Origin: Blasia pusilla
Lineage: Eukaryota
Length of the DNA: 64,000 nt
Reading direction: 5' to 3'
Assembly: GCA_050084515.1 (NCBI GenBank)
Contig: CM114271.1
Location: forward strand, 48,980,001 to 49,044,000
Shown here: positions 1-64,000 of the stretch, one piece after another
How positions within the stretch are numbered: position 1 is the stretch's first letter
Layout of the letters: every line of letters begins with the position of its first letter
Position numbers and translations under genes: made by a program
Notes under the pieces: model-generated
What the model saw: only the letters and a program-made list of their open reading frames with translations
Told to the model about the DNA's origin: nothing
Databases searched by the model: none

Positions 1-249
1 AGGCAGGTCATTCTAGTGACTCACATCTAATGTGTTAGTGAACAGGTGTCACTTGTCAGTGACTCAGCACTCCTGGACGGGAATTGCATTTACTTTAGGT
101 AGGACACTTTTCCTGTTTAGGAGGAGCACAGTACAGGGGCCCTAAGTATTTAAAGAGCTACTCTGATCAGCTCTTCGCTGCAGATCACATTCCTTACAGA
201 TACGTGCTGTTCTATTGCCTTGCTTACTATTACTCTGCATTCGAAGGTC

Positions 250-1664
250 AGTCTAGAGTCATCTTTTGTCGCATTGGAAGAGTTTGAATGGTTGCTCTGA
301 AGCTTTTCACCTAGGCTGGAAACAATTTGGTGGTTACAATAATCTCCTCATTATTCCGGACTCGAAAATCCACAAAAGCGCTCGTCCGCACTGCATTCTT
401 TCAGTGGCGATGCCCTAACCAGCAAGAAGTATATTCCACGCGCAATGTGGAGGCTGTCGGGGTATAATTTTTGAAGTTAGTCAAACACCATTCCCCTGTT
501 AGTATTGCTCATAGATTTTACCAACCTGTTTCAGAAGAGCTTGTGCCGCCACTGCAGAGAGAAAAGGATGCCGATAAAGATGTTGCACTTCAAACTCAAA
601 TGAGCCAGGCTTATCGCCTGTTGCCTGTAAGAAAAACACATTCGGGACAGCCCAGTTTACAGGATTGATTCACTTCCTGGAGTAATTAGAAGCCAAACGT
701 ACCAACACCCGCACCCGGAAAAAAAATATTAACACGCACTTGCAGTTAAGAAAAATGGTATGAACAGCTTACTTCCTTAGACTCCCATGATGCAAGCTCC
801 GCATCTTGAGCTAATTTAGCGCAAGTTCTCGAAGTTTCCGCTGAACAAGTTTTCACGAGAAAGGCCTTTTCCTGCATCAAACTCCAAGTTGCAAATCAGA
901 AAATGCAGAGAGTATCTTCTCGACTCGAAACAATTCCGCTAGGCGCTCACTTTCACGTTTCCCAACTACAGTCTCAACACCGGTTGCTGTTTGTGACTCG
1001 AAAACGGTAATACGTGCCGTTAACCATAACCTTTCCCGCCATGATTACGTTGGAATTCGAGGAGACACAATACACGCGAGAATCTCTTTGAGATGCAGTT
1101 GTGCTGTATTTTCAGACATAGCTGCACCTCTTAATCACTCTCCACGCAATCCACTACTTTGAAGGGACTAACCGCAAAGAAAGGGAGACCAAAGAGAGTC
1201 GAGTCAGTGAGATGAGGCGCGTGGTACAGATACAGATATTGCTCCTGATATTTGAAGGCAATACAAGGTATAGTTGCAAATTTCTGGCGCCACTGCCGAC
1301 CACTCTTCTCAGGAGATCAAGCAACCTTACAATTTCATCACAAACTTACTCTTCAGCTCGAATTGCATGCGTGATTTATACAGACAAATTTTTCACTACT
1401 TTGGGATCGCGACGAATTTGAACTCCACAAGTAAATCCTAAACCAACTCATTACCAGAGAACTCACAAATTTGGATTTGCCTTTCAGCTTTGCCTTCGCA
1501 AGAGCGCAAGCGGATGCCACAGCCTTTTCAGAGCACAATCCTACCGATCCAACTCTGATCGCATGACACGAAACTGGAGACGCCACAGGACAACAGTCGG
1601 CTCCTCCCCCCACTGCAGACACCCTCGCGGTGGGCAACAGCGCATTACCCCCCATGCCTACCAT
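250..1664 (-). other. Possible small multi-exon gene or pseudogene of unknown function
   Basis: ORF 1353-1664 is transit-peptide-like (Ala/Ser/Cys-rich) with a GTAATG donor near 1454. Phase-compatible putative exons lie at ~1031-1085 (RFSRVLCLLEFQRNHGGK), ~773-840 (ETSRTCAKLAQDAELASWESKE) and ~525-623 (ATGDKPGSFEFEVQHLYRHPF). One expected acceptor AG was not found and no family was recognised. Confidence 0.25.
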
Positions 1665-3377
1665 TCAAGATCACGAGCTCGCTCCTCAAGGATCTCCAAC
1701 CCACAAGCTCGGAATGAATTCTCCCCTTCCCTTCTTCTCGTGTCCTCTGTTCAAGGAGCTCCTCCGTAGCCTAGGGTTTAACGAGCTCCAGAGAGGGTTT
1801 AACCTCCGGATGGCGAATACTTCGTATGAGTGACTAAGTCCTGTTCAACGTGATCGCAGATGGGAGCGATTGTGGCGGTCGATGCTGTGTGCTCCCGGGA
1901 GATGCGATCCGATGTGCCAGCAGAATCCAGGGCTCCGATATTAGTAGGCAGGGCACTGTACGGTGCGGTACACTAGGTCCTATACTGTGTCGTATAGTGT
2001 GAGTATGCGCCGAAGGAAAGCGCACTGACCGTTCAATTGAAGCGTTGCAGCGTGTCATAGTCAATTAATTGGGCTTTTCATGAAAACGGTGAAGGTTTCC
2101 TTTTCGGTTCACTCTGTGATGTTGCGGATGTGGACGTGGATGATGATTGTGAATTTTATTTTAACTGATGAGTTTCTCCATCCTCTTGTACTGTCTTCTA
2201 TTGTTGTGAGTTTGGGACGGCTGGATCGGATTGCAACTTTGGAGCCCAGGTGTCCCCGGGAACTCGGGACGAGGGATGGTGTGGCATGCTTGAGTCTCGG
2301 CTCTCATTGGTTTCTGGTGTATCGTCTAATGTTTGTCTGTACGGTATTAAATCGCTGATCTGGAATCTCTAACCTGTACAGACTTGCTGTCTTCGCGTCT
2401 TGGCTTTAGCTGTTATCCATGGTGATAGTCCAATGTTTTCCGTGGACAATTTACACACTATTCCGGAACCACGTCCCTTACTAATTTATTCTCTTTGGCC
2501 TCGCACAAGTCCGAGGGGAGGCACGGACGGGTAGGCTCTTGCACAGGTCCACGCTATTACGCAAATCAACCAAGAACTCCTATTTGAGTATCTCTGCCCG
2601 CTGATAGTTTTGGTGCTGAATGTGTAGCACTTGGATGATTCCATTAGAGACTGGTTTCACCTTCCTAGCTAGGAGACTTTCTTCCATGTAAAAGGCCTTC
2701 AAATTTGGCAGTCATGAGTAGTGAAGTGGTATGAGTGGTTTAAAAGTCGTGTTGACCCCAATCGTTATGCATACGTGGGTGCGAATGGCAGCACTACTGA
2801 GACTAACTTTCCATTTTTGTCCCGAACATTGTCTCACAACCGTGAACAGTGCAGCTCCATTCTTCTCGTCCTTTTCGATCAAGAGCTACTCAGCATTCCA
2901 TCTATTCGCGTGATCACGGGAATCTTTGCAGTGAAAAGCCTGACCAAGCTCATAGCCCGCCTATGGTAACAGGAGTCAAATCATCCTGTTCACTATGGGA
3001 AAAGCACGCGAGACATGTAGCGGTCACGCAAGACAACGACTGGCTTCAAGAATGTGCATTTTACCCTTCCATAAACCCAAAGTTGTATACAAAGACCAAG
3101 TCTCCTCTCCGAAACGGAAATCCCAGAGCTTGTTTGGTGTCTAAGAAATTCCACGTAAGAACCCCGGTGTCTTAAAGGTTGGGAAGCCTGAAAGAAGTAA
3201 AGGTCACTGGCTTGTCTTCACCACAGGATCAAACGTAAGAAGTATAAACGTACAAAGCTAAGATGATCGGGCTTTCTATGGTATATGTGGCAGATGTTCA
3301 ATGGTGCTATTTTCAGAAGTTTTGTCACAAAACAAATGGTTGTTTCTCTGCACAGGATGAGTGGGAAGTGGCTGATT

Positions 3378-5919
3378 TCAAGCCAAATACTTCTCGAGCT
3401 TGTCCACCTCCTCTACGCTACCGACGAAGAGTGGTACTCGTTGATGAACCTGTTGCACAACCCCATGGTACCAATCGGTGAGCGCCATGATTGCCAAAAA
3501 CATGAGATCGGCGAAAACACAAGCACGGCAGTCGGTGAATATCCGCTACTGAAATTGTTTCGGGAAATATCCTCAGGACGATAGTGAGCAATCATCCAAA
3601 GACGGGAAACTATACCTTCAAGAAACAAATCGATATTCTTCGCAGACCCAAGGTACGTTCACAGAGGACTGTAATACATTTCAAACCTCGGGTACTGTGC
3701 CTTTCCAACATTTTGACTGATCACAGAATTAAGGTCAGTCACAGTACTTTACCTGCTCAGGCTGAATCTCCAGAACTCTGCGGTGACCGTCTGATCCCTT
3801 GCCACCAGCTTGCTCTGCCAAATAGCTCATAGGAGCGCACTCATACAGCAATCTCAGCTTTCCATTCTTGTTCTTCTTGTCAGAGGGATAACCGTAGATG
3901 CCTCCGTACAGCATGGTTCTGTGGAAGTCCCCAACAAGACTGCCAATGTATCGAGCAGAGTAAGGCTTACCACCTTCCACGTCTTTCAGAGAGTCCATAT
4001 ATTTCTTGAGCTTGTCATCCCAAAGACCGTAGTTCCCTTCGTTGAAAGAGTAGATCTTTCCTTTTTTTGGGATCTTGATGTCCTCGTGTGTGAGTACGAA
4101 TTCACCGTAAAGGGGATCCAGCGTGAAGCCGTAGACTCCGTCGCCAACGGACAAAACCAGGATAACCGAGCTGGAGTACATACAGTATCCAGCTGACAAG
4201 AGGTTGCTCCCGGGTTGGCAAACATTTACTATACAATTTTCTTGTACCATGCCAAGCTGCATAAGAACGGACGGCAGATCAGGGCAAAGAGCTGACGGCT
4301 CAGAAATCAAATGCGCCAGAGAACGACGCTACGCAATAAATATGCAGGAACTCTCTCTAAGTATGTGGGAATGGAGCGTAAACATGGGCGTCTGAAGATC
4401 GGAGCTCAAGTTGAGAGTCTTGCTGAGACGCACTCAGAAGTCCAAAACACACAATGCTAATGTTTTGCAGGCAACAGGTCTGAAGGGTTATGAACACTAG
4501 AAGCGAGCTGAGGCTTTACCATGCAGAGGGTAGTCAGCGAGCGCTGTGGTGATAGGAGGTGCATCATCTGCAAGCTCTCACCACCACCTCACTAAGTAAC
4601 AATAGGGCTAGTGTGAAAGCTCACTCTAAAAATTCGACTACTGTGTAAAGAAACGCACAATTCTACTCAACTTCGACTCTAAGAACCAAAGTGAAACACA
4701 CTGTAATGATTGTGGAGCTGAGAAGTGAGGTTTCCCAAAGCTCGAAGTCAAAAGGCGAAAAACTCCAGCTCGCAATTCAGGTACTTTCCGAAACAAGCTT
4801 GCAATACCAGACTACAGCCTCTGATGCTCACACCACTTGATCAGAGATGCACCTCACTCCGGATTAGCACATTGTCAGCGGGACACTTAGTTTTGAAATT
4901 TGACCTGCGTCTCGTCGTCCAGATCGGCCAGACATTCCTCGGTGGGCCTGTAGATTCCAAAGATGGAGCCAGTCGACACAGCGGCGTCTATGTTGGAAGA
5001 ACCATCCAAAGGATCGAACACGACGACATAATTTCCGGAGTAGCTCTCTTCAACAGCCACCGGAGTGTCTTCTTCTTCGGAGGCGATAATGCCGGTTCTT
5101 CCACTCGAACGTAGGCAGTTGGAAAACACCTGAATTCATGAACTGAATCTATCAACCACTGCAGTCGGTAATCGACCTTACCTGGTCGGGTGTGTACACC
5201 AGCTACTACAGAAAACGACAAGGAATTCCTAGTGGAAAATGACGGACGAATAATCCTCGTCGGTACATCGACAATCGACACTAATTCGCTGCCTGAGGTA
5301 AATACGAAAATCACTCCATAGGGCAACATGGTCGCTGTACTCACATTCTGTCTTCTCTCTGCACAGGAATATCTCAAAGGTATTGGAATGGGCAAGTACC
5401 AAAGAGCCACATCAGAGAGGAGTTAGTGAGAATAACCTCATTGGAGATGACATCAAGCTTCTTTTGGTCTTCTCCCTGGACGTTCACAGCTCCCTGCACA
5501 CCGGTGAGGTTGGAGATCCCAGCTCGTTGCACCAGAGACGCAATTTGCTTGCAAGCGACTGCGATACTGTTCAGAACGATCGTCAATTCTCCATCGATCA
5601 CGCCGGCCTGCTCCTGCCTCAACAACCAGCCAGTAAACGTCTGAATTTCGTACTGGCTTTTCTTCCTCTGCTTTGGAGGCTCCACCGTCACGGCCGCTCT
5701 CGCCTCCACAGGCTCTCCCAGCCCTGCATTGCTCACCTGCACCTTCTTCGCCTGCAATCTTAGGGCCGCGCAGCCATTTCGGAACGACGACGATAATGCA
5801 TGGCACAGTGGCCTTGCAAGACTAGTACCGCTAGGCGATGATGTCGACGAATTGGACGCGGCACAACACGCCGGAGCCGTGGTAAAATTGCATAGCGCTG
5901 CTGCTGTGCTCGCAGCCAT
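3378..5919 (-). CDS. FBP (cpFBPase): Chloroplast fructose-1,6-bisphosphatase (class 1), 4 exons: 5919-5437, 5129-4905, 4256-3753, 3449-3378
   Basis: Transit peptide followed by [54 protein letters not shown] and HQRVPL. GT-AG introns join in frame. The plastid redox insertion with three Cys (EECLAD...ENCIVNVC) is present. Confidence 0.97.
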
Positions 5920-6055
5920 AGCTGTAGCTCCGCTCTTCGTTCAATCACTCTCAGGAATTCCCAAGCGAGCACTCGGTAACGAACAACATGCCAGTCTTGG
6001 GTCTCTCCCAGATACAGAGACGCGGAGCGAGAGATAGGCCACTGCTGCGAGAGGT

Positions 6056-6359
6056 GGATATTGCTCCTCAATATTCGCAATAATAGAAATTGAAGATATT
6101 GCTCGTGAATATTTTGACGAATTAAATATAAATTTAAATTCCGGATATTTTTCTTTTTCTTCTTAACGAAGAACCGAACACTTTACTCGTTCAGTCCTTG
6201 GGAAGTGAGGCACGTGGCCGTGAGAGGATATTGTACAAGGTAATTATAAAAGAAAAATTCAGAAAAAAAATCAGGATATTGTTTGTTAATGTAAAATGTA
6301 GAATGGCCACAAGCCACTCAATTGACGCTATTTGGAGACATTAAAAAAAACGACACGTG
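6056..6359 (-). promoter_or_regulatory. FBPase proximal promoter with light/clock-type motifs
   Basis: Two G-boxes CACGTG (6211-6216, 6354-6359), GCCAC motifs (~6306, ~6313) and several (G/A)GATATT motifs (AATATC(C/T) on the gene strand) within 450 bp upstream of the ATG. Confidence 0.5.
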
Positions 6360-7649
6360 GCTGCCTGGGAAAGGAAACACTTTCTATATATTATTTCATT
6401 TAAATTGGAAGCTATGCAAATACGTTTCGTCTTCATTTATTATTTTCAATCTCTCGTAATTGGAGTTAACTTGCAGTCAGTTCTTTGATTTATTTCCCAA
6501 ATAGTTTTATTTACATTAAAATGGCTTATCCTTACAGAATTTATCTTTTGGTATTTTTAACTAATCAGCCAATTATGAACCCCAAAACCATTGAGGTCTA
6601 TGATATGGAATTTAAAATTACCTTTGTATGCTTGCAATGCAAGAATTAATTCTTGAAGTGATAACTCAATTATGGAGTGGTGGACAACCCCTTTTAGGTT
6701 CCTAATATTTTTCATAATTGCCCCCTCCATACCTCTTTTCAAATGCAAGGATAAAAGAAGAGAAATTTGTTAATGTGTTGACAACTTTGTCTTTTAGTGG
6801 CATATGCACTTTAGATTAATAGTGTAGATAACATGTGTCATGTTAAATCCCTGGCGTGGCCATACATTCTTGTTGTGCTACTCTAGTACCTCACTCCCTT
6901 ACTTTGATCTTACATTAGGAGCGGGCCAAACTACATTTTAATTTCCTAATTATCTAGGGGATCTAAATAACTCACTTAAAGTTAAGTAATTGTCATAACA
7001 AACTAACAAGTTCAAATTAAAGCCCTAGTTTTCAAATACCCTATCAAATTTAAAAGATAATGTGATGGGTGGATTAAGTACCCAGCAGGGTATCCCATTG
7101 AAAAACTGTGTGAACCTAAGTTAATGTGAGATAAGTTAAATAACATGAAAAAGAGAAGTAAACATACATAAGAGAAGCAAATGTACTTTTAGGTTCATAA
7201 GTGGTCTTTTGCTTGGTGAATGCATTGAGCTCTTTAAGGTTTTCATTTATCTTTAAGGTTTTCATTTATCATTTATCATTTCAGGAGGATAATAGATGGT
7301 CAATACTTTATGATGGATACATGAATGGTAAGATATGCTTGAGACCATAATAATTCAAATCTACTATAGCTATGAGCACGTCTATCATGTGTATGCACAT
7401 TGTTATCACACATACATAACATGCAACACATACACATCACACGAAATGTATACCATCACACCAGGAGGCCACAATGAAAATAAGATGGGAGAAAAAAAAA
7501 TTTTTTTAATTTTTTTAATAAAATTTTGAAACTTTCTAACAAAAAAGTTAGAAAGTTTCAAAGGTATTTTTGTATCACGAGTTGGTTCCAATATACCCCT
7601 CTTTAGGCACACCGATCAAGCAAAAGGTGCAACCACATATCCGTGTGGT

Positions 7650-10600
7650 TGTCACAGGTGTGGTAGGCCGAGCTAGAACGTGGGATAGGGATGTAGTCTG
7701 ACAAGGTGGACGTAGTAGCTAGGTAAGAGGCCCTATGGTAGGGACAAACATAGGGAGCTTAGACATGGTGAGTCATGCATTACCAAGTAGGGGCCGATAT
7801 AGTTAGAGACCGTATGTGGTAGGTTGTCTATGTAATGCAATGACGCTACAATGTAGACAGTAGGCTACATGGTTTGCCTGAAGAGGGCAATATGCAGTAG
7901 GGGATTTGTTTCACAATTTTGCACTTCTAATCGGGTTTGTGATTTGAGCAAGATTCTTGAGCCCACTATGAGTCGACCATTGAACTCACACTCACTAGCA
8001 CTATATTGACCAGGGATGAGATGGGTTATTTGTTCCAATGGTCCGCGATAGAGTGCTAGAGGTGGTGAAACACACACCAATGCCAATGGATAGTTCGCAT
8101 TCACTAAAATAGGTTCAACTTGTTGTTTGAGGAGATTATCCTACAATGGAGGATATCCCGCCACATAGATTAGGCATTGTCAATTGTGTAGTAGAGTGAT
8201 GGTACAAGTGTGCAAATTACCTATTTGAGTCCCATTCTTGCACTTGTCTCTTGTTATTGAGGCGTTGGGTATCAAGTAGCGCTTACGTTAGATGGGTGCA
8301 AAGGTGGTATCGAGTATAGACTCTTTTCGCATGTAGAGTGTTTGTGGGTAGAGGGCGGTTTCTTCAGTAGGATTTGTGTGTATGATTTTGGAACATGAAT
8401 CATACAAAATCCACTCGGAGTAACTCTACTACTAGCAGTGCTCAAACTATCCCGTTCTTCCTCCTTCTAGAAGAATGTTATGGGATAACCTTGCCTTATA
8501 CGTTCAAGCACTAAAATTCATATAGAATCTTCCATACCACTCATTAATTCACCTATGCTAATGGTAATCCCCTGATGAAAAACCCTTCCTCTAGCTCACT
8601 CAAACACTTGGACTCACCTTAAGCCTCTTGTATTACTCAGAATGGAGTGAGATATCGAGGGGTTTCAATAGAGGAACCACCTTGAATCCCATTCATGGCT
8701 GGATCATCATCACTGGACAGTGGGTCTAGTGATGAGGTGTTAGACATATATAGTGTTATGTGGAGAGACATGGAGGACATAAGCCACGGGGGCATGCGTC
8801 ATTTTTTTGATGCAATAGGCACCATTTACCCTTGAATTGACTCAATGATTTCATCCAAGATCTTGACATATGGTGCAACTTCCACAAAATATGAGCCCCT
8901 AAGCGGTTCATCCCTTCCATGGCATAGAAGGGGTTGTTCCAACATTAGGAGGAACCTTCCATGGATGATTATTAGGGGTTCTGATCATTACATGTTATAG
9001 AGATCGATGCTTAGATGCGGAAATTAATCGTTGCTACTCATAGAGTGATAGAGGTACATGTAGTTTAGTGTTGGTATAGGGCTTGGATGGAGAATTGTGG
9101 AGAGTTCAGGATGAGATGTTGCTGCGTACAAAAAATCACATATTGAAGGTGATCTTTGAACTATCTAAGCAGATTGAGCTCAACATGAATGAGGAGCATG
9201 TCGTGACAATAGGATTCCCATAAGAGTCAAAGGGCCCATAGGTTCTAGTAGCCCCACATGTGCCCTTGTGTGCACCAATATCATGAAAGCAATTGGTGTT
9301 TTGAGAGAGAAGAGAGGATATCTTGAGCCCATGAGGCAATAACCCATAGAGGCATACGTTGGTTAGCAAGGACCATGTTTGATCTATTGGACATATGGTG
9401 GATCCTATATATCTATAAAAGGATTGCAGACAACATGGTGGAGTGCAAAGAGCAGCTTACATACCTCAAGAGCCACCTCGCATGGCAGCTCCATAATCAC
9501 AGTGTGAACATTGTCATGGATATGGGCATGCTAGAGATAGGTGTTTTGAGCTTCACCGAGAGACATGTCCAAAGGTAGGCCATGGGCTTGTGGGCGATAA
9601 AGTTGGTAGAGGTCGAAGAGTATATGGTTATGGTGGTAGAGCTCAACCACCTATCATAGAGAATGGATCGATCGGAGGGCATGTATCTAAGGCAACACTC
9701 CTCATGATTATTCACATCAATCAATTGGAGTAGAGGATTGTTGCCATATATGAAAATGCCACATCTAAGGATGGACATAGAGAAAGGGCATTTGTTGTAG
9801 CTTCAACCTCCACATTGTCTTGGGATACGGTCTCAAGTATGGAATTTATGTGTAGTGTGATACAAATAGAGGCTACTACTATAATGACGTAGGGCGCTAC
9901 GAGCTTGAGAGTTACCAAGCCACAAGGAGATGGAGTGGAGATAGATCCACAAGAGGAGATCATTGGGTGAAAGCTAAGCTAGGGTTCCTTGGTCATTCAT
10001 GTTATCAAAGACTACACACACCATTGATGGTGCCTATACACCTAGCACTACTCGTAGGTGGGATGATTATGTTGACATCATGAGGAGTTGGGTAGTTAAA
10101 TCCTATTCCATCGCAGGTGGATCTAGTGTCAGGTACTTTCATGGGGATGGCCACTATGGTGTGTCAATCTCCATTGTTTCCGTAATACACTTAGCAAAAG
10201 TAAGAATTGGACCAGCGGAGGTATTCCAATTAGCTACTACATTGTATGAGCTAGTTGTTGAGGAGGTGGTGATGGATTTGCCCTCAAAGAAGGTGCTCAT
10301 GACGTCCCACATGGATTCACGGCAAGTTATGGCAGCTAGGTTGGCGGATATGCTAGCTAGACTTGTTATAGAGCTGTGATTCCAAGTGTAGTCTTGAAGC
10401 AAAACCAAAGCAAGTTATTCTTCTTGGTTAGTCTAAGACTTACAAGTGTGATGTACGTACCACGAGGAGCATGTTCTACTTGATTTAAGTGTGTAACCCT
10501 TGATGTTAGGGAAGATAGTGTGTCTAGCATTGGGGTTACAAAAAGGAGACATTGAGCCATATCCCTTCTAGATGGAAATCTCGATTGGGGTTTTTTCACC

Positions 10601-11786
10601 CACATAGTTCATGATTTGACAACACCTAGTTGTAAGATTCAAGCCAAGGCTTGCAATAGATAGTGCTATGATGCATATTTGTGAAATTATGACACCAATA
10701 ATGTAGGATGTGTTGGTAGGGAGTATGATTCTATATCCCTTGGGTTCAATCCTTTATTTTTTGGAGAAGACTATTTCTATCAACCAAGGTGGCGATTAGG
10801 TGATGATCAGATGAGCCACTTACCTATGCGGTTTGCAAGATGTAGTAGTGGTGATGGTCCATAAGGTGATAAAAGGACAACCTTAGCAATATTCACAGGC
10901 AGTGTTGGTTGGCACTTGTAGAGGAGTTCGGATTATCCCAAGTGATTAGCGGATTATCCCATAGAGACATATGCCATGATGGGTGTCTCTTCCAATGGTG
11001 CGAAGACTACTTCATTATTATGGGGTACAAGCGTTGACTTATAAAGGAGTGCAAATGAGCTTGTGAGGCAAGTTTGGCGATGAGCCTTCATTCTAGAGAA
11101 ATCAAAGTTGGGGGATGGTTGTGCTCTTGGAGTGGAGACGTTGATGCCCTTGGATACCAAACTCGTTGTGTGGGAGTGTCTTGAGAAGGGTACGATCGAG
11201 AGTGCAAGATCAACATGGGATTTTTGTCAGTGTTACAAGCCAACATACATGTGTATTAGTACCTCTGTATCAAGAGAGATAAGATTGCATGCCACATCTC
11301 TTTACACTATGCAGCAAGATTGATCCTGTAGTATCATGAGTTGTTACTCATATCTACAATATGGATGTACAAGCATATTCTACTCGTCGATATTTTATTG
11401 GGGGCGTAAGAGCATAATTGATATGGTTTGCACCATTCATTTGGTGATTGTTGGATGGCCATTCATTAGCTAGCGAAGGATTAATATTTGGGTTGCACGA
11501 TGCAATACCAACCATGTCTTAGGACATGTTGCGAGTACTATGACACTTTCAAGAGAGCCATGCCTATTATTGTCTAGCGTATATTCTTGAGAATGTGCAA
11601 TTTTTGGGATATACTTTAGGAGTGATGATGACAAGCCTACCATATTGCTAGATGAGGCAAGAGTTGGATCACGTGCATGTATACATGTGATGATTATAGT
11701 GGTCAAACCTTGTACCATCACAGGTGTTGAGGCGAGCTTTTGATGGATTTCACAAAGAGCTGCACTTGTCATGACCATACGGTTTA
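7650..11786 (+). mobile_element. Copy A: highly degenerate DNMT-carrying Gypsy-like retrotransposon (5' repeat, gag, protease, partial DNMT); ends at the start of copy B
   Basis: Starts TGTCACAGG...TAGGCCGAG...GGATAGGG, like the start of copy C. 8640-9020 aligns by eye with gag of C (21355-21725). Remnant DNMT motifs LVIVGWP (~11441-11461) and YILENV (~11580-11597). No long ORFs; the left boundary is approximate. Confidence 0.75.
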
Positions 11787-12133
11787 TGTCGTAGAGTATA
11801 GTGTGCTAGTAGAGGCCATATCTTATGTAGGGCTGTAGTGTCTATGTAGAGATGCGGTTTCATACATAGGGTTGGGGGTTACTCAATGGAGGGTGACTTT
11901 TCCAGTAGGGCCGGCTCTTAGGTTGGAGGATATAGTGTGGAGTGCACTCAAAGAACACTTAGTTCTTTGAGTTGAGCCTGTTGCGTTGGGAGTTAGCCTT
12001 GGTAGTGAGTAGAGCTCTTGGCTATGGTGGTTCCCGCAAGCTTTGACCTGGATTCTCCCATCGTGGAGTGGGTTTGGCTTGATTTTATATGATTCTATAC
12101 GTGTTTTATGACATTAGGTCTTTCATGGATTTC
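11787..12133 (+). repeat. 5' terminal segment (alpha-type) of copy B, followed by a self-complementary PBS (12134-12146)
   Basis: TG start and hairpin at 11946-11972. 12134-12146 ACTCAAAGAACTA is the reverse complement of 11960-11972. Same layout as in copies C and D. Confidence 0.6.
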
Positions 12134-13789
12134 ACTCAAAGAACTAGAATAGATCGATGGTAGCTTCGATTGTGGATCAGTAGGATCTGGTTAGGGTTGA
12201 TTGTGTACTCAGCCGTGGATGTTCGTGGCTTGTGGCCTATGTTGGAGTTGGGAATCTGGTACGTGGTTGGTTGGGAAAGAAGCACCTTACTGAGAGCTTT
12301 CCAATGCGCTTTAGATTTCCGGATTTCGTCAAGGGAGTTGGAAGTTATCAAGGATTGAAGATTCTGGTTCGTGTTCGACGATTTTCTAATGTGGAGAGCT
12401 TGGTGTGCGGAAGCTTTGTTGAAGTTCATCCAGATCGGGTGAGAGGTTCTTGTTGCTACTTGTATTGTGATCTCATGTGAAGCTATCTGCTTGAGTGTGT
12501 GGAGCGTTGCGGATTTCTGCGTGCATGAATGTGGGCGGAAGCGCTGTCGGATTTGCGATTCTGGAGGTGTATGGATAGCAAGTTTGTCTGATTTTTAGCT
12601 CGGTTGTAGCTGATTTTTTGTGGAGAGATAGCTATGGTGGTCAATTGAATTCTGGTTTAAACAGATTCAATTTTGGTCGAGGATTTGTGGAGTAATTGCT
12701 GATCAAAATTTCTTGGATGAGCTCAAGGTCTATGGTGGACAACAGATCGGAGGGGCTGGTTGGTTGGTGACTCGTTCGTTGTTGGAGACGCCTATCCCAT
12801 TGGGGGCCCCTTGGTTGGGCCTCCCTCCATAGCAAAGCATGGCAAAGCGTGGCGAACGGGGCATGTCTCGGCGTTTTGAGGCTTCGAGGCAACTCATGGT
12901 AGCTCGGGGCGAGTGGGCGTGAGAGGCGGAGTAAGGAGCAAGGAGCAAGGAACAAGCAAGCAAGCTTGCTTGCTTGCTTGGGCGTGAGGCAATTTTTGCA
13001 CAATTTGTGATTTGAGTGTTGCATAGTTGGTCACCCATCTTTAGGCTATTCTGCTTGGAAGACACTTAACTGCTGAGTTCTTAACTATGCCAGTGTACAC
13101 ACTCGTGTAGCTCATTTGGTGCTGTTCGGAGATGTGTTAGGCGTTTTATGGTACGGTGTAGCCTCTCCATGCAGGTGATATTTTCAGGTGCTGCGAGTCC
13201 GACTGGCACGTCATTGACCCGCGGCGGAGTAGCTATTGCGTTAGAATTATATGGTGGGTTCTGTGGATTTAGGGGGCGCCACGTTTGGTGGATTGTGTTA
13301 CCTTGATTTCCATTTGCAATTGGAGAGTTGTCATTGGACTTCATGTGTTTGGATCCCCTCCATCGTTGCTTCTTGCTTGCGCGCCCATTGTTAGGATTGA
13401 CGCTAATTTCTAGAGTAGTATTACTCTTGTGTGCTACCGGTAGTGAGGCTGGAGTGATGACCAGTAGATCGTGGGAGGCTTCTTGTGGTGATGACACGTT
13501 AAGTTGCCTACACCCATAGCTAGTAGAGCTAGAATAGTACAGCGACATCGACGTCACTTGGTTACATATTGGTGGTAATTTGGTGGTGGTGCGGCATTGG
13601 CGTTGGTCATCACGGATCTGTCTGGTGGTCTGGTTGGGACCGTGGTGCGGACAGTGGTGGTTTCACACGGAGTGGATTGAGGTATCGGCTTCCTTTTCCA
13701 CTTCCGACGGTTGATGAAGAGGAGGACGAGGGTGTTCCAAACACCGAGTTTTCTACGTTGTTATTGAGTGTTGCAGCTCCATTTATTTG

Positions 13790-15065
13790 GGACATGGACG
13801 GGATATATGGGGCCATGAAGGGCCCACGACGATACTCGGGTACAGTGGGCACCATTGAGTTGGAGGACTTCATGCAGAAGTTTGATACGTGGTGTGATAT
13901 GCAGATGTTGCGGAACGCCACGTTGTTTACACCTTTCTTGGCTTGGAAGGGGTTGTTTCAGCACTTGGAGGGACCATCCATGGATGATTACCATGAGTTT
14001 AGGAAGGACCATGTTGCTCAGATTGAGGCGTGGAGATAATATTGGTTTCCAGGCTATGTGTCTATCACCCATGGTAGTATTGGTAGTATTGCTCCTACTA
14101 TGCCAGCCAACCCGACGTTGAGTGGTACGAGTACGAGCCGGAGTGGGGATACTAGTGGAGGTACCCATAGAGGTACCAGTGGGGGTACGAGTGGAGGTAT
14201 TAGTGCCCCATCATCGTTCAGCCCAGTTGCAGAGTTCTTCAAGAGGTTGAAGAAGAACTATTAGGGAGTGAAGACAGAGAAGTTGAGGAGTCTTCAGGAA
14301 TTTGAGCGAAAGACTAGTGAGAGTCTTTGTGAGACATACACTCGTATGCGATGCTTGATTTTGGTTACCCAGGGTGTGATTGAGGCTCAGGCAGTCCAAT
14401 TTTGGTATGGGATCTTGGACAGAGAGTTACGCCATAGGATACGTGATGTTGCTCTTATGAATGATGATTCACCCACATTGACCCATCTGTTTGCTCTATC
14501 TGAGAAGATTGAGCTTAACATGGTGAAGGAGAGAGTGGTGACATCCGCATTCAGTAAGGATACAACTACTACTTCTCATGTTCAGCAGTCCACCTCATAG
14601 TCTCGTAGTAGTGGTGGTGGTAGTAGTACTGGGAGTCGTGGGGGGTATACACGACCTCAGTCAGGTCCTAGAGGGACACTTGCGCAGAGACCATTGCCTT
14701 CATTTGCTCCCCCACAGCAAGGACAGTCATGTTGGACATATGGAGGTGATGTTAGGAAGTTTTGTCCCCAAGAGGATGGGAGACGGACTTTGGAGGATGG
14801 GCCTCAGTCGGCCCCAACTCAGTGTGATCATTGCGGGAGACCAGGTCATCCTCGAGAGCGTTGCTTTGATCTTCATCCAGAGTTGAGATCAGGCCGCGAC
14901 CGTGGTGGAGTAGCTCCGAGAGGCCGAGGTGGTAGAGGTGGTAGGGATGGTAGAGGTGGACCAGTGGTTGGAGAGCCTACAGTGGCTACCCCTACCACTA
15001 CGACAGAGTCGACTATGGTCGCCAGATTGAGCTTGATTGGAGCAAAAGTTCGCTACTATGGCTAG
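13790..15065 (+). pseudogene. gag: gag of copy B (capsid-like region, CCHC zinc knuckle, GRG-rich tail)
   Basis: ORF fragments 13569-14039, 14268-14600 and 14694-15065 with a CX2CX4HX4C knuckle; homologous to 21500-22740. Confidence 0.85.
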
Positions 15066-15679
15066 TATCCAGCATAGATCAAGTTCGGGAGCAGGGACTT
15101 CCACCTCTTATGGAGGGGATGATCTCTCTTATATGGCGAGTGCAGCATAGGTTGAGGCATGAGCTGCAGTTACAAGAGGAGCCACTCGAGCGTCAGAGCC
15201 ATGTGGTGCTACTGTGGAGTTGGACCCCAGAGGGGTGAGGTGGGAGGCGTGCTAGGCTTCCCAGTCATTCTTGTTGTCTCGAGGTGCTTAGGACTCCATC
15301 CATGGTTCCTACACAACCTATTGAGCCGGCAAAGTGGGGATCGAGGCATCTACATCGCGTCAAAGAGACACGGATGCAAAGATCAAAGGCAAGATTGCGG
15401 ATGGCAACTTCGGTGTTGGGATCCCCATTGTTTTCGGCCACGAAGGCGATGGCTTTAGGAGTTGACTTAGCTCCTGTATTTCAGCCAGCGACCACGTTGT
15501 GTGAACGTGGGGTGTTCTTGGTACACGTCTTTGAGGTGGATGAGGGTGTTGTTGGTGGAGCGACCCTCTATGTCGTGTAGCATTGAGTACCAGTGCTACT
15601 TGGCAGGCAGCAACGGCGAAGATGGATGCATTACCAGCCCGACCACCCATTGAATGTGAGAGGCTTACACTTGGTGTAT

Positions 15680-16100
15680 GTATGTTGGATAACCGAAGTG
15701 GGATATTCCAATTGGTGAGTCCTACAAGATAGGTGTATAGACCAGATACAGTCTTGTTAGACTCTGGTGCCCAACCTTTGATGTTGGGAAAGGCGGCATG
15801 TATTGGTTTGGATATTCGGAGGTCAGAGCTTGAGCCTTGCCCATTCCAGATTCAAACATCACTTGGAGGAGCCAATGATAGGTCTCAATTCATGACACGG
15901 GAGAAGTTTTCTGTACAGTTGAGACCAGATCATGCGACTGATAGCTCCCGATTGGGAGTACCTGCCGTGGTCACATCAGCCGAGTCGTATGATGTACTAG
16001 TTGGAGGAGCAATATTGTACCCGATGGGTTTTCAGATGGATTACTGGACTCAGACAATGTCTTATAGATCTGGTTGGAAGTCCGGGGATGGACGTATGAT
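15680..16100 (+). pseudogene. Retropepsin aspartic protease of copy B
   Basis: VLLDSGAQPLMLG (catalytic DSG) and YDVLVGG. The same motif occurs in copies C (23480), E (38715) and D (45798). Confidence 0.85.
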
Positions 16101-16485
16101 CCAAGTTCTTGTGAGATTTATTTATGGGGCTCGACCAGGAGGGTCTTCCCCAACGGTGTTAGCATCTGTGGCTAGTTTTAGTGGAGTAGTCACTTTCCCA
16201 GGAGACTTTTTGGAGGGTAATGTTTCTGCTATGGATTCTCCTATGGATGAGGAGGTAGAGGAGGTCCTTAGTTTTGCAGCAGTGGCATCCTCATCGTTGG
16301 ATGTGCCACTTTGGAGTTCAGGCGGTGCACTACGGCAGAAGGCTGATCGCCTAGTGGAGGAGGCTTGGTGTGAGGCTGCTATACCTCACGAGGAAGAGGA
16401 GGCCCCACGGCGGACTCCTACTTCTGGTCCAGTTGGGTTATCCCTTTTGGATACTAAACCCATTGTATGGCAGTATCCGCCGGAG

Positions 16486-17430
16486 GGCATTTGTGTGTTA
16501 GATTTCTTTGGTGGGATTAGCACTGGTTTGGTTTTTTGCGATGTTGCACGGTATTCTATCTGGAGATACGTGTATGTGGAGCGAGATGAGACGGCCTAGA
16601 GAGTCTCATCCCGACATATCGGTCAGTTGATGCGGAGATATCCTGAGTTGTTGCCACCATCAGCTATTCGTGGGTACTAGCGTGCTTTGCCGTCACACAT
16701 TGCATTGTTGGGGGCGCAGGACCTTGAGAGGGTTGGTCCTGTGGATTTGGTGATTGCTGGATGGCCATGCCAGGGTCATACACGTGTTGTTGGTGGTGAG
16801 GGATTACACGACCCTAGGTCTCGATTGTCTTGGGAGATGTCACGGATGTTACGACATCTTCAGGTTCATCAGGCGCGTGCTCCAACTTATATTTTGGAGA
16901 ATGTTCCATTGTTGGGTGACACTCGGACCCGGATGATGGCGAGTGTTCATGAGGTGTGGTCTTGAATTGGACCAGCAGTGTTGTTGGATGCAGCGCGAGT
17001 TGGCTTGCGTGCACATCGTCCACGCTTGTGGTGGACAAACTTGTTGCCTAGGGAGGTTCTACATCGAGCATATGATGCAGTGCAGCGGGATCCTTGCCTT
17101 ACAGTGGATAGTATCTTGGATACTGGGCGACTTTCTCAGGTGGTGAGGGTTATTGATTGGTCACCCATGGCAGTGGTGAACCGTGTGGGCCAGCCTAGGA
17201 TGGCACTACCCACATTTGTGAGTTTTCCCTCGTCACATGCCTACAGGGAAGGTAGTCCCGGGCTTGTATGGGATTCTCATGTGCGACAGTTGGTGGAGCC
17301 TAACGTTGATGAGAGAGAGCATGCGATGGGATTTGCTACTGGTGTGACAGCGGTTGCTTCCATTTTTGAGGCTTCACGTCGTCATGTGTTGGGTTAGGCC
17401 ATGGACTTGAATTGTTTGACTTGGATTTTG
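16486..17430 (+). pseudogene. C5 cytosine DNA methyltransferase domain (DNMT3-like) within pol of copy B
   Basis: In frame with the protease: motif I VLDFFGGISTG, II YVERD, IV DLVIAGWPCQG, VI YILENV, VIII AHRPRLWWTNL, IX ERE.AMGF, X RRHVLG*AMD. Disrupted only by point stops. Confidence 0.92.
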
Positions 17431-17712
17431 AGTCTTGGCATGGCCGAGCAGCGTCGACTTTGGACTATGTCTGTGGGTCTTCCACCCCTTGTGATGAGCT
17501 CGATGGCTACTGGGACGATAGAGGCATCGGCTGGGGGCGAGGAGAGTAGTATTTTGCATCCTTAGAGTAAATGGGATGTAATGGCTGGGCATGTGGAGTT
17601 GGTTGCTCATGCTTGTGGAGGAGTTATTTGCTCAGGTGATGGTGTAGCTAAGGGTGTGCTATCTTGTGAGGGGATTGCGTAGCAGCCAATTGAATCATCC
17701 TCTCTGTCTAGT

Positions 17713-19660
17713 GTGCCAATGGAGGAGACTTGGGAGCCATTACTTGGGCCCAAGCTTACGGGAGGTGAGAGACGACGCTTGACACAGTTCCTACGTGCTT
17801 ATAGGAGTTGTTTTGCCTTTAGCATGAAGGAGTTGGGTGCTTTGGTTGGACATGGTATACAGATTGATTTGGCTAGTGATACGCCAATCTTCCGTTGTCC
17901 CTACCGATATAGTGATATGGAGAGGGACCTGATTCAGAGTAAGACGTTGGACCTTTCGGAGGCTGGATTAGTGGAGTTGTCGCATGGAGAGTATGCATCA
18001 GTCATTGTCATGCCTGCTAAAAAGGATGTGCATGGCAACTACACGGATAGGCGGATGTGTGGAGATTACCGTCCTATCAATCGGTAGACCAAGGCTAATA
18101 GGTATGCCATGCCTACACCTGAGGAGATCTTTGATGTGGTGGGACAGGAAAAAAATTTCAGTACTTTGGATCTTCGGGAAGGATACCATCAGTTGCCGAT
18201 TCAAGAGAGTGATAAGGCCAAGACAACATTTTGGGGTGTCAACTCTCATGGCAAGGATTGTTTGTACCAGTGGAAATTCTTACCCTTTGGGTTGAAGAAT
18301 GCACCTGCCGAGTTTCAGAGAGTGATGGAAAGGATCCTAACGGGGTTGGATTTTTTTCGGTGTTACATTGATGATATCTTGGTGTTCGGTAACACGGTGG
18401 AGGAGCATCAAATACACTTGCAGATGGTGTTTGAGCAGTTGAAAGCTCATGGTCTACGTTTGCATCTAGGAAAGTGTAAGTTCTTCCATGAGGATGTTGA
18501 GTACTTGGGTCATGTGGTCTATCTAGGTGGTTTGGGAGTTCAGCAAGCAAAGATGGAGGCTACTGCACTTATTCCCCGTCCGGTAGATGTGAGTAGAGTT
18601 CGGGCATTCATGGGATTGGCGAATTACTATCGAAGGTATGTGAAGGGATTTGGTGCTATGGCAAAGCCTTTGAACCAATTGTTGAAATTAGATCAGGAGT
18701 GGCACTGGGGAGATGATCAGGAGAGAGCTTTGGTGGAGCTTAAGGCCCAGTTGGTGGCGGCGCCTATCTTGAGGAGACCTATCAAAAGGCGGCCATTTCA
18801 GTTACACATTGATTGGAGTAGGTTGGGACTTGGAGTGGTGTTGACACAACATGATGATGAGCACATGGAGTTTGTGGTGGCCTATGCAAGTCGTTCGAAT
18901 AGTGCAGCGGAGTCACGCTACAGTTCATATGAGGGAGAGTGCTTGGCAGTAGTGTGGGGTGTGGCACACTTTAGGTATTACTTGTTTGGCATAGAGTTTA
19001 CCCTTGTTACTGATCACCAACCGCTCAAGTGGTTGATGGAGTCTGACAAGCTTGCACGGTGGGCTCTTATCTTACAGGAGTATGACTTCCAGGTGGTACA
19101 TAGATCTGGAGTTGCCAACCTTGATGCTGATGGGTTGAGTAGGAACCCATGTACTAGCCAAGAGGATGCAACTGGGGCTAGATGGCGTGGCAAGGTTGAT
19201 GAGGAGATGGTGCCAGGTTGGCATGCATCCGCCTTTTTATGTTGGTTAGGAGTGGACTCTAGTATGGAGGACCACATGACATCTTACTCTAGTGAGAGGG
19301 TAGATGGCCAACCTTCAGATCCTAAGGTTGGAGATGGTGGTACGAATCAGCGTGATGTTCATGATGATGCGTTGGTGTTGGAGTTCCTACGTACCAGTAG
19401 GGTGCCAGGCATAGTGAGTGCCAAGGAGCGAGACCGTGTTCTTCAACGTGCTAAGAGGTATCGATTGGAGGGAACACATATTCTCTGTGTGTGGGAGGAT
19501 GGTAGAGTATGAGTAGTGCCGCATTTGGCTCAGAGAGAGCGCATTGTGCGACATGCCTATGAGGAGTTGGGACATTTTGGGGTAAAGCGTACGTATAGCT
19601 TACTCCTTGGTCAGTATTGGTGGCGTGGCATGCATACTCAGGTGCAGCAGTTGGTGTCAC
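17713..19660 (+). pseudogene. pol: Reverse transcriptase, RNase H and integrase N-terminus of copy B
   Basis: RRMCGDYRPIN, LDLREGYHQL, LPFGLKNAPAEFQ, CYIDDILVF, FMGLANYYRRYV, YSSYEGECLA, TDHQPLKWL, DADGLSR. Confidence 0.97.
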
Positions 19661-19663
19661 GTT

Positions 19664-20143
19664 TGTCACACCTGAGTAGCCGATAGGTCGAGATCTATCG
19701 TGGATAGGGCGTAGGAGCCAGCGGACTATCTTGAGTGTAACTTTGTCTCACGGTGTCGGATGAGGTTGAGGATAGGTCCACTATGTCAGGAACGTTGTTT
19801 CTGACAACTTTCATGTTGAGGTCTTTTACAATCGGGTGACTTGTTGACCAGGTCATCCGCCCCTGGTGACCTGTGCGCGCAAGTTACCAAGGGAAGGGCT
19901 TTTTTTAGGGGAAGAGCCTTTTGGCTCTTCCCAACCCTATATAAGAGAGGAAGATGGCTTTCCTAAGCCATCTTTCTCATGTTGGGCCGTTGGAGCACCT
20001 CCCTTGTATGTGTGTGAGCTAAGACTAGGGTGCTAGCGTCCGGATTCCTTGATAGCACAGGGTGGACAAGGCTCGATATGCCGATGTAGATTGAGGAGTG
20101 GAGTTTTAGGCCGGGTGTGCCGTTTTTACTACTCTTTATTTTT
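19664..20143 (+). repeat. 5' terminal segment (alpha) of copy C with TATA box and hairpin; PBS at 20144-20165
   Basis: TATATAA at 19938-19944; hairpin AAGATGGCTT-TCCT-AAGCCATCTT; perfect 22-nt inverted match between 19961-19982 and 20144-20165. Confidence 0.75.
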
Positions 20144-23100
20144 ACATGAGAAAGATGGCTTAGGATTGGTGGAAATTCGTTGTTTGCAGGTAGGCAAGCA
20201 AGTTGCCTTGGTCGGGAGCCCCTGGAGACGTGTGTGTGACGTTTTGTGTGTCATTAATCTGTTCGGAAGGCCGTGGGCGGAAGCGCTGTCCGTTTTTCTC
20301 AGATTTTGCAAAATCAGATGGGGGACAACAGCAAGGTGTAGAGCAGGTTGTGTCGGCAGGAGTAACGTCGTCTTATAGCTCGTGGAATGTCAGGAGTACC
20401 CAAGGAGAAGAGTTAGAGCTTGCAGCCGCCAGGGGGCTGTCAAGTAAAGCGTCCGGTCTAGGGTTAGGGCGCGGCGGCAACGGGCAGGAGCGGACGGGCG
20501 GCGACGGGCGCTGACGGGCGTGGAAGGGGGCGTGACGGGCGTGGACGGGCGCCCCCCTCCCTCCCTCTAACGTGGTAGAACGGACCATAGTCGGTCGGGG
20601 AGTTGTAGCGAACGTGGTTGGTAGGACGGACGAGGTTAGTCCGGCGAACGTGAGTTGAGATTTGCCCGACATGATTGGGAGCCGATCAGGGTGAGTCACG
20701 TTACATGCCGTGCGTGGGGATCGACAGAGGGGTTTGCGCGACATGATGTTTTTGGGGTGCGACAGGGCGTTGCGAGAGTTGACGATGGAGGGGCAGTGTG
20801 CATGATGTCGACGGGTTGTCCGCATCTATTGACGGGAGGATCGACGTGTTGGTCGAGGGGAGTGTTGTGTTGCGGAGATTGTCATATCATGTGGAGGAGT
20901 GCATGTTGACGGTGCAGCAGGTTGGAGGGCGTGATCAGGTTACCCATTCAAGTCCCTTTTCCCGCACTTGTCGTGTGTGATTGAGAGTGCTGGGTATCGG
21001 GTAGTAGCTGCTGCTAGATGGGTGTAGTGACGATGACGAGTGTAGATTCTTTTCATGTGTAGCATGTTGGAGGATATACGGCGGTTGCCGAGTAGGGGTC
21101 GCGTGTATGACCCGAGAGAGTGTCGCTAGGTTAGGTGAGTAAGTTGGGAGGCTCATGGTGAGCCCGAGTGTTGAGAGTGCGTGAGGCCGGGTATGTCATC
21201 ACGGGATTGATGTTAGCATAGGTGAGCTAGTGAGGCGTGTGGGAGACTCTCGGTGAGTCTGAGTGCTTGAGCGGGTGAGATAGGGTTTGTCATCACGGCA
21301 TTCTTCCAGGGTTCGGAAGAACGGGGTAGTGCGAGCAGTGGTAGTGGTGTGACACGGAGTGCAGTGAGATACCGAGGGGTTACCAATGAGGAGCTCCCTC
21401 GACATCCATCCGTGACTAGATCGTCATCACTGGACACTGGGTCTGGTGACGAGATCACCGACAGAGACAGTAGTACTTGGCAAGAGATGGACGACATGGG
21501 CCATCGGGGCATGCGTCGTTTCTCGGGTGCAGTGGGCACCATCGACTTAGATGATTTCATCCAGGAGTTTGACCATGGTGCGACTTCCAGGAGATACGGA
21601 CCCCGACACGGTTCAACCCTTTCATAGCATGGAAGGGGTTGTTCCAGCACTTGGAGGGTCCTCCGATGGATGACTACATGGAGTTTTGATCACTATATTC
21701 AGTAGAGATCGATGCTTGGAAGATGTATTGGGCTCTAGGGTATGTGTCCACTAGTGGTCGCGAGGCATATGATGGGATTGTGAGAGGAGAGAGACCCACA
21801 CCATCAGCCCGGAGACTAGATGGAGAGGAGGGCAGTGAGACAGGCGATGTGGCAGAGACCTCTGGTGGTAGAGGGCCACCCAGCTTCAGCCCCAGAGTGG
21901 AGTTCTTCCAACATTTGGGGAAGAGCTACCAGGGCGTACGCACCGACAAGCTGAAGAATCTACAGGATTTTCAGCGACGATCGGGTGAGAGTCTGAGAGA
22001 GGCATTCACACGCATGAGGAGGCTGATCATTGCTACGTTTGGAGTGATCGAGGCGATCGATCCTGTATTGAGTCTGGGATTCGGACCGAGAACTATGGAG
22101 GAGAGTCCGAGATGCAATGCTGATTCACACGGCGAAGCCCACATTGAAGGTGGTCTTTGAGTTGTCCGAGCGTATTGAGCTCAACATGAGTGAGGAGCAG
22201 GTAGTGACCGCTGGATTTTCTCGAGAGTCGACGGGTCCACGAGCGACGGTGACCCCACAGGTGCCACAGCGAGCACCAGTACCACGGGAGCGAGCAAGTG
22301 TGCCTAGAGAGCAGGGCGGGTACCGTGAGCCTATGAGGCAACGACCCGCACCTACATATGTTGCCCAACAAGGACCGATGTGGTCTTGTTGGACGTGTGG
22401 AGGGGCCCATAGGCACAGAGACTGCCCACAGCATGGGAGAGGACCACCAGCGCCTCCGATTGCTCAAGAGCCACAGAGGATGGCCCCACCACAGCACCAG
22501 TGTGACCATTGCCACAAATATGGTCACACTAGGGATAGATGTTTTGACCTTCGCCGAGGGGCACGTCCAGGTAGGCCGAGGGCCTGGGGGCGGTCGTCCT
22601 GGAGGAGGTCGAGGAGTTCTTCCTGGACGTGGTGGTAGAGGACCACCACCAGCCAGAGGAGATGGAGCAGGAGCACAAGAGCCGGCACTTCTCTCACCCA
22701 TCGATCAGTTGGAGCAGAGGATTGCTGGCATGACGATGATGTAGCTTAGGGAAGGCCCGGAGCTGCGAGCAGCTAGTGTGACTCCAGCTTCTACCTCTTA
22801 CCTTGACCCGGGTGAGGATCTCGCCAGTATGGGGTTTAAGTGTAGTGCAGCCTAGGTTGAGGCAGCTGCAGCGGTGACTTGGGGTGCTGCGAGAGGCACC
22901 GAGCCACCGAGAGGTGGAGTTGAGATTGACCCACCAGAGGGGACCGATGGGCGGTAGGCCAGGGTTCCACAGTCATTCACATTGTCGGAGGCACTACACA
23001 CACCATCAATGGTGCCTCGACGACCAGCGGTGCCTACATCTTAGGCACCTACGTCGACGTCATGAGGAGTTGGAGTGAAAACTCCTATGCCGGCTCGAGT

Positions 23101-24199
23101 GGAGTCAGTGTCGACCATAGTGTTGGAGGTGGCCACTAGAGTGAGTCAGACTCCACTATTTTCCCGCCATAGAGTTGGCGACGTTGGGAGTTGGACCAGC
23201 TGAGGTGTTTCGGCTGGCCGCCATGTTGTGTGAGCATGGAGAGATGACTGCTTCTTGTTCAGAAGTAGTTGAGGAGGTGGTGGACTTGCCCTCAGAGCCG
23301 GTGCTTGGGATGTTCCCCCACAGAGTCATGGCATACGGCGGCGGCGAAGTTGGTAGATACGCCAACTCGACCGACCATAGAGCGAGCAATGGTGACACCT
23401 GGAGTAGTGTTACTGGATAACCGAGCTGGAGTATTTCGCTTGGTTAATTTGACGGGGACAGTATACCACTCGCACCGCGTCCTACTTAATTCGGGAGCGC
23501 AACCCTTGATGTTAGGGAAGGCGGCGTGTTTAGCATTGGGGTTATGGAAGGCCGATATTGAGCCTTGTCCCTTCCACATACAGACCTCGATTGGGAGCGT
23601 GTCACCCACGCAATATATGACTCGACAGGAGATAGTTGTCAGAGTCTAGCCAGAGCATGAGACGGATAGTGCTATGGTGCGCACACGTGCGATTACAACA
23701 CCAGCTGAGTCGTACGATGTGTTGGTGGGGAGTACAGTTTTATATCCCCTAGGATTCATCCTTGACTTCTGGGAGGAGACCGTTGCTTATTGGCCAAGGT
23801 GTCGGTCAGGTGACGTCCAGATGAGTGAGTTACCCGTGCAGTTTGCGGGACGAGGTGGTCGATCACGAGGCAAGTCTGTGACCACATTGGCGGCTTTCAC
23901 AGGTAGTGTTAGCTGGCTAGGAGAGTTATTGGAAGGGAACGCACATGCGGAGGATGTCCTAGTAGCGGATAGTCCCACGGAGAGATAGGTCATGGCGGGT
24001 GTCTCTTCCCATATTGGCAAGACCTCTTCACCATTGTGGGGTACGACTCGAGAGCTATAGAGGCGTGCCGACGACCTCGTGAGGCAAGCATGGAGTCATG
24101 CTTTTATCCCGGAGCTACAAGAGTCACGTGGCGATCGGGCTCTTGGAGTGGAGACGATGACCCCACTAGATACCACACCTGTTGTGTGGCAGTGCCCAG

Positions 24200-25160
24200 A
24201 GGAGGGTGTTAGGGTGTTAGATCTCTTCGGAGGGATTAGCACCGGATTGGCTGCATTATTGTAGGCGGGCATACGGGTGCATCAGTACCTTTATGTGGAG
24301 AGAGATGAGTATCATTACGTCACATGGCGAGTATCATTACGTCACGTGGCGAGATTGGTCCAGAGGTATCCTGAGTTGTTGCCGGTATTTGCCGTTCGGG
24401 GATATCAGCATACACTACTTGCCGACAGCTCTTTGGTGGGGGCGCAGGATCTGGATAGAGTTGGCACCATTCACTTGGTGATTGGTGGATGGCCATGTCA
24501 GGGTCATTCATGAGCTGGCCGAGGATTTGGATTGCAGGATCCGAGGTCAGGGATGTTTTGGGAGATGCTGCAAGTAGTACGACACTTGCAGGAGAGTGAG
24601 ACATGTTCTCCAACGTACATTTTGGAGAACGTGCCATTGTTGGGAGACACTCGTATACGTGTGATGACGAATATGCATCAAGTGAGGTCTTGGTTGGGAC
24701 GTGCTGTGTTATTAGATGCGGCGAGAGTTGGATCACGTGCTCATCATCCGCGACTGTGATGGACGAACCTGATACCATCAGAGGTACTGAGTTGAGCATA
24801 CGATGGAGTCCACAGAGCACCACATCTCACAGTGGATGCTATTTTGGGCTCAGGGCGTCGATCTTAGGTGGTGACACGGGATGATAGACCACCGTTGGCC
24901 ATGGCCAATAGGGTGGGGGAGTTGAGGGCAACCTTACCTACGTTGGTGAGCTTCCCAGCATCCCATGCCTTTCGTCAGGGAGGGCCAGGCATGATTTTGG
25001 ATGAGGTGATTGGAGCATTGGAGGAGCCTACGACAGATGAGCGCGAGCGCGCCATGGGGTTCGCTACCGGTACTACGGCGGTGCCAAGGATGACTGAGGC
25101 ATCCCGGAGACAGGTGTTGGGGTAGGCGATGGACCTCAACTGTCTCACATGGATAGTCAG
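24200..25160 (+). pseudogene. DNMT3-like C5 methyltransferase domain of copy C
   Basis: VRVLDLFGGISTG, YVERDE, LVIGGWPCQGHS, YILENVP, SRAHHPRL*WTNL, ERERAMGF, RRQVLG*AMDL. Confidence 0.92.
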
Positions 25161-27099
25161 CCTAGGTATGGCTGAGCAGAGACGGATGCGAGTGTCATCC
25201 ATGCCGTCATGTCCACGAGTTGGACCATTGCCTACAAGGTCTGTACACGCATTGGTTGGGGGCGAGACGAGGAGAGATAAGCACCCATGGACTTCTTGGG
25301 ACGTCATTCGAGCAGAGAGTGCGAAGGCGGCTAGAGTAGCACATGTTCATTTTTTGGATGTGGAGCATGGTGTAGGAGGTCAGAGTGGAGTGGCTCTTGG
25401 GGAGGTGGCTAGGGTTGCTACATAGCAACCAAAGCCGGAGGTTGCGTCCTCTCCGAGTGAGGTCACAATCGAGACTTGAGAGCCTGTGATAGGTCTCAAG
25501 TTGATAGGAGGAGAGCGACGGTGAGTTCATAGGTTTCTAAGAGGGCATGTAAGTTGTTTTGCCTTCAGTATGAGAGACTTGGGTATGCTTAAGGGTCTCG
25601 GGATACGGATTGAGTTGGCTAGTGATACGCCGATCTTTCGTTGACCCTACAGGTATTCTGATATGGAGCGAGCCTTGATTCAAAGCAGGAGTCACGAATT
25701 GTTGGAGGTAGGACTTGTGGAGTTATCACATGGGGAGTATGCATCTACCATAGTCATGCCGGCGAAGAAGGATATGTATGGCAATTGGACGGATAGGCGG
25801 ATGTGTAGAGATTACCGTCCTATCAACCGACAGATGAGGTCACATCGGTACGCCATGCCTACTCATGAGGAGATCTTTGATGCAGTAGGACATGCGAAGA
25901 TCTTCAGTACTTTAGATCTCCATGCTGGCTATCATCAGCTTCCTATCAAGTTGGAGGACATCTCCAGTTCCACGGTTGAGGAGCATGAGCGACACTTGGA
26001 GGAGGTGTTTCGGTGATTGCAGTTACATGGACTGAAGTTACATCTACGCAAGTGCAGATTCTTTCAGAAGCAGATTGAGTACTTGGGACACACCATATAC
26101 CCAAGTGGGTTAGGCGTTCAGCAGACGAAGGTAGAGGCTATTGCACAGATTCCACGCCCTATAGATGTGAGTCAAGTCCGAGCATTTCTTGGACTGGGGA
26201 ACTTCTATCGACGGTATGTCAAGGGTTTTAGTGCGATCGCAAAGTCTTTGACCTTGTTGACGAGACTTGACCAGGTTTGGTTGTTGGGAGATGATCAGGA
26301 GCGAGCATTTCAAGAGCTCAAGGACAGGTTGACGTCCTCACCCATTTTACAGAGACCGGTTAGGGGTCGCCCATTCCCGTTACATACGGATTGGAGCATG
26401 TTGGGTCTAGGAGCAGTGCTTACTCAGAGGGATGACGAGGAGAGGGAGTTCGATGTGGCTTACGCGAGCCGATCGAGCAACATTGCAGAGGCAAAGTACA
26501 GCTCCTACGAGGGAGAGTGCTTGGCTGCAGTGTGGGCCGTGGCACATTTCAGGTGCTATTTATTCGGAAACCCTTTCACACTTATCATTCATCATCAGCC
26601 GTTGAGGTGGTTGATGGAGTCCGAAAAGCTTACAGGAAAGCTTGTCAGGTGGGCTCTATTACTACAGGAGTATGAGTTTGAGGTGGTTCATAGGCCAGGT
26701 CGGCTGAACTAGGATGCGGATGGGTTGAGTCGTAACCCATGTCCGAGTCAGAGAGACCACACAGGAGCTCGATGGCACGGAGGGAGTGATGAGGAGATGG
26801 TGCCCGGTTGGCATGCATCTGCCTATCTTTGTTGGTTGACTATGGCAGGTCAGCCACATGTGATGACTCCAATGGTGGGGTTGGATGATGAGTCTTTGGA
26901 TCCGGAGATTAGTGAGGAGGCGACACGTGGTCGTGATATCCATAATGACGTGGAGGTTGTGGAGTTCTTGTGCACTGGCGTCATAGCGAGTACAGTGAAT
27001 GCTAGGGAGTGGGATTGGATCCTACAGAGAGCCAGGAGGTTCAGGTGGGAGGGGACTCACATTTTGCGGGTATGGGGAGATGGTAGGATACGAGTGGTA

Positions 27100-28345
27100 C
27101 CTCATCCTTCCCAGCAAGCATGTGTAGTGCGATATGCCCATGAGGAGTTAGGATATTTTGGAGTAAAGCGTACTTACAGCTTACTCTAGGTTCAGTATTG
27201 GTGGCGCGGCATGCATACTAGGGTACAACAATTTGTGGCTAGATGTATGGTATGTGACAGAGTGCGAGCATCCTTCAATGCTCCCACTCCGCAGTTACAT
27301 CCTTTGCCAATTATGGGTTTAGGTTATCGGTGGAGTTTAGACTTTGCGGGACCTTTGCCATTGACGGGGCGTCATCATAGGTACGTGTTGGTCATGGTGG
27401 AGCATTTCTCCTAGACAAGGCGAGCGAGGGAACAGCTTATGCGTTTCTAGATCGTGTGCTTAGTCACTTTGGTGCACCGGCAGAGGTGTTGACTGACCAG
27501 GGTAGCGAGTTCAGGAGAGAGTTTCAGGCCTTGTGTGATCAAAGGCCGAGATCACCGCACCACGTCCAGAGATCATCTTGAGGCGGATGGGTTGGCGGAG
27601 AGAGTGGTACAGACGGTGAAGAGAGGATTGCGCAAGTATGGCTTGCAGTGGGGACAGTTGAGGGAGTGGGACCTACGGTTTCCATGGTTGGCTATGGGTT
27701 ATCGCTTTAGTCGGCAGGCATCCTTGGCGTCATTTTCACCGTACTTTTTGCTCTTTGGGAGAGAGCCAGATTTACCTGCAGCGATTCGATGTGACATGGC
27801 GGAGGTGTTAGATCTTGATGATCCAGATGTGTGGGTACAAGCATGTTCTCAGAGGGCAGAGGTTTTTCGTAGAGTTATGCCTATGGCCTTTGAGAACTTG
27901 CTATTGCCCAACATAGAGATACATTGAGGTACGCGACCATTCGTGGAGGAGGTTATCGTCCAGGGATTAGGAGGTTTCATCTTGGAGATTACGTGTATTT
28001 ACAGCAGGCGGCATCCACGACGCTAGATGTCACTGCAAGGCGCACGATCCTACGTGTGCGCGAGGCATTACCGACCGGAGTCCTCATGTTGGAGGGACGG
28101 GATGGTATGGTTTGGAAGGATCATGTGCGCAATTGTGCAGCATGTCATCTTCCGAACGTAGATGGGACGGTGGATGTGAGCTTGGCAGTGGTACCTGCAG
28201 GCTTGAGGTGTATGTTGTGCGGATCCGCGAGTGGTGCAACCACCATGCTGGTATGTGATGGTTGTTCTCGAGGGTGGCATATGTCATGTCTGACCCCCCT
28301 CTTGATGTGGTTCCCACGGGACGATGGATATATCCGAGATGTGTA
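27100..28345 (+). pseudogene. DDE integrase with C-terminal PHD finger (copy C)
   Basis: HEELG...CMVC zinc domain; WSLDFAG, LTDQG and ADGLAER catalytic triad; then CMLC-x11-CDGC-x4-HMSC PHD. Confidence 0.9.
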
Positions 28346-28386
28346 TAGGGTAGTAGGTCATGTCAGAGAGATGTGATATTTTCTAT

Positions 28387-28562
28387 CTGGAGTTGGGGGG
28401 ATCCAACTGCCAGCTAGGGGGGCGGTTGTGTGATCTCCATGTATATGTATGAGTTGATTTTTGTACATGTGTGGATCGACCCGTGTGCGGGGAAGATCGG
28501 TGTTGTGTGGTGTAGATGTGACCAGCGATGTATGTTGTGTAGCGATATGTATGCGCACGATA
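28387..28562 (+). repeat. Stem-loop, G-tract (PPT-like) and beta terminal segment of copy C
   Basis: CTGGAGTTGG...CCAACTGCCAG hairpin, AGGGGGG at 28416-28422, terminal CAGCGATGTATGTTGTGTAGCGATATGTATGCGCACGATA shared with copies D and E. Confidence 0.75.
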
Positions 28563-30254
28563 GCATCTACAGTTGGGGTTGTAGGAAGTAGAACTGTAGT
28601 AATAGGTGCGAAAAGGAAGCACAATGCTCTACATAACTGTTTAGTGGAGTACTATGCTGATTTCTCCTACAATACTGGATATCACAGCAAGCATCCGTAT
28701 TCAACAACATTGAAGGAAAGAATGTAGTTGGTAGGTGGATAGACAAACTTGAGGATAATTTCTTGTAGCATGGATCCTTAGGAGTTGTAGAAATGTGGGT
28801 AGAGTCCCTCTTGCAAAGAATCGATTGCCAATGTTGTTAGTTTGAAACGTGCAAAATTGCACCACCTTCAAGTTAAAGTTTTTCTAAAGCCATGGAAGTA
28901 TGTAGAACTGGGTTTTGAACAAGTCACAACATCTGAGTGGCAAAAGGCATGCCACGGAGCGACAATTACTTCTTGAATCAGACAGAAAATGAATTAGAGC
29001 AGCAAATGCCACAAGTTATGGATGCAAAAATGAGTTGGTGAATTAAGATTGCACCCGATAGGAGATCATATTAGCCACCTACGTGGACATGAAATGTTTT
29101 GAAGAGGTGCTCCGACCAATATGCACAGTCTCAACAGTAATCAAAGAGATTAGATGATAGAAACATAGTCTTAGGCTTTACATATTCTTATCTTTTGACC
29201 ATAGACTAGAGGAGGCTCTCAAGTAATCTCTATAATGCTCTAACTTTTGGTTGGTTGGTTTTCGAGGCAACATCAAACGCGGCACAAAGCAACACAAAAG
29301 GCTTGCAAACTACAATCCTAGTAGGAAGATAGACACAAAGAACACTAACCCAGGGCGAGTGCATAAGGATAGAAGAAGGTGCAAGCAATAAAGCTAGAAG
29401 ATACTAACCGCATTCGAGGGATAGCAAAGCAAGAACAACAAACGTGGCAATTGCATTTGAAGGGAATAGCAAAAGGAAGGCATGAACCTAAGTAGGTACG
29501 AGATAAATCTCCGCAAGTGTAAATGAGTGGAAACTAGACGGGGCACCTAGCAAAGAATAGACACGTCGCTAAGCAACGAGATGCTTTTGGGGACTAGAAT
29601 GCTAGTACATAGCAAGAGTCAATCACGTTATCTGAGGGGTGAGGAAGCAGAGTGCGAAATACTAGATTTGAGAGAAGAGAGGAACGAAGACGGAAAAGAA
29701 ATGCTAGTGTAGTATAAGGTGAACCAATCGTGTCTAGGTGAAAACTCTCCACCAACAACATCGAATTCTTCATCACACATGAGTTGAACAATTCCTGCCA
29801 AGATGGATGGAGGATCAATTGAGCGAGAGAGGAGAGGTATGAACGATCATCGACAATACCAAAGAGCACCAAGGGAAGAACGAACGAAGTGGCTCTGCTC
29901 GTGCGAGCAGAGCGTACTTGGGCTAGACATTCAAAACGTTGGCCGATGGTTGGGTCTAGTTGCCATCTCCTCACTATAGGCTAGAGATTGGCGATTATTT
30001 GAGCATTCATTGCAGCGGCCGAAGGGTATCCTCTGCTTAGAACCTTAGGAGACTCCGCATATGACTTGATGACACGTAGTGACAAACATGACATGGAGGG
30101 CCTACCCATGGAGAACGAAAATTTACGAGCCCCAAAGAGGTATATATGAGGAGACTTATTTGTAGAGGCTATTATGAGGATGGTGGATGAGAAGGATTTT
30201 CAATATGGGATGTGTATGCCCATCATATTGACACTTGTGAGATTGTCTTAAGCA

Positions 30255-30390
30255 GACATGTGAAGAAAGGATTGCACAAATACACATTGTAGAGAGGACA
30301 CTTAGGAGATTAAGACCTATAGTTAACATGTTTAGCTGCAGATGATCACTTTTTAGTCAATAGACACCATCGACATCATGTTTCTTGGTC
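30255..30390 (+). mobile_element. Very degenerate integrase remnant of the same family
   Basis: GTGAAGAAAGGATTGCACAAATAC...GAGAGGACACTTAGGAGATT resembles the VKRGLRKYGLQRGHLGDW coding sequence at 27616 and 48356. Confidence 0.5.
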
Positions 30391-31560
30391 AATGAGAGAG
30401 CCAAATAAAGAATATGAAATTAAGAATTCTTTATGAAATTCCATGGTAACCATGGCTCACACTATCCATCCATAGCAAGCCATACATAGTGGAGGACACA
30501 TATATTCCTATCCCAACCAAATGTCACAACATGAGGACAAAACCTTTCAATATAGGGTGCACTCTCCGAAAGACACATCTCATTTGGCCCCCCTAGAGGT
30601 CCAAGTGTTATCTTTAACAACTCCCCATGTGGCACCTATCCAAGAGTGTCACTCATAGACAAAGATGGCATGTCCACATAGATCATTTCAAAATTAGTAT
30701 ATCTCCATGAGCTCCTTAAGTAAGAATTACAAAAGACCCCCTCTAAATCTAGATGAAATCTTATTTACCTCTCCAGATGTCATGTCATAGAATGATTGGC
30801 AGGATTGTGTGAGATTATATTTATGGGTGATGAAATATGAGAAAGAGTCTTTGCCAAACAAATATGAGGCTACAAGAAGTACCCAACTTCGCACCAATTC
30901 AGGTGGTTAAAATTTCAGTGCTTCTTCTTTAACCATCTCATGGGTTGTGGTGTTTAAAAGCTATGCCTAAAAGTTATTAGGTGTGCAGCCCCTCTAAGGC
31001 ATTAAGAGTGGTATTATTGAAGTGAGTAGGGCCCCCATGTCACTAGGGCCAAAGCTTCCTTTAGTTATCTACGAACACTTTCAACAGTCAGAAACACAAT
31101 CGAGTGTGCTGCAGCAGACCAGCAGCTTTTTATTAAAGCCCATCGGAAGTAAGAGCATCTCTGAAATACCCTCTCTTCCATAAAATATGAATGTAGTAAA
31201 ATTTATGCAACCAAACCTATTTTACTTGTTCTCAGCTTATGATCAATTCTAGAACTCTAGATTCAATTATGTACAGCACTATGATTGATCATCAGTGGCA
31301 GTTCTAGCTGAATAAGTGTGAACTAGAAGCAGGATGTTGCATCCATCTTGTGATACACGTCATCCTCTCCTCCTTATCTATGTGGGTGTAAGAGGAGAGG
31401 GGATACTCATAAAGTCAAATCCTTGCTTGTTGACACCCCAATTATCGAGCTACCCCCACCTACCTACACAGTTATTAACAACCTAGAAATTTTGAGCTGA
31501 CCTATTTACATCTACAATTGTACAATGTTCCTCTTGCAAGAGTGTACAGTAGCTTTACAT

Positions 31561-34500
31561 CTATCTAAAATGCGTCTGGAATAGGGTGACCGTTGCTATG
31601 TGCCCGTTCTTCATGACCTATAAGACAGGTAAATAAGGTGGTTAATATCCTGTTCAAAACAGGTTCACTTTTGTTCATCAGTGTCTCACCAAGTTGCTCT
31701 TCTATTGAGATGTTAGAAGAATTGCAAGTAATGTTCGCCAGGAATCACCTCAAGGTTGTAAATCCTCACCTCAAGGGCAATATTTCTGTAACCATAAACA
31801 AAAGTTGGACCGAATGGATTGCTAACAGAACCCTGTGTTTGAATGGCAGCCCGACCGCCATCTCCCAATATCTCCTGGAGAACATGCCAAAGAGATATTA
31901 CAACATGGACTACCTAGATCAAAGAAATCATTTTGGGGTCCTGTTTGCTACTCTCAGAACTCCTGGTTTAAAAATCCTTAACTGGGAAATGTGAAAGTTA
32001 CAGAGAGTCAAATCCTCTTTAGAGCTATTTCTGCAATTGACAGGGACAGTTAAGACAGAAAGTTGCAAAAACAATCTTCTTACTCTCTTCTCATACTGAG
32101 CTAAAGACAACGGAGACGAGCAGAAGCTTAACCAATACCTGTACTTTGGACCACTTAGTAGTGGTCCAAAGTACAGGTCCTGTTTGCTACTCTCAGAACT
32201 CCTGGTTTAAAAATCCTTAACTGGGAAATGTGAAAGTTACAGAGAGTCAAATCCTCTTTAGAGCTATTTCTGCAATTGACAGGGACAGTTAAGACAGAAA
32301 GTTGCAAAAACAATCTTCTTACTCTCTTCTCATACTGAGCTAAAGACAACGGAGACGAGCAGAAGCTTAACCAATACCTGTACTTTGGACCACTTAGTAG
32401 TGGCTGTAATACAATGATGAACAGCATCTCCATTGGATACAATATTGGGTTCATCACCAACTTCACCTGCTATGGAGCACAACTTAGATGCAAATACCTG
32501 CTCTCCAACAATGTCATCACACAAACAATTCTGAAAAGGGCAATGGGTATATCATGTAAGTAATAGGACTCTTGATGTTCAACGTCTCTTACCAACTGGA
32601 CAATGTATGAAGAAATTGCACTTGATGTAGCAGTTGAAATCCGTGTGGCCAGGGAAGTTTGTATGCAGCACAAACTTCTTAATTCGATGACTCTTGAGGT
32701 TGAAGAACCACGAACAATTCAGTAGGTTGTCAGACAGCTACCAACACATGGCCTAGCAAACCCTATGAGCTTCCTTTGGAGAATTATTCAAATCATTTTG
32801 ATCAGGAAAGAAGTATGGACTAGTTCCTTGCAAATCCCCCTGATTGCACCAACAAAACAGCATGCTTCCAAGGTGAAGCATTCCATTACATATGCTAAGT
32901 TCAATTAATAATGTGAATCCATACTGGAACCAGATGAGGTGTCCCAAATGAATAATAGAAGCGCTTAAGAAAACTACCTGGCCATCAAAGAGGATATCCA
33001 AACCACGGGTGAAGTAGTTGTAAAAATAATCTCCACATAAGGCAGTTCGTGGTCTTGGGTCAGATGCAGAATGAATCACCATTGGATCAACCTGAAGGAA
33101 GGCACATGGATTCCATTGAGAGGATTGCTATCAACCATCCCAAAAATATGTTAACAGTAATTTATGGTTGAATGTATTTCTTTAGTAGAGTGCGATATTA
33201 GAAGTCATGAAGATAATCATGGGCATTCAGGACTAAACTCATTTGAAACTTGCTCAAAATGAGTGAGTGATGGTTGTCCAACACGACAGGTTTGATTTGA
33301 AAGATAATCTCAGATCTCTCTTGATAGATTGCTTCAGATTTATCTACACCACAAAACTGATGTCCCATACCTGCTTTTGATGTATGCCATCTGGTCGTCC
33401 AAGCGTTGCCCAAACATCCTGAGAAGTCAAGTTGAGTGTAAGTTATCAACGTCATCAAGAAGTATCTGTTGTACACTTACAAGATACATGACCAGGGAAC
33501 AGGTGAAGTTACCCCAAGGAATTATTTATACTGACCTGTGGAGATGCTCCGAAAGGTAACCGTCGTCCACCACTAAAACACAAATCTTCTGCTAGCTGCG
33601 TAATAAAGAGGAAATCATGTGAAATCTCTAGCTGTCAAGGTAATTAATTTCCCAGCCTTCATCAAGTATAAATGGGCACTAGTAAACTACAGGAAGGCTC
33701 TTGGACAGACATGATGAAATTAAGTACAGTTGATAGTAAGTTATCATAAATATATGTCTTACCATCCCAGAATCAAAGGCCATATTGCCATACGTCTAAA
33801 AGATTTCCATGGAAATCTTTTTAGACGTAGTAAGGAGGACTGTATGAGTTTTTGTGTCCCATGCTCTCTATGTTCAGGTAGTAAGCAGGATCTATAATTT
33901 GTTATCCTGCTTACTACCTGAACATAGAGAGCATGGGACACAAAAACTCATATAGTCCTCCTTAGGAGTGAAACTTCCAAAAGACAAATTTAAAACTCAT
34001 GAAGATTTGCAGCCATACCTTTGCATGCACTTCTTCCATATATGAGCTCCCTGATGCCAGCTGGGGAACTACTGCCTTCTTTAGCAGCCCTCCAACTCCC
34101 ACACCTCCTCCTGCTGTACTATCATAGATGCAAACTCGTGACATTACCGGGGTAGTGCCATCTGGAAACTCCAGCGGTAGCTCTGCTGCTGATCCACGAC
34201 AGACTTGTCATTCCAGTTTCAAATCATTAATTTTAAGTTATTGGGCTACAACTCTACAATCTATAAAGATGCTGGGAAAATACAAAGAATTGGAAACTCG
34301 AATCAGCTCCAACCTTCTCGATGCTGGCAGCATTCTGTGTACTGAGCAGGAATAGGAAATGCAAAGGATAGGCCCTGTCACAAAAATAAAAAATAAATAT
34401 TTAGTGAAGTGGCATCAAAGCACGCAAATCAAATGCTGGTTGAACAACAGAAGACTGCAATCACTTCAAAACCCAATGAATGGACATGAGGTCTGACCTT

Positions 34501-36656
34501 CAAGTTACTTTCTCATTAACTCCACACACTACAGTTTCTTGTCACTCTGCTACAGGGACAGAATGGTGGTAGGCCCTGAAAACGTACCGGGTAAAAAAGA
34601 GTGTAGATGGAACGCTTTACATCATATACACCAGGGAATGTTGGCCCAAAGAGTGCATACACAGCTACAAAAGTGGCAGCAATGCTTGGACCCCTGCCAG
34701 TTTCCCGAATGTATTGAGTTTGAGTGAACAGATCACATGCATATTCTAGTGTTCTAGACTACAAAGCTTCTGCAAACAGGCTTCAAATCATATTTACAAT
34801 CATTGTTATAAAGTAAAACTGCATAAAGGGACAGCTGACAGAACTAGGTTGCTGTGACCAAACCTCACCCAATAGATGATGTGGCATAACGCAGCTGCAA
34901 ACGCTGCACATCAAAAACTTCTATTATGCGCAATCTCTGCAGAGACCCCCAAAAAATCCTCTGATCAGACCTCTTTCTGCAAAATCCTGAACCTAAGCCT
35001 AGATCCTCATCTGTAAAGGCCTCCATTCTATGCATTTCCAAGGGGTACCAATTGCTTATAGAAAAGTATAACAATTTGCTAATGTTAGCACAGGCAAATA
35101 ACAATAATAAGAATAATTTCTTTGAGTTTCCCGATTGCCAAAACGAATTCTGCAGACTTTGCAAGTGATTAATATTACTCAGTGTTAATCACAAAGAGAA
35201 GAGATACCTGAGAGCGTGGTTCAAACCGTAGATGAAACCCATGTTCAGGAAAGCTTATTACAAGATCATAACGCAAGGGTTCCTGCAGGATTCATTTAAT
35301 GAGTTCACGAGGCTTATGATGGCTGTAGCACCATACTTTTCATGAATCAAAGTACTGTCTGTTTGATCTCCTGACACAGCCAAATGAACCTGCAGCTGAC
35401 CCCAATATCCATAAGCTACTGGACTTCATTTACTTTGGGATATGGTCCCAAGAATCAGCAACAGAGTGCTTTAAGTTTCATGCTCCAGCAAGGGCATCTC
35501 AAGTTTTCCAAAACCTGTATGTGAACAAGTTTACAGAAGTTGTCCTTGAACCTGTGTTGGCAGAGTTGAAAAACTCACCTCGTCATTGTATTTGATCTGC
35601 ACTACTTCAAAGACAGACCGGTGTTGCTCCACGTGGGCTAGTGCCTCGCACACAGGCATCCCTGTTATCATTCGTTACATCGCAATTAGCTAACAAGTCT
35701 AGTTTTAGGCTTGCATGTAAGCCGCACCATCAGGGTTCTTGGTAAAATCTAGATTAAGTACCTACAAGGCTCATACCAAGTAGTTATTTCAAGTTTTATA
35801 ATTCAACGTTCATGCCCACCTTCAGGATTCTCCGAAAGACTCAGACTGGATCGTCTCAGAAGTACTTTAAAAGAGCCATTTAGGGTTTCCCAGAAGGCGA
35901 AGTTCCAATGATTTTTAACAGCCAGTTAAATTAGTTTCAGCCTCACAGAAGGCTTGTCAGGTAAACGATCAGAAAACGACGTCTCGATTTTCCTGTCACT
36001 CTACCCCGTCCAGCAAACTTGTGACTGACTTTACTACCTCACCGACAACTATCATATGACGATACCCATACCAATCCAATGGGAGAAAGTCGATTCAGTA
36101 CAACTTCTTGCTGTCCTTCGTTGAATTAAAGCGCACGTCATCCAACACAGACATAAATCTCTCTTACAATAAGGCGTCACCCATCCAAATCCACCTTTGC
36201 AGTAGCCAGGCATCAAAATTAGTGAAAGGAAATTCTGAGTTTCAATTTCGTCTCCTCTCCTCATCTGTCTTAGACAAAGGAACGCGAAAATTTGCAGGAA
36301 CTCGGCCACATCAAACATCAAACTTCAAGTGCCCTGCCACTCAATCTTAACGCGTTACTACTAGAGCCTCAAATGGATCCATACAGAAGGCGAATGCCAC
36401 ATCTTCCAGACATCGACCGCAATCTGATAACTAGGGATCTGTACAATCCCCATAAAATCCATACTCCCGGACGAATCGTCCCAACTCAAAAAGAAATCAT
36501 CCCACCCCGGCAGAGATTGACGCCAGAAATTCCCCGCACGAAAAAACCATCATCCAAATTTCCCAATTCTATCCCAAACCACGAGAGCGTTAGCTCACCC
36601 AGTGTGAAGGAGCCCAAACCAGAGCCCGGTCGTAGATCCAGCGTCAGGCCCGACAT
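31561..36656 (-). CDS. PHAF1-like: UPF0183 / PHAF1 (C16orf70)-family protein, about 14 exons: 36656-36599, 35661-35579, 35282-35208, 34936-34869, 34693-34588, 34374-34314, ~34185-34019, 33595-33536, 33418-33371, 33091-32978, 32692-32593, ~32470-32378, 31874-31770, 31617-31561
   Basis: Manual splicing gives LDLRPGSGLGSFTLGMPVCEA..., FPEHGFHLRFEPRSQRLRIIEVFD, LFGPTFPG, LPLEFPDGTTPV, MVIHSASDPRPRTALCGDYFYNYFTRGLDILFDG, KKFVLHTNFPGH, GPTFVYGY, VMKNGHIATVTLF. This matches the plant UPF0183 family as I recall it (Arabidopsis At3g51130). All introns GT-AG; the start codon and the acceptors of exons 7 and 12 are uncertain. Confidence 0.9.
31937..32403. repeat. 228-bp direct tandem duplication (31937-32164 and 32176-32403) with a fold-back junction
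   Basis: Copies appear identical, period 239 bp; the junction forms a 19-bp perfect inverted repeat at 32137-32178. Confidence 0.95.
33791..33964. repeat. Intronic long inverted repeat (61-bp arms, 12-nt loop) plus an adjacent ~39-bp near-palindrome
   Basis: 33831-33891 is the reverse complement of 33904-33964 with one mismatch. 33791-33829 reads TACGTCTAAAAGATTTCCATGGAAATCTTTTTAGACGTA. Confidence 0.95.
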
Positions 36657-39600
36657 GTTCCCTAGTCCCACACAGCAAATCTCTTGTCCTCCTGTAATCT
36701 CTGCCGCCCCACCGTCCCCTCTGCCTCCTCTTGTGTCCCTCACCCTCTCCTCCCGACGCCAGCCCAATTATTTCTCCCTCCGTTCCCCGTCCTCTCCTTC
36801 CTTCCTTCCTTCCTTCTCTCTCTCCTCCTCCTCTTCGTCGTCGCTATTCACACGATGAAACGCTAAACCGGAAGCGTGGCGAGCCGGAATAGGCGTGAGA
36901 ACGAAAAGAGTCACCGTATGAACAGGAAACTCTCGCGCTGGCGAAGCACGAACGAACGAGCATACATTGGAACTGGCTGCAAAGATCAAACCCCACCTCC
37001 ATACGCCTGTCTGAAAGGCACCCTCTTCCACAAACCAACCGAACTCGCTGGGCGATAAACCCAGAATTGAACAATCCAACCGAACACGTCTTCCGAGCAA
37101 TGTCCGGGGAGATCCGGGGTTACGAGTAATCCCCGGGAAAAACTAAAATTCCCGTCTCGTGGAAACTGATGCCGGTGCAGATCAGGTGGTTTCCGTTAAC
37201 GCCGGCGTCTCTCACATGCCGGGATTGTGCCGATCGCCGGCAAGGATTGGATGGAAAGTAGTCGCGTACGGGGGAATACGGGGGTTAACGGCCGTTTAGA
37301 CGTAACCAGGAACCGGAAATCAACTGGGAAGGATTCCACTTGCCGGTCCTGCTAGGTGATTGGTTAGGGTATGGACGATGGCATGGGGGGCAAAGAGTCG
37401 TAGATCTGCAATAGGGCTTACCCTAAGCCATACGATGGAAGACCGGACGGGTAGGGTTTAGAGAGGGCGGCTGGGTTCAAGTGGAGAGAGGACGAGAAGG
37501 GTATGTGGGTGGAGACCTCACCATAGAGGGCTATCCCTCTCATTCTCGGATCTATGAGGGCCTTATTGCATGGGCTAGCGTCACTCATTGACGCTGGCCG
37601 GTGAGCGACGCCGTTAGACCGGATCTGCTTCATCCTACGGTCCCAAATGTGTTTCTTCTAATCCGAATCGCAAGTATTTGACGGGATCGCAACGTTTCAG
37701 TGTGACTATTTTCAGAGGTATGGTCATTCACGCGCGAGGTGTTTTAGTTTACACCCCGAATTACGTCCGGACTGAGGGCCAGAGAGGGCACCAGAGCGAG
37801 TAGCCGGTCTAGGTGGGCCTAGAGATCGTGCACCAAGTGGTCCTGTTGGGGGACGAGGAGATGGAGTTGCCCGACAGGGTGGTGGAGCTGCCCATGGAGG
37901 GGGTAGAGTCCCACCACCTAGACACATCGAGGGAGATGCCAGGCGTGAGGCTAGGATGGCTGCTTAGATACAACAACTACAAGAGTAGATTGCCGCTATG
38001 GCATTGAGGTTACCCGATGGCGGATCCGTGGCATTCACATGATATGGAGCAGCCACAGATATGGAGGATCCTGGTTGGATGTGCAGGGTTGCCCAGATGG
38101 AGGCCGCCGCAATTGTGACGCATGGAGCAGCCATAGAGTTGGATCCACAGCGAGGGGAAGCGAGGAAACATATCAAGCTTCCTTAGTCTTTCACATTGTC
38201 CTAGGCGATGAGGACCCCATTGATGGGTCCTGATTAGAGTTCCCGGAGAGTTGGTGATGTTATTGGTGTGTAGGCACGGAGGGTAATGAGAGAAACGAGT
38301 GCGATGACTCCTATTGCTGATGCTCAAGAGGAGCATGTGTCGAGTACGATATCGGGGGCGGCCACGATGGTGTACCGTGCTTCGCTATTTTCTGTTTTCG
38401 ATATTATGACATTGGGAGGTACGCCCGGCGAGGTGTTCCGGCTGGCCGCTACATTATGTGGGCGTGGAGTTGGAGTTCCTGCATCACATTCAGAGGTGAT
38501 TGTAGAGGAGGTGATGGACCTACCCTTGGAGCGGATGCTCAGGCCGTCCGCGTCAAATTCATGGCAGGCTACGACTGCTAGGATGGCGGAGATGTCCGCT
38601 AGACCCACGATAGAGCGTGCCATGGCTTCTCCTGGTGTTGTGTTGTTGGATAACCAGGGAGAGGTCTTCCAGTTGGTAAGTCCAAGAGGTAGAGCTTTTA
38701 GTCCGCAGCGCGTCTTGTTGGATTCAGGAGCGCAACCCCTGATGTTGGGGTAAGCGTCATTCAGAGGATTGGTCTTGACAAGAGCCGATGTGGAGCGTTG
38801 TCCATTCCGGATACAGACATCCTTGGGTGGAGCAAGTACCACATAGTATATCACCCGACACGAGGTCTTGGTGAGGATTCGCCTGAGATATCCTACAGAT
38901 GAGTCCGTGGTGCGAGCCAAGGCGATAGTGATTGATGTAGCGTCCTACAACGTCTTCGTTGGTGGAGCAGTGTTTTCCCTGGATTATTGGGAGGAGTCAA
39001 CGTCCTATAGACAAAGATGGCAGTTAGGTGATGGGCGCCTTATCTCATCATCTATTCGATTCACAAGTGCAATGATCGAGCGACGGCCAAGAGAGATGGT
39101 GACCTTTGCAGCATTTAGCAATGCCATCACTTGGCCTAGTGATTTGATTGAGGGACATGTCCATGTAGAGGATACTCCCATACTTGAAATTTCTATGGAG
39201 AGGAGTGTCATGGTACCTGCATCAGTCCGTGGAGAAGAGGTGCCGCTTTGGGGCTCGATTGAGGAGCTTCGACGCTTAGCCATTGAGCATGTGCAGACCG
39301 CGTGGAGCTAGACGTTTACACGAGAGTGTGACGAGTCAAAGGAACCCCAAGTAGTCATGTCTTGGGTCACGTGATGGACCTGAACCGCTTGACATGGATT
39401 TTCAGCTTAGGAGTAGCTGAGCAGCGTCATTTGAGGATGTGACAAATCACAACAGTTGCGTTGGTGAGCCCTATGCCTACCGAGACGGTTGAGGCAGTGG
39501 CTGGGGGCAAGACCTGAGGAGATTGACACTCCAAAGGTGATCGGGAGAGACTCCCTTGGACTTCTTGGGATGTTTTGCAGGTACGCCAAGGGATGATAGC

Positions 39601-40473
39601 CACACCATCGAGCGTGGTTCTGGGTACTACACATGGAGATCCAATTTTGCAATTGGCTGTAGGGGAGCAGACAAGTTTTGTTGTCCGAGACGGGGTTGCA
39701 CCATAGCAACCACCGACACCCGCACTAGAGAGTCCTACTGTAGTCACAATGGAGACTTGGGAGCCAAATATGGGCCCTAAGTTGACAAGAGGAGAGCGGC
39801 GTCAGATACACCAGTTCCTTAGGAGTTATAGGAGCTATTTTGCATTTAGTATGCATGATTTGTGTACGTTGAAGGGTCCAAGGATCCGCATTGAGTTTTC
39901 GAGTGACATATCGATGCCCGTCAAGAAGGATGTGATTGATGGATAGGCGGATGTGTGGAGATTACCGACGTATCAATTAGCAGACGAAGTCTGATGGGTA
40001 TGCCATGCCTATTCCTAAGGAGATCTTTGATGCTATTGGGAATGCAAAGGTCTTCAGTTCGTTAGATCTTCGAGCTGGATATAATCAACTGCCTATCAGA
40101 TTGGAGGACATGCAGAAGACAACATTTTGGGGCATCGATCCTTACAAGAAGGATTGCTTATACGAATGGCGGTTGTTACCATTTGGGTTAAAGAACGCCC
40201 GGGCTGAGTTTCAGAGGGTCATGATAGGATCTTGGCAAGTCTAGAGTTTGCTAGATGTTATATTGATGACATTGTAGTCTTTAGCGTCATGGTTGAGGAG
40301 CATGGGCGACATCTAGAGGAGGTATTTTGACGATTGCAGTTACATGGGCTGAAGCTACATCCAGGCAAGTGCAAGTTCTTCTACAACCAGATTGAGTACT
40401 TGGGTCATACGATATACCGAGGTGACCTTGGTGTGCAGTAGATAAAGGTAGAGGCTATTTCACACATTCCACG

Positions 40474-41231
40474 TGTCGTGCGCATACACATCGCTACACA
40501 ACATACATCGCTGTAACCGAACACACACACAAACATGCACGATCCCATGCTAACTCATGGCATCCAAACACAGAGACGAGAATTACCAAAATATCTCCAA
40601 TATAGTAAGATCCAATCTCTCTCTATACCATCTCACACCATAGCTCTCAAAGGTGTGCACTCTCTTTCATGTCAAACCAAACCCACTCTCCTAATGAGAG
40701 GCTTGGCTTACATTCACAAGGCAAGGGACTGTAGCTCCGCCATCTCATGCCAAGAGGTTCAACAAAGAAAGAATGAGCTCTCAAGCTCTCTCTCCTTTAG
40801 GTATACCCCTCCCCTCTCCCAAGCTCTCTCCATGGTAACCTATTCTCCCAAGTCACCTCCTTGGCTCTTGACCTGATGTAGGAGGTCAAGGGCCACTTAC
40901 CAAAAATACAATGGTGATCACATACTCAAATGGTACTTACCTAAAATAGTAAGTTTCTCAATATGACTCCAAATGAGCCGAACGTGCTCTCTCAGGTTTC
41001 CCGGGGCCTGAACAGGTCATCCTCAACCTACTGAGGCTCTCCTCCACTACTCACGAAGGCGCTCTACTAGATCTCACCGATCTATCCTAAAAGACGTGAC
41101 AGTTGTCGTGCACATACATATCGCTACACAACATATATCACTGTCACCGCACACACACACAAACACGCACGATCCCATGCTAACTCATGGCATCCAAACA
41201 CAGATGCGAGAAGTACCAAAATATCTCCAAT
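40474..41231 (-). repeat. 3' terminal beta1-alpha2-beta2 block of copy D (beta1 41231-41104, alpha2 41101-40602, beta2 40601-40474)
   Basis: Two ~128-bp direct repeats flank a ~500-bp segment that is repeated at 46366-46868. The beta1/alpha2 junction reads GACA-AC-TGTCAC; a G-tract precedes beta1. Confidence 0.92.
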
Positions 41232-44200
41232 CGTCCCCCTAGCTAGTGGTTAGGTCCCTCTAACTCCAGATAGCCATTTATCCCTATCTACCACGACATA
41301 CATCTCTAGAATGCTAAGAGTAGAAAGGCCGGGTGCTCATGTGGCCCCATCGTTAGTCGCCTTCATGTCATCCATGTCACAGAAATAGTCGGAATCGAAA
41401 CTTGCCTAGTATCTCCTCTATGTACATCAGGGACACATCCATCGTCCTCGAGGAACCTTAGTGAGAGGTGGCGTCAGACATGCCATATGCCAACCTCTTG
41501 AACATCCATCATAGACTAACATCGTGGCGCACCACAAGCAGAACCACACAACATACAACGCAAGCGTGCAGGAACTACTGGTGAGCTCGGATCTACTGTA
41601 CAATCAATGTTAGGAAGGTGACATGGCACACAATTACGCATATGGTCCTTCCATACCATACCATCGCGTCCCTCTAGCAAGAGAACATCGGATGGCCAAA
41701 CGTCACGCACTCTGAGGATAGTGCGCACTTCAGTCACATCCAACATCTTCGGTGCCGTCTGCTACAAGTAGGCATAATGTCCTTGATGAAACCTCCGGAT
41801 AGTTGGTCGATAACCACCACCCCGAATAGTTGCATACCTCAACGTATCCCAATGTTGCGCAATCGCCAAGTTCTCAAATGCCATGGGCATCACTCTCTGA
41901 AACAACTCCGCCCTCTGAGAACATGCTCGCATCCATACATCTCGATTATCAAGGTCCAACACCTCATCAGCATCCCGACGAATGGCCGTAGATAAATCTG
42001 GCTCTCGGCCATAAAGTAACAAGTACGGTGAAAAAGACGCTAAGGATGCTTGCCTGCTGAATCTGTATCCCATCGCCAACCATGGCAACTGGAGGTCCCA
42101 ATCTCCTATGTGACCTCTCTACAAGCCATACTTGCGTAAACCCCTCTTCATCGTATGCACAAATCTCTCCGCTAATCCATCTGCCTCGGGATGATCTCGC
42201 AAAGTCGTGCGGTGGTCGATCAACGCTTGATCACACAAGGCCTAGAACTCACTGCGAAACTCGATACCCTACTCTGTCAACACCTCAGCCGGTGCACCAT
42301 AATGACTCAGCACTCTATCAAGGAAGGCATAAGCTACTCCCTCACTCGCTTTGTCAGGAAATGCAACCAACTCGATCCACTTCAAGACTTGCTCGACCAT
42401 CACCAACACATAACAATGTGACGCTCCGTCAAAGGCAAAGGTCGGGCAGTCGTGGAGTCAGAGCATTGAATGATGCTTGGACCCGATCACACACCATGCA
42501 TCTGGCAACAAACTGCTGAACGTCAGTCTGCATGCCTCGCCAGCAATACTGAATCTAGAGCAAGTTGTACGTCCGCTTCACCCCAAAGTGATCTAACTCC
42601 TCGTGGGCATGCTACACAACTCATGCTCTCTGTAAAGGATGCGGCACTATGCGTACTCTACCATCCTCCCAAACCCTGAAAATATGTGTTCCCTCCCAAC
42701 GGAATCGTCTTGCCCGCTGTAGGATCCGATCCCGCTCTCTGGCACCCACGGTGCTCGCAACGCTACCAGTACGAAGGTACTCCAAGACTACTCCATCATC
42801 ATGAATATCTCGGCCACCTATGGTCTCCTCACTGGCCTCGGGATCCAAGGACTCTCCAGTAGACCTCGCCATCGAAGTCTCCACACTCTGGCTTTCCATA
42901 GCCAACATGCCTAAATAGGCTGACGCGTGCCATCCTGGCACTGACTCCTCATCACTCTCTCCATGCCATCGAGCTCTAGTCGCATCTCGCTGACTCGGGC
43001 ATGGGTTACAACTCAACCCATCTGCATCCTGGTTGAGCGTCCCAAGTCTATGTACCACCTCAAAATCATACTCCTGCAACAATGGAGCCCATCTCGCAAG
43101 CTTCCCTGTAAGCTTGTTGGACTCCATCAACCATTGAAGTGGTTGATGATCAGTGATGATTGTAAAGGGGTTACTGAATAAGTAACACCTGAAATGTGTG
43201 ACAGCCCACAGTGCAGCCAATCACTCACCCTCATACGAGCTATACTTCGCCTCTACACCATTGTTCGAGTGGCTAGCGTAAGCCACCACGAACTCTCTAC
43301 ACTCATCATCATGCTGGGTGAGCACCGCTCCAAGGCCCAACATGCTCCAATCTGTGTGCAACTGGAAAGGACGTCCCCTGATCGATCTCCTCAAGATGGG
43401 CGCAGACGTCAACTTGTCCTTGAGCAATTGAAATGCTCAAGGACAAGTTGTGATCCACTTATGATCCACCTTGGTCAGCAAGGTCAGCGGCTTCACAATC
43501 GAATTGAATCCCTTGACGTACCGCCGATAGAAGTTCGCCAATCCCATGAATGCGCAAACACGACTCACATCTATGGGGCGTGGAATGCATGAGATAGCCT
43601 CTACCTTTGTCTGCTGAACACCAAGGCCCCCTGGGTATATCGTATGACCCAAGTACTCAATCTGGTCGTAGAAGAACTTGCACTTGCGTGGATGTAGCTT
43701 CGGCCCATGTAATTGCAATCGTCGAAATACTTCTTCTAGATGTCGCTCATGCTCCTCAACCGTGGCGCTAAAGACTACGATGTCATTAATATAACACTTA
43801 TCAAAATCCAGACCAACCAAGATCCTATCCATGACACTCTGAAAATCAGCCGGGGCATTCTTTAACCCAAATGGTAACAACCGCCACTGATACAAATAAT
43901 CCTTCCCGTGAGGATAGATGCCCCAAAATGCCATCTTCTGCCTGTCCTCCAATCTGATAGGCAACTGATGGTATCCGGCTTGCAAATCCATGAATTGAAG
44001 ACCTTTGCGTGACCAATCGCATCAAAGATCTCCTCAAGGGTGGGCATGGCATACCTATCGGACTTCGTCTGCCGATTGATAGGTCGGTAATCCCCACACA
44101 TCCGTCTATCCGTCTAGTTGCCATGCACATCCTTCTTGGTAGGCATGACAGTGGCAGATGCATACTCCCCATGCGACATCTCCACTAGTCTTGCTCCAAC

Positions 44201-44789
44201 CAAGTCCTGGCTCCTACTGTGAATCAGAGCCCTCTCCATATCACTGTACCTGTAGGGTCGTCGGAAGATCGGCGTATCACTCGACAACTCAATGCGGATC
44301 CCCGGTCCCTTCAGCGTACCCAAATACTCCATGCTAAACACAAAGCAACTCCTATAATTCCTGAGGAATTGATGTATTCGGCGCCGCTCTCCTCTTGTCA
44401 ACTTAGGGCCCATATCTCGCTCCCAAGTCTCCATCGTGACTATGGTAGGACTCTCCGGTGGGGATATCGATGGTTGCTATGGTGCAACCCTGTCTCGAAC
44501 AACAACACTCGGCCGCTCTCCTACAGCAAAATGCAAACTCTGATCTTCTCCTTGTGTAGTGCTCGGAACCACGCACGATGCTGTGGCTATCATCTCCTGA
44601 CGTACTTGCAAAAAATCCTAAGAAGTCCAAGGGTGTCTCTCTTGATCTCCCCTGGTGTGTAGATCTCCTCGGGTCTCGCCCCCAGCCATTGCCTCCATTG
44701 TCTTGGTAGGCATGGGGCTCACCAACGCAACCGCTGTGATCTGTTGCGATCTCATCCGATGCTGCTCAGCCACTCCCAAGCTGAAGATC

Positions 44790-45740
44790 CATCTCAAACA
44801 GTTCAGGTCCATTGCCTCACCTAAGACATGGCGTCGTGAGGCCTCTAATACAGACGGTACTGCCGTCACTCCTATGGGAAATCCCATCGTCCGCTCTCTC
44901 TGGTCGGCGTTGGGCTCCACCAACCTCTGAAACTAGTCATCCCAAACCAAGCAAGGACCGGCCTCCTTGTATGCATAGGAAGCGGGAAAACTCACAAACG
45001 TGGGAAAGGTTGCCCGCGGCCTGCCTACCCTTTTGACCACAGTCAACGGTGGTTGATCATCGTGCCACATTGCATGTGAGCGATGATTTGGATCCAGAAT
45101 GGAATCCACTAACAAATGGGATGGGCACTCCACTCTCGCATGCGCCCTCCGTAACACCATATGGGGCACCAAGTTGGTCCACCATAGACGCGGGCGATGG
45201 GTTCTAGAACCTACACTCGCCGCATCCAAGAACACTGCTGGGCCAATCCAGGCACGCACCTGATGAGCACTCGTCACCACCCGTGATCTGGAGTCTCCTA
45301 AGATTGGCACATTCTCCAGAATGTAGGCTAGAGAACGAGAATGGTGCTGCTGCAATTGCCGTAAGATCCTCAACATCTCCCAAAACAACGTGGATCGAGT
45401 GTCAAACAACCCGCTGCCTCGTTTAGCACTCGGTTGGCCTTGATATGGCCAACCGGCAATGACCAAATCAATGGTGCCTAACCGCTCTAAGTCGTGCGCC
45501 CCCAACAACAAAATATCCCTCGGTAGGGAACTCTGGTACCCCTGTACTGCGGACGTAGACCATAAGTCGGGAAAACGTAGGCGTAATTGCGCCACATGTC
45601 ATAGTAGATACGCCTCGCAACATCAACACTCTCTACATATAGGTACTGCTGCACTCGCACTCCTGCCTGCGAAACAACAGCTAACCCGGTGCTAACCCTT
45701 CCAAAGAGATCCAACACTCGAATACCCTCCTCCGGGATAC
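44790..45740 (-). pseudogene. DNMT3-like domain of copy D (catalytic PC mutated to PY)
   Basis: IRVLDLFGRVSTG, DLVIAGWPYQG, YILENVP, SRTHRPRLWWTNL, RERTMGFP, RRHVLGEAMDL. Confidence 0.92.
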
Positions 45741-46365
45741 ACCACACAATGGGTCTTTGGTGAGTCTCGGAGGTAGAGCTTTTAGTCCGCAGCGCGTCTT
45801 GTTGGATTCAGGAGCGCAACCCCTAATGTTGGGGAAAGCGTCATTCATAGGATTGGGCTTGACGAGAGCCAATGTGGAGCGTTGTCCATTCCGGACACAG
45901 ACATCCTTGGGTGGAATGAGAACCACATAGTATATCACCCGACAGGAGGTCGTGGTGAGGATTCGCCTGGGACATCCTACAGATAAGTCCGTGGTGCGAG
46001 CCAAGGCGATAGTGACTGAAGAGTCCTACGACGTCTTGGTTGGTGGAGCACTATTATACCCAATGGGGTTTTCCTTGGATTACTGGGAGGAGTCAGCGTC
46101 CTACAGACCAAGATGGCAGTCAGGTGATGGGCGCCTTAGTTCATTATCCGTTCGATTCACATGTGCAGTGATCGAGCGACGGCTAGGAGAGATGGCGACC
46201 TTAGCAGCATTTAGCGGTGCCATTACTTGGCCTAGTGATTTGATTGAAGGACATGTCCATGCAGAGGATACTCCCGTTCTTGACATTTCTATGGAGAGGA
46301 GTGTTATGGTAGCCGCATCATTCCGTGGAGGAGAGGTGCCGTGGTGGGGCACCTCTCCTCTTTGT

Positions 46366-46868
46366 AAAGTAAGATCCAATCTCTCTCTACACCATAGCTC
46401 TCAAAGGTGTGCACTCTCTCTCATGTCAAAACAAACCCACTCTCCTAATGAGAGGCTTGGTTTACACTCACAAGGCAAGGGACCATAGCTCCGCCGCCTC
46501 ATGCCAAGAGGTTCAACAACGAGAGAATGAGCTTTCAAGCTCTCTCTCCTTTAGGTATACCCCTCCCCTCTCCCAAGCTCTCTCCATTGTAACCTATTCT
46601 CCCAAGTCACCTCCTTGGCTCTTAACATGATGTAGGAGGTCAAGGGCCACTTACCAAAAATAGAATGGTGATCACATACTCAAAATGGTAATGACCTAAA
46701 ATAGTTAGTTGCTCAATATGGCTCCAAATGAGCCGAAACGAAGGGGAAACCTGCTCTCTCATGTTTCTCGGGGCCTCAAAAGGTCATTCTCAACCTACTG
46801 AGGCTGTCTTCCACTACTCACGAAGGCGCTCTACTAGATCTCACCGATCTATACTAAAAGACGTGACA
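46366..46868 (-). repeat. 5' terminal alpha1 repeat of copy D (not followed by beta)
   Basis: High identity to 40602-41101. It continues into ACAAAGAG (start of the self-complementary PBS) rather than ATTGGAGATATT. Confidence 0.9.
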
Positions 46869-49242
46869 CATGCCCTATAGATGTGAGTCGAGTTCGTGCA
46901 TTCATGGGATTAGCAAACTTCTATCGACGGTACGCCAAGGGTTTCAGCTCGATTGCGGCGCCGCTGACCTTGCTGACCAAGGTGGATTAGGAGTGGCACT
47001 AGGGGGATGAGAAGGAGAGAGCATTTTAGATGCTCAAGGAAAGATTGACATCCGCGCCCATATTGAGGATACCGATCAGGGGCCATCCTTTCCAGTTGCA
47101 TATCGATTGGAGCATGTTGGAGCTTGGAGTTGTGCTCACCGAGCATGACGATGATGGTAGAGAGTTCGTGGTGGCTTACGCTAGTCACTCAAAAAATGCT
47201 GTAGAGGCAAAGTATAGCTCGTATGAGGGTGAGTGCTTGGCTAAAGTGTGGGTTGTCGCACATTTTAGATGTCATCTATTCGGCAATCCCTTTACCGTCA
47301 TTACTCATCATTAGCCACTTAAGTGGTTGATGGAGTCTGAAAAGCTTACAGGGAAGCTTGCGAGGTGGGCTCTTTTGTTGTAGGAGTATAACTTCTCGGT
47401 GGTGCATAGACTTGGGACGCTCAACCAAGATGTAAATGGTTTGAGCCGTAATCCATGCCCGAGTCAGCGAGATGTGACTGGAGCTCGTTGGCATAGTGAG
47501 AGTGATGAGGAGTTGGTGCCCAGATGGGATGCGTGAGCCTATTTGGGCTTGTAGGCTATGGAGAGCCAGATTTCTGAGACTTCGATGGCGAGGTCTGATG
47601 GAGAGTCCTTAGATCCAGAGGCCGGTGAGGAGACAACAGGTAGTCCTAGACATTCACGACGATGGAGTGGTCTTGGAGTACCTGCGTACTGGCAGCATCG
47701 CGAGTACAATGGGTGCTAGAGAGCAAGATCGGATCCTACAGCGAGCCAGACGGTTCCAGTGGGAGGGGACACATGTATTGCAAGTATAGGAGGATGGTAG
47801 AGTGCGTGTAGTGCCTCATCCTTTGTAGAGAGCACGTTTGGTGCGTCATGCCCATGAGGAGTTGGGTCATTTTGGAGTGAAGCGGACTTACAGTTTGCTC
47901 TAGATTTAGTATTGGTGGCAAGGCATGCAGACTGAAGTTCAGTAGTTTGTTGCCAGGTGCATGGTGTGTGATCAAGTTCGAGCATCATTCAATGCTCCAA
48001 CTCCACAGTTGCATCCACTTCCAATCATGGATTTAGGTTATAGATGGAGTTTGGATTTTGCAAGACCTTTGTCTTTGACAGAGCGCCATAGTCGCTATGT
48101 GTTGGTGATGGTTAAGCAATTCTCGAAGTGGATAGAGTTGGTTGCATTGCTTGACAAAGCAAGTTAGGGAGTAGCGTATGCCTTCCTTGATCGGGTTTTG
48201 AATCATTACGGCGCACTAGATGAGGTGTTGACAGACCAGGATACACAGTTCCATGAGAGTTTCATGCCGTGTATGATCAGACACTGATTCATCATCGCAC
48301 TACTTCGCGAGATCATCTAGAGGCAGATGGACTAGTGGAGCGGGTTGTGCAAATGGTGAAGAGAGGACTACGCAAGTATGGCTTGTAGAGAGGTCACCTA
48401 GGAGATTGGTACCTCCAATTTCCGTGGTTGGCGATGGGATAGAGATTCAGCAAGCAGGCATCCTTAGCGTCTTTCTCACTATACTTGCTTTTGTATGGCC
48501 GAGAGCCAGATTTACCTATGGCCATTCATCGAGATGTTGGTGAGGTGTTGAACCTTGATAACCTTGATGTATGGATGAGAGCATGTTCTCAGAGGGCTGA
48601 GTTGTTTTGGAGAGTAATGCCCATGGCGTTTGAGAACTTGGCGATTGCGCAACATTGGGATACATTGAGGTATGCGACTATTCAGAGGTTTTATTAGGAA
48701 GACTATGTCTACTTGCAGCACACGACATCCATGACCTTGGATGTCACTGTAGGGCGCACCACCTTGAGAGTGCGTGAGGTTTTGCCATCGGGTGTTCTCT
48801 TATTGGAGGGACGCAATGGTATGGTTTGGAAGGACCATGTGCGTAACTATGCGCCATGTCATCTTCCAAACATTGACAATATAGTTGATCCGAGCTTAGC
48901 AATAGTTCCTACTGGCTTGCGATGTATGTTGTGTGGTTTTGCGCGTGGTGCAGCCACTATACGAGTTTGTGATGGATGTTTGAGAGGATGGTATATGGCA
49001 TGTTTGACGCCACCTCTCACTAGGGTTCCTCAAGGACGATGGATGTGTCCCAAATGTACATAGCATAGGTAGTTCTTCATTCTAACTTGTGTCTGTGATA
49101 TGGATGACAAGAAGGCAACTAACAATGGGGCCACATGAGCACCCGACCTTCTTGCTCTTAACGTCCGAGAGATGTATGTCATGGTAGGTAGAGATAGATG
49201 GCTATCTGGAGTTAGAGGGATCTAACCACCAACTAGGGGGTG

Positions 49243-50015
49243 ATTAAAGATATTTTAGTACTTCTTGTCTCGTTGTTTGGATGCCATAAGTTAGCACGGG
49301 ATCGTGCGTGTTTGTGTGTATGTTTGATGACAACGATGTATGTTGTGTAGCGATGTGTATGCGTACGACACCTCTCATATCTTTTAGAATAGATCGGTGA
49401 GATCTAGTAGAGCGCCTTCTCGAGTAGTGGAGGACAAGCTTAGGGGGTCGAGGATGACTTGTTGAGGCCCCGGGAAACCTGAGAGAGCAGGTTTCCCTTT
49501 TGTTTCGGCTCATTTGGAGTCATATTGAGGAACTTACTATTTTAGGTAAGTGTCATTTTGAGTATATGGTCAACTTTGTATTTTTGGTAAGTGTCCCTTG
49601 ACCTCCTACATCAGGTCAAGAGCCAAGGAGGTGACTTGGGAGCATATGTTACCATGGAGAGAGCTTGGGAGAGGAGAGGGGTATACCTCAAGGAGAGAGA
49701 GCTTGAGAGCTCATCCTCTCTTTGTTGAACCACTTGGCACGAGGCGGCGGAGCTATGGTCCCTTGCCTTGTGAGTGTAACCCAAGCCTCTCATTACGAGA
49801 GTGGGTTTGGTTTGACATTGAGAGAGACATGTGAGAGTGCACACATGTGAGAACTATGGTGTTGTGAGAGAGATTGGATATTCTTTTATTGGAGATATGT
49901 TGGTACTTCTTGTCTCGTTGTTTGGATGCCATAAGTTAGCATGAGATCGTGCGTGTTTGTGTTTGTGTTCGGTGATAGCGATGTATGTTGTGTAGCGATG
50001 TGTATGCGCACTATA
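49243..50015 (+). repeat. 3' terminal beta1-alpha2-beta2 block of copy E (49243-49370, 49373-49887, 49888-50015)
   Basis: Same organisation and sequence family as 40474-41231. Junction GACA-CC-TCTCATATC (decayed TGTCACGTC); AGGGGG at 49235-49240. Confidence 0.9.
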
Positions 50016-52626
50016 ACCTGGACATTGCGAAGAACCTGCATATGTGCATCATGTTTTAGGCAACTTTCCAACTATGATAATGCAAAATTGAAAACAGAGG
50101 AGACACCCAATTTCAGGGTCCATGAAAGAACACAAACATATATGATAGGTCCACATAACATGTGCTGTGTACTTTGTGCCAGGTGCCTTGTCAATCATAG
50201 ATATTCACATTGTGCTCATACAAAGTACAGAGCATAGGTTAAAGGACAAAGTCATATGGAGAGTTCTTTCGTGGACCCTATACCCTTAACTCTCCATATA
50301 AACTCTATGGAGATTTCCTACATAGGTTTTGTTTAAATTTTTTGAACAGAGAATATAAACAAACCAGTCTTAGTGGTGGAGCCTACGAAACGTAGAGCCT
50401 TGCCCCTAGAAAGTGAAAGACACCATTATGAAGGTCAAATCATACTACGGAATGCCAACAACAACCGAAAGCTCTAAAACATGGAAGAAGGGGATCCAAC
50501 AATGGAAATTATAGAAGTATAACCTTCAGAGCTGCTCCACAAGCAACTAAGCGTACTCCATTGTCTCTACAGTACTGCAAGATCTGTAGGTAGTTTTTCC
50601 AACGATCATCTGATAAATTTGAGGCAAAAGCTTTCAACTCTTCATCACTTAACCCAAGACAACAAGATAGAACCAAAGCCCAATCACTTTGGCACTTGAG
50701 TAGAAATTGGATGGCAAGTACAAGTTTCCATCATAGATAACAATCAGATTTCAACTTTTATAGCAAGAATGCGGCAAGGTTTTTATGGTCTATAGTCAGT
50801 GCTTACACACTTGTTGATCATCCAAGTGGTCAACCAGAGGAGGTCAGTAACGATCAGTAATTGGTTTATGCCAGTCCAAGTCAATCAAGGCAATCAGCTT
50901 ACAACTTATTCTACTTCAACTTTCACACATTCATCATCAAATAATGCTTCACTTTGCAAAAAAATCTGATTAACAAAAAAACATTGTAATAACGCTCTTC
51001 CTATTTTTGTGAAGGAAAAATAGGAAGAGCTTACTTTTTTTGTTCATGTTAGCATCCAATTGCATCTGTAGGACACTTGGAAAGGCTTGAAAGGCGAATG
51101 ATAAACCCCGAGCTTGTTCTAAACACTTATCCCTCAAGATCTAAACAATGTCTAGCTCTAGTAGTTGCCAATCCCTTCCCAAAACTAAGCACCATCTCAG
51201 CTACACACAAACCAAGCAATCAAAATACAAAGACAAGAACCTACACCCAATCCTAAGACCTTCCACTTGATTACAATTCTAGATATCGTATGACTAATTA
51301 AAATTTCCCTATACAAGATAAGTAATTTGATGTCCTACATGCTCTCATGAGAACACGCCACTTCTTATGGAGAACTATGATTCAATTTTTTGCATTTAGT
51401 TGCATGGCAGCCACTTCTTCGCTCTAGAAAACTCGTCTCCTAAGGCTACAACATTAAACCGAGGCGCTAGTAAGCAACTAACTTTGAAGCAAACACTTAA
51501 AGACTCTCGACGGGGGCCTACTAATGGAAATCCGGAACCACCACTTGCTAACAAGGATATTCCAAAATGAATATAACGCTAGGTGATGATTGTAAGGAAA
51601 AGAGGCTCTCAACGGCAAAACATAGTTCTACGCCATCAACATTATTGTTCCAATTACAGTCAATCAAATCGAGAGAGAAAAAGAAGGCATCACCAAACTT
51701 TTGGTTGCTGCACCCTTCAAGCCTTTTAGAGCTACCAGAGCAACTCCCTAACATAGAAGGATGACATATCTAGCGATTCCCATTGTCAATTGGTTGAGGC
51801 TAGAGAAATCCAGATTTTGTGCAGAAGCTAGTGCTCATGGCGTTGAAGTCCTACTCCCTAAGGTTGTCATGTTATGGCTCTCTAGCTAGTTGTAAGAGTG
51901 TGCGCTATAGCTACTATTTCCTATTTGCTAGCACCTATAAATGTGCAAAATTTCTCGAAGCAAAGATTTAGCATTGCCCATCAAAAGGCCATGGAAAACC
52001 AATCCGCTCAAGGTTGTTAAGCCCAAACAGAACCACAAATCATTGCGACCGAAGAATGTGGAGAGGAGGGGAATAAATTTTCGGGTTCCAAGAAAACATC
52101 AGAGCATGACCGAAGGAGAAATTGGATAGCCAAGAACCTGAGAGTGATGCCAGTGTGGTGTTATGAGAGAGAGGTGGGTCACAATGATGTGTGTGGGGGA
52201 TGGGGGACTAACTCCGAAGCTAGGAGCTTTCTTCAATGAGGAAACCGAGCTTTGGAGGGCCAAACTTGTAACAATTGCTATGATAGAAAGGATAGGTTGA
52301 AATCAATATTGATTGATGCTTCCTTGGGTCTTTCATGTTCTATTTTCTACGTTCTTGATCGATTGCTCTACTCTTGTTCAACAACAAGAGGGACTTTTCA
52401 GACTAAATAAGCCTTCAAATCAAAGCTTCCTCTCTTGATCAAACCATGACAAACATGCAAATCACTCTACACACATTCCACAAGACATTCAATAGCTCAA
52501 AAAATGCTCCTTGAGTGAAGAACTTCCCGTGCCAAAAACAATTCCAAGAACATTTCTCTAGTCATGGCAAAAGAAACAAATCTTAGATTTGGTATTTGGT
52601 TAAAGACCATACTTTTCTACAAGAGT

Positions 52627-52806
52627 TTAATCCAACTTGATGAGCTCATAGGTTTGTTGTAGCATGTTCTCAAAATATTCTATTGCCACAATAGATGAAT
52701 ATAAGTCAAGTTTTGCAAATTTTCGAGTAAAAAGACCACTGCCACAACTCACATCTACCAAAGCGCCCCCAAAACTAGGCTTCAAGAAATCTTCGGCCAT
52801 TTTTTC
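52627..52806 (-). pseudogene. Isolated exon-sized fragment of a class I SAM-dependent methyltransferase (plant Methyltransf_11 type, At2g41040-like from memory)
   Basis: MAEDFLKPSFGGALVDVSCGSGLFTRKFAK...IVAIEYFENML contains SAM-binding motif I and the acidic motif II. Preceded by a CAG acceptor; no other exons seen. Confidence 0.7.
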
Positions 52807-53047
52807 CTGCACATTTTCCAACTCTTGAAGTACATTTCAATGCCTGATGGCAACCGTAATATCATGAAAAACGTGTCTTTCTTCTACACATGTTTAAATT
52901 GCAATTGTGAAATCAGGATTAGAATTTACTTCTACTTTGAAAAGTCACCATGTTTATATTTATAGGCCTAGGTAAGGATCTATTTTTAGGGTTATGAGTT
53001 ATCTAATCCTTACGTCTTCCCAGTACCCTTCTTTAGTCTCAAGACTA

Positions 53048-54009
53048 AAGTAGGAAAGAGAAGAAGAGCGCTCAGGTGAGCCTTTTGCTCTTATCGTGTA
53101 GTAAAAAGACCACTGCCCTAGTCTTAGCTTGGCTAAGACCTCTAGGGTTCAAGCAAGCTAGGAGCTACCCCAAGGTTGCACACGAACATGTCCGTGCGGA
53201 CCCGCGTACCCGCGGTCCGCACTCGAGCCCGTAGCCTGGCCTAGGGTGGGCTCGGGTGTGGTGCGGGCTCAACGCCCACCTTGTGAGCCCTTGAGCCTGC
53301 GCCTGCCCACTCCAAGCCCGCATCTGCCTGCTTGGAACTTGCACCGGCCGTCCAGAGCCCGTGCCTACCCACCTAGAGCCCACACCTACCACCCTGAGCT
53401 CGCACCTGGAGGCCGCACCTGCCCGTTCGAGCCCGCACGTGCCCGCATGAAGCCCGGACCTGCCCGTTCAGAGCCCGCGCCCAATTAGCCCTCAACCCGC
53501 ACTTGCCGGCCCCAAGCTTGCACCTACCCAGCTAGAGCCCGCACCTGCCCTCCCTAGCTCATGCGCAATCAACCCTGAGCCCGCGCGTGCCCTCCTAAGC
53601 CCGCGCACAATCATTCCTAAGCCCGCGCTTGCCCGTCCCAAGCCTGCACCTGCCCGCCACGAGTCTGACCCACACGTGCTCACTTGGAACCCGCACTTGG
53701 CTTCCCGGAGCCCGCACATGCCCACCCTAGCATGCACCTACCTTCCTCGAGCCCGCACCTTCCCCGCCGTGAGCTCGCCCTTTGGGCCATGCAATGGGTG
53801 CGGGCTCTATCAACCCAAGTCTAGATGGCGGGCTCCAAGGCAGGCTCGGATGCGGACTAGGGTGCGGGCCGGGCATGTCCGAGGACTTGTCTGGACTTGT
53901 CTGACCGGACATGTTTGTCCCATGGATGGACTTGTCCATTTCCGTGCAACCTTGAGCTACCCTATAAGAGCAAAAGGTTCACTAGAGCGCTCTTCTTATC
54001 TTTCCTACT
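53048..54009. repeat. Older ~47-bp inverted repeat pair (hairpin or MITE) interrupted by the hAT element
   Basis: 53048-53094 AAGTAGGAAAGAGAAGAAGAGCGCTC...CTTTTGCTCTTAT is the near reverse complement of 53964-54009. Confidence 0.7.
53171..53954. mobile_element. Non-autonomous hAT-type DNA transposon (MITE), 784 bp, GC-rich
   Basis: 11-bp TIR CAAGGTTGCAC / GTGCAACCTTG; perfect 8-bp TSD AGCTACCC (53163-53170, 53955-53962); many internal GAGCCCGCAC-like repeats. Confidence 0.9.
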
Positions 54010-56899
54010 TTCCCCAACCCCTCGACCGATAAACTTCTTAGATAACTACCTCTCAGCCTAGGTGGCTGATTATGACCTATTATGAATGAAGGAGTTGACA
54101 TTTTGGAGGATCTACTACTGGAGGAGATACCGTGCTGCCTAAAGAGGCATCAAAAATCTATAGAGTCTCTGCTTCCACCTAGGAAGCCAAAGATCCCAAA
54201 GTTTTGCAGCCACCCTTGTTCATACACGAAAGACACAAGAGGACTCCTACACTGCCCATAGTTGAAGTGCCAAATTTATGTGACAGCTTCACCTTCATAC
54301 ATAGTTTAATCATTCCACAAGGCTTCTTGCAAAGAAGAATCTGAAAATCCGACCAAACCTCAACTGTAGGCAAAAACAACAATTTTGTGAAAATATGCTT
54401 GAGTGAATATTATAGTAGGCTTCTACTGTCCATTCCTCTTTTTAGACTTCTTAAAAAACCAACCCAACTTCTGAAAAAGCCTAGAAAGGAAACCCATGAA
54501 GTACTTACCATTCAAAAATTACAACTAAAATTGCTTCTAGAGTACCATACCAGTAAGAATTTTATATAGAGTATAAGTGTATCTGAACAATTCCATACTC
54601 ACTATTAAGACTTCTTCATAAACTTTTGAGCTGGCCATGAGAGTAAGGTCTAGAGTCTCTGCTGAAGTAGGACTTCTTACAACTCACACATTCAAACCCA
54701 GACCTTCTGATTGCTTGTCTGTAGCACATAAGCAAAGGGATAGCTGGTCATGCATCATCTGCTAATGCTCCTATCAGAAATTGATAGTCCTCTTAATATG
54801 AACAGGATAAAGGCTGGGGAGCCACAAATTCCAACCATCCTTCTAGTAGAAAATAGTTGTGTGAATCGAATTTGTAGACTGTAATTCGTGCAGTGATCTA
54901 ATCAACCGTCAACACCTCTAAAACGAAGCATAATATTCATATGAACAAACTAGTAATTATAGAAGTAAAGGAAATAACAGTAGTCGGATCAGAATCGAGG
55001 TCCAAATAAAAATGAGCGAGAATTTTTCAGACTTATTGGGAGTGGCCCACGGTCCCTTTCCTAAGAAGCGGTTGATAGCATAAAGGATAGGCTGGTAGCT
55101 CCAAATCAGCTTTCTTCTCTTCCTCAATATATTTCTCGCTACCATAGCATAGGATGTTCAGTGTTAGATACGATGAGATAGGCTACATGAGGTCACCTTC
55201 GACACCTATCTAGAGCCCAAAGTAGGAAAGGACAATTCTGCAACTCAATACTTGACAACTAGTCAAGTACTTCAATTAGCATCTTCGGATTAGATCTCTC
55301 ACCAACTTAGCAATGGCAATCCTCTATCTTAACATTGACAAGATGTCATAATTTGTTAAGCTTACCCTCATATTGGATATAGGTGAACTAATATTGTTTC
55401 ACTATGATTATCCATACAGATAATTAAGAAGGCTGTGATGTCACGTACGCAACTCACTCTTCAGCCATAATACCAATTGCTCTAATCTCATCCCTTATAC
55501 TCATGTTGAACTACACTATTTTGAATATTTTCGAGATAAAGAAAGAAAGAATATTGTTACAATGTTGCAACAAGTAATTCCCCTAATGTATTTGCAAATA
55601 GTGATGTTCTTGAACATAAACCTCATTATCTCTAGATCTCAACATAAGAAGTAGTAGAGCCAGATGATAACCCATGATCACAAATCCCTCACTATAGGTA
55701 AAGGATACATTTCATCAAATGCTCTCCAAAAGCAAGAACTAAAAAGGCTTTCAGATGTTTTAAAGAAAGTGCAATCTACGCTATTGTTGATAGATTGAGT
55801 GAACACAACAACCTCCCATGCTACAATAGCAAGAGACTGTCATATATACCACCTCTCAAACATAGATGTCTTCTGACTTTTTCCAGAGATGCAGAATTCC
55901 CAAAAGTGACATGTCTGCCAACTCAAGCTCCTTGATTTCTCATGTAATGAAGGATATTAATATCATGTTACTGTACGACAAATCTCCTCATATGGTTTTG
56001 AGTAGTGGAAAATGGCTTTGTCTCTACTACAACATCATACCATAATCCATTCGTAGAGAGGATCTTGACATAGTGAAATATGCTTCCAACTCCCATTTAT
56101 TCTACCCTACTCTTCCCTCTTCCTCCTCCTCCTTCCCCAACCTGCAGACTCCCTCATCGTCGTCCATAACCACCTCATGCACCTCCTACCTCCTCTCCTT
56201 ATAACCCTTCTTCTTTTGCATTTATGGCAAAGGCTCCTTGCATACCTTGTGGTAAGGAGTTTGCTCCTTTGGCTAATGGGATCAAAAGACATCACGGGTA
56301 TTTTCGATCCATGCATGGGCCTTCAATCCCTAACCCGATATCATCTCCTATTGCACTCCCCATAACAACGTCTTAGACTTGGTTAAGCCAAATTGAACTC
56401 CTTCGCTCTTTCCATCCAGGTCTCCCTGGTCCTAGACTCTCCACTTGCATTCCACTTGCATTCCTATTGCTCTTCCCCCCATCACCCATCATCATTGCTT
56501 TGCCCATTAGAAAGGTTAGCGCGTAATCCCACAAATATCAATGCTTGGTCTTTGCTATTACTCTTCCCATGATGGATGTTAATCCTCCATCCAAGGGGTG
56601 GTGTGATGGATGGGTCATCGTGAAACCACCATATATATTCAACTCTTTATGTTTGGGGATTGGGAGATTCTTCAAAATGAGCATTTACTTTGAGCAGAGG
56701 CCTTACCTGTGGATCATCCCACTCAACATGCCAATCATGGGAGGCCTTCACTACAACAACGCCTTTGACGAAGCCTACTTTTGGGACAAGTTGGTGAGTT
56801 TTCACGTGCGGCTTGAGTATTAGGGTCTCAGGCGGTTCCAAGTGCGGACATAGTGGCTCTCTTAGAAGCTCTTCACCCTCCTTCAAAGTGGTGATGCAC

Positions 56900-58150
56900 C
56901 ATATATCTTTTGTGGAAGACTATACAATGGATCTTGACTTGGAGCTTGACTTGGAGGTTTTCACGAGAGAATTTCTTCATACTCCTCGCTTATCAAGAAG
57001 TGGGCTATCAGGGATGGTTTTTGAGCATCTCCGCAATTGCTTTATCGGGGAAGATTCAGCAAGCGACTTTGTCTCTCTATATAAGGTATGTGCATATATT
57101 GCAGATCATCTCCCATTCTCTATATCTAGGCTCTGAAGCGTTGGTCGTTTGTTGGCTATGGATAAGCCTTCTTTAGATGTCCACCCTTTAGTTATTAGAG
57201 AGGTTTTATAACGCTTCGGTAGTCAATCTCTATGCTTGCAATTTCTTCCTCATTTTAGTGCCTATTTATTTCTTCATCAATTTGGAGTGGCAACCCCTGT
57301 AGCTGTGAGGTTGAGGCTCTTCAAGCATCAATCCAAGCATTTCCATCTTGTATTTTCCCTTCTATTGCTGATGATACTCACATTATAGATCTTCGTTTTG
57401 AAGTGGTTCCTACTTATACCCATTTTATGGAACAACCCTCTTTCTTAAACTTTAAATTCTAACCTAGTAAATGTCGAGTATGGTCTCCTTCATGCCTTCC
57501 TTCAACATTTTACCCCGTCTACTCTTGACTTTTCCATCTATATTGAAGAGGTTAGGATTGTTGGGGCTTCAATTGGCATCATTGAATATGTGTCCAAATT
57601 CTTGGATGAGGCCCTTTTGAAAGAAGTACAATGGCTTCATTTATTACCTCATGTAGGGGATCCCCAAGTGGCTTATGGGATTCTCTCCCAATGTTTTCTA
57701 CGATGTCCTTCTTATCTGCTTTGCACTTGTCCTCCCGCTTCAAGGTTCTTACATCGGTTGCACATGATGGAGAACGAATAGCCACATATGATGCCAATAG
57801 AGAGGCAATAGCATCAATGGCTTGTATTGTAGGGTACACTGTTGGGCAAGAGTAGCTCCATGTTGTACCTTCAACTACACATGTAACCTCTCATCGGGGA
57901 GTTGATCTTGTTATGTCTCGAGGTGCATTCCGGACAGTAGGTGACGTGGTGGTTGTTGATCCAACATGTTCTGACTTGGTGTTTCAAGTTGCACTTACCA
58001 AAAGTTCGGTGGGCAGAGCAACAACAAAAATCAAGGAGTTAGTTATGGTGTGAGAAATGCGACTAATGGATTTATTCTTTCTGCAATAAAAATATTCGGT
58101 CATTTACATGTGTCTTTTCATACTTTCCTGAAAATATATACCACTCCCTA
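56900..58150 (+). mobile_element. Degenerate, internally deleted non-LTR retrotransposon, probably of the CRE/RLE type
   Basis: Fragments SGLSGMVFEHLR, GRLLAMDKP..V.PL, HQFGVA, SIADDTHI (RT DD motif), GDPQVAYGIL, and RGVDLVM...GDVVVVDP (restriction-like endonuclease style). Confidence 0.6.
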
Positions 58151-60571
58151 GAGAATCGTCACCTTGCCCCTTCCCATAGTCCTTCTCTATAGCCATTACT
58201 TATTTTCGGAATTACTACATTGTGCTCGAGGTGGGATGGAGAGGGGGTAGTTCGTCTTGTTGTCCAACCACTAGTATTTTGTCATATTTGTTCCATACTA
58301 TCAATAATGTAGTTTGTTGAGTCCGTGTTTGTGTTAGGTAGTTTGTCATTTTTTTTTCATTCCATCATCCGAATTAATTTTTTCCTCTTCTTTAGATGTT
58401 ATTACCTTATTATAATAAAGTAGATGTTGAAGCATCATCTTCGCTATCGACAGGCTCTAAACGCAATGCTAAATTTGTGGGTTTATGATGATGGAAAATC
58501 TCATCGACAAATGAAGGTACCCGGTCTTGTGCATGGCTGGTTACTAGAGCTAAAACGCGAGATTTGGGAGCAGTCTGCAGATTTTCATGTATCTGACCGA
58601 GAGTGAAATGAGTTCCGCATCTCCAGCAACAGAGTTTCCACCGATCTGTTTCAAACTAAATGGATCACAAATGTGCGGCTAAGAGATAACCAGGCGTCTG
58701 ATCACGATGACCAGTATCTACTCTAACTAGGTCTGCGTTGAGATGTAGGAGAGCCTTACGAAAATTTTCTTGAAGAGATGATGCGATGCTAGTGAGTTGT
58801 CATTCGCAATTAATCCACAAATTCACATCAAATAATTTTTTGGAGTAACAAGATGCTGCAAGTAGATTGTTGCGTCCACATATCCGCCGTCATTCTTTTG
58901 TCGAATTCCTTTGTGAGATTCACAATCGAAATTTCTTGCCTAGACTGATCAGCGGAGATGACAAAATGGCGGACAGAAGAAGTAAGGAAGCCTTACGCAC
59001 TGCATGATGACGTCCTGAACAAACATACGATTGTGGTGATGATTGCATATCGACTGCAAATTGTAACCATGTGCACACGATTGTGATGGGAAACAACCAG
59101 AATTGAATCCTAAGCGCACGCGCATAGGCTTTCTACGCCAAAGCTAATACTACTAGACGGCATTTGAGACATCTGATGATCTCCTTCCGGAGGAATTCCA
59201 AGTTTAGGAGCCGAGTGTTCATTGGAAGCACGCTTCCTTCATGTTCACGGAAATGGAAAACTTTAGATCATTGAAACGACCAGAGCGCTGCTACTTCGGA
59301 TGTGCGCGGAGACTGGGTTAGAGCACGCAATTTGGAATTGATGCAACGCGGATATGTACTAGTTGTGACTGCCTGTGTAATTTGATCGCGCTTTCTCATG
59401 TAAATTCTACTTTTCCTTTAGATTGCACAGCGTAATGTCACGCGTCTTCCTGCGTGGATGTAATCGATCGAGCTGTCGCGGGCTATTTCACGCATCTTGT
59501 CTAGACCTCTACGTATTTACGAAATTCGGAGCCAGTAAATCAGTTGACATTCTTTTATCGCGCTTCCTCATAGAAATTCAATACTTCTCTGATTGTAAGT
59601 TGTCTCAATTTTAGTCCAGTGCCATTATTTCTGCATGGAGCAGTCGGTTGGGATGAATCCGCATCAACACATCTTTTAGTCTGTGCCATCCGCATGCATA
59701 ATGTGGAAAACCTACAAATTAACTTTCATCTGGTCGCCGAAACGTTTTTAAGCTCACGCTTACTACAAGCTCAATTCTGACTCAGTTTGAGCTTCCTAGA
59801 TAGGAGCCGAAATAGAAAGGCCTATCTTCACTATGTGCTGCATCCATCAATCTACAGTCTGGATCTACGTATTAACTCGTTCAAACGATCCCGCTCGTGT
59901 AGGTGATCCGACTTTGCAAGCACTTCGACCTCCGGCCAGAACGGAATTCTTTGGCAGCCAGAACGGAATTATACTACCGGTCCAACTTTCGTGTATCGGG
60001 TCGTTAACGTCACAACAGTTAGTACAAGGTCCAGACAGTGTCATCATCCAAAGAAGAGATTAAGCCATGGAGTGCGAAACGGTCCACGCGGCAGACTCTT
60101 GATGATCATCATACAGAATTCCTAATCGTGATTTTAAGGGCCGAGCAGCTCAACAGTCCAGAGCTCGCAATTTAGATTCTAAGGAGTGAGTGCGAAAGAG
60201 TCAGATCTGTAGGGCCCTGGGCTAAGCACTGGAGAATCGAGCGAGCACGTGACGGGATGGCGGAGAGCTTCGAAAGAACGGAAAGGGATTCTTTTCGAGT
60301 CAAAAGATCTACTGTTTAGGGTCCGGGGAGACGTTCCTGAAGCGTTTCATGCGAAGCAGCGTCAATCGATCTTTTGCAGAGAATGGTCATGACTTTGTGA
60401 ATCTAAATTTGTCATTAAAGTCAATATAAAGATCGGCTGGGGTTTCAATTTGAAATAGCTCTGGTGACGATTCACCGCGAGAGGGGCTCGCATTTTGATG
60501 AATTTGAAGATTACGGCCGGAGAACGGGACCATCTGCAACTCTGGGAAGCTTGGCACCGCTAGCTGTCTGA

Positions 60572-63756
<3,185 letters not shown>

Positions 63757-64000
63757 TACATATAATTCGTCTTCGACTAATCGCCAATCGACCTAGAACC
63801 TAGCTCCATCTATGTCCCATCAGGCTCAGCGTTCAGGATCCTATGAATGTTTTGCCCGTAGGTTTAGCCTAACAAGAAGCGATGAGCGCTAGGTGCTCCC
63901 GCATCTAATTTTGAAACTACCTACGGTGACGGTTTAGAATTGAAGGAGAGCTTTAGGTCGACGTGTACTATGGAGTTATGTAGTGCATATGGATTATATT

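Follow-up and report, generated by a model that had tools for sequence, protein, structure and literature searches.

How do the retrotransposons at this locus prime reverse transcription? The stretch of DNA analyzed here (64,000 nucleotides from Blasia pusilla, hereafter the window) holds several decayed copies of one Ty3/Gypsy-type retrotransposon family, and an earlier note on it had proposed that these elements prime with the 5' end of their own transcript, as Tf1 does. Comparison of the window with 80 related metagenome loci leads us to regard Tf1-like self-priming as the best explanation and a probable one, supported by shuffle and boundary tests and by recurrence of the pattern across lineages. 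All coordinates are those of the window; elements B, C and E lie on the plus strand and element D on the minus strand.

Domains located through separate open reading frames and tblastn place a protease, a cytosine-5 DNA methyltransferase (DNMT), reverse transcriptase (RT), RNase H, a DDE integrase and a PHD finger, in that order, in the Pol of this family. The order protease, RT, RNase H and DDE integrase is found in P0036, P0014 and P0002, and was likewise mapped on element C. The best protein matches are from Marchantia (76%), Klebsormidium proteins are among the matches at 41-45% identity, and the best PDB relative is Ty3 (E 1e-60). The Dnmt domain PF00145 lies within the Gypsy Pol in elements B and D and in relatives. 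Element C and most relatives have a PHD finger, and the chromodomain at the integrase C-terminus that is a trait of Tf1/sushi chromoviruses was not found in them; among the matches listed, the chromodomain PF00385 occurs in 2 of 120. Intact relatives encode the integrase domain rve, with Integrase_H2C2 also found, and the protein domain matches include no tyrosine recombinase (Phage_integrase).

The repeats of this family are split. The order A1...B1-NN-A2-B2 occurs in 17 loci as well as in elements D and E, and the canonical Ty3/Gypsy layout of two complete identical LTRs around an interior was not encountered in this material; the "alpha" segment of the earlier note is only the A part of the split repeat and not a whole LTR. 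Termini are of the TG..CA type (TGTCATG...CACGACA), 4-bp target duplications accompany 6/6 complete copies (four perfect, two with one mismatch), and a G-run stands immediately ahead of B1 in 17/17 complete 3' ends. A rule by which A1 always starts with TG and A2 with TA was rejected, as among all junctions scanned about 15 had TG and about 7 had TA. The split repeats, with the internal palindromic integrase site proposed below, are a more novel part of this system than self-priming.

In element C, the perfect complementarity described previously is present over its full length: positions 19961-19982 are the reverse complement of 20144-20165 at 22/22 positions, both by direct reading and by BLAST against the whole window (E=2e-5). 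The upstream segment, here called r and proposed as the self-primer, starts 17 nt past the end of a TATATAA motif (19938-19944), in agreement with the earlier spacing estimate, and the downstream segment is the predicted primer binding site (PBS). Because RNA reads join 20143 to repeat B, we place the end of repeat A1 (19655-20143, starting TGTCACG) at 20143 and the start of the PBS at 20144, the first base after A and the position that a minus-strand primer has to occupy; these reads connect 20143 with 28424/28425, the A2/B2 junction of C-type copies, at 3-9 reads per run in three runs, and the X1 contigs do the same. A folded 14-bp hairpin with a 4-nt loop occupies 19947-19978 (stems 19947-19960 and 19965-19978; -22.4 kcal/mol, z -4.6, equaled by 0/200 shuffles), and the paired segment comprises its loop, its 3' arm and four more nucleotides. 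Further downstream are a decayed pol extending from protease to PHD finger (23299-28342, with the PHD finger at about 28209-28298), the polypurine tract AGGGGGGC directly before repeat B (28416-28423), and repeat B1 (28424-28562), which ends in CACGATA and has NN behind it; the copy is broken here and lacks A2 and B2. That element C, with its A, interior and B, might be the product of a one-repeat circle was considered and rejected, since the NN after its B repeat marks it as a broken copy. Among the 80 metagenome loci, A repeats related to the C type or the D/E type were not found.

Element B does likewise with a different sequence, as had been claimed: direct reading pairs 11960-11972 with 12134-12146 as perfect reverse complements (13/13). 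Its repeat A1, the former "alpha" (11767-12134), starts TGTCATGACC and aligns with the A repeats of 10 B-like metagenome copies. The TATA-like motif is ATATAG (11930-11935; TATAAAG in relatives), and the TATA motif lies 23-29 nt ahead of r in both B and C. Segment r of element B (11960-11972) is the predicted RNA 5' end and proposed self-primer, and 12134-12146 the predicted PBS. The hairpin at the predicted transcription start (11944-11972; stems 11944-11956 and 11962-11972; z -2.4, equaled by 2/200 shuffles) again has r covering the loop and 3' arm. The decayed gag-pol of this copy (14223-19656), with DNMT at about 16741-16932 and RT-RNase H at 18088-19512, is broken off within the integrase zinc finger.

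The third example that had been put forward, a complement between elements D and E, carries no weight. Both sequences are where they were reported, ACAAAGAG at 46365-46358 on the minus strand in D and CTCTTTGT at 49718-49725, the equivalent site, in E, but their 8-nt match is at chance level, and the longest complement within D itself is 6 nt, a length reached by 170/300 shuffles. Element D (40474-46868) is rearranged, with A1 at 46868-46366, a residual PBS at 46365-46351, B1 at 41231-41104, A2 at 41101-40602 and B2 at 40601-40474, and is inserted into element F/E with the target duplication CATG/CGTG. Only the 3' end of E (49248-50011) enters here, with B1 at 49248-49366, A2 at 49380-49888 and B2 at 49893-50011; its hairpin (49689-49724; z -2.1, equaled by 6/200 shuffles) also has the paired segment over loop and 3' arm. 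Copies in the window are in general heavily rearranged. The TGRRCC motif said to follow the paired segment is found as TGGGCC in C, TGAGCC in B and TGAACC in D/E.

To place these pairs against chance expectation, 24 nt spanning the repeat end were compared with the 275 nt upstream in the window and the 80 loci, using 300 shuffles. The longest complement at the repeat end was 13 nt in B and 21 nt inside the test frame in C, lengths reached by 0/300 shuffles, and in 8/11 elements tested no shuffle reached the observed length. A perfect complement of at least 10 nt is present at 16/23 A/interior boundaries vs. 0/18 A2/B2 boundaries, which have the same upstream sequence and serve as controls (Mann-Whitney p 2.5e-7, with copies within a lineage not independent of one another). 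The remaining 7/23 boundaries have complements of 6-8 nt, which we assume to result from decay.

The same arrangement recurs with other sequences in the B-like, L038-like, L017, L033 and L035-upstream/L074 groups, so that complementarity extends to other subfamilies. The r/PBS sequences are ACTCAAAGAACT in B-like copies, ACATGAGAAAGATGGCTTAGGA in C, AATTCTAGAAAAACT in L038-like copies, ACTTGACAAGAATGTC in L017, ACTTTCCGAGAGTGAG in L033 and AATCACCAAAGAG in L035-upstream/L074; at least five lineages thus have differing sequences, each PBS matching its own repeat over 12-22 nt, and the pattern recurs between lineages at about 40% RT identity. Comparison of A1 with A2 puts the complement 0-3 nt from the end of A in B-like and L038-like copies. 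The bases right after A differ as well, being ACATGAG in C, CTCAAAG in B-like copies, TCTAGAA in L038-like copies, CTTGACA in L017, ACTTTCC in L033 and AAAGAGG in D. Judged by a TGG start, the repeat boundaries of B, C and D have no tRNA-type PBS, as the earlier note had observed, and neither do those of L038-like, L017 or L033 elements; a tRNA scan of the window and of the 46/80 loci of about 7 kb or longer yielded no usable tRNAs.

Several other features accompany the pairs. The spacing from TATA motif to the start of r is 23-34 nt in C, B, L017, L042/L052, L073, L023 and L035-upstream/L074. The earlier statement that the paired segment is the 3' arm of a hairpin applies to B, C and E, where it takes in the loop too, but not to the L038-like lineage, in which the r-PBS pair is present and the hairpin absent (z +1.6); the hairpin is common among lineages and not universal. 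With the RNA computed to start at r, r and the PBS are paired in 7/7 minimum-energy folds, and with a start 20 nt further upstream the local hairpin outcompetes the PBS in B, L017, L033 and L016. A generic scan that looked for an inverted pair behind a TATA motif was weakly enriched, with 20 hits forward and 11 on the reverse complement vs. 12 and 8 in two controls. Two further weak pairs were seen, at 9557 in L003 and 15408 in L070, and a 21-nt pair in L058 (17895/18085), also in L059, was dropped because it belongs to a small foldback element as its terminal inverted repeat and is not an LTR. In a single case among the 80 loci, L023, the order B1-NN-A-PBS continues into an inverted copy of the first ~176 nt of A, which begins exactly at the PBS; the two arms are 94.3% alike. 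Annealing to r of a DNA 3' end made up of the PBS, followed by extension, would be expected to yield this layout.

Sense-strand transcription of the family is seen in three raw RNA runs labelled as the same species, together with a contig run, at a resolution of 30 bins. Read depth drops between 11958 and 12085 (X7: 154 to 38), a fall that a poly(A) site within A would be expected to cause. The sole pile of read starts is at 11928, in the TATA-like motif (30 of depth 116, in one of three runs), and may mark where the B copy departs from its expressed relatives.

Could the complementarity serve something other than priming? The pairing of r with the PBS might be a long-range stem of the 5' leader, acting in packaging, dimerisation, translation control or 5'-end protection, with priming at the same place left to a tRNA fragment or some other small RNA of the host. 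We consider this unlikely. Several PBSs do have a purine-rich, CAAAGA-like core in common (TCAAAGAA, ACAAAGAG, CCAAAGAG, GAGAAAGA, GACAAGAA), which could reflect a common host primer, and some B-like copies (L035, L043) contain another complementary site 84 nt ahead of the PBS, as structured leaders do. However, outside this short core the PBSs differ between lineages and each matches its own repeat, none starts with TGG, the pairing stops at the repeat boundary, which is needless for a purely structural stem, and the inverted copy of L023 starts precisely at the PBS.

FRT, the target of a recombinase, has three symmetry elements, and the start-site palindrome with its third copy after A could by analogy be a set of protein binding sites acting at the DNA level, either as a promoter element or as recombinase/integrase sites, with no role in priming. 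In B and C the 5' arm of the hairpin does come close to copying the PBS, which makes three related elements in the DNA, and a palindrome centered on the start site could bind a dimeric factor. This reading is nevertheless very improbable: L038-like elements keep the r-PBS pair without the palindrome, the integration ends lie elsewhere (at the TG..CA termini with their 4-bp duplications), and the third copy always adjoins the repeat end, for which a binding site gives no reason. Scarcely credible, finally, is that the matches arose by chance or are rearrangement leftovers in old decayed copies. The D example and the rearranged state of the window copies fit such an origin, but the shuffle results for B and C, the difference between test and control boundaries, and recurrence between lineages so distant in RT all argue against it.

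Self-priming as we propose it would begin with transcription starting about 23-34 nt after the TATA box within repeat A, so that r forms the first 12-22 nt of the RNA and can pair with the site right after repeat A. The RNA would then be cleaved at the 3' end of r, as in Tf1, and r would prime minus-strand DNA synthesis; repeat A would end exactly at the PBS because the minus strand is primed there. Plus-strand synthesis would be primed from the G-run polypurine tract directly before repeat B, and with r priming after A the reverse-transcribed repeat would therefore be B-NN-A. Beyond this, we tentatively suggest a permuted retroviral cycle, a possible scheme rather than a probable one. The ends of the B-NN-A repeat would themselves be no integrase substrates; the cDNA ends would be joined precisely, A end to B start, and integrase would open the palindromic B-CA NN TG-A site inside one repeat, making each new copy a provirus in circularly permuted form (A, interior, B-NN-A-B) that has TG..CA ends and is flanked by a 4-bp target duplication. 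Since transcription would start downstream of the hairpin 5' arm, this arm would accompany r only in its 3' copy, and the start-site palindrome may thus be a decoy that masks this 3' self-primer, leaving only the 5' copy, at the RNA 5' end, free for the PBS.

The same self-priming logic would thus operate in what looks like a separate Gypsy lineage, one that occurs in liverworts and streptophyte algae and has its own DNA methyltransferase, and the longer duplexes and added hairpin offer natural sequence variants with which the requirements of the mechanism can be tested. The combination of split repeats with a DDE integrase bears on the puzzle of how elements with "DIRS-like" repeats integrate with Gypsy enzymes, and suggests a testable intermediate with joined cDNA ends that is cut at an internal palindrome; experiments are feasible because the family is transcribed in current RNA data.

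To our knowledge, self-priming has been shown only for Tf1; elsewhere it is a prediction, made for the close relatives of Tf1 and for a small number of plant clades. In Tf1, from Schizosaccharomyces pombe, the self-primer duplex is 11 bp. The present family resembles the Tf1/sushi group in having no tRNA-type PBS (by TGG start), a site after the 5' repeat complementary to a segment near the expected transcript start, and an RT-RNase H of Ty3/Gypsy type. It differs in its duplex of 12-22 bp, in the DNA palindrome centered on the predicted start in most lineages, in the PHD finger that takes the place of a chromodomain in relatives, in the DNMT domain in Pol, and in its split repeats in place of canonical LTRs. 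The plant Tcn1 clade of the Tf1/sushi group is predicted to self-prime, according to the part of PMC6317226 used here.

Closest in architecture is KnitGypsy-Dnmt3 of Klebsormidium nitens, described in the portion of PMC5890265 consulted as a Gypsy-type Pol with an embedded Dnmt3-like domain and repeats in the order A, coding, B-A-B; both traits are present here, whereas the window copies are closest to Marchantia proteins. The same portion of PMC5890265 makes no mention of a PBS, polypurine tract, target duplications or palindromic B/A junction for this element, and a literature search, with the supplements of PMC6317226 and PMC5890265 outside its scope, returned no account of priming or integration in the DNMT/PHD family. 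The A1...B1-A2-B2 order is also that of DIRS, PAT and Ngaro, tyrosine-recombinase elements with split direct repeats and no target duplication, but intact relatives here have a DDE integrase with zinc finger, and copies have TG..CA ends and 4-bp target duplications. Retroviral 2-LTR circles have a palindromic LTR-LTR junction that integrase can cleave. The integrated form proposed here would similarly correspond to a two-repeat circle opened at a CA-NN-TG palindrome, with A2/B2 equivalent to a U5 end joined to a U3 start; unlike in 2-LTR circles, the palindrome lies inside the reverse-transcribed repeat, between B and A, and not at the joined cDNA ends, and its cutting would be the normal route of integration and not a by-product.

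Based on the content and order of their domains, and with Ty3 as the closest solved structure, the decayed copies in the window are assigned to a Ty3/Gypsy-type family with a DDE integrase. The RT-RNase H reading frame of copy B has 76% identity to a Marchantia polymorpha protein, with further relatives in Klebsormidium, Chara, Closterium, Tetraselmis and many metagenome proteins. Pieces of open reading frames match RVT_1 and RT_RNaseH (18088-19512 and 26017-26712), a partial C-5 DNA methylase domain (16681-16965 and, on the minus strand, 44933-45598) and a PHD finger (27894-28376). Intact relatives encode, in order, aspartyl protease, DNA_methylase, RVT_1, RNase H, Integrase_H2C2, rve and PHD; in tblastn searches copy C retains this order across 23299-28342, and copy B is truncated within the integrase zinc finger at 19656. 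Copies A, B and C are arranged head to tail (11600-19656; 19655-28562), each earlier one interrupted at a different interior point, where the first repeat A (A1) of the next copy starts, and a strong excess of G over C (skew 0.16-0.31) marks the plus strand from 8000 to 30000, across the three sense-oriented copies. Elsewhere, the window contains two 228-nt copies, 100% identical, with starts 239 nt apart (31937-32403) and a tubulin gene with at least two exon-like reading frames (Tubulin and Tubulin_C domains, 61909-63756).

Self-comparison places A1 at the 5' end of copy D (40474-46868, minus strand) and B1-A2-B2 at the opposite end, and copy E likewise terminates in B1-A2-B2. The repeat called alpha in the earlier note corresponds to repeat A, one part of a split repeat. 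D is nested in another copy (F, 37689-40473, and E, from 46869) and is flanked by CATG and CGTG; the target CGTG is single in the uninterrupted sequence of B, C and D. In D, a protease-region fragment is inverted directly after A1 (45757-46350) and gag is missing, yet the insertion has a target duplication. An alignment of relatives, used to search metagenome contigs, yielded 80 related loci, 17 of which have the complete 3' end B1-NN-A2-B2, in all 17 directly preceded by a G-run. Five complete copies and D start with TGTCATG (TGTCACG in D), end with CACGACA or a one-base variant, and carry 4-bp target duplications, four perfect (CATA, AATC, GGTC, TGAC) and two with one mismatch; for C no duplication was found, with TTGG on the left and no match on the right. 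The inner B1-A2 junction, CACGACA-NN-TGTCATG, is palindromic and resembles an LTR-LTR circle junction, and the A2-B2 junction joins the last base of A to the first base past the G-run. Two of the metagenome loci also share a small foldback element, about 210 nt long and bounded by 21-nt terminal inverted repeats, in opposite orientations (L058:17895-18105 and L059:13148-13361).

RNA reads linking 20143 to 28424/28425 (3-9 reads per run in three runs, plus contigs of a fourth) represent the A2-B2 junction of expressed C-type copies and therefore place the end of A in C at 20143 and the start of a 22-nt site at 20144. Minus-strand DNA starts at the end of A, and B follows the polypurine tract, so the reverse-transcribed repeat must be B-NN-A, which makes the site that follows A the primer binding site (PBS). 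In every lineage, the sequence complementary to r, the proposed self-primer within A, starts at the end of A or at most 3 nt from it.

The earlier note had claimed that this site pairs with an upstream segment, by different sequences in different subfamilies. In C, 19961-19982 (TCCTAAGCCATCTTTCTCATGT) and 20144-20165 are indeed perfect reverse complements of each other, with E=2e-5 when the region is compared with the whole window by BLAST, and inspection of B confirms a perfect complement between 11960-11972 and 12134-12146. The example from D is weaker: ACAAAGAG (46365-46358) and its complement CTCTTTGT in E (49718-49725) are both present as written, but the pairing is at chance level, the longest complement within D being 6 nt, matched by 170 of 300 shuffles.

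Recurrence was assessed as the longest perfect complement between 24 nt spanning the A end and the 275 nt upstream, with A ends set from the A2 copies of 16 of the 17 loci (L054, whose A2 is only 73 nt, was omitted). We left out L039 and L057, repeat samples of insertions in L035 and L058, as well as L002, L041 and L049, with non-PBS sequence after A, and a doubtful minus-strand site in L067. Complements of at least 10 nt occur at 16 of 23 A-interior boundaries: 21 nt in window C in that frame, 16 in L017 and L033, 15 in L042 and L052, 13 in window B, L023 and L073, 11 in L035, L038 and L043, and 10 each in L016, L025, L048, L051 and L066. The other seven (L001, L005, L021, L055, L058, L070 and window D) reach only 6-8 nt, and none of 18 A2-B2 boundaries with the same A sequence upstream exceeds 6 nt (Mann-Whitney p 2.5e-7). 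Since copies of one lineage share ancestry, the lineage count outweighs this p value: the PBS differs among B-like copies, C, the L038-like lineage (its RT about 41% identical to that of B), L017, L033 and the upstream element in L035 (also in L074), and positions flanking a short purine-rich core vary between lineages but keep complementarity. In U5, 84 nt before the PBS, two loci have another 11-nt stretch complementary to it (L035:4504-4514 and L043:4578-4588, TTCTTTGAGTG); this stretch is partly kept in other B-like copies and absent from window B.

The paired segment was also said to be a hairpin 3' arm in each case. Folding against shuffles bears this out for B and C, whose upstream segments take in the loop of a local hairpin together with its 3' arm (z -4.6 for the 14-bp stem of C, at -22.4 kcal/mol, and z -2.4 for B), with z -2.1 at the equivalent place in E (49689-49724), but the L038-like lineage has no such hairpin in the fold test. 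The motif TGRRCC directly 3' of r holds as claimed: TGGGCC in C (19983-19988), TGAGCC in B (11973-11978) and TGAACC in D/E (49726-49731). It follows r in 7 of 10 B-like copies as well; in B-like copies its complement, GGCTCA, forms the outer part of the hairpin 5' arm, which is not so in C or D/E.

Upstream of r lie TATATAA in C (19938-19944) and a TATA-like ATATAG in B (11930-11935), at 23 and 29 nt; the distance is 26 nt in L017 and L023, 32 in L042/L052, 34 in L073 and 30 in L035-upstream/L074, and L033 has no TATA at 23-34 nt before r. For an RNA assumed to start at r, r and the PBS are paired in the minimum-energy fold in seven of seven cases; with a start 20 nt earlier, the local hairpin prevails in four (B, L017, L033 and L016) but not in the other three (C, L042 and L035-upstream). 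Reads aligned to the window show that B-like and C-like copies are transcribed on the sense strand, and 17-64 reads per run span B1-NN-A2. Depth drops between 11958 and 12085 (154 to 38 in run X7), consistent with a poly(A) site within A. The lone pile of read starts, at 11928 within the TATA-like motif (run X6 only, 30 of depth 116), may mark the point where the window copy diverges from expressed relatives. Reads also jump back 289 nt within the B-like repeat A (12084 to 11796, 3-8 per run), which could stem from a paralog with a partial A in tandem, or from a joint of another kind.

From this anatomy, which is read directly from the copies, we infer that the family most likely self-primes as Tf1 does. 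The RNA 5' end (r) would pair with the PBS after A and prime the minus strand, plus strands would begin at the G-run, and the B-NN-A cDNA ends, which have neither TG..CA nor inverted repeats, would become joined; integrase would then open one internal CA-NN-TG palindrome, so that the integrated form is permuted and flanked by 4-bp duplications. Because the predicted start falls downstream of the hairpin 5' arm, only the 3' copy of r would have this arm next to it and could be masked by it; absence from the L038-like lineage makes the hairpin accessory, outside the core mechanism.

One of the 80 loci carries an inverted copy. L023:3244-3878 reads PPT, B1, NN, A, PBS, after which the initial ~176 nt of A recur in reverse complement; this inverted copy begins exactly at the PBS and ends in GGTCATGACA, a canonical element terminus, before unrelated flank. 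The two arms are 94.3% alike, which rules out misassembly of identical arms. The structure resembles a snap-back reverse-transcription product, later integrated, as would result from a plus strand ending in the PBS folding back on r and being extended, or from a copied 5'-extended self-primer. L017:8480-9317 and L033:3600-4791 have the order PPT, B, NN, A, PBS, interior start, which could come from a tandem arrangement or a circle, or could arise when an assembler passes from A2 to A1 of a multi-copy element.

In Tf1 an 11-nt stretch at the start of the RNA anneals to the PBS and RNase H cleaves at its 3' end, whereas the duplex in the present family is 12-22 bp. Self-priming of Tf1 was reportedly described by Lin and Levin in 1997 and by Atwood-Moore and colleagues in 2006. 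Self-priming has also been predicted for the plant Tcn1 clade of mosses and club-mosses and for the TAR copia lineage, in a text that mentions neither Marchantia, Klebsormidium nor PHD (Neumann et al., PMC6317226), and for one Selaginella Tcn1 element neither tRNA priming nor self-priming was found (Novikova et al., PMC2864245). A literature search of article texts found no account of priming or integration for the DNMT/PHD family. The family resembles KnitGypsy-Dnmt3 of Klebsormidium, described as having a DIRS-like repeat arrangement and Gypsy domains (de Mendoza et al., PMC5890265, section 9 and Fig. 4c legend). By analogy, the family would work like Tf1, a likeness in priming and not a clade assignment; the chromodomain test for the Tf1/sushi clade was negative, and the split repeats and internal integrase site of the family set it apart from every described self-primer.

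Follow-up and report, generated by a model that had tools for sequence, protein, structure and literature searches.

The closest described systems are retrotransposons that carry a Dnmt3-type methyltransferase domain within Pol. In KnitGypsy-Dnmt3 of Klebsormidium nitens (de Mendoza et al. 2018), the domain lies in the gypsy Pol ORF and is intron-less and non-rearranged, according to the consulted sections of that paper (PMC5890265), to which all statements about it here refer. In the same sections, SymbioDIRS-Dnmt3 methylates CG de novo in yeast; the SymbioLINE and Klebsormidium domains gave no DNA methylation there, and for the latter the authors' verdict was inconclusive. In the plant lineage, the published record consists of one algal species, which has few copies and whose enzyme was inactive when tested once (PMC5890265). 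Fusions of transposons with chromatin readers (Chromo, PHD) appear as background in the consulted part of a preprint (10.1101/2021.11.30.470311). An earlier reading of the present locus made from its sequence alone had pointed to DNMT-bearing retrotransposons reported in dinoflagellates and charophyte algae; this precedent is borne out (PMC5890265), and the host here is a land plant, a liverwort.

We analysed a window of 64,000 nucleotides from Blasia pusilla (contig CM114271.1, positions 48,980,001 to 49,044,000). Hosts defend themselves against transposons chiefly by methylating cytosines, and it is therefore paradoxical for a transposon to carry the enzyme itself. If such an element is transcribed from very many copies in a land plant, that plant would be a far better system for asking whether the enzyme serves to camouflage new DNA, to restrain the element itself or to interfere with the methylation of the host. 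Marchantia-type liverworts, which are transformable, contain intact relatives.

Nested copies of one retrotransposon family

The window is, with high probability, best explained as a whole as six decayed, partly nested copies of a single Ty3/gypsy-type retrotransposon family in the liverwort genome. Copy A (8841–11766, plus strand), located by tblastn with Marchantia polyproteins, is an old remnant that retains gag and the sequence after it as far as the N-terminal half of the methyltransferase domain, and it is cut off where copy B starts. Copy B (11767–19663, plus strand) lies inside A. Its terminal repeat A1 opens with TGTCATG at 11767, followed by gag (from 13794), a zinc knuckle (14823), the protease motif LLDSGA (15754), DNMT (16441–17442), RVT_1 (18043–18516), RNase H (18706–19083) and the integrase zinc domain (19528–19659) up to a 3' truncation at 19663. 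RNA reads of relatives extend past both ends of copy B, from 11766/7 into a B-unit and from 19663 into the integrase. Copy C (19665–28562, plus strand) in turn lies inside B, with A1 opening TGTCAC at 19665, gag from 21486, a zinc knuckle at 22501, a protease at 23482 in which Asp is replaced by Asn (LLNSGA), DNMT at 24160–25170, RT at 25960–26097, RNase H at 26287–26673, integrase at 27109–27542 and a PHD finger at 28209–28298; its B-unit ends at about 28562, and A2 and B2 are missing.

Copy D (40474–46868, minus strand) is itself nested in another element; it has TG..CA ends and is flanked by a target duplication of 4 bp (CACG at 40470–40473, CATG at 46869–46872). In its own orientation, it comprises A1 (46868–46365), an inverted protease fragment (46353–45757), a stretch from DNMT to PHD (45753–41421), and the repeats B1 (41231–41104), A2 (41101–40601) and B2 (40601–40474), with identities of 89.7% between A1 and A2 and 92% between B1 and B2. 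This insertion splits a sixth element into a 5' half, F (37701–40473, plus strand; tblastn), with gag-protease, a C-terminal DNMT remnant (39356–39574) and the N-terminal part of RT, and a 3' half, E (46873–50011, plus strand), with RNase H, integrase and PHD up to 49063 and the repeats B1 (49248–49366), A2 (49380–49888) and B2 (49893–50011). A single run of RT codons is cut: the match to P0254 stops at residue 939 in F and restarts with residue 940 at position 46874. F lacks the DNMT core (P0241 residues 842–1178), so the domain may be dispensable, or it was lost from this element after insertion.

Stop codons in the aligned parts number 30 in A, 11 in B, 26 in C, 13 in D and 14 in E, and copy C falls into seven HSP blocks with six frame changes besides. 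All copies in the window are dead, and protein from any of them is impossible. On the plus strand, Pfam gave no matches at 28.4–37.7 kb (two of three frames) or 55.5–58.5 kb (all three frames). The host's chloroplast FBPase exon has 76% identity to Marchantia paleacea, which marks the host as a liverwort.

The Ty3/gypsy set is present, with a gag zinc knuckle, aspartic protease, RT, RNase H and H2C2 plus DDE integrase (Pfam; B, C and the intact relative P0264, ordered CCHC-protease-DNMT-RT-RNaseH-integrase), and a PHD finger (PF00628) is matched in relatives and partially in C. Split direct repeats in the arrangement A-coding-B-A-B were found in D, at the 3' end of E and in two metagenome loci (L066 and L039), and the A pair only in two others (L006 and L046); among ten long loci with a gag start and a PHD end, flanking A repeats occur in four and none in six. 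Neither a repeat search nor sensitive blastn of the flanks found plain LTRs around C, because the family has the split-repeat structure and C is truncated after its B unit. Membership among the DIRS elements was rejected: Pfam found Integrase_H2C2 and rve and no phage-integrase (tyrosine recombinase) domain in B, C and relatives, and D has its 4-bp target duplication.

The methyltransferase domain within Pol

Sequence evidence supports the view that the domain is a collinear DNMT3-like C5-methyltransferase that belongs to the pol frame and lies after the protease and before RT. Three of the six translated stretches scanned reach PF00145 above its cut-off of 22 bits, namely B (16402–17499, plus strand; motifs I, IV (PCQ), VI (ENV) and VIII; 27.8 bits), C (24100–25248, plus strand; 35.9 bits) and D (44612–45753, minus strand; one frameshift; 24.9 bits); neither the second D frame nor either A frame matched. 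The best database relative has E = 5e-173, far beyond chance. Motif I reads FGGISTG in B (16507–16527) and C (24226–24246), and a damaged FGRVSTG in D (45705–45685). Motif IV is GWPCQ in B (16759) and C (24487), GWPYQ in D (45454–45440) and GWPFI in A (11453), so the catalytic Cys is lost to Tyr in D and to Phe in A, and motif VI (ILENV) occurs at 16891, 24619, 45322 and 11583 in B, C, D and A, respectively. The motifs follow the order I-IV-VI-VIII-IX-X. In B, the protease, DNMT, RVT_1, RNase H and integrase zinc domain lie in a single frame, likewise in C (Pfam), and the domain carries no introns within the Pol frame. Four stops interrupt it in B (16597, 16678, 16963 and 17395).

When its profile was compared with solved chains, DNMT3A/B/C ranked best (DNMT3A, 4.6e-21), ahead of DRM (7.5e-11), M.HaeIII (1.6e-6) and DNMT2 (about 1e-3), and the placement rests on these ranked matches. 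An AlphaFold model of the relative P0001, 76% identical to B, has a pLDDT of 92.4 and aligns sequentially with DNMT3A across the domain; the best solved structures listed for it are all DNMT3A/B/C, and the target TM of the catalytic-domain chains is 0.82–0.86. By sequence and predicted fold, the domain is closest to DNMT3A/B/C. The motif IV Cys is the sole invariant column among 56 relatives, and ENV and the RxR region are nearly invariant. The Protein Atlas returned generic DNA-methylase clusters only (Streptophyta, phages).

Readers of the PWWP and/or ADD type adjoin the catalytic domain in animal DNMT3, albeit not universally. The element domain shares the collinear motif order with host DNMT3A, 3B and 3C, but it has just about 20–22% sequence identity to them, lies inside a polyprotein without PWWP or ADD, and in the model has some 80 extra residues in an N-terminal linker and a loop at about 262–305. 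No Pfam match to PWWP or ADD was found in copies B and C or in five polyproteins; instead, a PHD finger follows the integrase. Plant DRM has a related catalytic domain but a circularly permuted motif order, whereas the element order is not permuted, and membership in DRM was rejected on this ground.

Most of what the sequence-only reading had asserted agrees with these results. The DNMT motifs are where it had placed them, the Pfam scan it had proposed matched B, C and D, the domain of B is in frame with the protease (from LLDSGA at 15754 to the integrase zinc domain), as is that of C, and the likeness to DNMT3, ahead of DRM and bacterial enzymes, is echoed by the predicted fold. The unpermuted order, unlike that of DRM, was also described correctly, and the catalytic Cys, whose loss from the family consensus would have spoken against an enzyme, is invariant among the relatives. 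Its account of the copies needs amendment: none is intact, B, C and D are Pfam-positive, A is a remnant with no Pfam match, the protease Asp of C is Asn, D has lost its Cys and carries one frameshift as well as damage to motif I, and a sixth element (F and E) is present.

Abundance, selection and relatives in green plants

We used reads of three RNA runs and one DNA run with the same species label. As many as 123,388 contigs of the DNA run align to a 20-kb stretch, and sense-strand reads cover 11.7–19.7 kb at a depth of 1–67, compared with 20–154 on the FBPase gene (three RNA runs). The RNA reads show the family-majority letters rather than B's own. At the stop at 16597, the minus-side reads all have C (13/13, 9/9 and 10/10), as does a single plus-side read in each of X20 and X21; of B's four DNMT stops, this is the one that is checkable in RNA reads. 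No RNA holder of copy C was found in the run index, and copy A has no RNA in the three RNA runs and a DNA depth of mostly 0–21. B-like copies are very abundant and give sense RNA in this species.

Between B and C, which differ at about one third of bases, dN/dS is 0.15 for DNMT and 0.14 for RT-RNaseH, values that are approximate because dS is saturated (1.8); over 775 pairs of mostly decayed copies, the median is 0.49. The divergence of B and C took place under purifying selection, as strong on DNMT as on RT-RNaseH, in line with the long selection that had been postulated from the sequence alone. Most of the relatives are broken as well: of 42 in-frame DNMT copies, just 6 are free of stops, and an ORF of at least 400 aa spanning motifs IV and VI is present at just 7 of 80 metagenome loci.

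Related DNMT-bearing elements were found in liverworts, mosses and the zygnematophyte Closterium, and a second order, RT-RH-DNMT-IN-PHD, in proteins of the chlorophytes Haematococcus, Chromochloris, Scenedesmus and Hariotina. The trees of DNMT and of RT-RNaseH agree in placing the type I copies on one side of a branch and the chlorophyte proteins on the other. We consider these streptophyte relatives and the second domain order to be new. We found no paper naming such elements in bryophytes, while the supplements of the 2018 paper and of two later papers may list bryophyte copies. The consulted parts of the two later papers (one bioRxiv 10.64898/2026.05.21.726589) say just 'streptophytes', and those of PMC11982613, PMC9033089 and PMC6453930 hold nothing on bryophyte copies. 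No K. nitens protein was among the matches or the 20 clusters looked up, in a search of proteins outside the length range of 642–1115 aa.

Origin, function and known counterparts

The window elements are heavily nested and rearranged, and chimeras are possible in principle. Nevertheless, it is scarcely credible that the methyltransferase stretch does not belong to pol and came to lie inside the elements by chance, either as part of a host DNMT3 gene or as an independent nested insertion, the latter a possibility the sequence-only reading had named as one to check. Despite their divergence, B and C carry the domain at the same point and in the same frame, and it is also present inside intact polyproteins from other sources (P0264), which argues against a nested insertion; moreover, the type I copies keep to one side of the branch in both trees, and no repeats or target duplications were found around the domain. 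It is also unlikely that the bryophyte elements captured DNMT3 independently of the Klebsormidium element and resemble it by convergence. The 2018 paper puts the acquisition 'in the K. nitens lineage' (PMC5890265), repeated capture of DNMTs by retrotransposons is described there and in the bioRxiv preprint 10.64898/2026.05.21.726589, and the domain occupies two pol positions within green plants. However, the unusual A-coding-B-A-B repeats are combined with the gypsy domain set in both elements (on the Klebsormidium side from a figure legend in PMC5890265), and the type I copies, present in the alga Closterium, in liverworts and in mosses, group together in each tree.

As to function, we propose tentatively, and somewhat short of an even chance, that the enzyme would be made within the polyprotein, travel with RT and integrase, and methylate the element's own new DNA or the insertion site. 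The sequence-only reading had likewise postulated cleavage of the enzyme from the polyprotein, its packaging and methylation of the cDNA or target, a hypothesis shared with the 2018 paper (PMC5890265). The PHD finger of the integrase would steer integration by reading histone tails. A smaller, though real, likelihood attaches to an enzyme acting mainly in trans on host chromatin or silencing its own family rather than marking its own cDNA, both of which were raised in the 2018 discussion (PMC5890265), and the enzyme, at such copy number, would in that case genuinely contribute to the liverwort methylome. Consistent with this are the very large number of contigs on the stretch that resemble B or C and the B-like sense RNA, whose depth is within an order of magnitude of a host gene, as is the CpG depletion of the copies, which show an excess of TpG/CpA and observed/expected ratios of 0.37–0.76 (0.37 in copy A) against 0.85–1.01 in two host genes. 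Such decay is, however, typical of any methylated plant transposon and thus silent on which enzyme methylated, and the single stop checked in RNA reads does not demonstrate intact transcribed copies. Retention for something other than DNA methylation, such as RNA or primer methylation, a particle scaffold or a spacer before RT, is quite improbable. The yeast results for the Klebsormidium and SymbioLINE domains, the RNA methylation raised by the 2018 authors for the LINE case (PMC5890265) and the missing PWWP and ADD modules would fit it, but the catalytic set of a DNA enzyme is conserved, the predicted fold agrees with that of DNA-bound DNMT3A/B throughout the domain, and the tRNA enzyme DNMT2 matches much less well (E about 1e-3 versus 5e-21).

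It is possible, although on balance doubtful, that Gypsy-DNMT3 elements represent an old green-plant lineage, rather than a peculiarity of Klebsormidium, with one pol layout in streptophytes (Closterium, liverworts, mosses) and another in chlorophytes, and that the family is transcribed and has reached a very high copy number in the liverwort, in which a catalytically competent DNMT3 serves as standing methylation machinery marking the element's own new copies and perhaps host DNA. The two domain orders and the integrase PHD finger show that these elements assemble chromatin toolkits modularly. Chromoviruses, the gypsy elements whose integrase is followed by a chromodomain, likewise have a chromatin-reader module at the integrase C-terminus, where the window family has a PHD finger. 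The chlorophyte Gypsy elements are alike in DNMT (34–44% identity), in a related RT-RNaseH and in the PHD finger after the integrase, but their DNMT lies between RNase H and integrase rather than between protease and RT. SymbioDIRS-Dnmt3 of Symbiodinium resembles the window elements in that its Pol includes a Dnmt3-type domain, its repeats are split and two domain orders coexist (PMC5890265), but it is a DIRS element of dinoflagellates with a tyrosine recombinase, whereas the window elements have an H2C2 plus DDE integrase. Judged by architecture and repeat structure, the window elements are, as the best overall explanation, very probably a land-plant relative of KnitGypsy-Dnmt3. Both have conserved key residues, purifying selection on DNMT (Ka/Ks < 0.2 in KnitGypsy-Dnmt3, 0.15 for B versus C) and A-coding-B-A-B repeats as in DIRS, the latter per figure legend for the algal element (PMC5890265); they differ in host, an alga versus a liverwort, and in copy number, which is low in K. 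nitens (PMC5890265) and looks far higher in the liverwort family.

The methyltransferase domain and its place in pol

Three-frame translation recovered the C5-methyltransferase motifs at the positions where the sequence-only reading had placed them in four element copies, A to D. On the plus strand, copy B carries motifs I (FGGISTG, 16507), IV (GWPCQ, 16759), and VI (ILENV, 16891), and copy C has the same three at 24226, 24487, and 24619. Copy D, on the minus strand, shows FGRVSTG (45705), GWPYQ (45454), and ILENV (45322). Copy A retains motifs IV (GWPFI, 11453) and VI (ILENV, 11583) on the plus strand; motif I was not found there in three-frame translation. When six stretches were scanned with Pfam, reading stops as X, three gave PF00145 matches above the 22-bit cut-off (B, 27.8; C, 35.9; D, 24.9 bits), and the second D frame and both A frames gave none.

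The domain of B had been described as in frame with the protease, and an LLDSGA motif and a CCHC knuckle indeed lie upstream in the same frame. In 9-kb frame scans, the DNMT, RVT_1, RT_RNaseH, and Integrase_H2C2 domains occupy a single shared frame in B and likewise in C, where a weak rve match and a PHD match in a different frame were also obtained. This common frame with reverse transcriptase (RT), RNase H, and integrase in both copies rules out an insertion. Together with the upstream protease and CCHC knuckle in B, it makes the DNMT domain a component of pol, between protease and RT.

The likeness to DNMT3 is borne out by profile and fold. A nine-domain profile matched DNMT3A best (E 4.6e-21), followed by DNMT3B and 3C, with DRM (7.5e-11), M.HaeIII (1.6e-6), and DNMT2 (near 1e-3) at lower ranks. 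P0001, an intact 368-residue relative 76% identical to B, was modeled by AlphaFold with a mean pLDDT of 92.4. The best solved matches listed for this model were all DNMT3A/B/C, with a target TM of 0.82–0.86 for catalytic-domain chains. Because the alignment with the solved DNMT3 chains is sequential over about 325–335 columns, the motif order lacks the permutation seen in DRM, again as originally read. The only column invariant across 56 relatives is that of the catalytic Cys; the ENV and His-Arg-x-Arg stretches are nearly invariant. Pfam detected neither a PWWP nor an ADD domain in B, C, or the relative polyproteins.

Element copies and their host

The window holds a chloroplast fructose-1,6-bisphosphatase (FBPase) gene on the minus strand (3000–5940) and an alpha-tubulin gene of several exons on the plus strand (60700–63800). 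FBPase exon 1, including the transit peptide, aligns over its full length with Marchantia paleacea (76% identity) and Riccia sorocarpa (70%); with other plants only the mature part aligns. This places the host among the liverworts, close to Marchantia. FBPase is expressed (RNA depth 20–154), with spliced joints skipping 3447–3751, 4256–4905, and 5127–5435; minor joints hint at a small alternative exon (4520–4567). At 3183, 3882, and 5838, every RNA read departs from the window sequence, so the RNA came from another strain or individual. Elsewhere, an AT-richer stretch contains two 228-bp copies, 100% identical and 239 bp apart (31937–32164 and 32176–32403), around which Pfam gave no match in the two plus-strand frames scanned.

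We mapped the element copies by tblastn with Marchantia and metagenome polyproteins, self-blastn, junction reading, and read ends. Copy A (8841–11766, plus strand) is an old remnant ending at the start of B. Copy B (11767–19663, plus) begins with TGTCATG; its A repeat is followed by coding sequence that starts with gag (13794) and extends as far as the integrase zinc domain, where the copy is cut off; A and B repeats here denote terminal repeat units, distinct from the copies of those names. Copy C (19665–28562, plus) begins with TGTCAC and spans the entire coding region, including a PHD finger (28209–28298), followed by one B unit; the final A and B units are missing. F (37701–40473) and E (46873–50011) are plus-strand halves of one element: the match to the relative protein P0254 stops at residue 939 in F and restarts at residue 940 in E. 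Copy D (40474–46868, minus strand) lies between them. Its ends are TG..CA, and the 4-bp target duplication reads CACG on one side and CATG on the other, the sole mismatch being a CpG-to-TpG change.

In its own orientation, D reads A1, coding, B1, A2, B2. The two copies of its A repeat (about 500 bp) are 89.7% identical, and those of its B repeat (about 128 bp) 92%. Its 5' coding part has undergone rearrangement: a protease fragment lies inverted (45757–46353, plus strand) between A1 and the DNMT, and recombination between the two inverted elements probably produced it. This fragment is 87% identical to the F protease region. The F+E element has no DNMT core, about 340 codons for motifs I–VIII being missing at 39308–39356. 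Either the core was deleted after insertion, or the element is a DNMT-less derivative still capable of spreading. The coding strand is rich in G and T, with a GC skew of +0.2 to +0.3 on the plus-strand copies (10000–30000) that is reversed on D (40000–46000); the skew is a strand bias of the element family itself.

None of these copies is functional. On their aligned parts we counted 30 stops in A (2418 nt), 11 in B (4458 nt), 26 in C (6522 nt), 16 in F (2307 nt), 13 in D (3978 nt), and 14 in E (2082 nt), and frame changes are present in every copy. The catalytic Cys is lost in D and in A, and the protease Asp of C is replaced by Asn. The CpG observed/expected ratio is 0.37–0.76 in the copies versus 0.85 and 1.01 in two host genes, with an excess of TpG/CpA; this is how methylated repeats ordinarily decay. 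The Gln codon of LGQAMD is a stop in both B (17395, TAG) and C (about 25140). The two copies differ at about one third of their bases, and the shared stop looks like a parallel change at one Gln codon, for which CAG to TAG would fit in B.

Relatives and two pol layouts

A search for proteins of similar length gave 127 matches. The named ones are all bryophyte (Calypogeia fissa, Sphagnum species, Marchantia polymorpha, and Riccia sorocarpa; 49–78% identity), and the others come from metagenome or run assemblies. Among 81 longer matches are Marchantia models of 1150–1330 residues (65–77%) and more distant polyproteins of Haematococcus and Chromochloris (34–44%); cluster look-ups added Scenedesmus, Hariotina, and Closterium sp. 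NIES-54. A profile search of 1.84 billion representatives returned 12,831 matches at E <= 1e-3, cellular methyltransferases included, and 451 at E <= 1e-30.

To read the domain order, six domain seeds were placed on all collected proteins, and 144 of those with matches are at least 1100 residues long. The DNMT follows RNase H or RT in 93 and directly precedes integrase in another 13, and in 35 it stands directly after protease or before RT. Three remain outside these layouts, with one protein each of PR-DNMT-IN, RT-DNMT, and PR-RT-RH, the last lacking a DNMT match. Pfam gave both orders, CCHC-PR-DNMT-RT-RH-IN in P0264 and RT-RH-DNMT-IN-PHD in P0268. Named proteins with the DNMT after RNase H are from chlorophytes; those with it before RT are from Marchantia and Closterium, and the window copies share this order. 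For the trees we used B, C, and the 86 proteins in which a long DNMT and RT-RNaseH are both present. In these quick, unrooted searches, the ten copies with the DNMT before RT (type I) fall on one side of one branch in both (SH-aLRT 99 for DNMT and 96 for RT-RNaseH), and the two pol layouts track both trees.

Downstream of the integrase, C (28209–28298), D (41421–42238), and E (48275–49060) carry a C4HC3 PHD finger, as do the Marchantia and chlorophyte relatives. Chromoviruses, in contrast, carry a chromodomain at that place. The Chromochloris zofingiensis polyprotein P0288 has a G-patch domain between DNMT and integrase.

The repeat structure was surveyed in 25 metagenome loci of at least 11 kb; in ten of them a gag start and a PHD end are both present. 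The full A-coding-B-A-B arrangement occurs in L066 and L039; in L066, A (342 bp) is repeated at 92% and B (113 bp) at 94%, and the element measures about 9.1 kb in total. L006 and L046 have the A pair only, L006 terminating within A2, and no A or B repeats were found in the remaining six of the ten.

Selection, transcription, and known elements

Between B and C, the DNMT has dN 0.28, dS 1.85, and a ratio of 0.15, and RT-RNaseH has dN 0.25, dS 1.79, and a ratio of 0.14; dS is saturated and the values are rough. Even so, the DNMT was under constraint equal to that on the replication enzymes while the B and C subfamilies diverged, in agreement with the long selection proposed earlier. For the full set of in-frame copies, window and loci together, the median ratio is 0.49 for DNMT (42 copies, 775 pairs) and 0.35 for RT-RNaseH (17 copies, 88 pairs). 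These are higher because of post-insertion decay; only 6 of the 42 and 3 of the 17 copies are free of stops.

Three RNA runs and one DNA run sharing a species label were mapped onto 3000–22999. Copy A had no RNA in the three runs and the 5' part of C almost none; copy B (11.7–19.7 kb) had sense-strand RNA at depth 1–67. The reads on B are 95–99% alike and agree with one another against B at many sites, where most of the DNA depth shares the letter of the reads. Sister copies with the family-majority state are therefore the source of the RNA. The DNMT of B has stops at 16597, 16678, 16963, and 17395, of which the first was checked in the reads. There, minus-side reads have C in 13/13, 9/9, and 10/10, the RNA runs X20 and X21 each add one plus-side read that is also C, and so is 8229/9964 of the DNA depth. 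Read ends extend beyond 19663 into integrase sequence and beyond 11767 into a B unit. From the DNA run, 123,388 contigs mapped to 3000–22999, and the summed depth, which is not a copy number, is 10^4–10^5 over B versus about 8 on the host gene. The B-like family is shown to be very abundant.

The gypsy-type family with a DNMT3-like enzyme was correctly read and is real, and its kind was known before (PMC5890265). In de Mendoza et al. 2018 (PMC5890265), KnitGypsy-Dnmt3 of Klebsormidium nitens has intron-less Dnmt3-type domains in the gypsy Pol ORF, with conserved key residues, Ka/Ks < 0.2, a DIRS-like repeat arrangement, and few copies. Activity was undetected in yeast, a result the authors call inconclusive, and they assign the acquisition to "in the K. 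nitens lineage". How an element-borne DNMT might work is something that we infer; the authors proposed that retrotransposon-borne DNMTs methylate new cDNA (PMC5890265). Later literature, as far as its accessible text goes, mentions DNMT3 in retrotransposons of "streptophytes" in no finer detail (including bioRxiv 10.64898/2026.05.21.726589), and bryophyte copies are not named in the part of the literature that was covered. The present family resembles KnitGypsy-Dnmt3 in its gypsy backbone with a Dnmt3-type domain in Pol, its DIRS-like repeats, and its low ratio (0.15 for B versus C). To the earlier record the analysis adds a land-plant host; a wide spread that takes in chlorophytes, a zygnematophyte, liverworts, and mosses; two pol layouts following both trees; a PHD finger after integrase; split-repeat ends with a 4-bp target duplication; and signs of one abundant, transcribed subfamily in this liverwort.

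Follow-up and report, generated by a model that had tools for sequence, protein, structure and literature searches.

The window, by which we mean the whole 64,000-nucleotide stretch of Blasia pusilla DNA analysed here (contig CM114271.1, positions 48,980,001 to 49,044,000), contains at least five decayed, clustered copies of what we identify as a single Ty3/gypsy-type retrotransposon family, with 13–26 in-frame stops per element copy (Table 1). The cluster is flanked by two ordinary genes, FBPase and tubulin, and given this setting the window gives no sign of heterochromatin targeting. Copy B follows the order Gag (with CCHC knuckles), protease, DNMT3-like methyltransferase, TAG, RT, RNase H, integrase and PHD finger. 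The Pol of the element has the PR-RT-RNase H-IN order with an H2C2 domain and a DDE (rve) integrase, as in Ty3/gypsy, and we classify the element from its coding sequence as a Ty3/gypsy retrotransposon with the layout Gag-PR-DNMT3-like, TAG, RT-RNaseH-IN-PHD. Copy A1 is 25–50% identical to the Marchantia ORF1 protein P0208, and copy A2 lacks a PHD finger because it is truncated before the integrase core. Copies F and E are the 5′ and 3′ halves of a single copy, the latter ending with a 3′ terminal region of about 950 bp. Copy D, with the order DNMT, RT, RNase H, IN and PHD, has LTR-like direct repeats of about 480 bp that are 91% identical (40631–41101 and 46384–46868) and contains an inverted protease fragment (45757–46380, forward strand). 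No clear target-site duplication is legible at the junctions of copy D, and an LTR pair was looked for and not found in copy B or in the intact metagenome locus L010 described below.

Table 1 Element copies and their main domains in the window
Feature	Coordinates	Strand	Remarks
Copy A1	8841–11771	+	Older, strongly decayed fragment of related element
Copy A2	13794–19662	+	Gag to integrase zinc-binding domain; 20 in-frame stops
Copy B, full coding length	21486–28348	+	26 in-frame stops, several frameshifts
DNMT3-like C5 methyltransferase domain, copy B	24106–25185	+	PF00145, 32.7 bits
Conserved TAG (then CAA CCA) between DNMT and RT, copy B	25423–25425	+	
PHD finger, copy B ('C' in the sequence-only reading)	28209–28345	+	PF00628, 28.4 bits
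Copy F	37701–40474	+	Partial Gag, protease, DNMT remnant, RT to residue 347 of reference P0197
Copy D	40478–46868	−	Nested in RT of F/E; 13 in-frame stops
PHD finger, copy D	41421–41557	−	Motif match, frameshifted
DNMT3-like domain, copy D	44612–45598	−	PF00145, 26.2 bits
Copy E	46874–50011	+	RT from P0197 residue 348, RNase H, integrase, PHD; 16 in-frame stops
Integrase C-terminal five-strand beta-barrel, copy E	48698–48922	+	Same ORF as finger
PHD finger, copy E	48923–49060	+	Complete in one frame; PF00628, 30.3 bits

An earlier sequence-only reading of this DNA had reported a C4HC3 motif after the integrase core in copies B, D and E. Its coordinates are right at all three places, but the whole finger lies in one frame only in copy E. 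There, the 75 residues just before the finger form the integrase C-terminal beta-barrel, in agreement with the placement it had proposed; AlphaFold models this barrel with pLDDT mostly at 87–92 and strands at residues 3–6, 22–28, 33–37, 43–47 and 51–53. As they stand, none of the three copies retains the eight-ligand Cys4-His-Cys3 pattern. The zinc-ligand His is replaced by Tyr in copy E (TAT, 48992–48994), copies B and D having His (CAT) at this position; the copy B finger is correct only up to 'CLT', after which a 1-nt deletion near 28295 shifts the frame, in which the seventh ligand Cys reads as Tyr; and in copy D, which has lost 1 nt near 41529, the third ligand Cys has become Tyr and the final CxxC is interrupted by a TGA. 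In all three, the finger is immediately followed by a TAG (49061–49063 in E, 28346–28348 in B and 41420–41418 in D). All three finger-bearing copies are pseudogenes, and no element copy in the window retains a function of its own.

Profile and structure searches identify the domain. The Pfam PHD family PF00628, with a gathering cut-off of 24 bits, scores above that threshold in copy E (E-value 4.2e-7) and in copy B, where only profile positions 1–30 are covered, and reaches 36–45 bits in intact relatives of the element; the Pfam check that the sequence-only reading had proposed thus came out in its favour. A phmmer search of the PDB returned KDM5B PHD1 as the best single-finger match (E-value 2.9e-11) and 110 distinct chains at E ≤ 1, with PHD-containing proteins accounting for all 60 of the matches listed. 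In the AlphaFold model of the integrase C-terminus and finger (mean pLDDT 85.7), the finger residues 76–120 lie at 85–92. Foldseek superposes the predicted finger onto PHD2 of DPF2 and DPF3 with an rmsd of 0.6 Å over 45–46 columns at 40–41% identity, and further onto ATXR5, BAZ2A/B, UHRF1, BHC80 and AIRE, the rmsd across the DPF2, DPF3, ATXR5 and BHC80 fingers being 0.6–1.6 Å.

A 206-aa stretch covering the integrase C-terminus and the finger, searched against 1.84 billion representative proteins, gave 3416 matches at E ≤ 1e-3 and 693 at E ≤ 1e-10. The complete C4HC3 pattern, with all eight zinc ligands, is present in 137 of the 150 best representatives of the 3416 matches, which are 37–72% identical to the query; the eight-ligand pattern matched in 9 of 20 near relatives, and each of the eight ligand columns is at least 90% conserved in an alignment of 36 sequences. 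We identify the finger on the element's integrase as a canonical C4HC3 PHD finger, and by these measures the recurrence of the motif and its Pfam and PDB matches lie far beyond chance.

The fusion of finger and integrase can be read directly in intact relatives. P0197 (1083 aa), a complete ORF in the transcriptome of Coleochaete scutata, and P0004 (1073 aa) both encode RT-RNaseH-H2C2-rve-PHD in one ORF, P0142 is a single 2710-aa ORF of the form Gag-PR-DNMT-RT-RNaseH-IN-PHD, and the metagenome loci L010 and L013 each have an intact ORF1 (protease and DNMT), one TAG and a 1047-aa ORF2 with a terminal PHD. The finger is in frame with the integrase in all five, so the out-of-frame PHD that the sequence-only reading had named as grounds for giving up its claim is not what these relatives contain. 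That reading had also placed a PHD finger at the integrase end instead of a chromodomain, and the Pfam scans bear this out: PF00628 is above its cut-off, and no Chromo family was detected in 13 full or partial relatives (E ≤ 1e-3) or in the ORFs of the window (E ≤ 0.01).

The nearest named relatives come from Marchantia, Calypogeia, Sphagnum and Coleochaete, the closest being in Marchantia, and the host is closest to liverworts. A wider and mostly green-algal family includes rve and PHD proteins in Haematococcus, Pleodorina and Chromochloris. In Marchantia, the name 'PHD-type domain-containing protein' has been given to several gene models that represent pieces of this transposon.

The finger appears to be under purifying selection between L010 and L013, with a dN/dS of 0.044 over its 45 codons and 0.059 over the whole of ORF2; with dS at about 1.2–1.6, near saturation, these values are rough. 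Over intact pairs, dN/dS is 0.04–0.12. Decay is nonetheless widespread, affecting all three window copies and the majority of 80 related metagenome loci, of which only 4 have an ORF of at least 300 aa with an intact finger. This decay might suggest that the finger is a functionless relic or a chance cysteine pattern throughout the family, a reading that the significant Pfam, PDB and fold matches, the retention of the ligands across representatives, the low dN/dS of intact pairs and the shared stop after the finger make almost untenable. Conservation refutes it for the family, and it holds only for the dead copies in the window.

As to what the finger binds, its nearest solved relatives are KDM5 PHD1, DPF PHD2, BAZ2A/B, UHRF1, BHC80 and AIRE, each of which reads the unmodified N-terminus of H3, and the BAZ/KDM5-PHD1/UHRF1-like type assigned from the sequence is therefore well chosen. 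In KDM5B PHD1, according to PMC4225485, D308 contacts K4, E321 contacts T3 and D328 binds R2; P347, G349 and W351 of the same protein are the counterparts of the P-x-G-x-W motif that forms the Ala1 pocket (PMC4225485, mapped by PDB alignment). The predicted Ala1 pocket reads VPQGRW in copy E and takes the form P-x-G-x-[WF] in 98 of 122 representatives and 8 of 9 near relatives, a conserved Met-Leu-Leu strand contributing its hydrophobic side. The Asp after the third Cys, the predicted R2 binder, is kept as CDGC in copies E and B, in 113 of 122 representatives and in 8 of 9 near relatives. This pocket and the Asp are the best-conserved non-ligand positions of the finger, and their retention makes H3-tail tethering by the finger plausible on sequence grounds.

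The K4 and T3 contacts are another matter. The position of KDM5B D308 (−4 from the first Cys) is Thr in copy E and Ala in copy B and 7 of 9 near relatives, and that of E321 (+9) is Ala in E, B and 7 of 9 near relatives. Where classic K4me0 readers have an acidic loop, all nine near relatives have 0–1 acidic residues, and at least two are found in 83 of 122 members of the wider family, in which Asp at −3 (58/122) and Glu at +9 (49/122) are common. H3K4me0 specificity, as suggested earlier, is thus not borne out for the window copies or most near relatives. With these contacts missing, the finger in this clade may read the unmodified Ala1-Arg2 end and not K4me0 as such, and its ligand may differ from that of KDM5B PHD1.

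With moderate confidence, we favour a model in which the PHD finger on the integrase of this Gypsy-DNMT3-type family holds the intasome on nucleosomes through the N-terminus of histone H3. In live relatives, we infer, TAG readthrough and processing would leave the finger attached to the integrase. The finger would then grip the free H3 N-terminus, with Ala1 anchored in the P-x-G-x-W pocket and Arg2 bound by the Asp after the third Cys, and would bias the landing of new copies as the chromodomain does in chromoviruses, which carry it at the same place, the integrase C-terminus.

The neutral or basic K4/T3-contact loop of this clade is consistent with a ligand other than a histone, such as an H3-like N-terminus of a host protein, nucleic acid or the element's own polyprotein, in which case the finger would serve nuclear import, particle assembly or integrase regulation and not site choice. 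Complexes of the UHRF1 PHD with PAF15 and Stella peptides are among the fold matches, and the barrel and finger together are only loosely Tudor-PHD-like (PHF1 and UHRF1 two-domain superpositions, rmsd 12–15 Å). We nevertheless consider such a ligand improbable, as the positions conserved best after the zinc ligands are those that most generally mark a finger as an H3 N-terminus binder, and placement at the integrase C-terminus parallels known targeting domains.

The second chromatin-related domain of the element is its methyltransferase. Despite 7 stops inside 24049–25293, visual inspection of copy B reveals motifs I, IV (PCQ), VI (ENV) and X; PF00145 is also found in ORF1 of the intact locus L010, and all 29 PDB matches at E ≤ 1e-3 are DNMT3A, 3B or 3C. 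The claim that the element carries a methylation writer alongside its PHD finger is in this respect well founded. The TAG between DNMT and RT has homologues at 17680–17682 in copy A2 and 44479–44477 (minus strand) in copy D, and the same boundary TAG occurs in the intact loci L010, L013 and L026. DNMT and PHD occur in one element in copies B and D and in intact L010. Among the 150 best representatives, DNMT accompanies PHD in 35, as it does in about 20 of 120 profile matches (counted manually from Pfam annotations).

This co-occurrence underlies the sequence-only interpretation, in which the finger is a strict H3K4me0 reader that cooperates with the DNMT3-like enzyme by an ADD-like logic in trans, so that the element lands in H3K4-unmethylated chromatin and methylates itself or its surroundings. 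The nearest solved fingers, which read H3K4me0 or unmodified H3, and the acidic residues common in the wider family speak for it, as does the CHH and CHG methylation reported for KnitGypsy-Dnmt3 copies (PMC5890265). We consider it unlikely, since the acidic K4 and T3 contacts are absent from this clade, RT, RNase H and integrase separate the DNMT, encoded in ORF1, from the finger at the distal end of the readthrough product, and no DNMT is detectable in the finger-bearing ORF of many relatives, although many of these are fragments.

A bolder extension of H3-tail tethering, to which we assign a low probability, is that Gypsy elements of one green-lineage clade are equipped with a self-contained module for reading and writing, in which PHD reader and DNMT3-type writer set the element's own chromatin state. 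The finger would dock the intasome on nucleosomes with H3 tails unmodified at Arg2 and Lys4, the enzyme, made from ORF1 at Gag-like levels, would methylate the cDNA or the landing site, and the bryophyte branch, without the acidic K4/T3 contacts, would have retuned its reader to a different tail state. If this were true, the element would itself select its chromatin state and go on to establish it.

Gypsy elements with DNMT3 (PMC5890265) and PHD fingers on retrotransposons (PMC6673714, PMC8557442, PMC9940879 and preprint 10.1101/2021.11.30.470311) have each been published, and the element is therefore a well-documented new example and no new kind; no discussion of the combination of DNMT3 with a PHD reader was found in the literature searched. 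The intact relatives and the selection acting on them indicate that a PHD finger at the integrase end is conserved in streptophyte Gypsy-DNMT3 elements and in a much larger green-algal family, so that a reader of chromatin and a writer of DNA methylation come together in one element. Its tractability as a model and its published chromatin maps make Marchantia a system in which targeting by a histone-tail reader that is not a chromodomain can be tested, along with the action of the element's own methyltransferase on landing sites.

Among known systems, the closest by description are the KnitGypsy-Dnmt3 elements of Klebsormidium nitens, Gypsy elements with DNMT3 and a DIRS-like repeat layout (de Mendoza et al. 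2018, PMC5890265). The window element shares with them a Gypsy-type Pol, a DNMT3-type methyltransferase inside the coding region and a streptophyte host, and by the description of the K. nitens elements it belongs with the streptophyte elements named 'Gypsy-DNMT3' in preprint 10.64898/2026.05.21.726589. Their DIRS-like layout could not be confirmed in the window element, and no Klebsormidium protein is among the named matches of our searches; the terms PHD, finger, H3K4 and histone reader do not occur in the main text and figure legends of PMC5890265.

In combining a catalytic domain of DNMT3 type with a zinc finger of PHD type, the element recalls the ADD domain of DNMT3 enzymes. In ADD, a GATA-like and a PHD part form one composite module directly beside the DNMT3 catalytic domain, whereas the element has a single plain PHD on the integrase, in another ORF and about 1000 residues downstream of the DNMT, and none of the 60 PDB sequence matches listed is of ADD type. 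The analogy drawn earlier holds in that both parts occur in one element, but it is loose because the finger is on the integrase and the methyltransferase in a different ORF upstream of the conserved TAG. The finger shares the spacing C-x2-C-x11-C-x2-C-x4-H-x2-C with KDM5 PHD1 and, with H3 N-terminus readers generally, the C4HC3 cross-brace, an aromatic residue before the His, the Asp after the third Cys and the 'PPL..VP.G.W.CP.C' signature; it differs from KDM5B PHD1 in that D308 and E321 are replaced by Ala or Thr in the element's clade, and in sitting on a transposon integrase.

REM1 (reportedly described by Perez-Alegre et al. in 2005) is said to be a green-algal Gypsy element with a PHD finger. 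Compared by description, REM1 and Gypsy-7a_cRei resemble the window element as Ty3/gypsy elements of the green lineage whose Pol includes a PHD finger, and no DNMT is mentioned for either. The figure legend of PMC9940879 lists PHD before INT in Gypsy-7a_cRei, whereas the finger of the window element follows the integrase. This terminal position is shared with chromoviruses such as MAGGY (reportedly described by Gao et al. 2008), which likewise carry a chromatin reader at the very end of the integrase, after the C-terminal barrel; in both, the reader is presumed to tether the intasome to marked nucleosomes. In the Blasia element, the reader is instead a PHD finger, and its likely ligand is the H3 N-terminus and not H3K9me.

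Copies E, B and D of the Gypsy-DNMT3-type element all carry, in translation, the C4HC3 motif that a sequence-only reading of this DNA had placed at the integrase C terminus, but its state of decay differs from copy to copy. DNA alignment of the three shows TAT at the zinc-binding His codon in copy E and CAT in B and D, a Cys-to-Tyr change at the seventh ligand of copy B with a 1-nt deletion near 28295, and in copy D Tyr in place of the third ligand Cys, a TGA within the last CxxC and a 1-nt deletion near 41529. Since two or more of the three window copies keep each zinc ligand and the same TAG directly follows the finger in all of them, the ancestral element had an intact finger as its C-terminal end. 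The earlier observation is right in substance, and so is its PHD call: with a curated cut-off of 24 bits, Pfam PHD (PF00628) matches the 121-aa open reading frame (ORF) at 48698-49060 in copy E with 30.3 bits (E 4.2e-7) and the ORF at 27894-28373 in copy B with 28.4 bits.

Features of the window and, where indicated, of related metagenome loci (L010, L013, L026)
Feature	Position	Strand	Remarks
FBPase (fructose-1,6-bisphosphatase) gene exons	3738-5940	-	Pfam; one side of transposon cluster
Tubulin gene	61909-63753	+	Pfam; other side of transposon cluster
Copy A1	8841-11771		old, fragmentary
Copy A2	13794-19662		truncated within integrase zinc domain
Copy B	21486-28348		full coding length
Copy F	37701-40474		one half of F/E copy; ends at P0197 residue 347
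Copy D	40478-46868	-	nested insertion separating F from E
Copy E	46874-50011		other half of F/E copy; begins at P0197 residue 348
PHD finger, copy B	28209-28345	+	correct only through 'CLT'
PHD finger, copy D		-	stops within the frame given by the sequence-only reading
PHD finger, copy E	48923-49060	+	complete, one frame; TAG at 49061-49063 directly after
In-frame TAG, DNMT/RT junction, A2	17680-17682		tblastn-based comparison
In-frame TAG, DNMT/RT junction, B	25423-25425		tblastn-based comparison
In-frame TAG, DNMT/RT junction, D	44479-44477	-	tblastn-based comparison
In-frame TAG, DNMT/RT junction, L010	5083-5085		intact locus
In-frame TAG, DNMT/RT junction, L013	4661-4663		intact locus
In-frame TAG, DNMT/RT junction, L026			intact locus

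In the PDB, a phmmer search with the 46-aa finger reached 110 different chains (E≤1), the top single-finger matches being KDM5B PHD1 (2mny, E 2.9e-11) and KDM5A PHD1 (7klo, 4.9e-11), followed by KAT6A, PHF21A/BHC80, DPF2/3, ATXR5, AIRE, CHD4, BAZ2A/B and UHRF1. Modelled with AlphaFold from a 36-sequence alignment, the 121-aa ORF has a mean pLDDT of 85.7 and folds into a barrel of five strands with the finger after it, the latter at pLDDT 85-92; Foldseek superposes the predicted finger onto DPF2/DPF3 PHD2 at 0.6 Å over 45-46 columns. Two-domain Foldseek matches to the Tudor-PHD cassettes of PHF1 and UHRF1 (rmsd 12-15 Å, TM 0.33-0.38) are too loose to speak for a shared cassette.

The finger is in frame with the integrase in intact relatives, which goes against the refuting case named by the sequence-only reading, a PHD out of frame in the consensus. 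The 206-aa integrase end plus finger, one stop being read as X, was compared with 1.84 billion representative proteins; of 3416 matches at E≤1e-3, 693 reach E≤1e-10 and 90 reach E≤1e-30, and most of the best 150 of the 3416 align to the query end to end in a single stretch. In each of six relatives from these 150 scanned with Pfam, a PHD comes after rve. P0197, a complete 1083-aa ORF from a Coleochaete scutata transcriptome, reads RT-RNaseH-H2C2-rve-PHD, and P0142 is a single 2710-aa ORF with the domain order of the window element, DNMT included. Most of the 80 related metagenome loci are decayed; L010 and L013 are intact, each with ORF1, a single TAG and then a 1047-aa ORF2 with the finger at its end, ORF1 of L010 comprising 1369 aa with protease and DNMT.

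Sequence comparison among these relatives shows clear constraint on the finger, as on the remainder of Pol. The full C4HC3 signature is kept in 137 of the best 150 of 3416 matches, the ligand His is invariant in the 122 representatives among those 150 that have KDM5-like spacing, and each of the eight ligand columns is at least 90% conserved in the 36-sequence alignment. Between L010 and L013, dN/dS is 0.044 for the finger (45 codons), 0.036 for the preceding 150 codons and 0.059 for the whole of ORF2, rough figures as dS is near saturation; between L013 and the related locus L033 it is 0.124 for the finger and 0.078 for the whole overlap.

What the finger may bind was assessed by transferring contacts from KDM5B PHD1 through the phmmer alignment. 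In the KDM5B PHD1-H3 structure, the Ala1 pocket is formed by L325, P347, G349 and W351, and the further contacts are Arg2-D328, Thr3-E321 and Lys4-D308 (PMC4225485). Copies E and B both have the Ala1 pocket (VP.G.W) and the Asp for Arg2 (D in CDGC); no other non-ligand positions of the family are conserved as well as these. In fold class the finger thus belongs with readers of the unmodified H3 tail, in agreement with the sequence-only reading, and the finger can reasonably be predicted to bind the free H3 N terminus. The further suggestion of H3K4me0 specificity is unsupported at the residue level here: the K4me0-reading residues are missing, and since neither the Lys4 nor the Thr3 contact is conserved in this branch, discrimination at Lys4 cannot reasonably be predicted. 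The window copies have Thr or Ala at position -4 and Ala at position +9, as do seven of nine near relatives in each case, and the loop between the two positions has 0-1 acidic residues in all nine. The loop of the wider, mostly green-algal family is acidic, with at least two acidic residues in 83/122, Asp at -3 in 58/122 and Glu at +9 in 49/122.

Window self-comparison and tblastn with intact relatives resolve the 8.8-50 kb region into copies of one family; five such copies lie within 42 kb. Copy D sits within the RT of the F/E copy, a member of the same family, in reverse orientation (40475-46873 inside 37701-50011), and is bounded by direct repeats at 40631-41101 and 46384-46868 that are 91% identical; no convincing target-site duplication was found at the D-into-F/E junctions. 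Between the DNMT of D and its upstream repeat lies a protease-coding fragment (45757-46380, plus strand) opposite to the rest of D, which points to either an inversion within the copy or an additional fragment. The flanks of copy B, searched for LTRs, share no direct repeat, and in the intact locus L010 (1-9317) no repeats of at least 40 nt and no terminal direct repeats were found; a terminal motif of 39 nt in copy B (28346-28562 region) is found at two places in the 3' region of copy E. For Gypsy elements of K. nitens, a DIRS-like repeat layout is reported in PMC5890265.

Pfam detects RT, RNase H, integrase H2C2, C5-DNA methylase and PHD in the window ORFs and read-through frames, and CCHC knuckles and a protease motif can be read in copy B translated in frame 1, the domain order being Gag-PR-DNMT-RT-RNase H-IN-PHD. 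DNMT3A, 3B and 3C account for all 29 PDB matches of the methyltransferase at E≤1e-3, which makes it one of DNMT3 type. With 13-26 in-frame stops per copy plus frameshifts, all window copies are dead pseudogenes.

The pairing of a chromatin reader with a methylation writer in one element, also part of the earlier reading, stands in that both domains are there, but they are not adjacent and lie on separate translation products. At homologous positions in A2, B and D, and in the intact loci L010, L013 and L026, the DNMT and RT parts are divided by a TAG with CAA or CAG as the next codon; this single TAG separating Gag-PR-DNMT from RT-RNaseH-IN-PHD has the appearance of a programmed leaky stop. 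The UAG-CAA junction of the element seems to resemble the tobamovirus leaky-stop context, UAG-CAA-UYA. This suggests that Gag-PR-DNMT is the abundant product, with RT-RNase H-IN-PHD made by readthrough. Because DNMT and finger sit on separate products across the TAG, an ADD-like intramolecular coupling of the two is unlikely; their cooperation in trans is possible.

Members of the wider rve+PHD family, which includes Haematococcus, Pleodorina and Chromochloris, place the DNMT between RNase H and integrase and not before RT (for example, P0030, P0037, P0048 and P0226); 23 of the best 150 of 3416 matches are RT-DNMT-IN-PHD and one is DNMT-RT-IN-PHD. In the wider-family proteins scanned, a further 100-470 residues without a Pfam match follow the finger, and a precomputed domain list gives G-patch (PF01585) in a few members. 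Among the 120 profile matches listed, PF00628 occurs in all 120 and PF00145 in about 20.

The closest named proteins are from Marchantia polymorpha, with 69% identity at the integrase end and 62% in the DNMT, for which 13 of 28 matches are Marchantia gene models; Calypogeia fissa, Sphagnum fallax and Coleochaete scutata follow. A dinoflagellate DNMT-retrotransposon was rejected, the closest named relatives being liverworts, a moss and a charophyte and the described Symbiodinium elements being of LINE and DIRS types. The host is presumably a streptophyte near the bryophytes. The P0186 cluster (90% identity), into which the integrase end plus finger of this element falls, contains several Marchantia polymorpha 'PHD-type domain-containing protein' models of 142-239 aa, which are probably transposon fragments.

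The transposon cluster has ordinary host genes on both sides. For CpG, the observed/expected ratio of the element copies is 0.37-0.71, that of the FBPase region 0.80 and that of the tubulin region 1.03; CpA and TpG are in excess, a pattern consistent with decay through deamination of methylated cytosines. GC skew is strongly positive along the coding strand of plus-strand copies, at +0.16 to +0.31 (10001-30000, 38001-40000), and negative across the minus-strand copy D. An AT-richer stretch between element copies holds a perfect 228-bp tandem duplication (31937-32164 and 32176-32403, 100% identity).

KnitGypsy-Dnmt3 has been described in Klebsormidium (PMC5890265), in a report whose main text and legends nowhere mention PHD, finger, H3K4 or reader. 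A preprint (10.64898/2026.05.21.726589) names streptophyte Gypsy-DNMT3 and presents DAM+DNMT+chromodomain elements as new; its accessible part does not mention PHD. The literature searched yielded no joint treatment of Klebsormidium, Gypsy, DNMT3 and PHD. According to further reports, PHD fingers are widespread and encoded by many retrotransposons (PMC6673714), PHD is a common accessory domain of Chlamydomonas transposons, including a Gypsy element (PMC8557442, PMC9940879), PHD and Chromo are the most frequent of the chromatin domains found in fusion with transposon proteins (preprint 10.1101/2021.11.30.470311), and a Gypsy-integrase-like DNA transposase carries a PHD (PMC2836005). For studies in Marchantia the finding offers a well-founded lead, and the element itself is a member of an already described kind, not a new kind of system.

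Follow-up and report, generated by a model that had tools for sequence, protein, structure and literature searches.

Circularly permuted termini in a methylase-bearing Ty3/gypsy-type family of Blasia pusilla suggest integration from a site inside the LTR

The window analysed here is a stretch of 64,000 nt from Blasia pusilla (GCA_050084515.1 CM114271.1:48980001-49044000), and all coordinates are relative to it. It contains the retrotransposon copies A to E, with D nested within E and C within B (Table 1). The domains of these elements (gag, protease, Dnmt3-like methylase, reverse transcriptase, RNase H, DDE integrase and PHD finger) are of Ty3/gypsy type, with a Ty3-type RNase H after the reverse transcriptase (RVT_1, RT_RNaseH and RT_RNaseH_2 matches in the window copies and in the metagenome relative L026). 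Their best solved relatives are the Ty3 reverse transcriptase 4ol8 (E = 4.7e-62), the Ty3 integrase region (E = 2.6e-10) and, for the methylase, DNMT3A (E = 6e-7). The integrases of the window copies are fragmentary, with rve under its cut-off there (in C, Integrase_H2C2 5.7e-6 and rve 4.7e-6); in L026, which has the order methylase-RT-RNase H-H2C2-rve-PHD, H2C2 reaches 6.2e-9, while rve scores 48.5 bits against a cut-off of 32.6. The methylase (PF00145) lies within pol, at 26.2 bits in D and 37.8 bits in L026. No chromodomain match was obtained at the integrase C-terminus, where a PHD finger occupies the place. A tyrosine recombinase (PF00589), which the initial annotation had named as evidence that would tell against its reading, was found neither in L026's eight longest ORFs nor, among the matches listed, in the precomputed domains of 120 relatives.

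Using B's most intact ORF (18088-19512) as protein query, the best named relatives of the window proteins among the matches listed are from Marchantia polymorpha (76% and 64% identity), and the window elements therefore form a liverwort-side branch, which sets them apart from the element KnitGypsy-Dnmt3. K. nitens proteins carrying both rve and PF00145 share 41-44% identity with the window RT-RNase H (pairwise, among the matches listed). As Ty3/gypsy-type LTR retrotransposons, the elements belong to a lineage of streptophytes called 'Gypsy-DNMT3', a name used again in bioRxiv 10.64898/2026.05.21.726589, with the kinship to K. nitens drawn from pairwise identity rather than from a tree. KnitGypsy-Dnmt3 and the window elements are alike in joining a Gypsy-type pol and a Dnmt3-like methylase to DIRS-like A-coding-B-A-B repeats; the legend of Fig 4c in de Mendoza et al. 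2018 (PMC5890265) describes a DIRS-like repeat arrangement with Gypsy domains. The initial annotation's statement that it knew of no description of this combination was accordingly too strong. New relative to that paper's accessible main text, which gives no target duplications, primer sites, integrase site or mechanism, are the duplications, the primer sites and the internal site reported below, and we found no published mechanism for the repeat pattern in the literature searched.

Table 1. Retrotransposon copies and their features in the 64,000-nt window.
Feature	Position	Strand	Remarks
A, partial copy	8217-11631	+	gag-protease-methylase region
B	13533-19647	+	gag to integrase, interrupted by C
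C, alpha...single beta	19648-28566 (end approximate)	+	nested in B
C TATATAAG	19938-19945	+	
C primer stretch	19961-19982	+	
C primer-binding site	20144-20165	+	
C G-run	28414-28422	+	
C single beta	~28426-28566	+	
E, left part	37689-40473	+	gag zinc knuckle, protease, RT start; split by D
E, right part	46869-50015	+	RT-RNase H-integrase-PHD
E, 3' end	G-run 49233-49240; beta1 49243-49370; alpha2 49373-49887; beta2 49888-50015	+	spacer CC between beta1 and alpha2
Target duplication, left copy	40470-40473	.	CACG (+ strand); paralogous empty sites
Target duplication, right copy	46869-46872	.	CATG; one CpG-to-TpG change
D, complete insertion unit	40474-46868	-	TG...CA ends
D alpha1	46366-46868	-	sole repeat at 5' end; TATA-like box and primer-like stretch ~46531-46517
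D putative self-priming primer-binding site, remnant	46351-46365	-	ACAAAGAGGAGAGG; adjoins alpha1
Protease segment	45757-46350	+	DSGA motif; 594 bp, opposite orientation to rest of D
D Dnmt3-like C5 cytosine methylase fragment	44936-45598	-	PF00145, E 6.8e-6, 26.2 bits, cut-off 22
D reverse transcriptase and RNase H	42624-44476	-	frames broken; RVT_1 4.5e-23, RT_RNaseH_2 5.8e-18, RT_RNaseH 9.4e-15
D DDE integrase	41765-42554	-	zinc-finger CxxC, D, D, E fragments, frames broken; rve fragment E 0.0011
D C-terminal PHD finger	41430-41603	-	motif recognised in translation; Pfam PHD matches in E and C copies
D polypurine-type G-run	41232-41243 (G's 41239-41235)	-	CTAGGGGGACGA; adjoins beta1; also kept in C and E and in every metagenome relative
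D beta1	41104-41231	-	GACA at end
D spacer	41103-41102	-	2 nt, AC
D internal putative integrase site	41096-41109	-	CACGACA-AC-TGTCACG: beta end, spacer, alpha start
D alpha2	40602-41101	-	
D beta2	40474-40601	-	precise junction with alpha2 end

Both the repeat layout and a reading of the sequence give D the order alpha1-internal-beta1-alpha2-beta2, starting with TGTCACG and ending with CACGACA, and give E the same beta1-alpha2-beta2 end, bearing out the initial annotation; E's 5' alpha was not found within the window. Identity within D is 90-91% between alpha1 and alpha2 and 92% between beta1 and beta2. The earlier claim that D's alpha1 runs directly into the start of a primer-binding site stands, although the 5' side is not intact as had been supposed: about 13 nt of the primer-binding site are followed by the inverted 594-bp protease segment, within which RNA read orientation reverses, and gag is missing. 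In 47 DNA contigs, the alpha end (place 40604, at the end of alpha2) runs into TTACAAAGAG..., the letters that follow alpha1 in D. C, which starts with TGTCACG, has the alpha-only start and single-beta end originally described, with an ambiguous exact 3' boundary: a 7-nt copy of its 5' flank (CAGTTGG) lies 10 nt past the D-type beta end. At D's insertion site, the sequence of E reads ATTCCACG, then D, then CATGCCCTATAG, and paralogous sites in D and C that have no insert read ATTCCACGCCC(C/T)ATAG. The target duplication of D is therefore CACG, its right copy having undergone one CpG-to-TpG change, in agreement with the duplication first proposed.

The architecture of D is shown by 80 metagenome relatives, whose subfamilies have little alpha sequence in common. 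In place of the usual Ty3/gypsy layout (two identical bounding LTRs, the 5' one followed by the primer-binding site and the 3' one preceded by the PPT), the inserted unit contains just one complete beta+alpha, the PPT-to-PBS unit, and this at its 3' side. All 15 distinct 5' ends (13/13 from the metagenome, plus D and C) have the flank, then TG and alpha, with the primer-binding site next, and none has alpha+beta, the arrangement that the initial annotation had said would speak against it. The 3' ends take both of the forms it had anticipated, with 13 distinct beta-alpha-beta and 13 single-beta ends in the metagenome. Every copy with both ends (10/10: D and nine from the metagenome) is flanked by a 4-bp duplication, seven of them perfect (L026 GGTC, L036 TCTC, L072 TGAC, L037 CCAC, L029 CATC, L074 TGTG, L066 ATGG) and three with one mismatch (L028, L077 and D, CACG/CATG), so that the integrated ends are the TG of alpha and the CA of beta, as proposed. 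In all seven complete beta-alpha-beta copies the duplication lies outside beta2, away from the alpha2 end, and beta2 invariably stops at the CA of a conserved CACGACA motif; in L037 just the terminal 29 nt of beta2 are left, yet the duplication is perfect. Taken as a unit, alpha2+beta2 starts with TG, ends with CA and has short inverted ends, and the L026-type alpha ends in ...CAAT, where CA is followed by 2 nt. Every copy is old, with 84-92% identity between alpha1 and alpha2. Mis-assembly is a risk in metagenome contigs made of repeats, but the matching duplications argue against it.

Two priming positions were located. A G-run adjoins beta1 in 16/16 beta-alpha-beta and 10/10 single-beta rows listed, and the sequence adjoining alpha1 is complementary to an alpha stretch that starts 23-32 nt past the TATA box. 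Seven of nine L026-type copies have a gap-free pairing of 12 nt (11 in L028; G:U allowed) adjoining alpha1, the partner being alpha 165-176, 32 nt past the TATA box at 133; L050 has a different 11-nt pair, and C a perfect 22-nt pair starting 23 nt after TATATAAG. Three distinct sequence pairs thus share a common position. Folding gave a z-score of -5.1, with equally good folds in 0/200 shuffles. In 8/13 metagenome 5' ends and in C the pairing spans 11-22 nt and is correctly placed; in the other 5/13 it is just 5-7 nt. No tRNA-type primer-binding site was found; the predicted RNA 5' end is instead complementary to the site after U5. Given the G-run before beta1 and the priming site after alpha1, reverse transcription must yield a beta+alpha LTR, and the initial annotation's assignment of the LTR thereby holds. 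Sense-strand RNA reads run across D and E, and 31 RNA fragment ends pile up at 40744, inside D's alpha2, which fits an RNA ending before the alpha2|beta2 joint; the reads in this pile are mostly 88-95% alike and it may perhaps be an alignment edge, with no poly(A) tails among the reads listed.

The two junctions of the 3' side behave differently. At the internal site, the gap from CA to TG is exactly 2 nt in 15/16 distinct copies, the spacer never varying in an intact site. The alpha2|beta2 joint, for which variability had been predicted, is imprecise in 9/15 copies: it is precise in D, E, L026, L028, L039 and L041, and deviates by -2 in four copies and by +1, +6, +17, -8/+1 and -150 in one each. 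Across six aligned copies, 3/11 indel events fall at the joint against about 0.1 expected (Poisson P ~2e-4), the expectation being obtained by spreading the other 8 indel events over ~2990 alignment columns. A variable joint fits fresh joining in every cycle. Some of the joint indels may be later than insertion, because all copies are old, and three of the -2 joints (L068, L080 and L072, all L026-type; the fourth, L079, is L036-type) could reflect inheritance rather than new formation.

Taken as a whole, this anatomy is probably best explained by an inserted form that is circularly permuted with respect to the reverse-transcription product. Transcription would start in alpha, about 25-32 nt past the TATA box, and the RNA would fold its first 11-22 nt back on the complementary site after alpha1 to prime the minus strand in a Tf1-like manner, with the plus strand primed by the G-run before beta1. 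The canonical linear cDNA would then be (beta-alpha)-internal-(beta-alpha), with ends that are not TG/CA; since the inserted structure cannot derive from such ends, recognition by the integrase would have to be internal, with the ends of the cDNA becoming joined. On this model, the DDE integrase ignores the cDNA ends and acts on the palindromic GACA-NN-TGTC inside the LTR, at the beta|alpha boundary, nicking after CA on both strands with a 2-nt stagger to leave two recessed CA-3'OH ends, whose insertion would give the 4-bp duplication. An alpha-internal-beta-alpha-beta insertion would require the alpha end on the right of the cDNA to be joined, beforehand or soon after, to the beta start on its left, either in a 2-LTR circle or by re-ligation of a beta stub that is cut at the left site and kept in the integrase complex until host end joining seals it to the alpha end. 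The alpha...beta form could come from opening a 1-LTR circle, from cutting both sites of a linear cDNA or from later beta1/beta2 recombination, and should be replication-incompetent. The joint might also arise otherwise, for example by end-to-end template switching of the reverse transcriptase. Opening of a circular or end-joined cDNA by integrase is the best reading, and in this the initial annotation's interpretation is supported, the circle itself being what we infer from the termini. If a 2-LTR circle were opened at either of its identical sites, alpha-beta-alpha-internal-beta should be produced too, a mirror-image product present at none of the 15 distinct 5' ends; either the process is therefore directional, or such products collapse fast by alpha/alpha recombination.

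Two alternatives define the LTR differently. The elements could be ordinary, with alpha alone as LTR, beta1 as 3' untranslated sequence and beta2 as a tandem duplication or rearrangement after insertion; alpha does start with TG, carries a TATA box, is followed by the primer-binding site and ends in CA plus 2 nt in L026-type copies. This LTR is contradicted by the position of the duplications, which lie outside beta2 rather than at the alpha2 end in each of the seven complete copies. The rearrangement would moreover need to have arisen again and again, in 13 distinct metagenome insertions and in D and E, across subfamilies divergent in alpha, with beta2 stopping every time at the same CA, and the G-run precedes beta1, not alpha2, all of which makes the idea highly improbable. 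Still harder to credit is a true LTR of alpha+beta whose 5' beta has been lost from the observed copies: the TG start, CA end and short inverted ends of alpha2+beta2 suit it, but it is contradicted by the 15 distinct 5' ends, none of which has beta after alpha and in which the primer-binding site adjoins alpha, and it leaves a beta1 after the G-run unexplained.

A DIRS-like replication with a borrowed integrase would have the genomic RNA run from alpha1 into beta2, with the missing ends rebuilt through the beta1|alpha2 junction, much as DIRS uses its internal complementary region, and the alpha2|beta2 joint copied from the parent in every cycle. The layout A1-internal-B1-A2-B2, with its implied joined-ends intermediate, is that of the split direct repeats described for Ngaro/PAT (PMC8969392, PMC7192593), the same comparison was drawn in the legend of de Mendoza et al. 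2018 (PMC5890265), and the three -2 joints in related copies would follow from copying. Ngaro/PAT elements, however, encode a tyrosine recombinase and leave the target site unduplicated, whereas the present family combines Ty3-type RT/RNase H with a DDE integrase, has TG/CA ends and 4-bp duplications, and a tyrosine recombinase was not found. A full canonical priming set at alpha1 and beta1, which predicts a beta+alpha LTR, would be superfluous in such a scheme, the joint varies seven ways among close relatives, and RNA depth drops inside alpha2; we regard this route as rather improbable. Somewhat less unlikely, though still a minority view, is that no closed circle forms, and that integrase cuts the left internal site of a linear cDNA and inserts the body together with a 120-180-bp beta stub, both CA ends being held in one complex until host end joining seals the gap in the chromosome. 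This would account for the same anatomy and the imprecise joint; the surviving terminal 29 nt of beta2 in L037 fit protection by an integrase complex, and a left site closer to the DNA end supplies a natural asymmetry in keeping with the missing mirror-image product. A preference for the left site is still required, and sequence alone does not separate this route from the circle. We know of no precedent for such stub insertion and end joining.

The textbook substrate of a retroviral-type integrase is a linear cDNA with LTR ends, circles being regarded as dead ends, and the circle-junction integration model was abandoned for retroviruses. PFV and HIV-1 integrases are described as cleaving the palindromic LTR-LTR junction of 2-LTR circles (PMC1180852, PMC1905944, PMC4372172), and the proposed joined-ends route resembles this in that a DDE integrase would act on an internal palindromic CA...TG junction and regain insertable ends from a circle. 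In retroviruses, however, the junction cut is that of ligated U5 and U3, by a pathway that is minor or disputed, whereas here the site lies within the reverse-transcribed LTR and, we propose, no form but the permuted product replicates. Self-priming has been described for Tcn1 and Tf1/Sushi (PMC6317226), in which, as predicted here, the RNA 5' end is complementary to a site adjoining U5; their LTRs are ordinary and identical and they carry a chromodomain, in contrast to the permuted termini and integrase-terminal PHD finger of the present family. About evenly balanced, in our view, is the wider proposal that a lineage spanning charophytes, liverworts and the metagenome moved its integrase site away from the cDNA termini to a palindromic CA-NN-TG inside the LTR and made a joined-ends (circular or re-ligated) cDNA its obligatory substrate.

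If true, integration from joined cDNA ends would realise the circle-junction model in a natural, working form and would arrive by convergence at the split direct repeats seen in tyrosine-recombinase elements. If confirmed, it would offer a natural system for integrase action on internal palindromic junctions, explain how DIRS-like split repeats arise without a tyrosine recombinase, and carry a warning for annotation, as LTR finders that expect two identical flanking repeats would misplace the boundaries of such elements. With a Dnmt3-like methylase and a PHD finger among its domains, the life cycle of this family bears on the interaction between transposons and host chromatin.

Five copies of a single retroelement family lie within the 64-kb window (see table), and self-comparison together with sequence reading confirmed the layout of the terminal repeat parts, alpha and beta, that the initial annotation had described for D, E and C. 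Element D runs through alpha1 (503 bp), an internal part, the G-run CTAGGGGGACGA (a polypurine-type tract), beta1 (128 bp), AC, alpha2 and beta2, with TGTCACG at its start and CACGACA at its end. The 3' end of E has the same order, namely G-run, beta1, CC, alpha2 and beta2, and its 5' alpha was not found within the window; C starts with TGTCACG and ends with the G-run and a single beta. Around D, the sequence of E reads ATTCCACG-D-CATGCCCTATAG. Because the equivalent site is uninterrupted in D and C, where it reads ATTCCACGCCC(C/T)ATAG, the target duplication of D is the 4-bp sequence CACG, one copy of which carries a CpG-to-TpG change, and the CACG/CATG duplication proposed earlier is thus borne out by paralogous empty sites.

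Retroelement copies and other repeats in the window (window-relative coordinates)
Feature	Position	Strand	Remarks
Element A	8217-11631	+	
Element B	~13533-19647	+	
Element C	19648-~28566	+	inserted in B's integrase
Element E	37689-40473 and 46869-50015	+	split by D
Element D	46868-40474	minus	inserted in E
Direct repeat, 228 bp	31937-32164 and 32176-32403		100% identical
Array of ~21-bp units (…CCCAAGCCTGCACCTGCCC…)	53290-53764		10 copies of a 40-nt register, 60-83% identity

Two of these descriptions stand only in part. The termini of D are as described, but its 5' side is rearranged rather than intact: within 45757-46365, an inverted 594-bp protease segment lies ~13 nt past alpha1, and gag is missing, so D alone cannot show an intact 5' end. 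A hairpin that is nearly perfect, GGAGAGGTGCC-7 nt-GGCACCTCTCC, marks the breakpoint ~13 nt after alpha1; reverse transcription may have folded back in error, or the segment may have been inverted later. An apparent protease homology running into alpha1 (tblastn, to 46446) was rejected as an alignment tail with no real similarity. For C, the single beta at the 3' end was upheld, but its exact 3' edge can be placed only to within 10 nt: the 5' flank CAGTTGG (19641-19647) recurs at 28571-28577, 10 nt past the point at 28566 where beta should end (…CACGATA), and the duplication is therefore no clean 4 bp, the sequence pointing either to 10 extra bases on the 3' side or to a longer duplication. 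Element B apparently resumes after C at 28578-30336, in sequence much more AT-rich and diverged than the part before C, with integrase matches that are short only (30261-30336).

To extend the comparison beyond the window, we aligned 13 full-length relatives and with this alignment retrieved 80 metagenome loci, which were scanned by self-comparison and with probes for alpha, beta and leader (the sequence after alpha1) from two subfamilies; loci sharing flanks were merged before counting (L027=L028, L035=L055, L040=L041, L047=L048, L049=L050, L066=L070, L071=L072 and L076=L077). Among these loci, 13 distinct insertions have beta-alpha-beta 3' ends, six of them with alpha1 also on the locus, and in 13 a single beta adjoins unrelated flank, alpha1 being present on three of these loci. 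Every one of the 13 distinct metagenome 5' ends consists of flank, alpha and leader (15/15 with D and C); alpha-beta-alpha or alpha-beta-leader 5' ends occur in 0/13, and the mirror form alpha-beta-alpha-internal-beta in 0/15 including D and C. The alpha-only 5' end is thus upheld, alpha+beta at that end, which the initial annotation had set against its own reading, being absent from the 15 ends examined. Duplications of 4 bp flank all nine metagenome copies having both ends, perfect in seven (L026, L036, L072, L037, L029, L074 and L066) and with one mismatch in L028 and L077, and the predicted alpha..beta and alpha..beta-alpha-beta forms are both present with such duplications.

Several loci depart from these forms in detail. 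In L066, alpha's first 85 nt are duplicated before the full alpha (3674-4063, equal to 5463-5852 of L070), and the perfect duplication ATGG lies outside the partial copy. At L055, alpha and leader are inverted ~4.7 kb upstream of the coding region (4741-5251) and the expected alpha1 is missing; the inverted alpha either belongs to a neighbour in head-to-head orientation or results from an inversion such as that seen in D. The beta2 of L039 (9999-10160) stops at the inner copy of a tandem terminal motif (…GTCACGACA), 14 nt before the end of beta1, so that either the integrase may use either motif copy or a 14-nt slippage deletion occurred. We dropped L007 and L008 as "ordinary-LTR" outgroups, as both carry the same GTGACA-GC-TGTCATG site. 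Their more distant lineage has a short (~62 bp) beta following the G-run, and L008 (also L007) contains a 3.5-kb repeat (286-3803 and 9133-12650, 99.9% identity, period 8847 bp) that may represent two units in tandem, a circular molecule or an artefact of assembly.

The candidate priming sites bear on what reverse transcription would treat as the LTR. The G-run adjoins beta1 in 16/16 beta-alpha-beta rows and 10/10 single-beta rows listed, as well as in C, D and E. No tRNA-type primer-binding site was found, in that no sequence read after alpha1 starts with TGG, the expected start of a tRNA-complementary site, and on this ground tRNA priming was dropped in favour of self-complementarity: the sequence immediately past alpha1 can pair with a stretch within alpha. 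In 7/9 copies of the L026 type this pairing, with G:U pairs allowed, covers 12 nt (11 nt in L028) and involves alpha 165-176, a stretch starting 32 nt past a TATA box at 133; L050 has a different 11-nt pair in this position. The C copy has a perfect 22-nt pairing of 20144-20165 with 19961-19982, the latter stretch starting 23 nt past TATATAAG (fold z = -5.1; 0/200 shuffles fold equally well). Pairing extends over just 5-7 nt in 5/13 metagenome 5' ends. Three different sequence pairs at one position amount to family-level covariation, and the pattern in the Blasia family and its relatives matches Tf1-type self-priming, as predicted for Tcn1 and Tf1/Sushi elements (Neumann et al. 2019, PMC6317226). 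From these positions we infer that transcription would start in alpha, that U5 would end at the alpha end and that the plus-strand start would lie at beta. Since the priming sites lie after alpha1 and before beta1, the LTR of reverse transcription would therefore be beta+alpha and the linear cDNA [beta-alpha]-internal-[beta-alpha]; the initial annotation had reached the same LTR, which gains support from the positions of G-run and pairing across many copies.

The two junctions at the 3' end behave differently. At beta1|alpha2, which reads ...GACA-NN-TGTC..., exactly 2 nt separate CA and TG in 15/16 distinct copies, with AC, GC, AT, GT or CC as the spacer; L050 has a deletion at the site. The alpha2|beta2 joint, scored in 15 copies against the expected alpha-end plus beta-start, is precise in six (D, E, L026, L028, L039 and L041), -2 in four (L068, L072, L080 and L079), and otherwise +1 (L055), +6 (L059), +17 (L036), -8/+1 (L077) or -150 (L037, in which the last 29 nt of beta2 are left, adjoining a perfect duplication). 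The variability predicted for this junction is thus seen, the joint being imprecise in 9/15 copies, and across six aligned copies it accounts for 3/11 indel events versus ~0.1 expected from the rate elsewhere. Probably absent from RNA, dispensable and often imprecise, it looks like an end-to-end ligation made new in each cycle.

Reads aligned to the window numbered 4272 and 4665 in two RNA runs carrying the same species label; nearly all are 88-95% alike, and the RNA therefore derived from other family members. The reads are sense-oriented across D and E, and their orientation flips within the inverted protease segment of D. Depth drops inside alpha2 of both D and E, and 31 fragment ends stack at 40744 (alpha2 position 358), ~19 nt beyond the primer-like stretch, which fits RNA ending inside alpha2; among the RNA read ends listed there are no poly(A) tails, and no start site is listed either. 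Reads reaching the alpha start (41101) run on into heterogeneous sequence in DNA and RNA runs alike, as expected if this is the usual element edge. DNA-contig joints at the window's alpha copies were set aside as uninformative, the rows listed being switches between homologous alpha copies. Low RNA depth in beta2 says little because the expressed copies bear a different beta (loose ends at 41231). Loose ends at 41231 and 41267 mark expressed relatives that are ~90% like D in the coding region and differ in their 3' untranslated region and beta, the latter being similar to the L036 beta, so that the organism has a separate subfamily that is transcribed.

The proteins place the family among Ty3/gypsy-like elements. 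Pfam scans of open stretches and reading of translations gave a gag zinc knuckle, a protease bearing the motif DSGA, a PF00145 C5 cytosine methylase, a reverse transcriptase (RT) with Ty3-type RNase H, and an integrase with an H2C2 finger, the D, D and E residues of the rve core and a C-terminal PHD finger, in frames that are broken in every window copy. Among the matches listed for B's 474-aa RT-RNase H ORF, the named relatives are headed by two proteins of Marchantia polymorpha, at 76% and 64% identity, followed by Klebsormidium nitens, Closterium and Chara proteins (~40-50%). The L026 element has the domain order of the window copies and an rve match exceeding the Pfam cut-off; its nearest solved RT structure is that of Ty3 (E 4.7e-62), its integrase core matches Ty3 and foamy-virus integrases among solved structures, and its methylase matches DNMT3A. 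The tyrosine-recombinase family PF00589 appears in none of the 120 matches listed for B's ORF, nor was a tyrosine recombinase found in the 8 longest ORFs of L026, in agreement with the earlier assignment of a DDE integrase. In the consensus of the 13 aligned proteins the methylase motifs follow RNase H and precede the integrase; in the window copies and L026 they come before RT, so the module seems to occupy two positions among related elements.

The family most probably belongs to the streptophyte Gypsy-DNMT3 lineage. It shares the split repeat layout of Ngaro/PAT elements (PMC8969392, PMC7192593), whereas these have a tyrosine recombinase and no duplication, neither of which holds for the Blasia family; it agrees with Ty3/gypsy in its proteins but not in the rule of two identical bounding LTRs. 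The initial annotation knew of no such description, yet the bare pattern was previously published: KnitGypsy-Dnmt3 of K. nitens was described by de Mendoza et al. (2018), whose Fig. 4c legend gives its repeats as arranged as in DIRS and its domains as Gypsy (PMC5890265). A 2026 preprint mentions "streptophytes (Gypsy-DNMT3)" (bioRxiv 10.64898/2026.05.21.726589), and the titles listed for Marchantia retrotransposons, DNMT3 and Gypsy yielded nothing relevant beyond these two. For Gypsy-DNMT3 we found no statement, in the text consulted, on primer sites or target duplications, on integrase action at an internal site or on mechanism, no further description of split direct repeats with an integrase and Gypsy, and no printed mechanism in the literature searched. 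For retroviral integrases, cleavage of 2-LTR circles at their palindromic LTR-LTR junction is reported (PMC1180852, PMC1905944, PMC4372172).

Given a beta+alpha LTR, the inserted ends would be those of an internal palindromic site, not of the cDNA. If GACA-NN-TGTC were nicked after CA on each strand, with a 2-nt stagger, this would leave recessed CA-3'OH ends with 2-nt 5' overhangs, the ends that DDE integrases use. The alpha-internal-beta-alpha-beta form would require the alpha end to be joined to the beta start, either in a 2-LTR circle opened at the site beside the primer-binding site, or through a beta stub that is cut off the left LTR, kept in the integrase complex and re-ligated later. 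Possible sources of the single-beta form are a 1-LTR circle, linear cDNA cut at its two sites, and recombination between beta1 and beta2 at a later time, origins that the duplications do not tell apart; this form should not replicate because it is without a 3' R. Absence of the mirror product would reflect either directional site choice or rapid collapse of such products. Circles as the precursor of retroviral integration are reportedly an older proposal, of Panganiban and Temin. The initial annotation's structural interpretation of the permuted termini is supported, with a circular cDNA opened inside the LTR as the leading candidate for the intermediate, and the permuted architecture is confirmed and generalises to a wide lineage.
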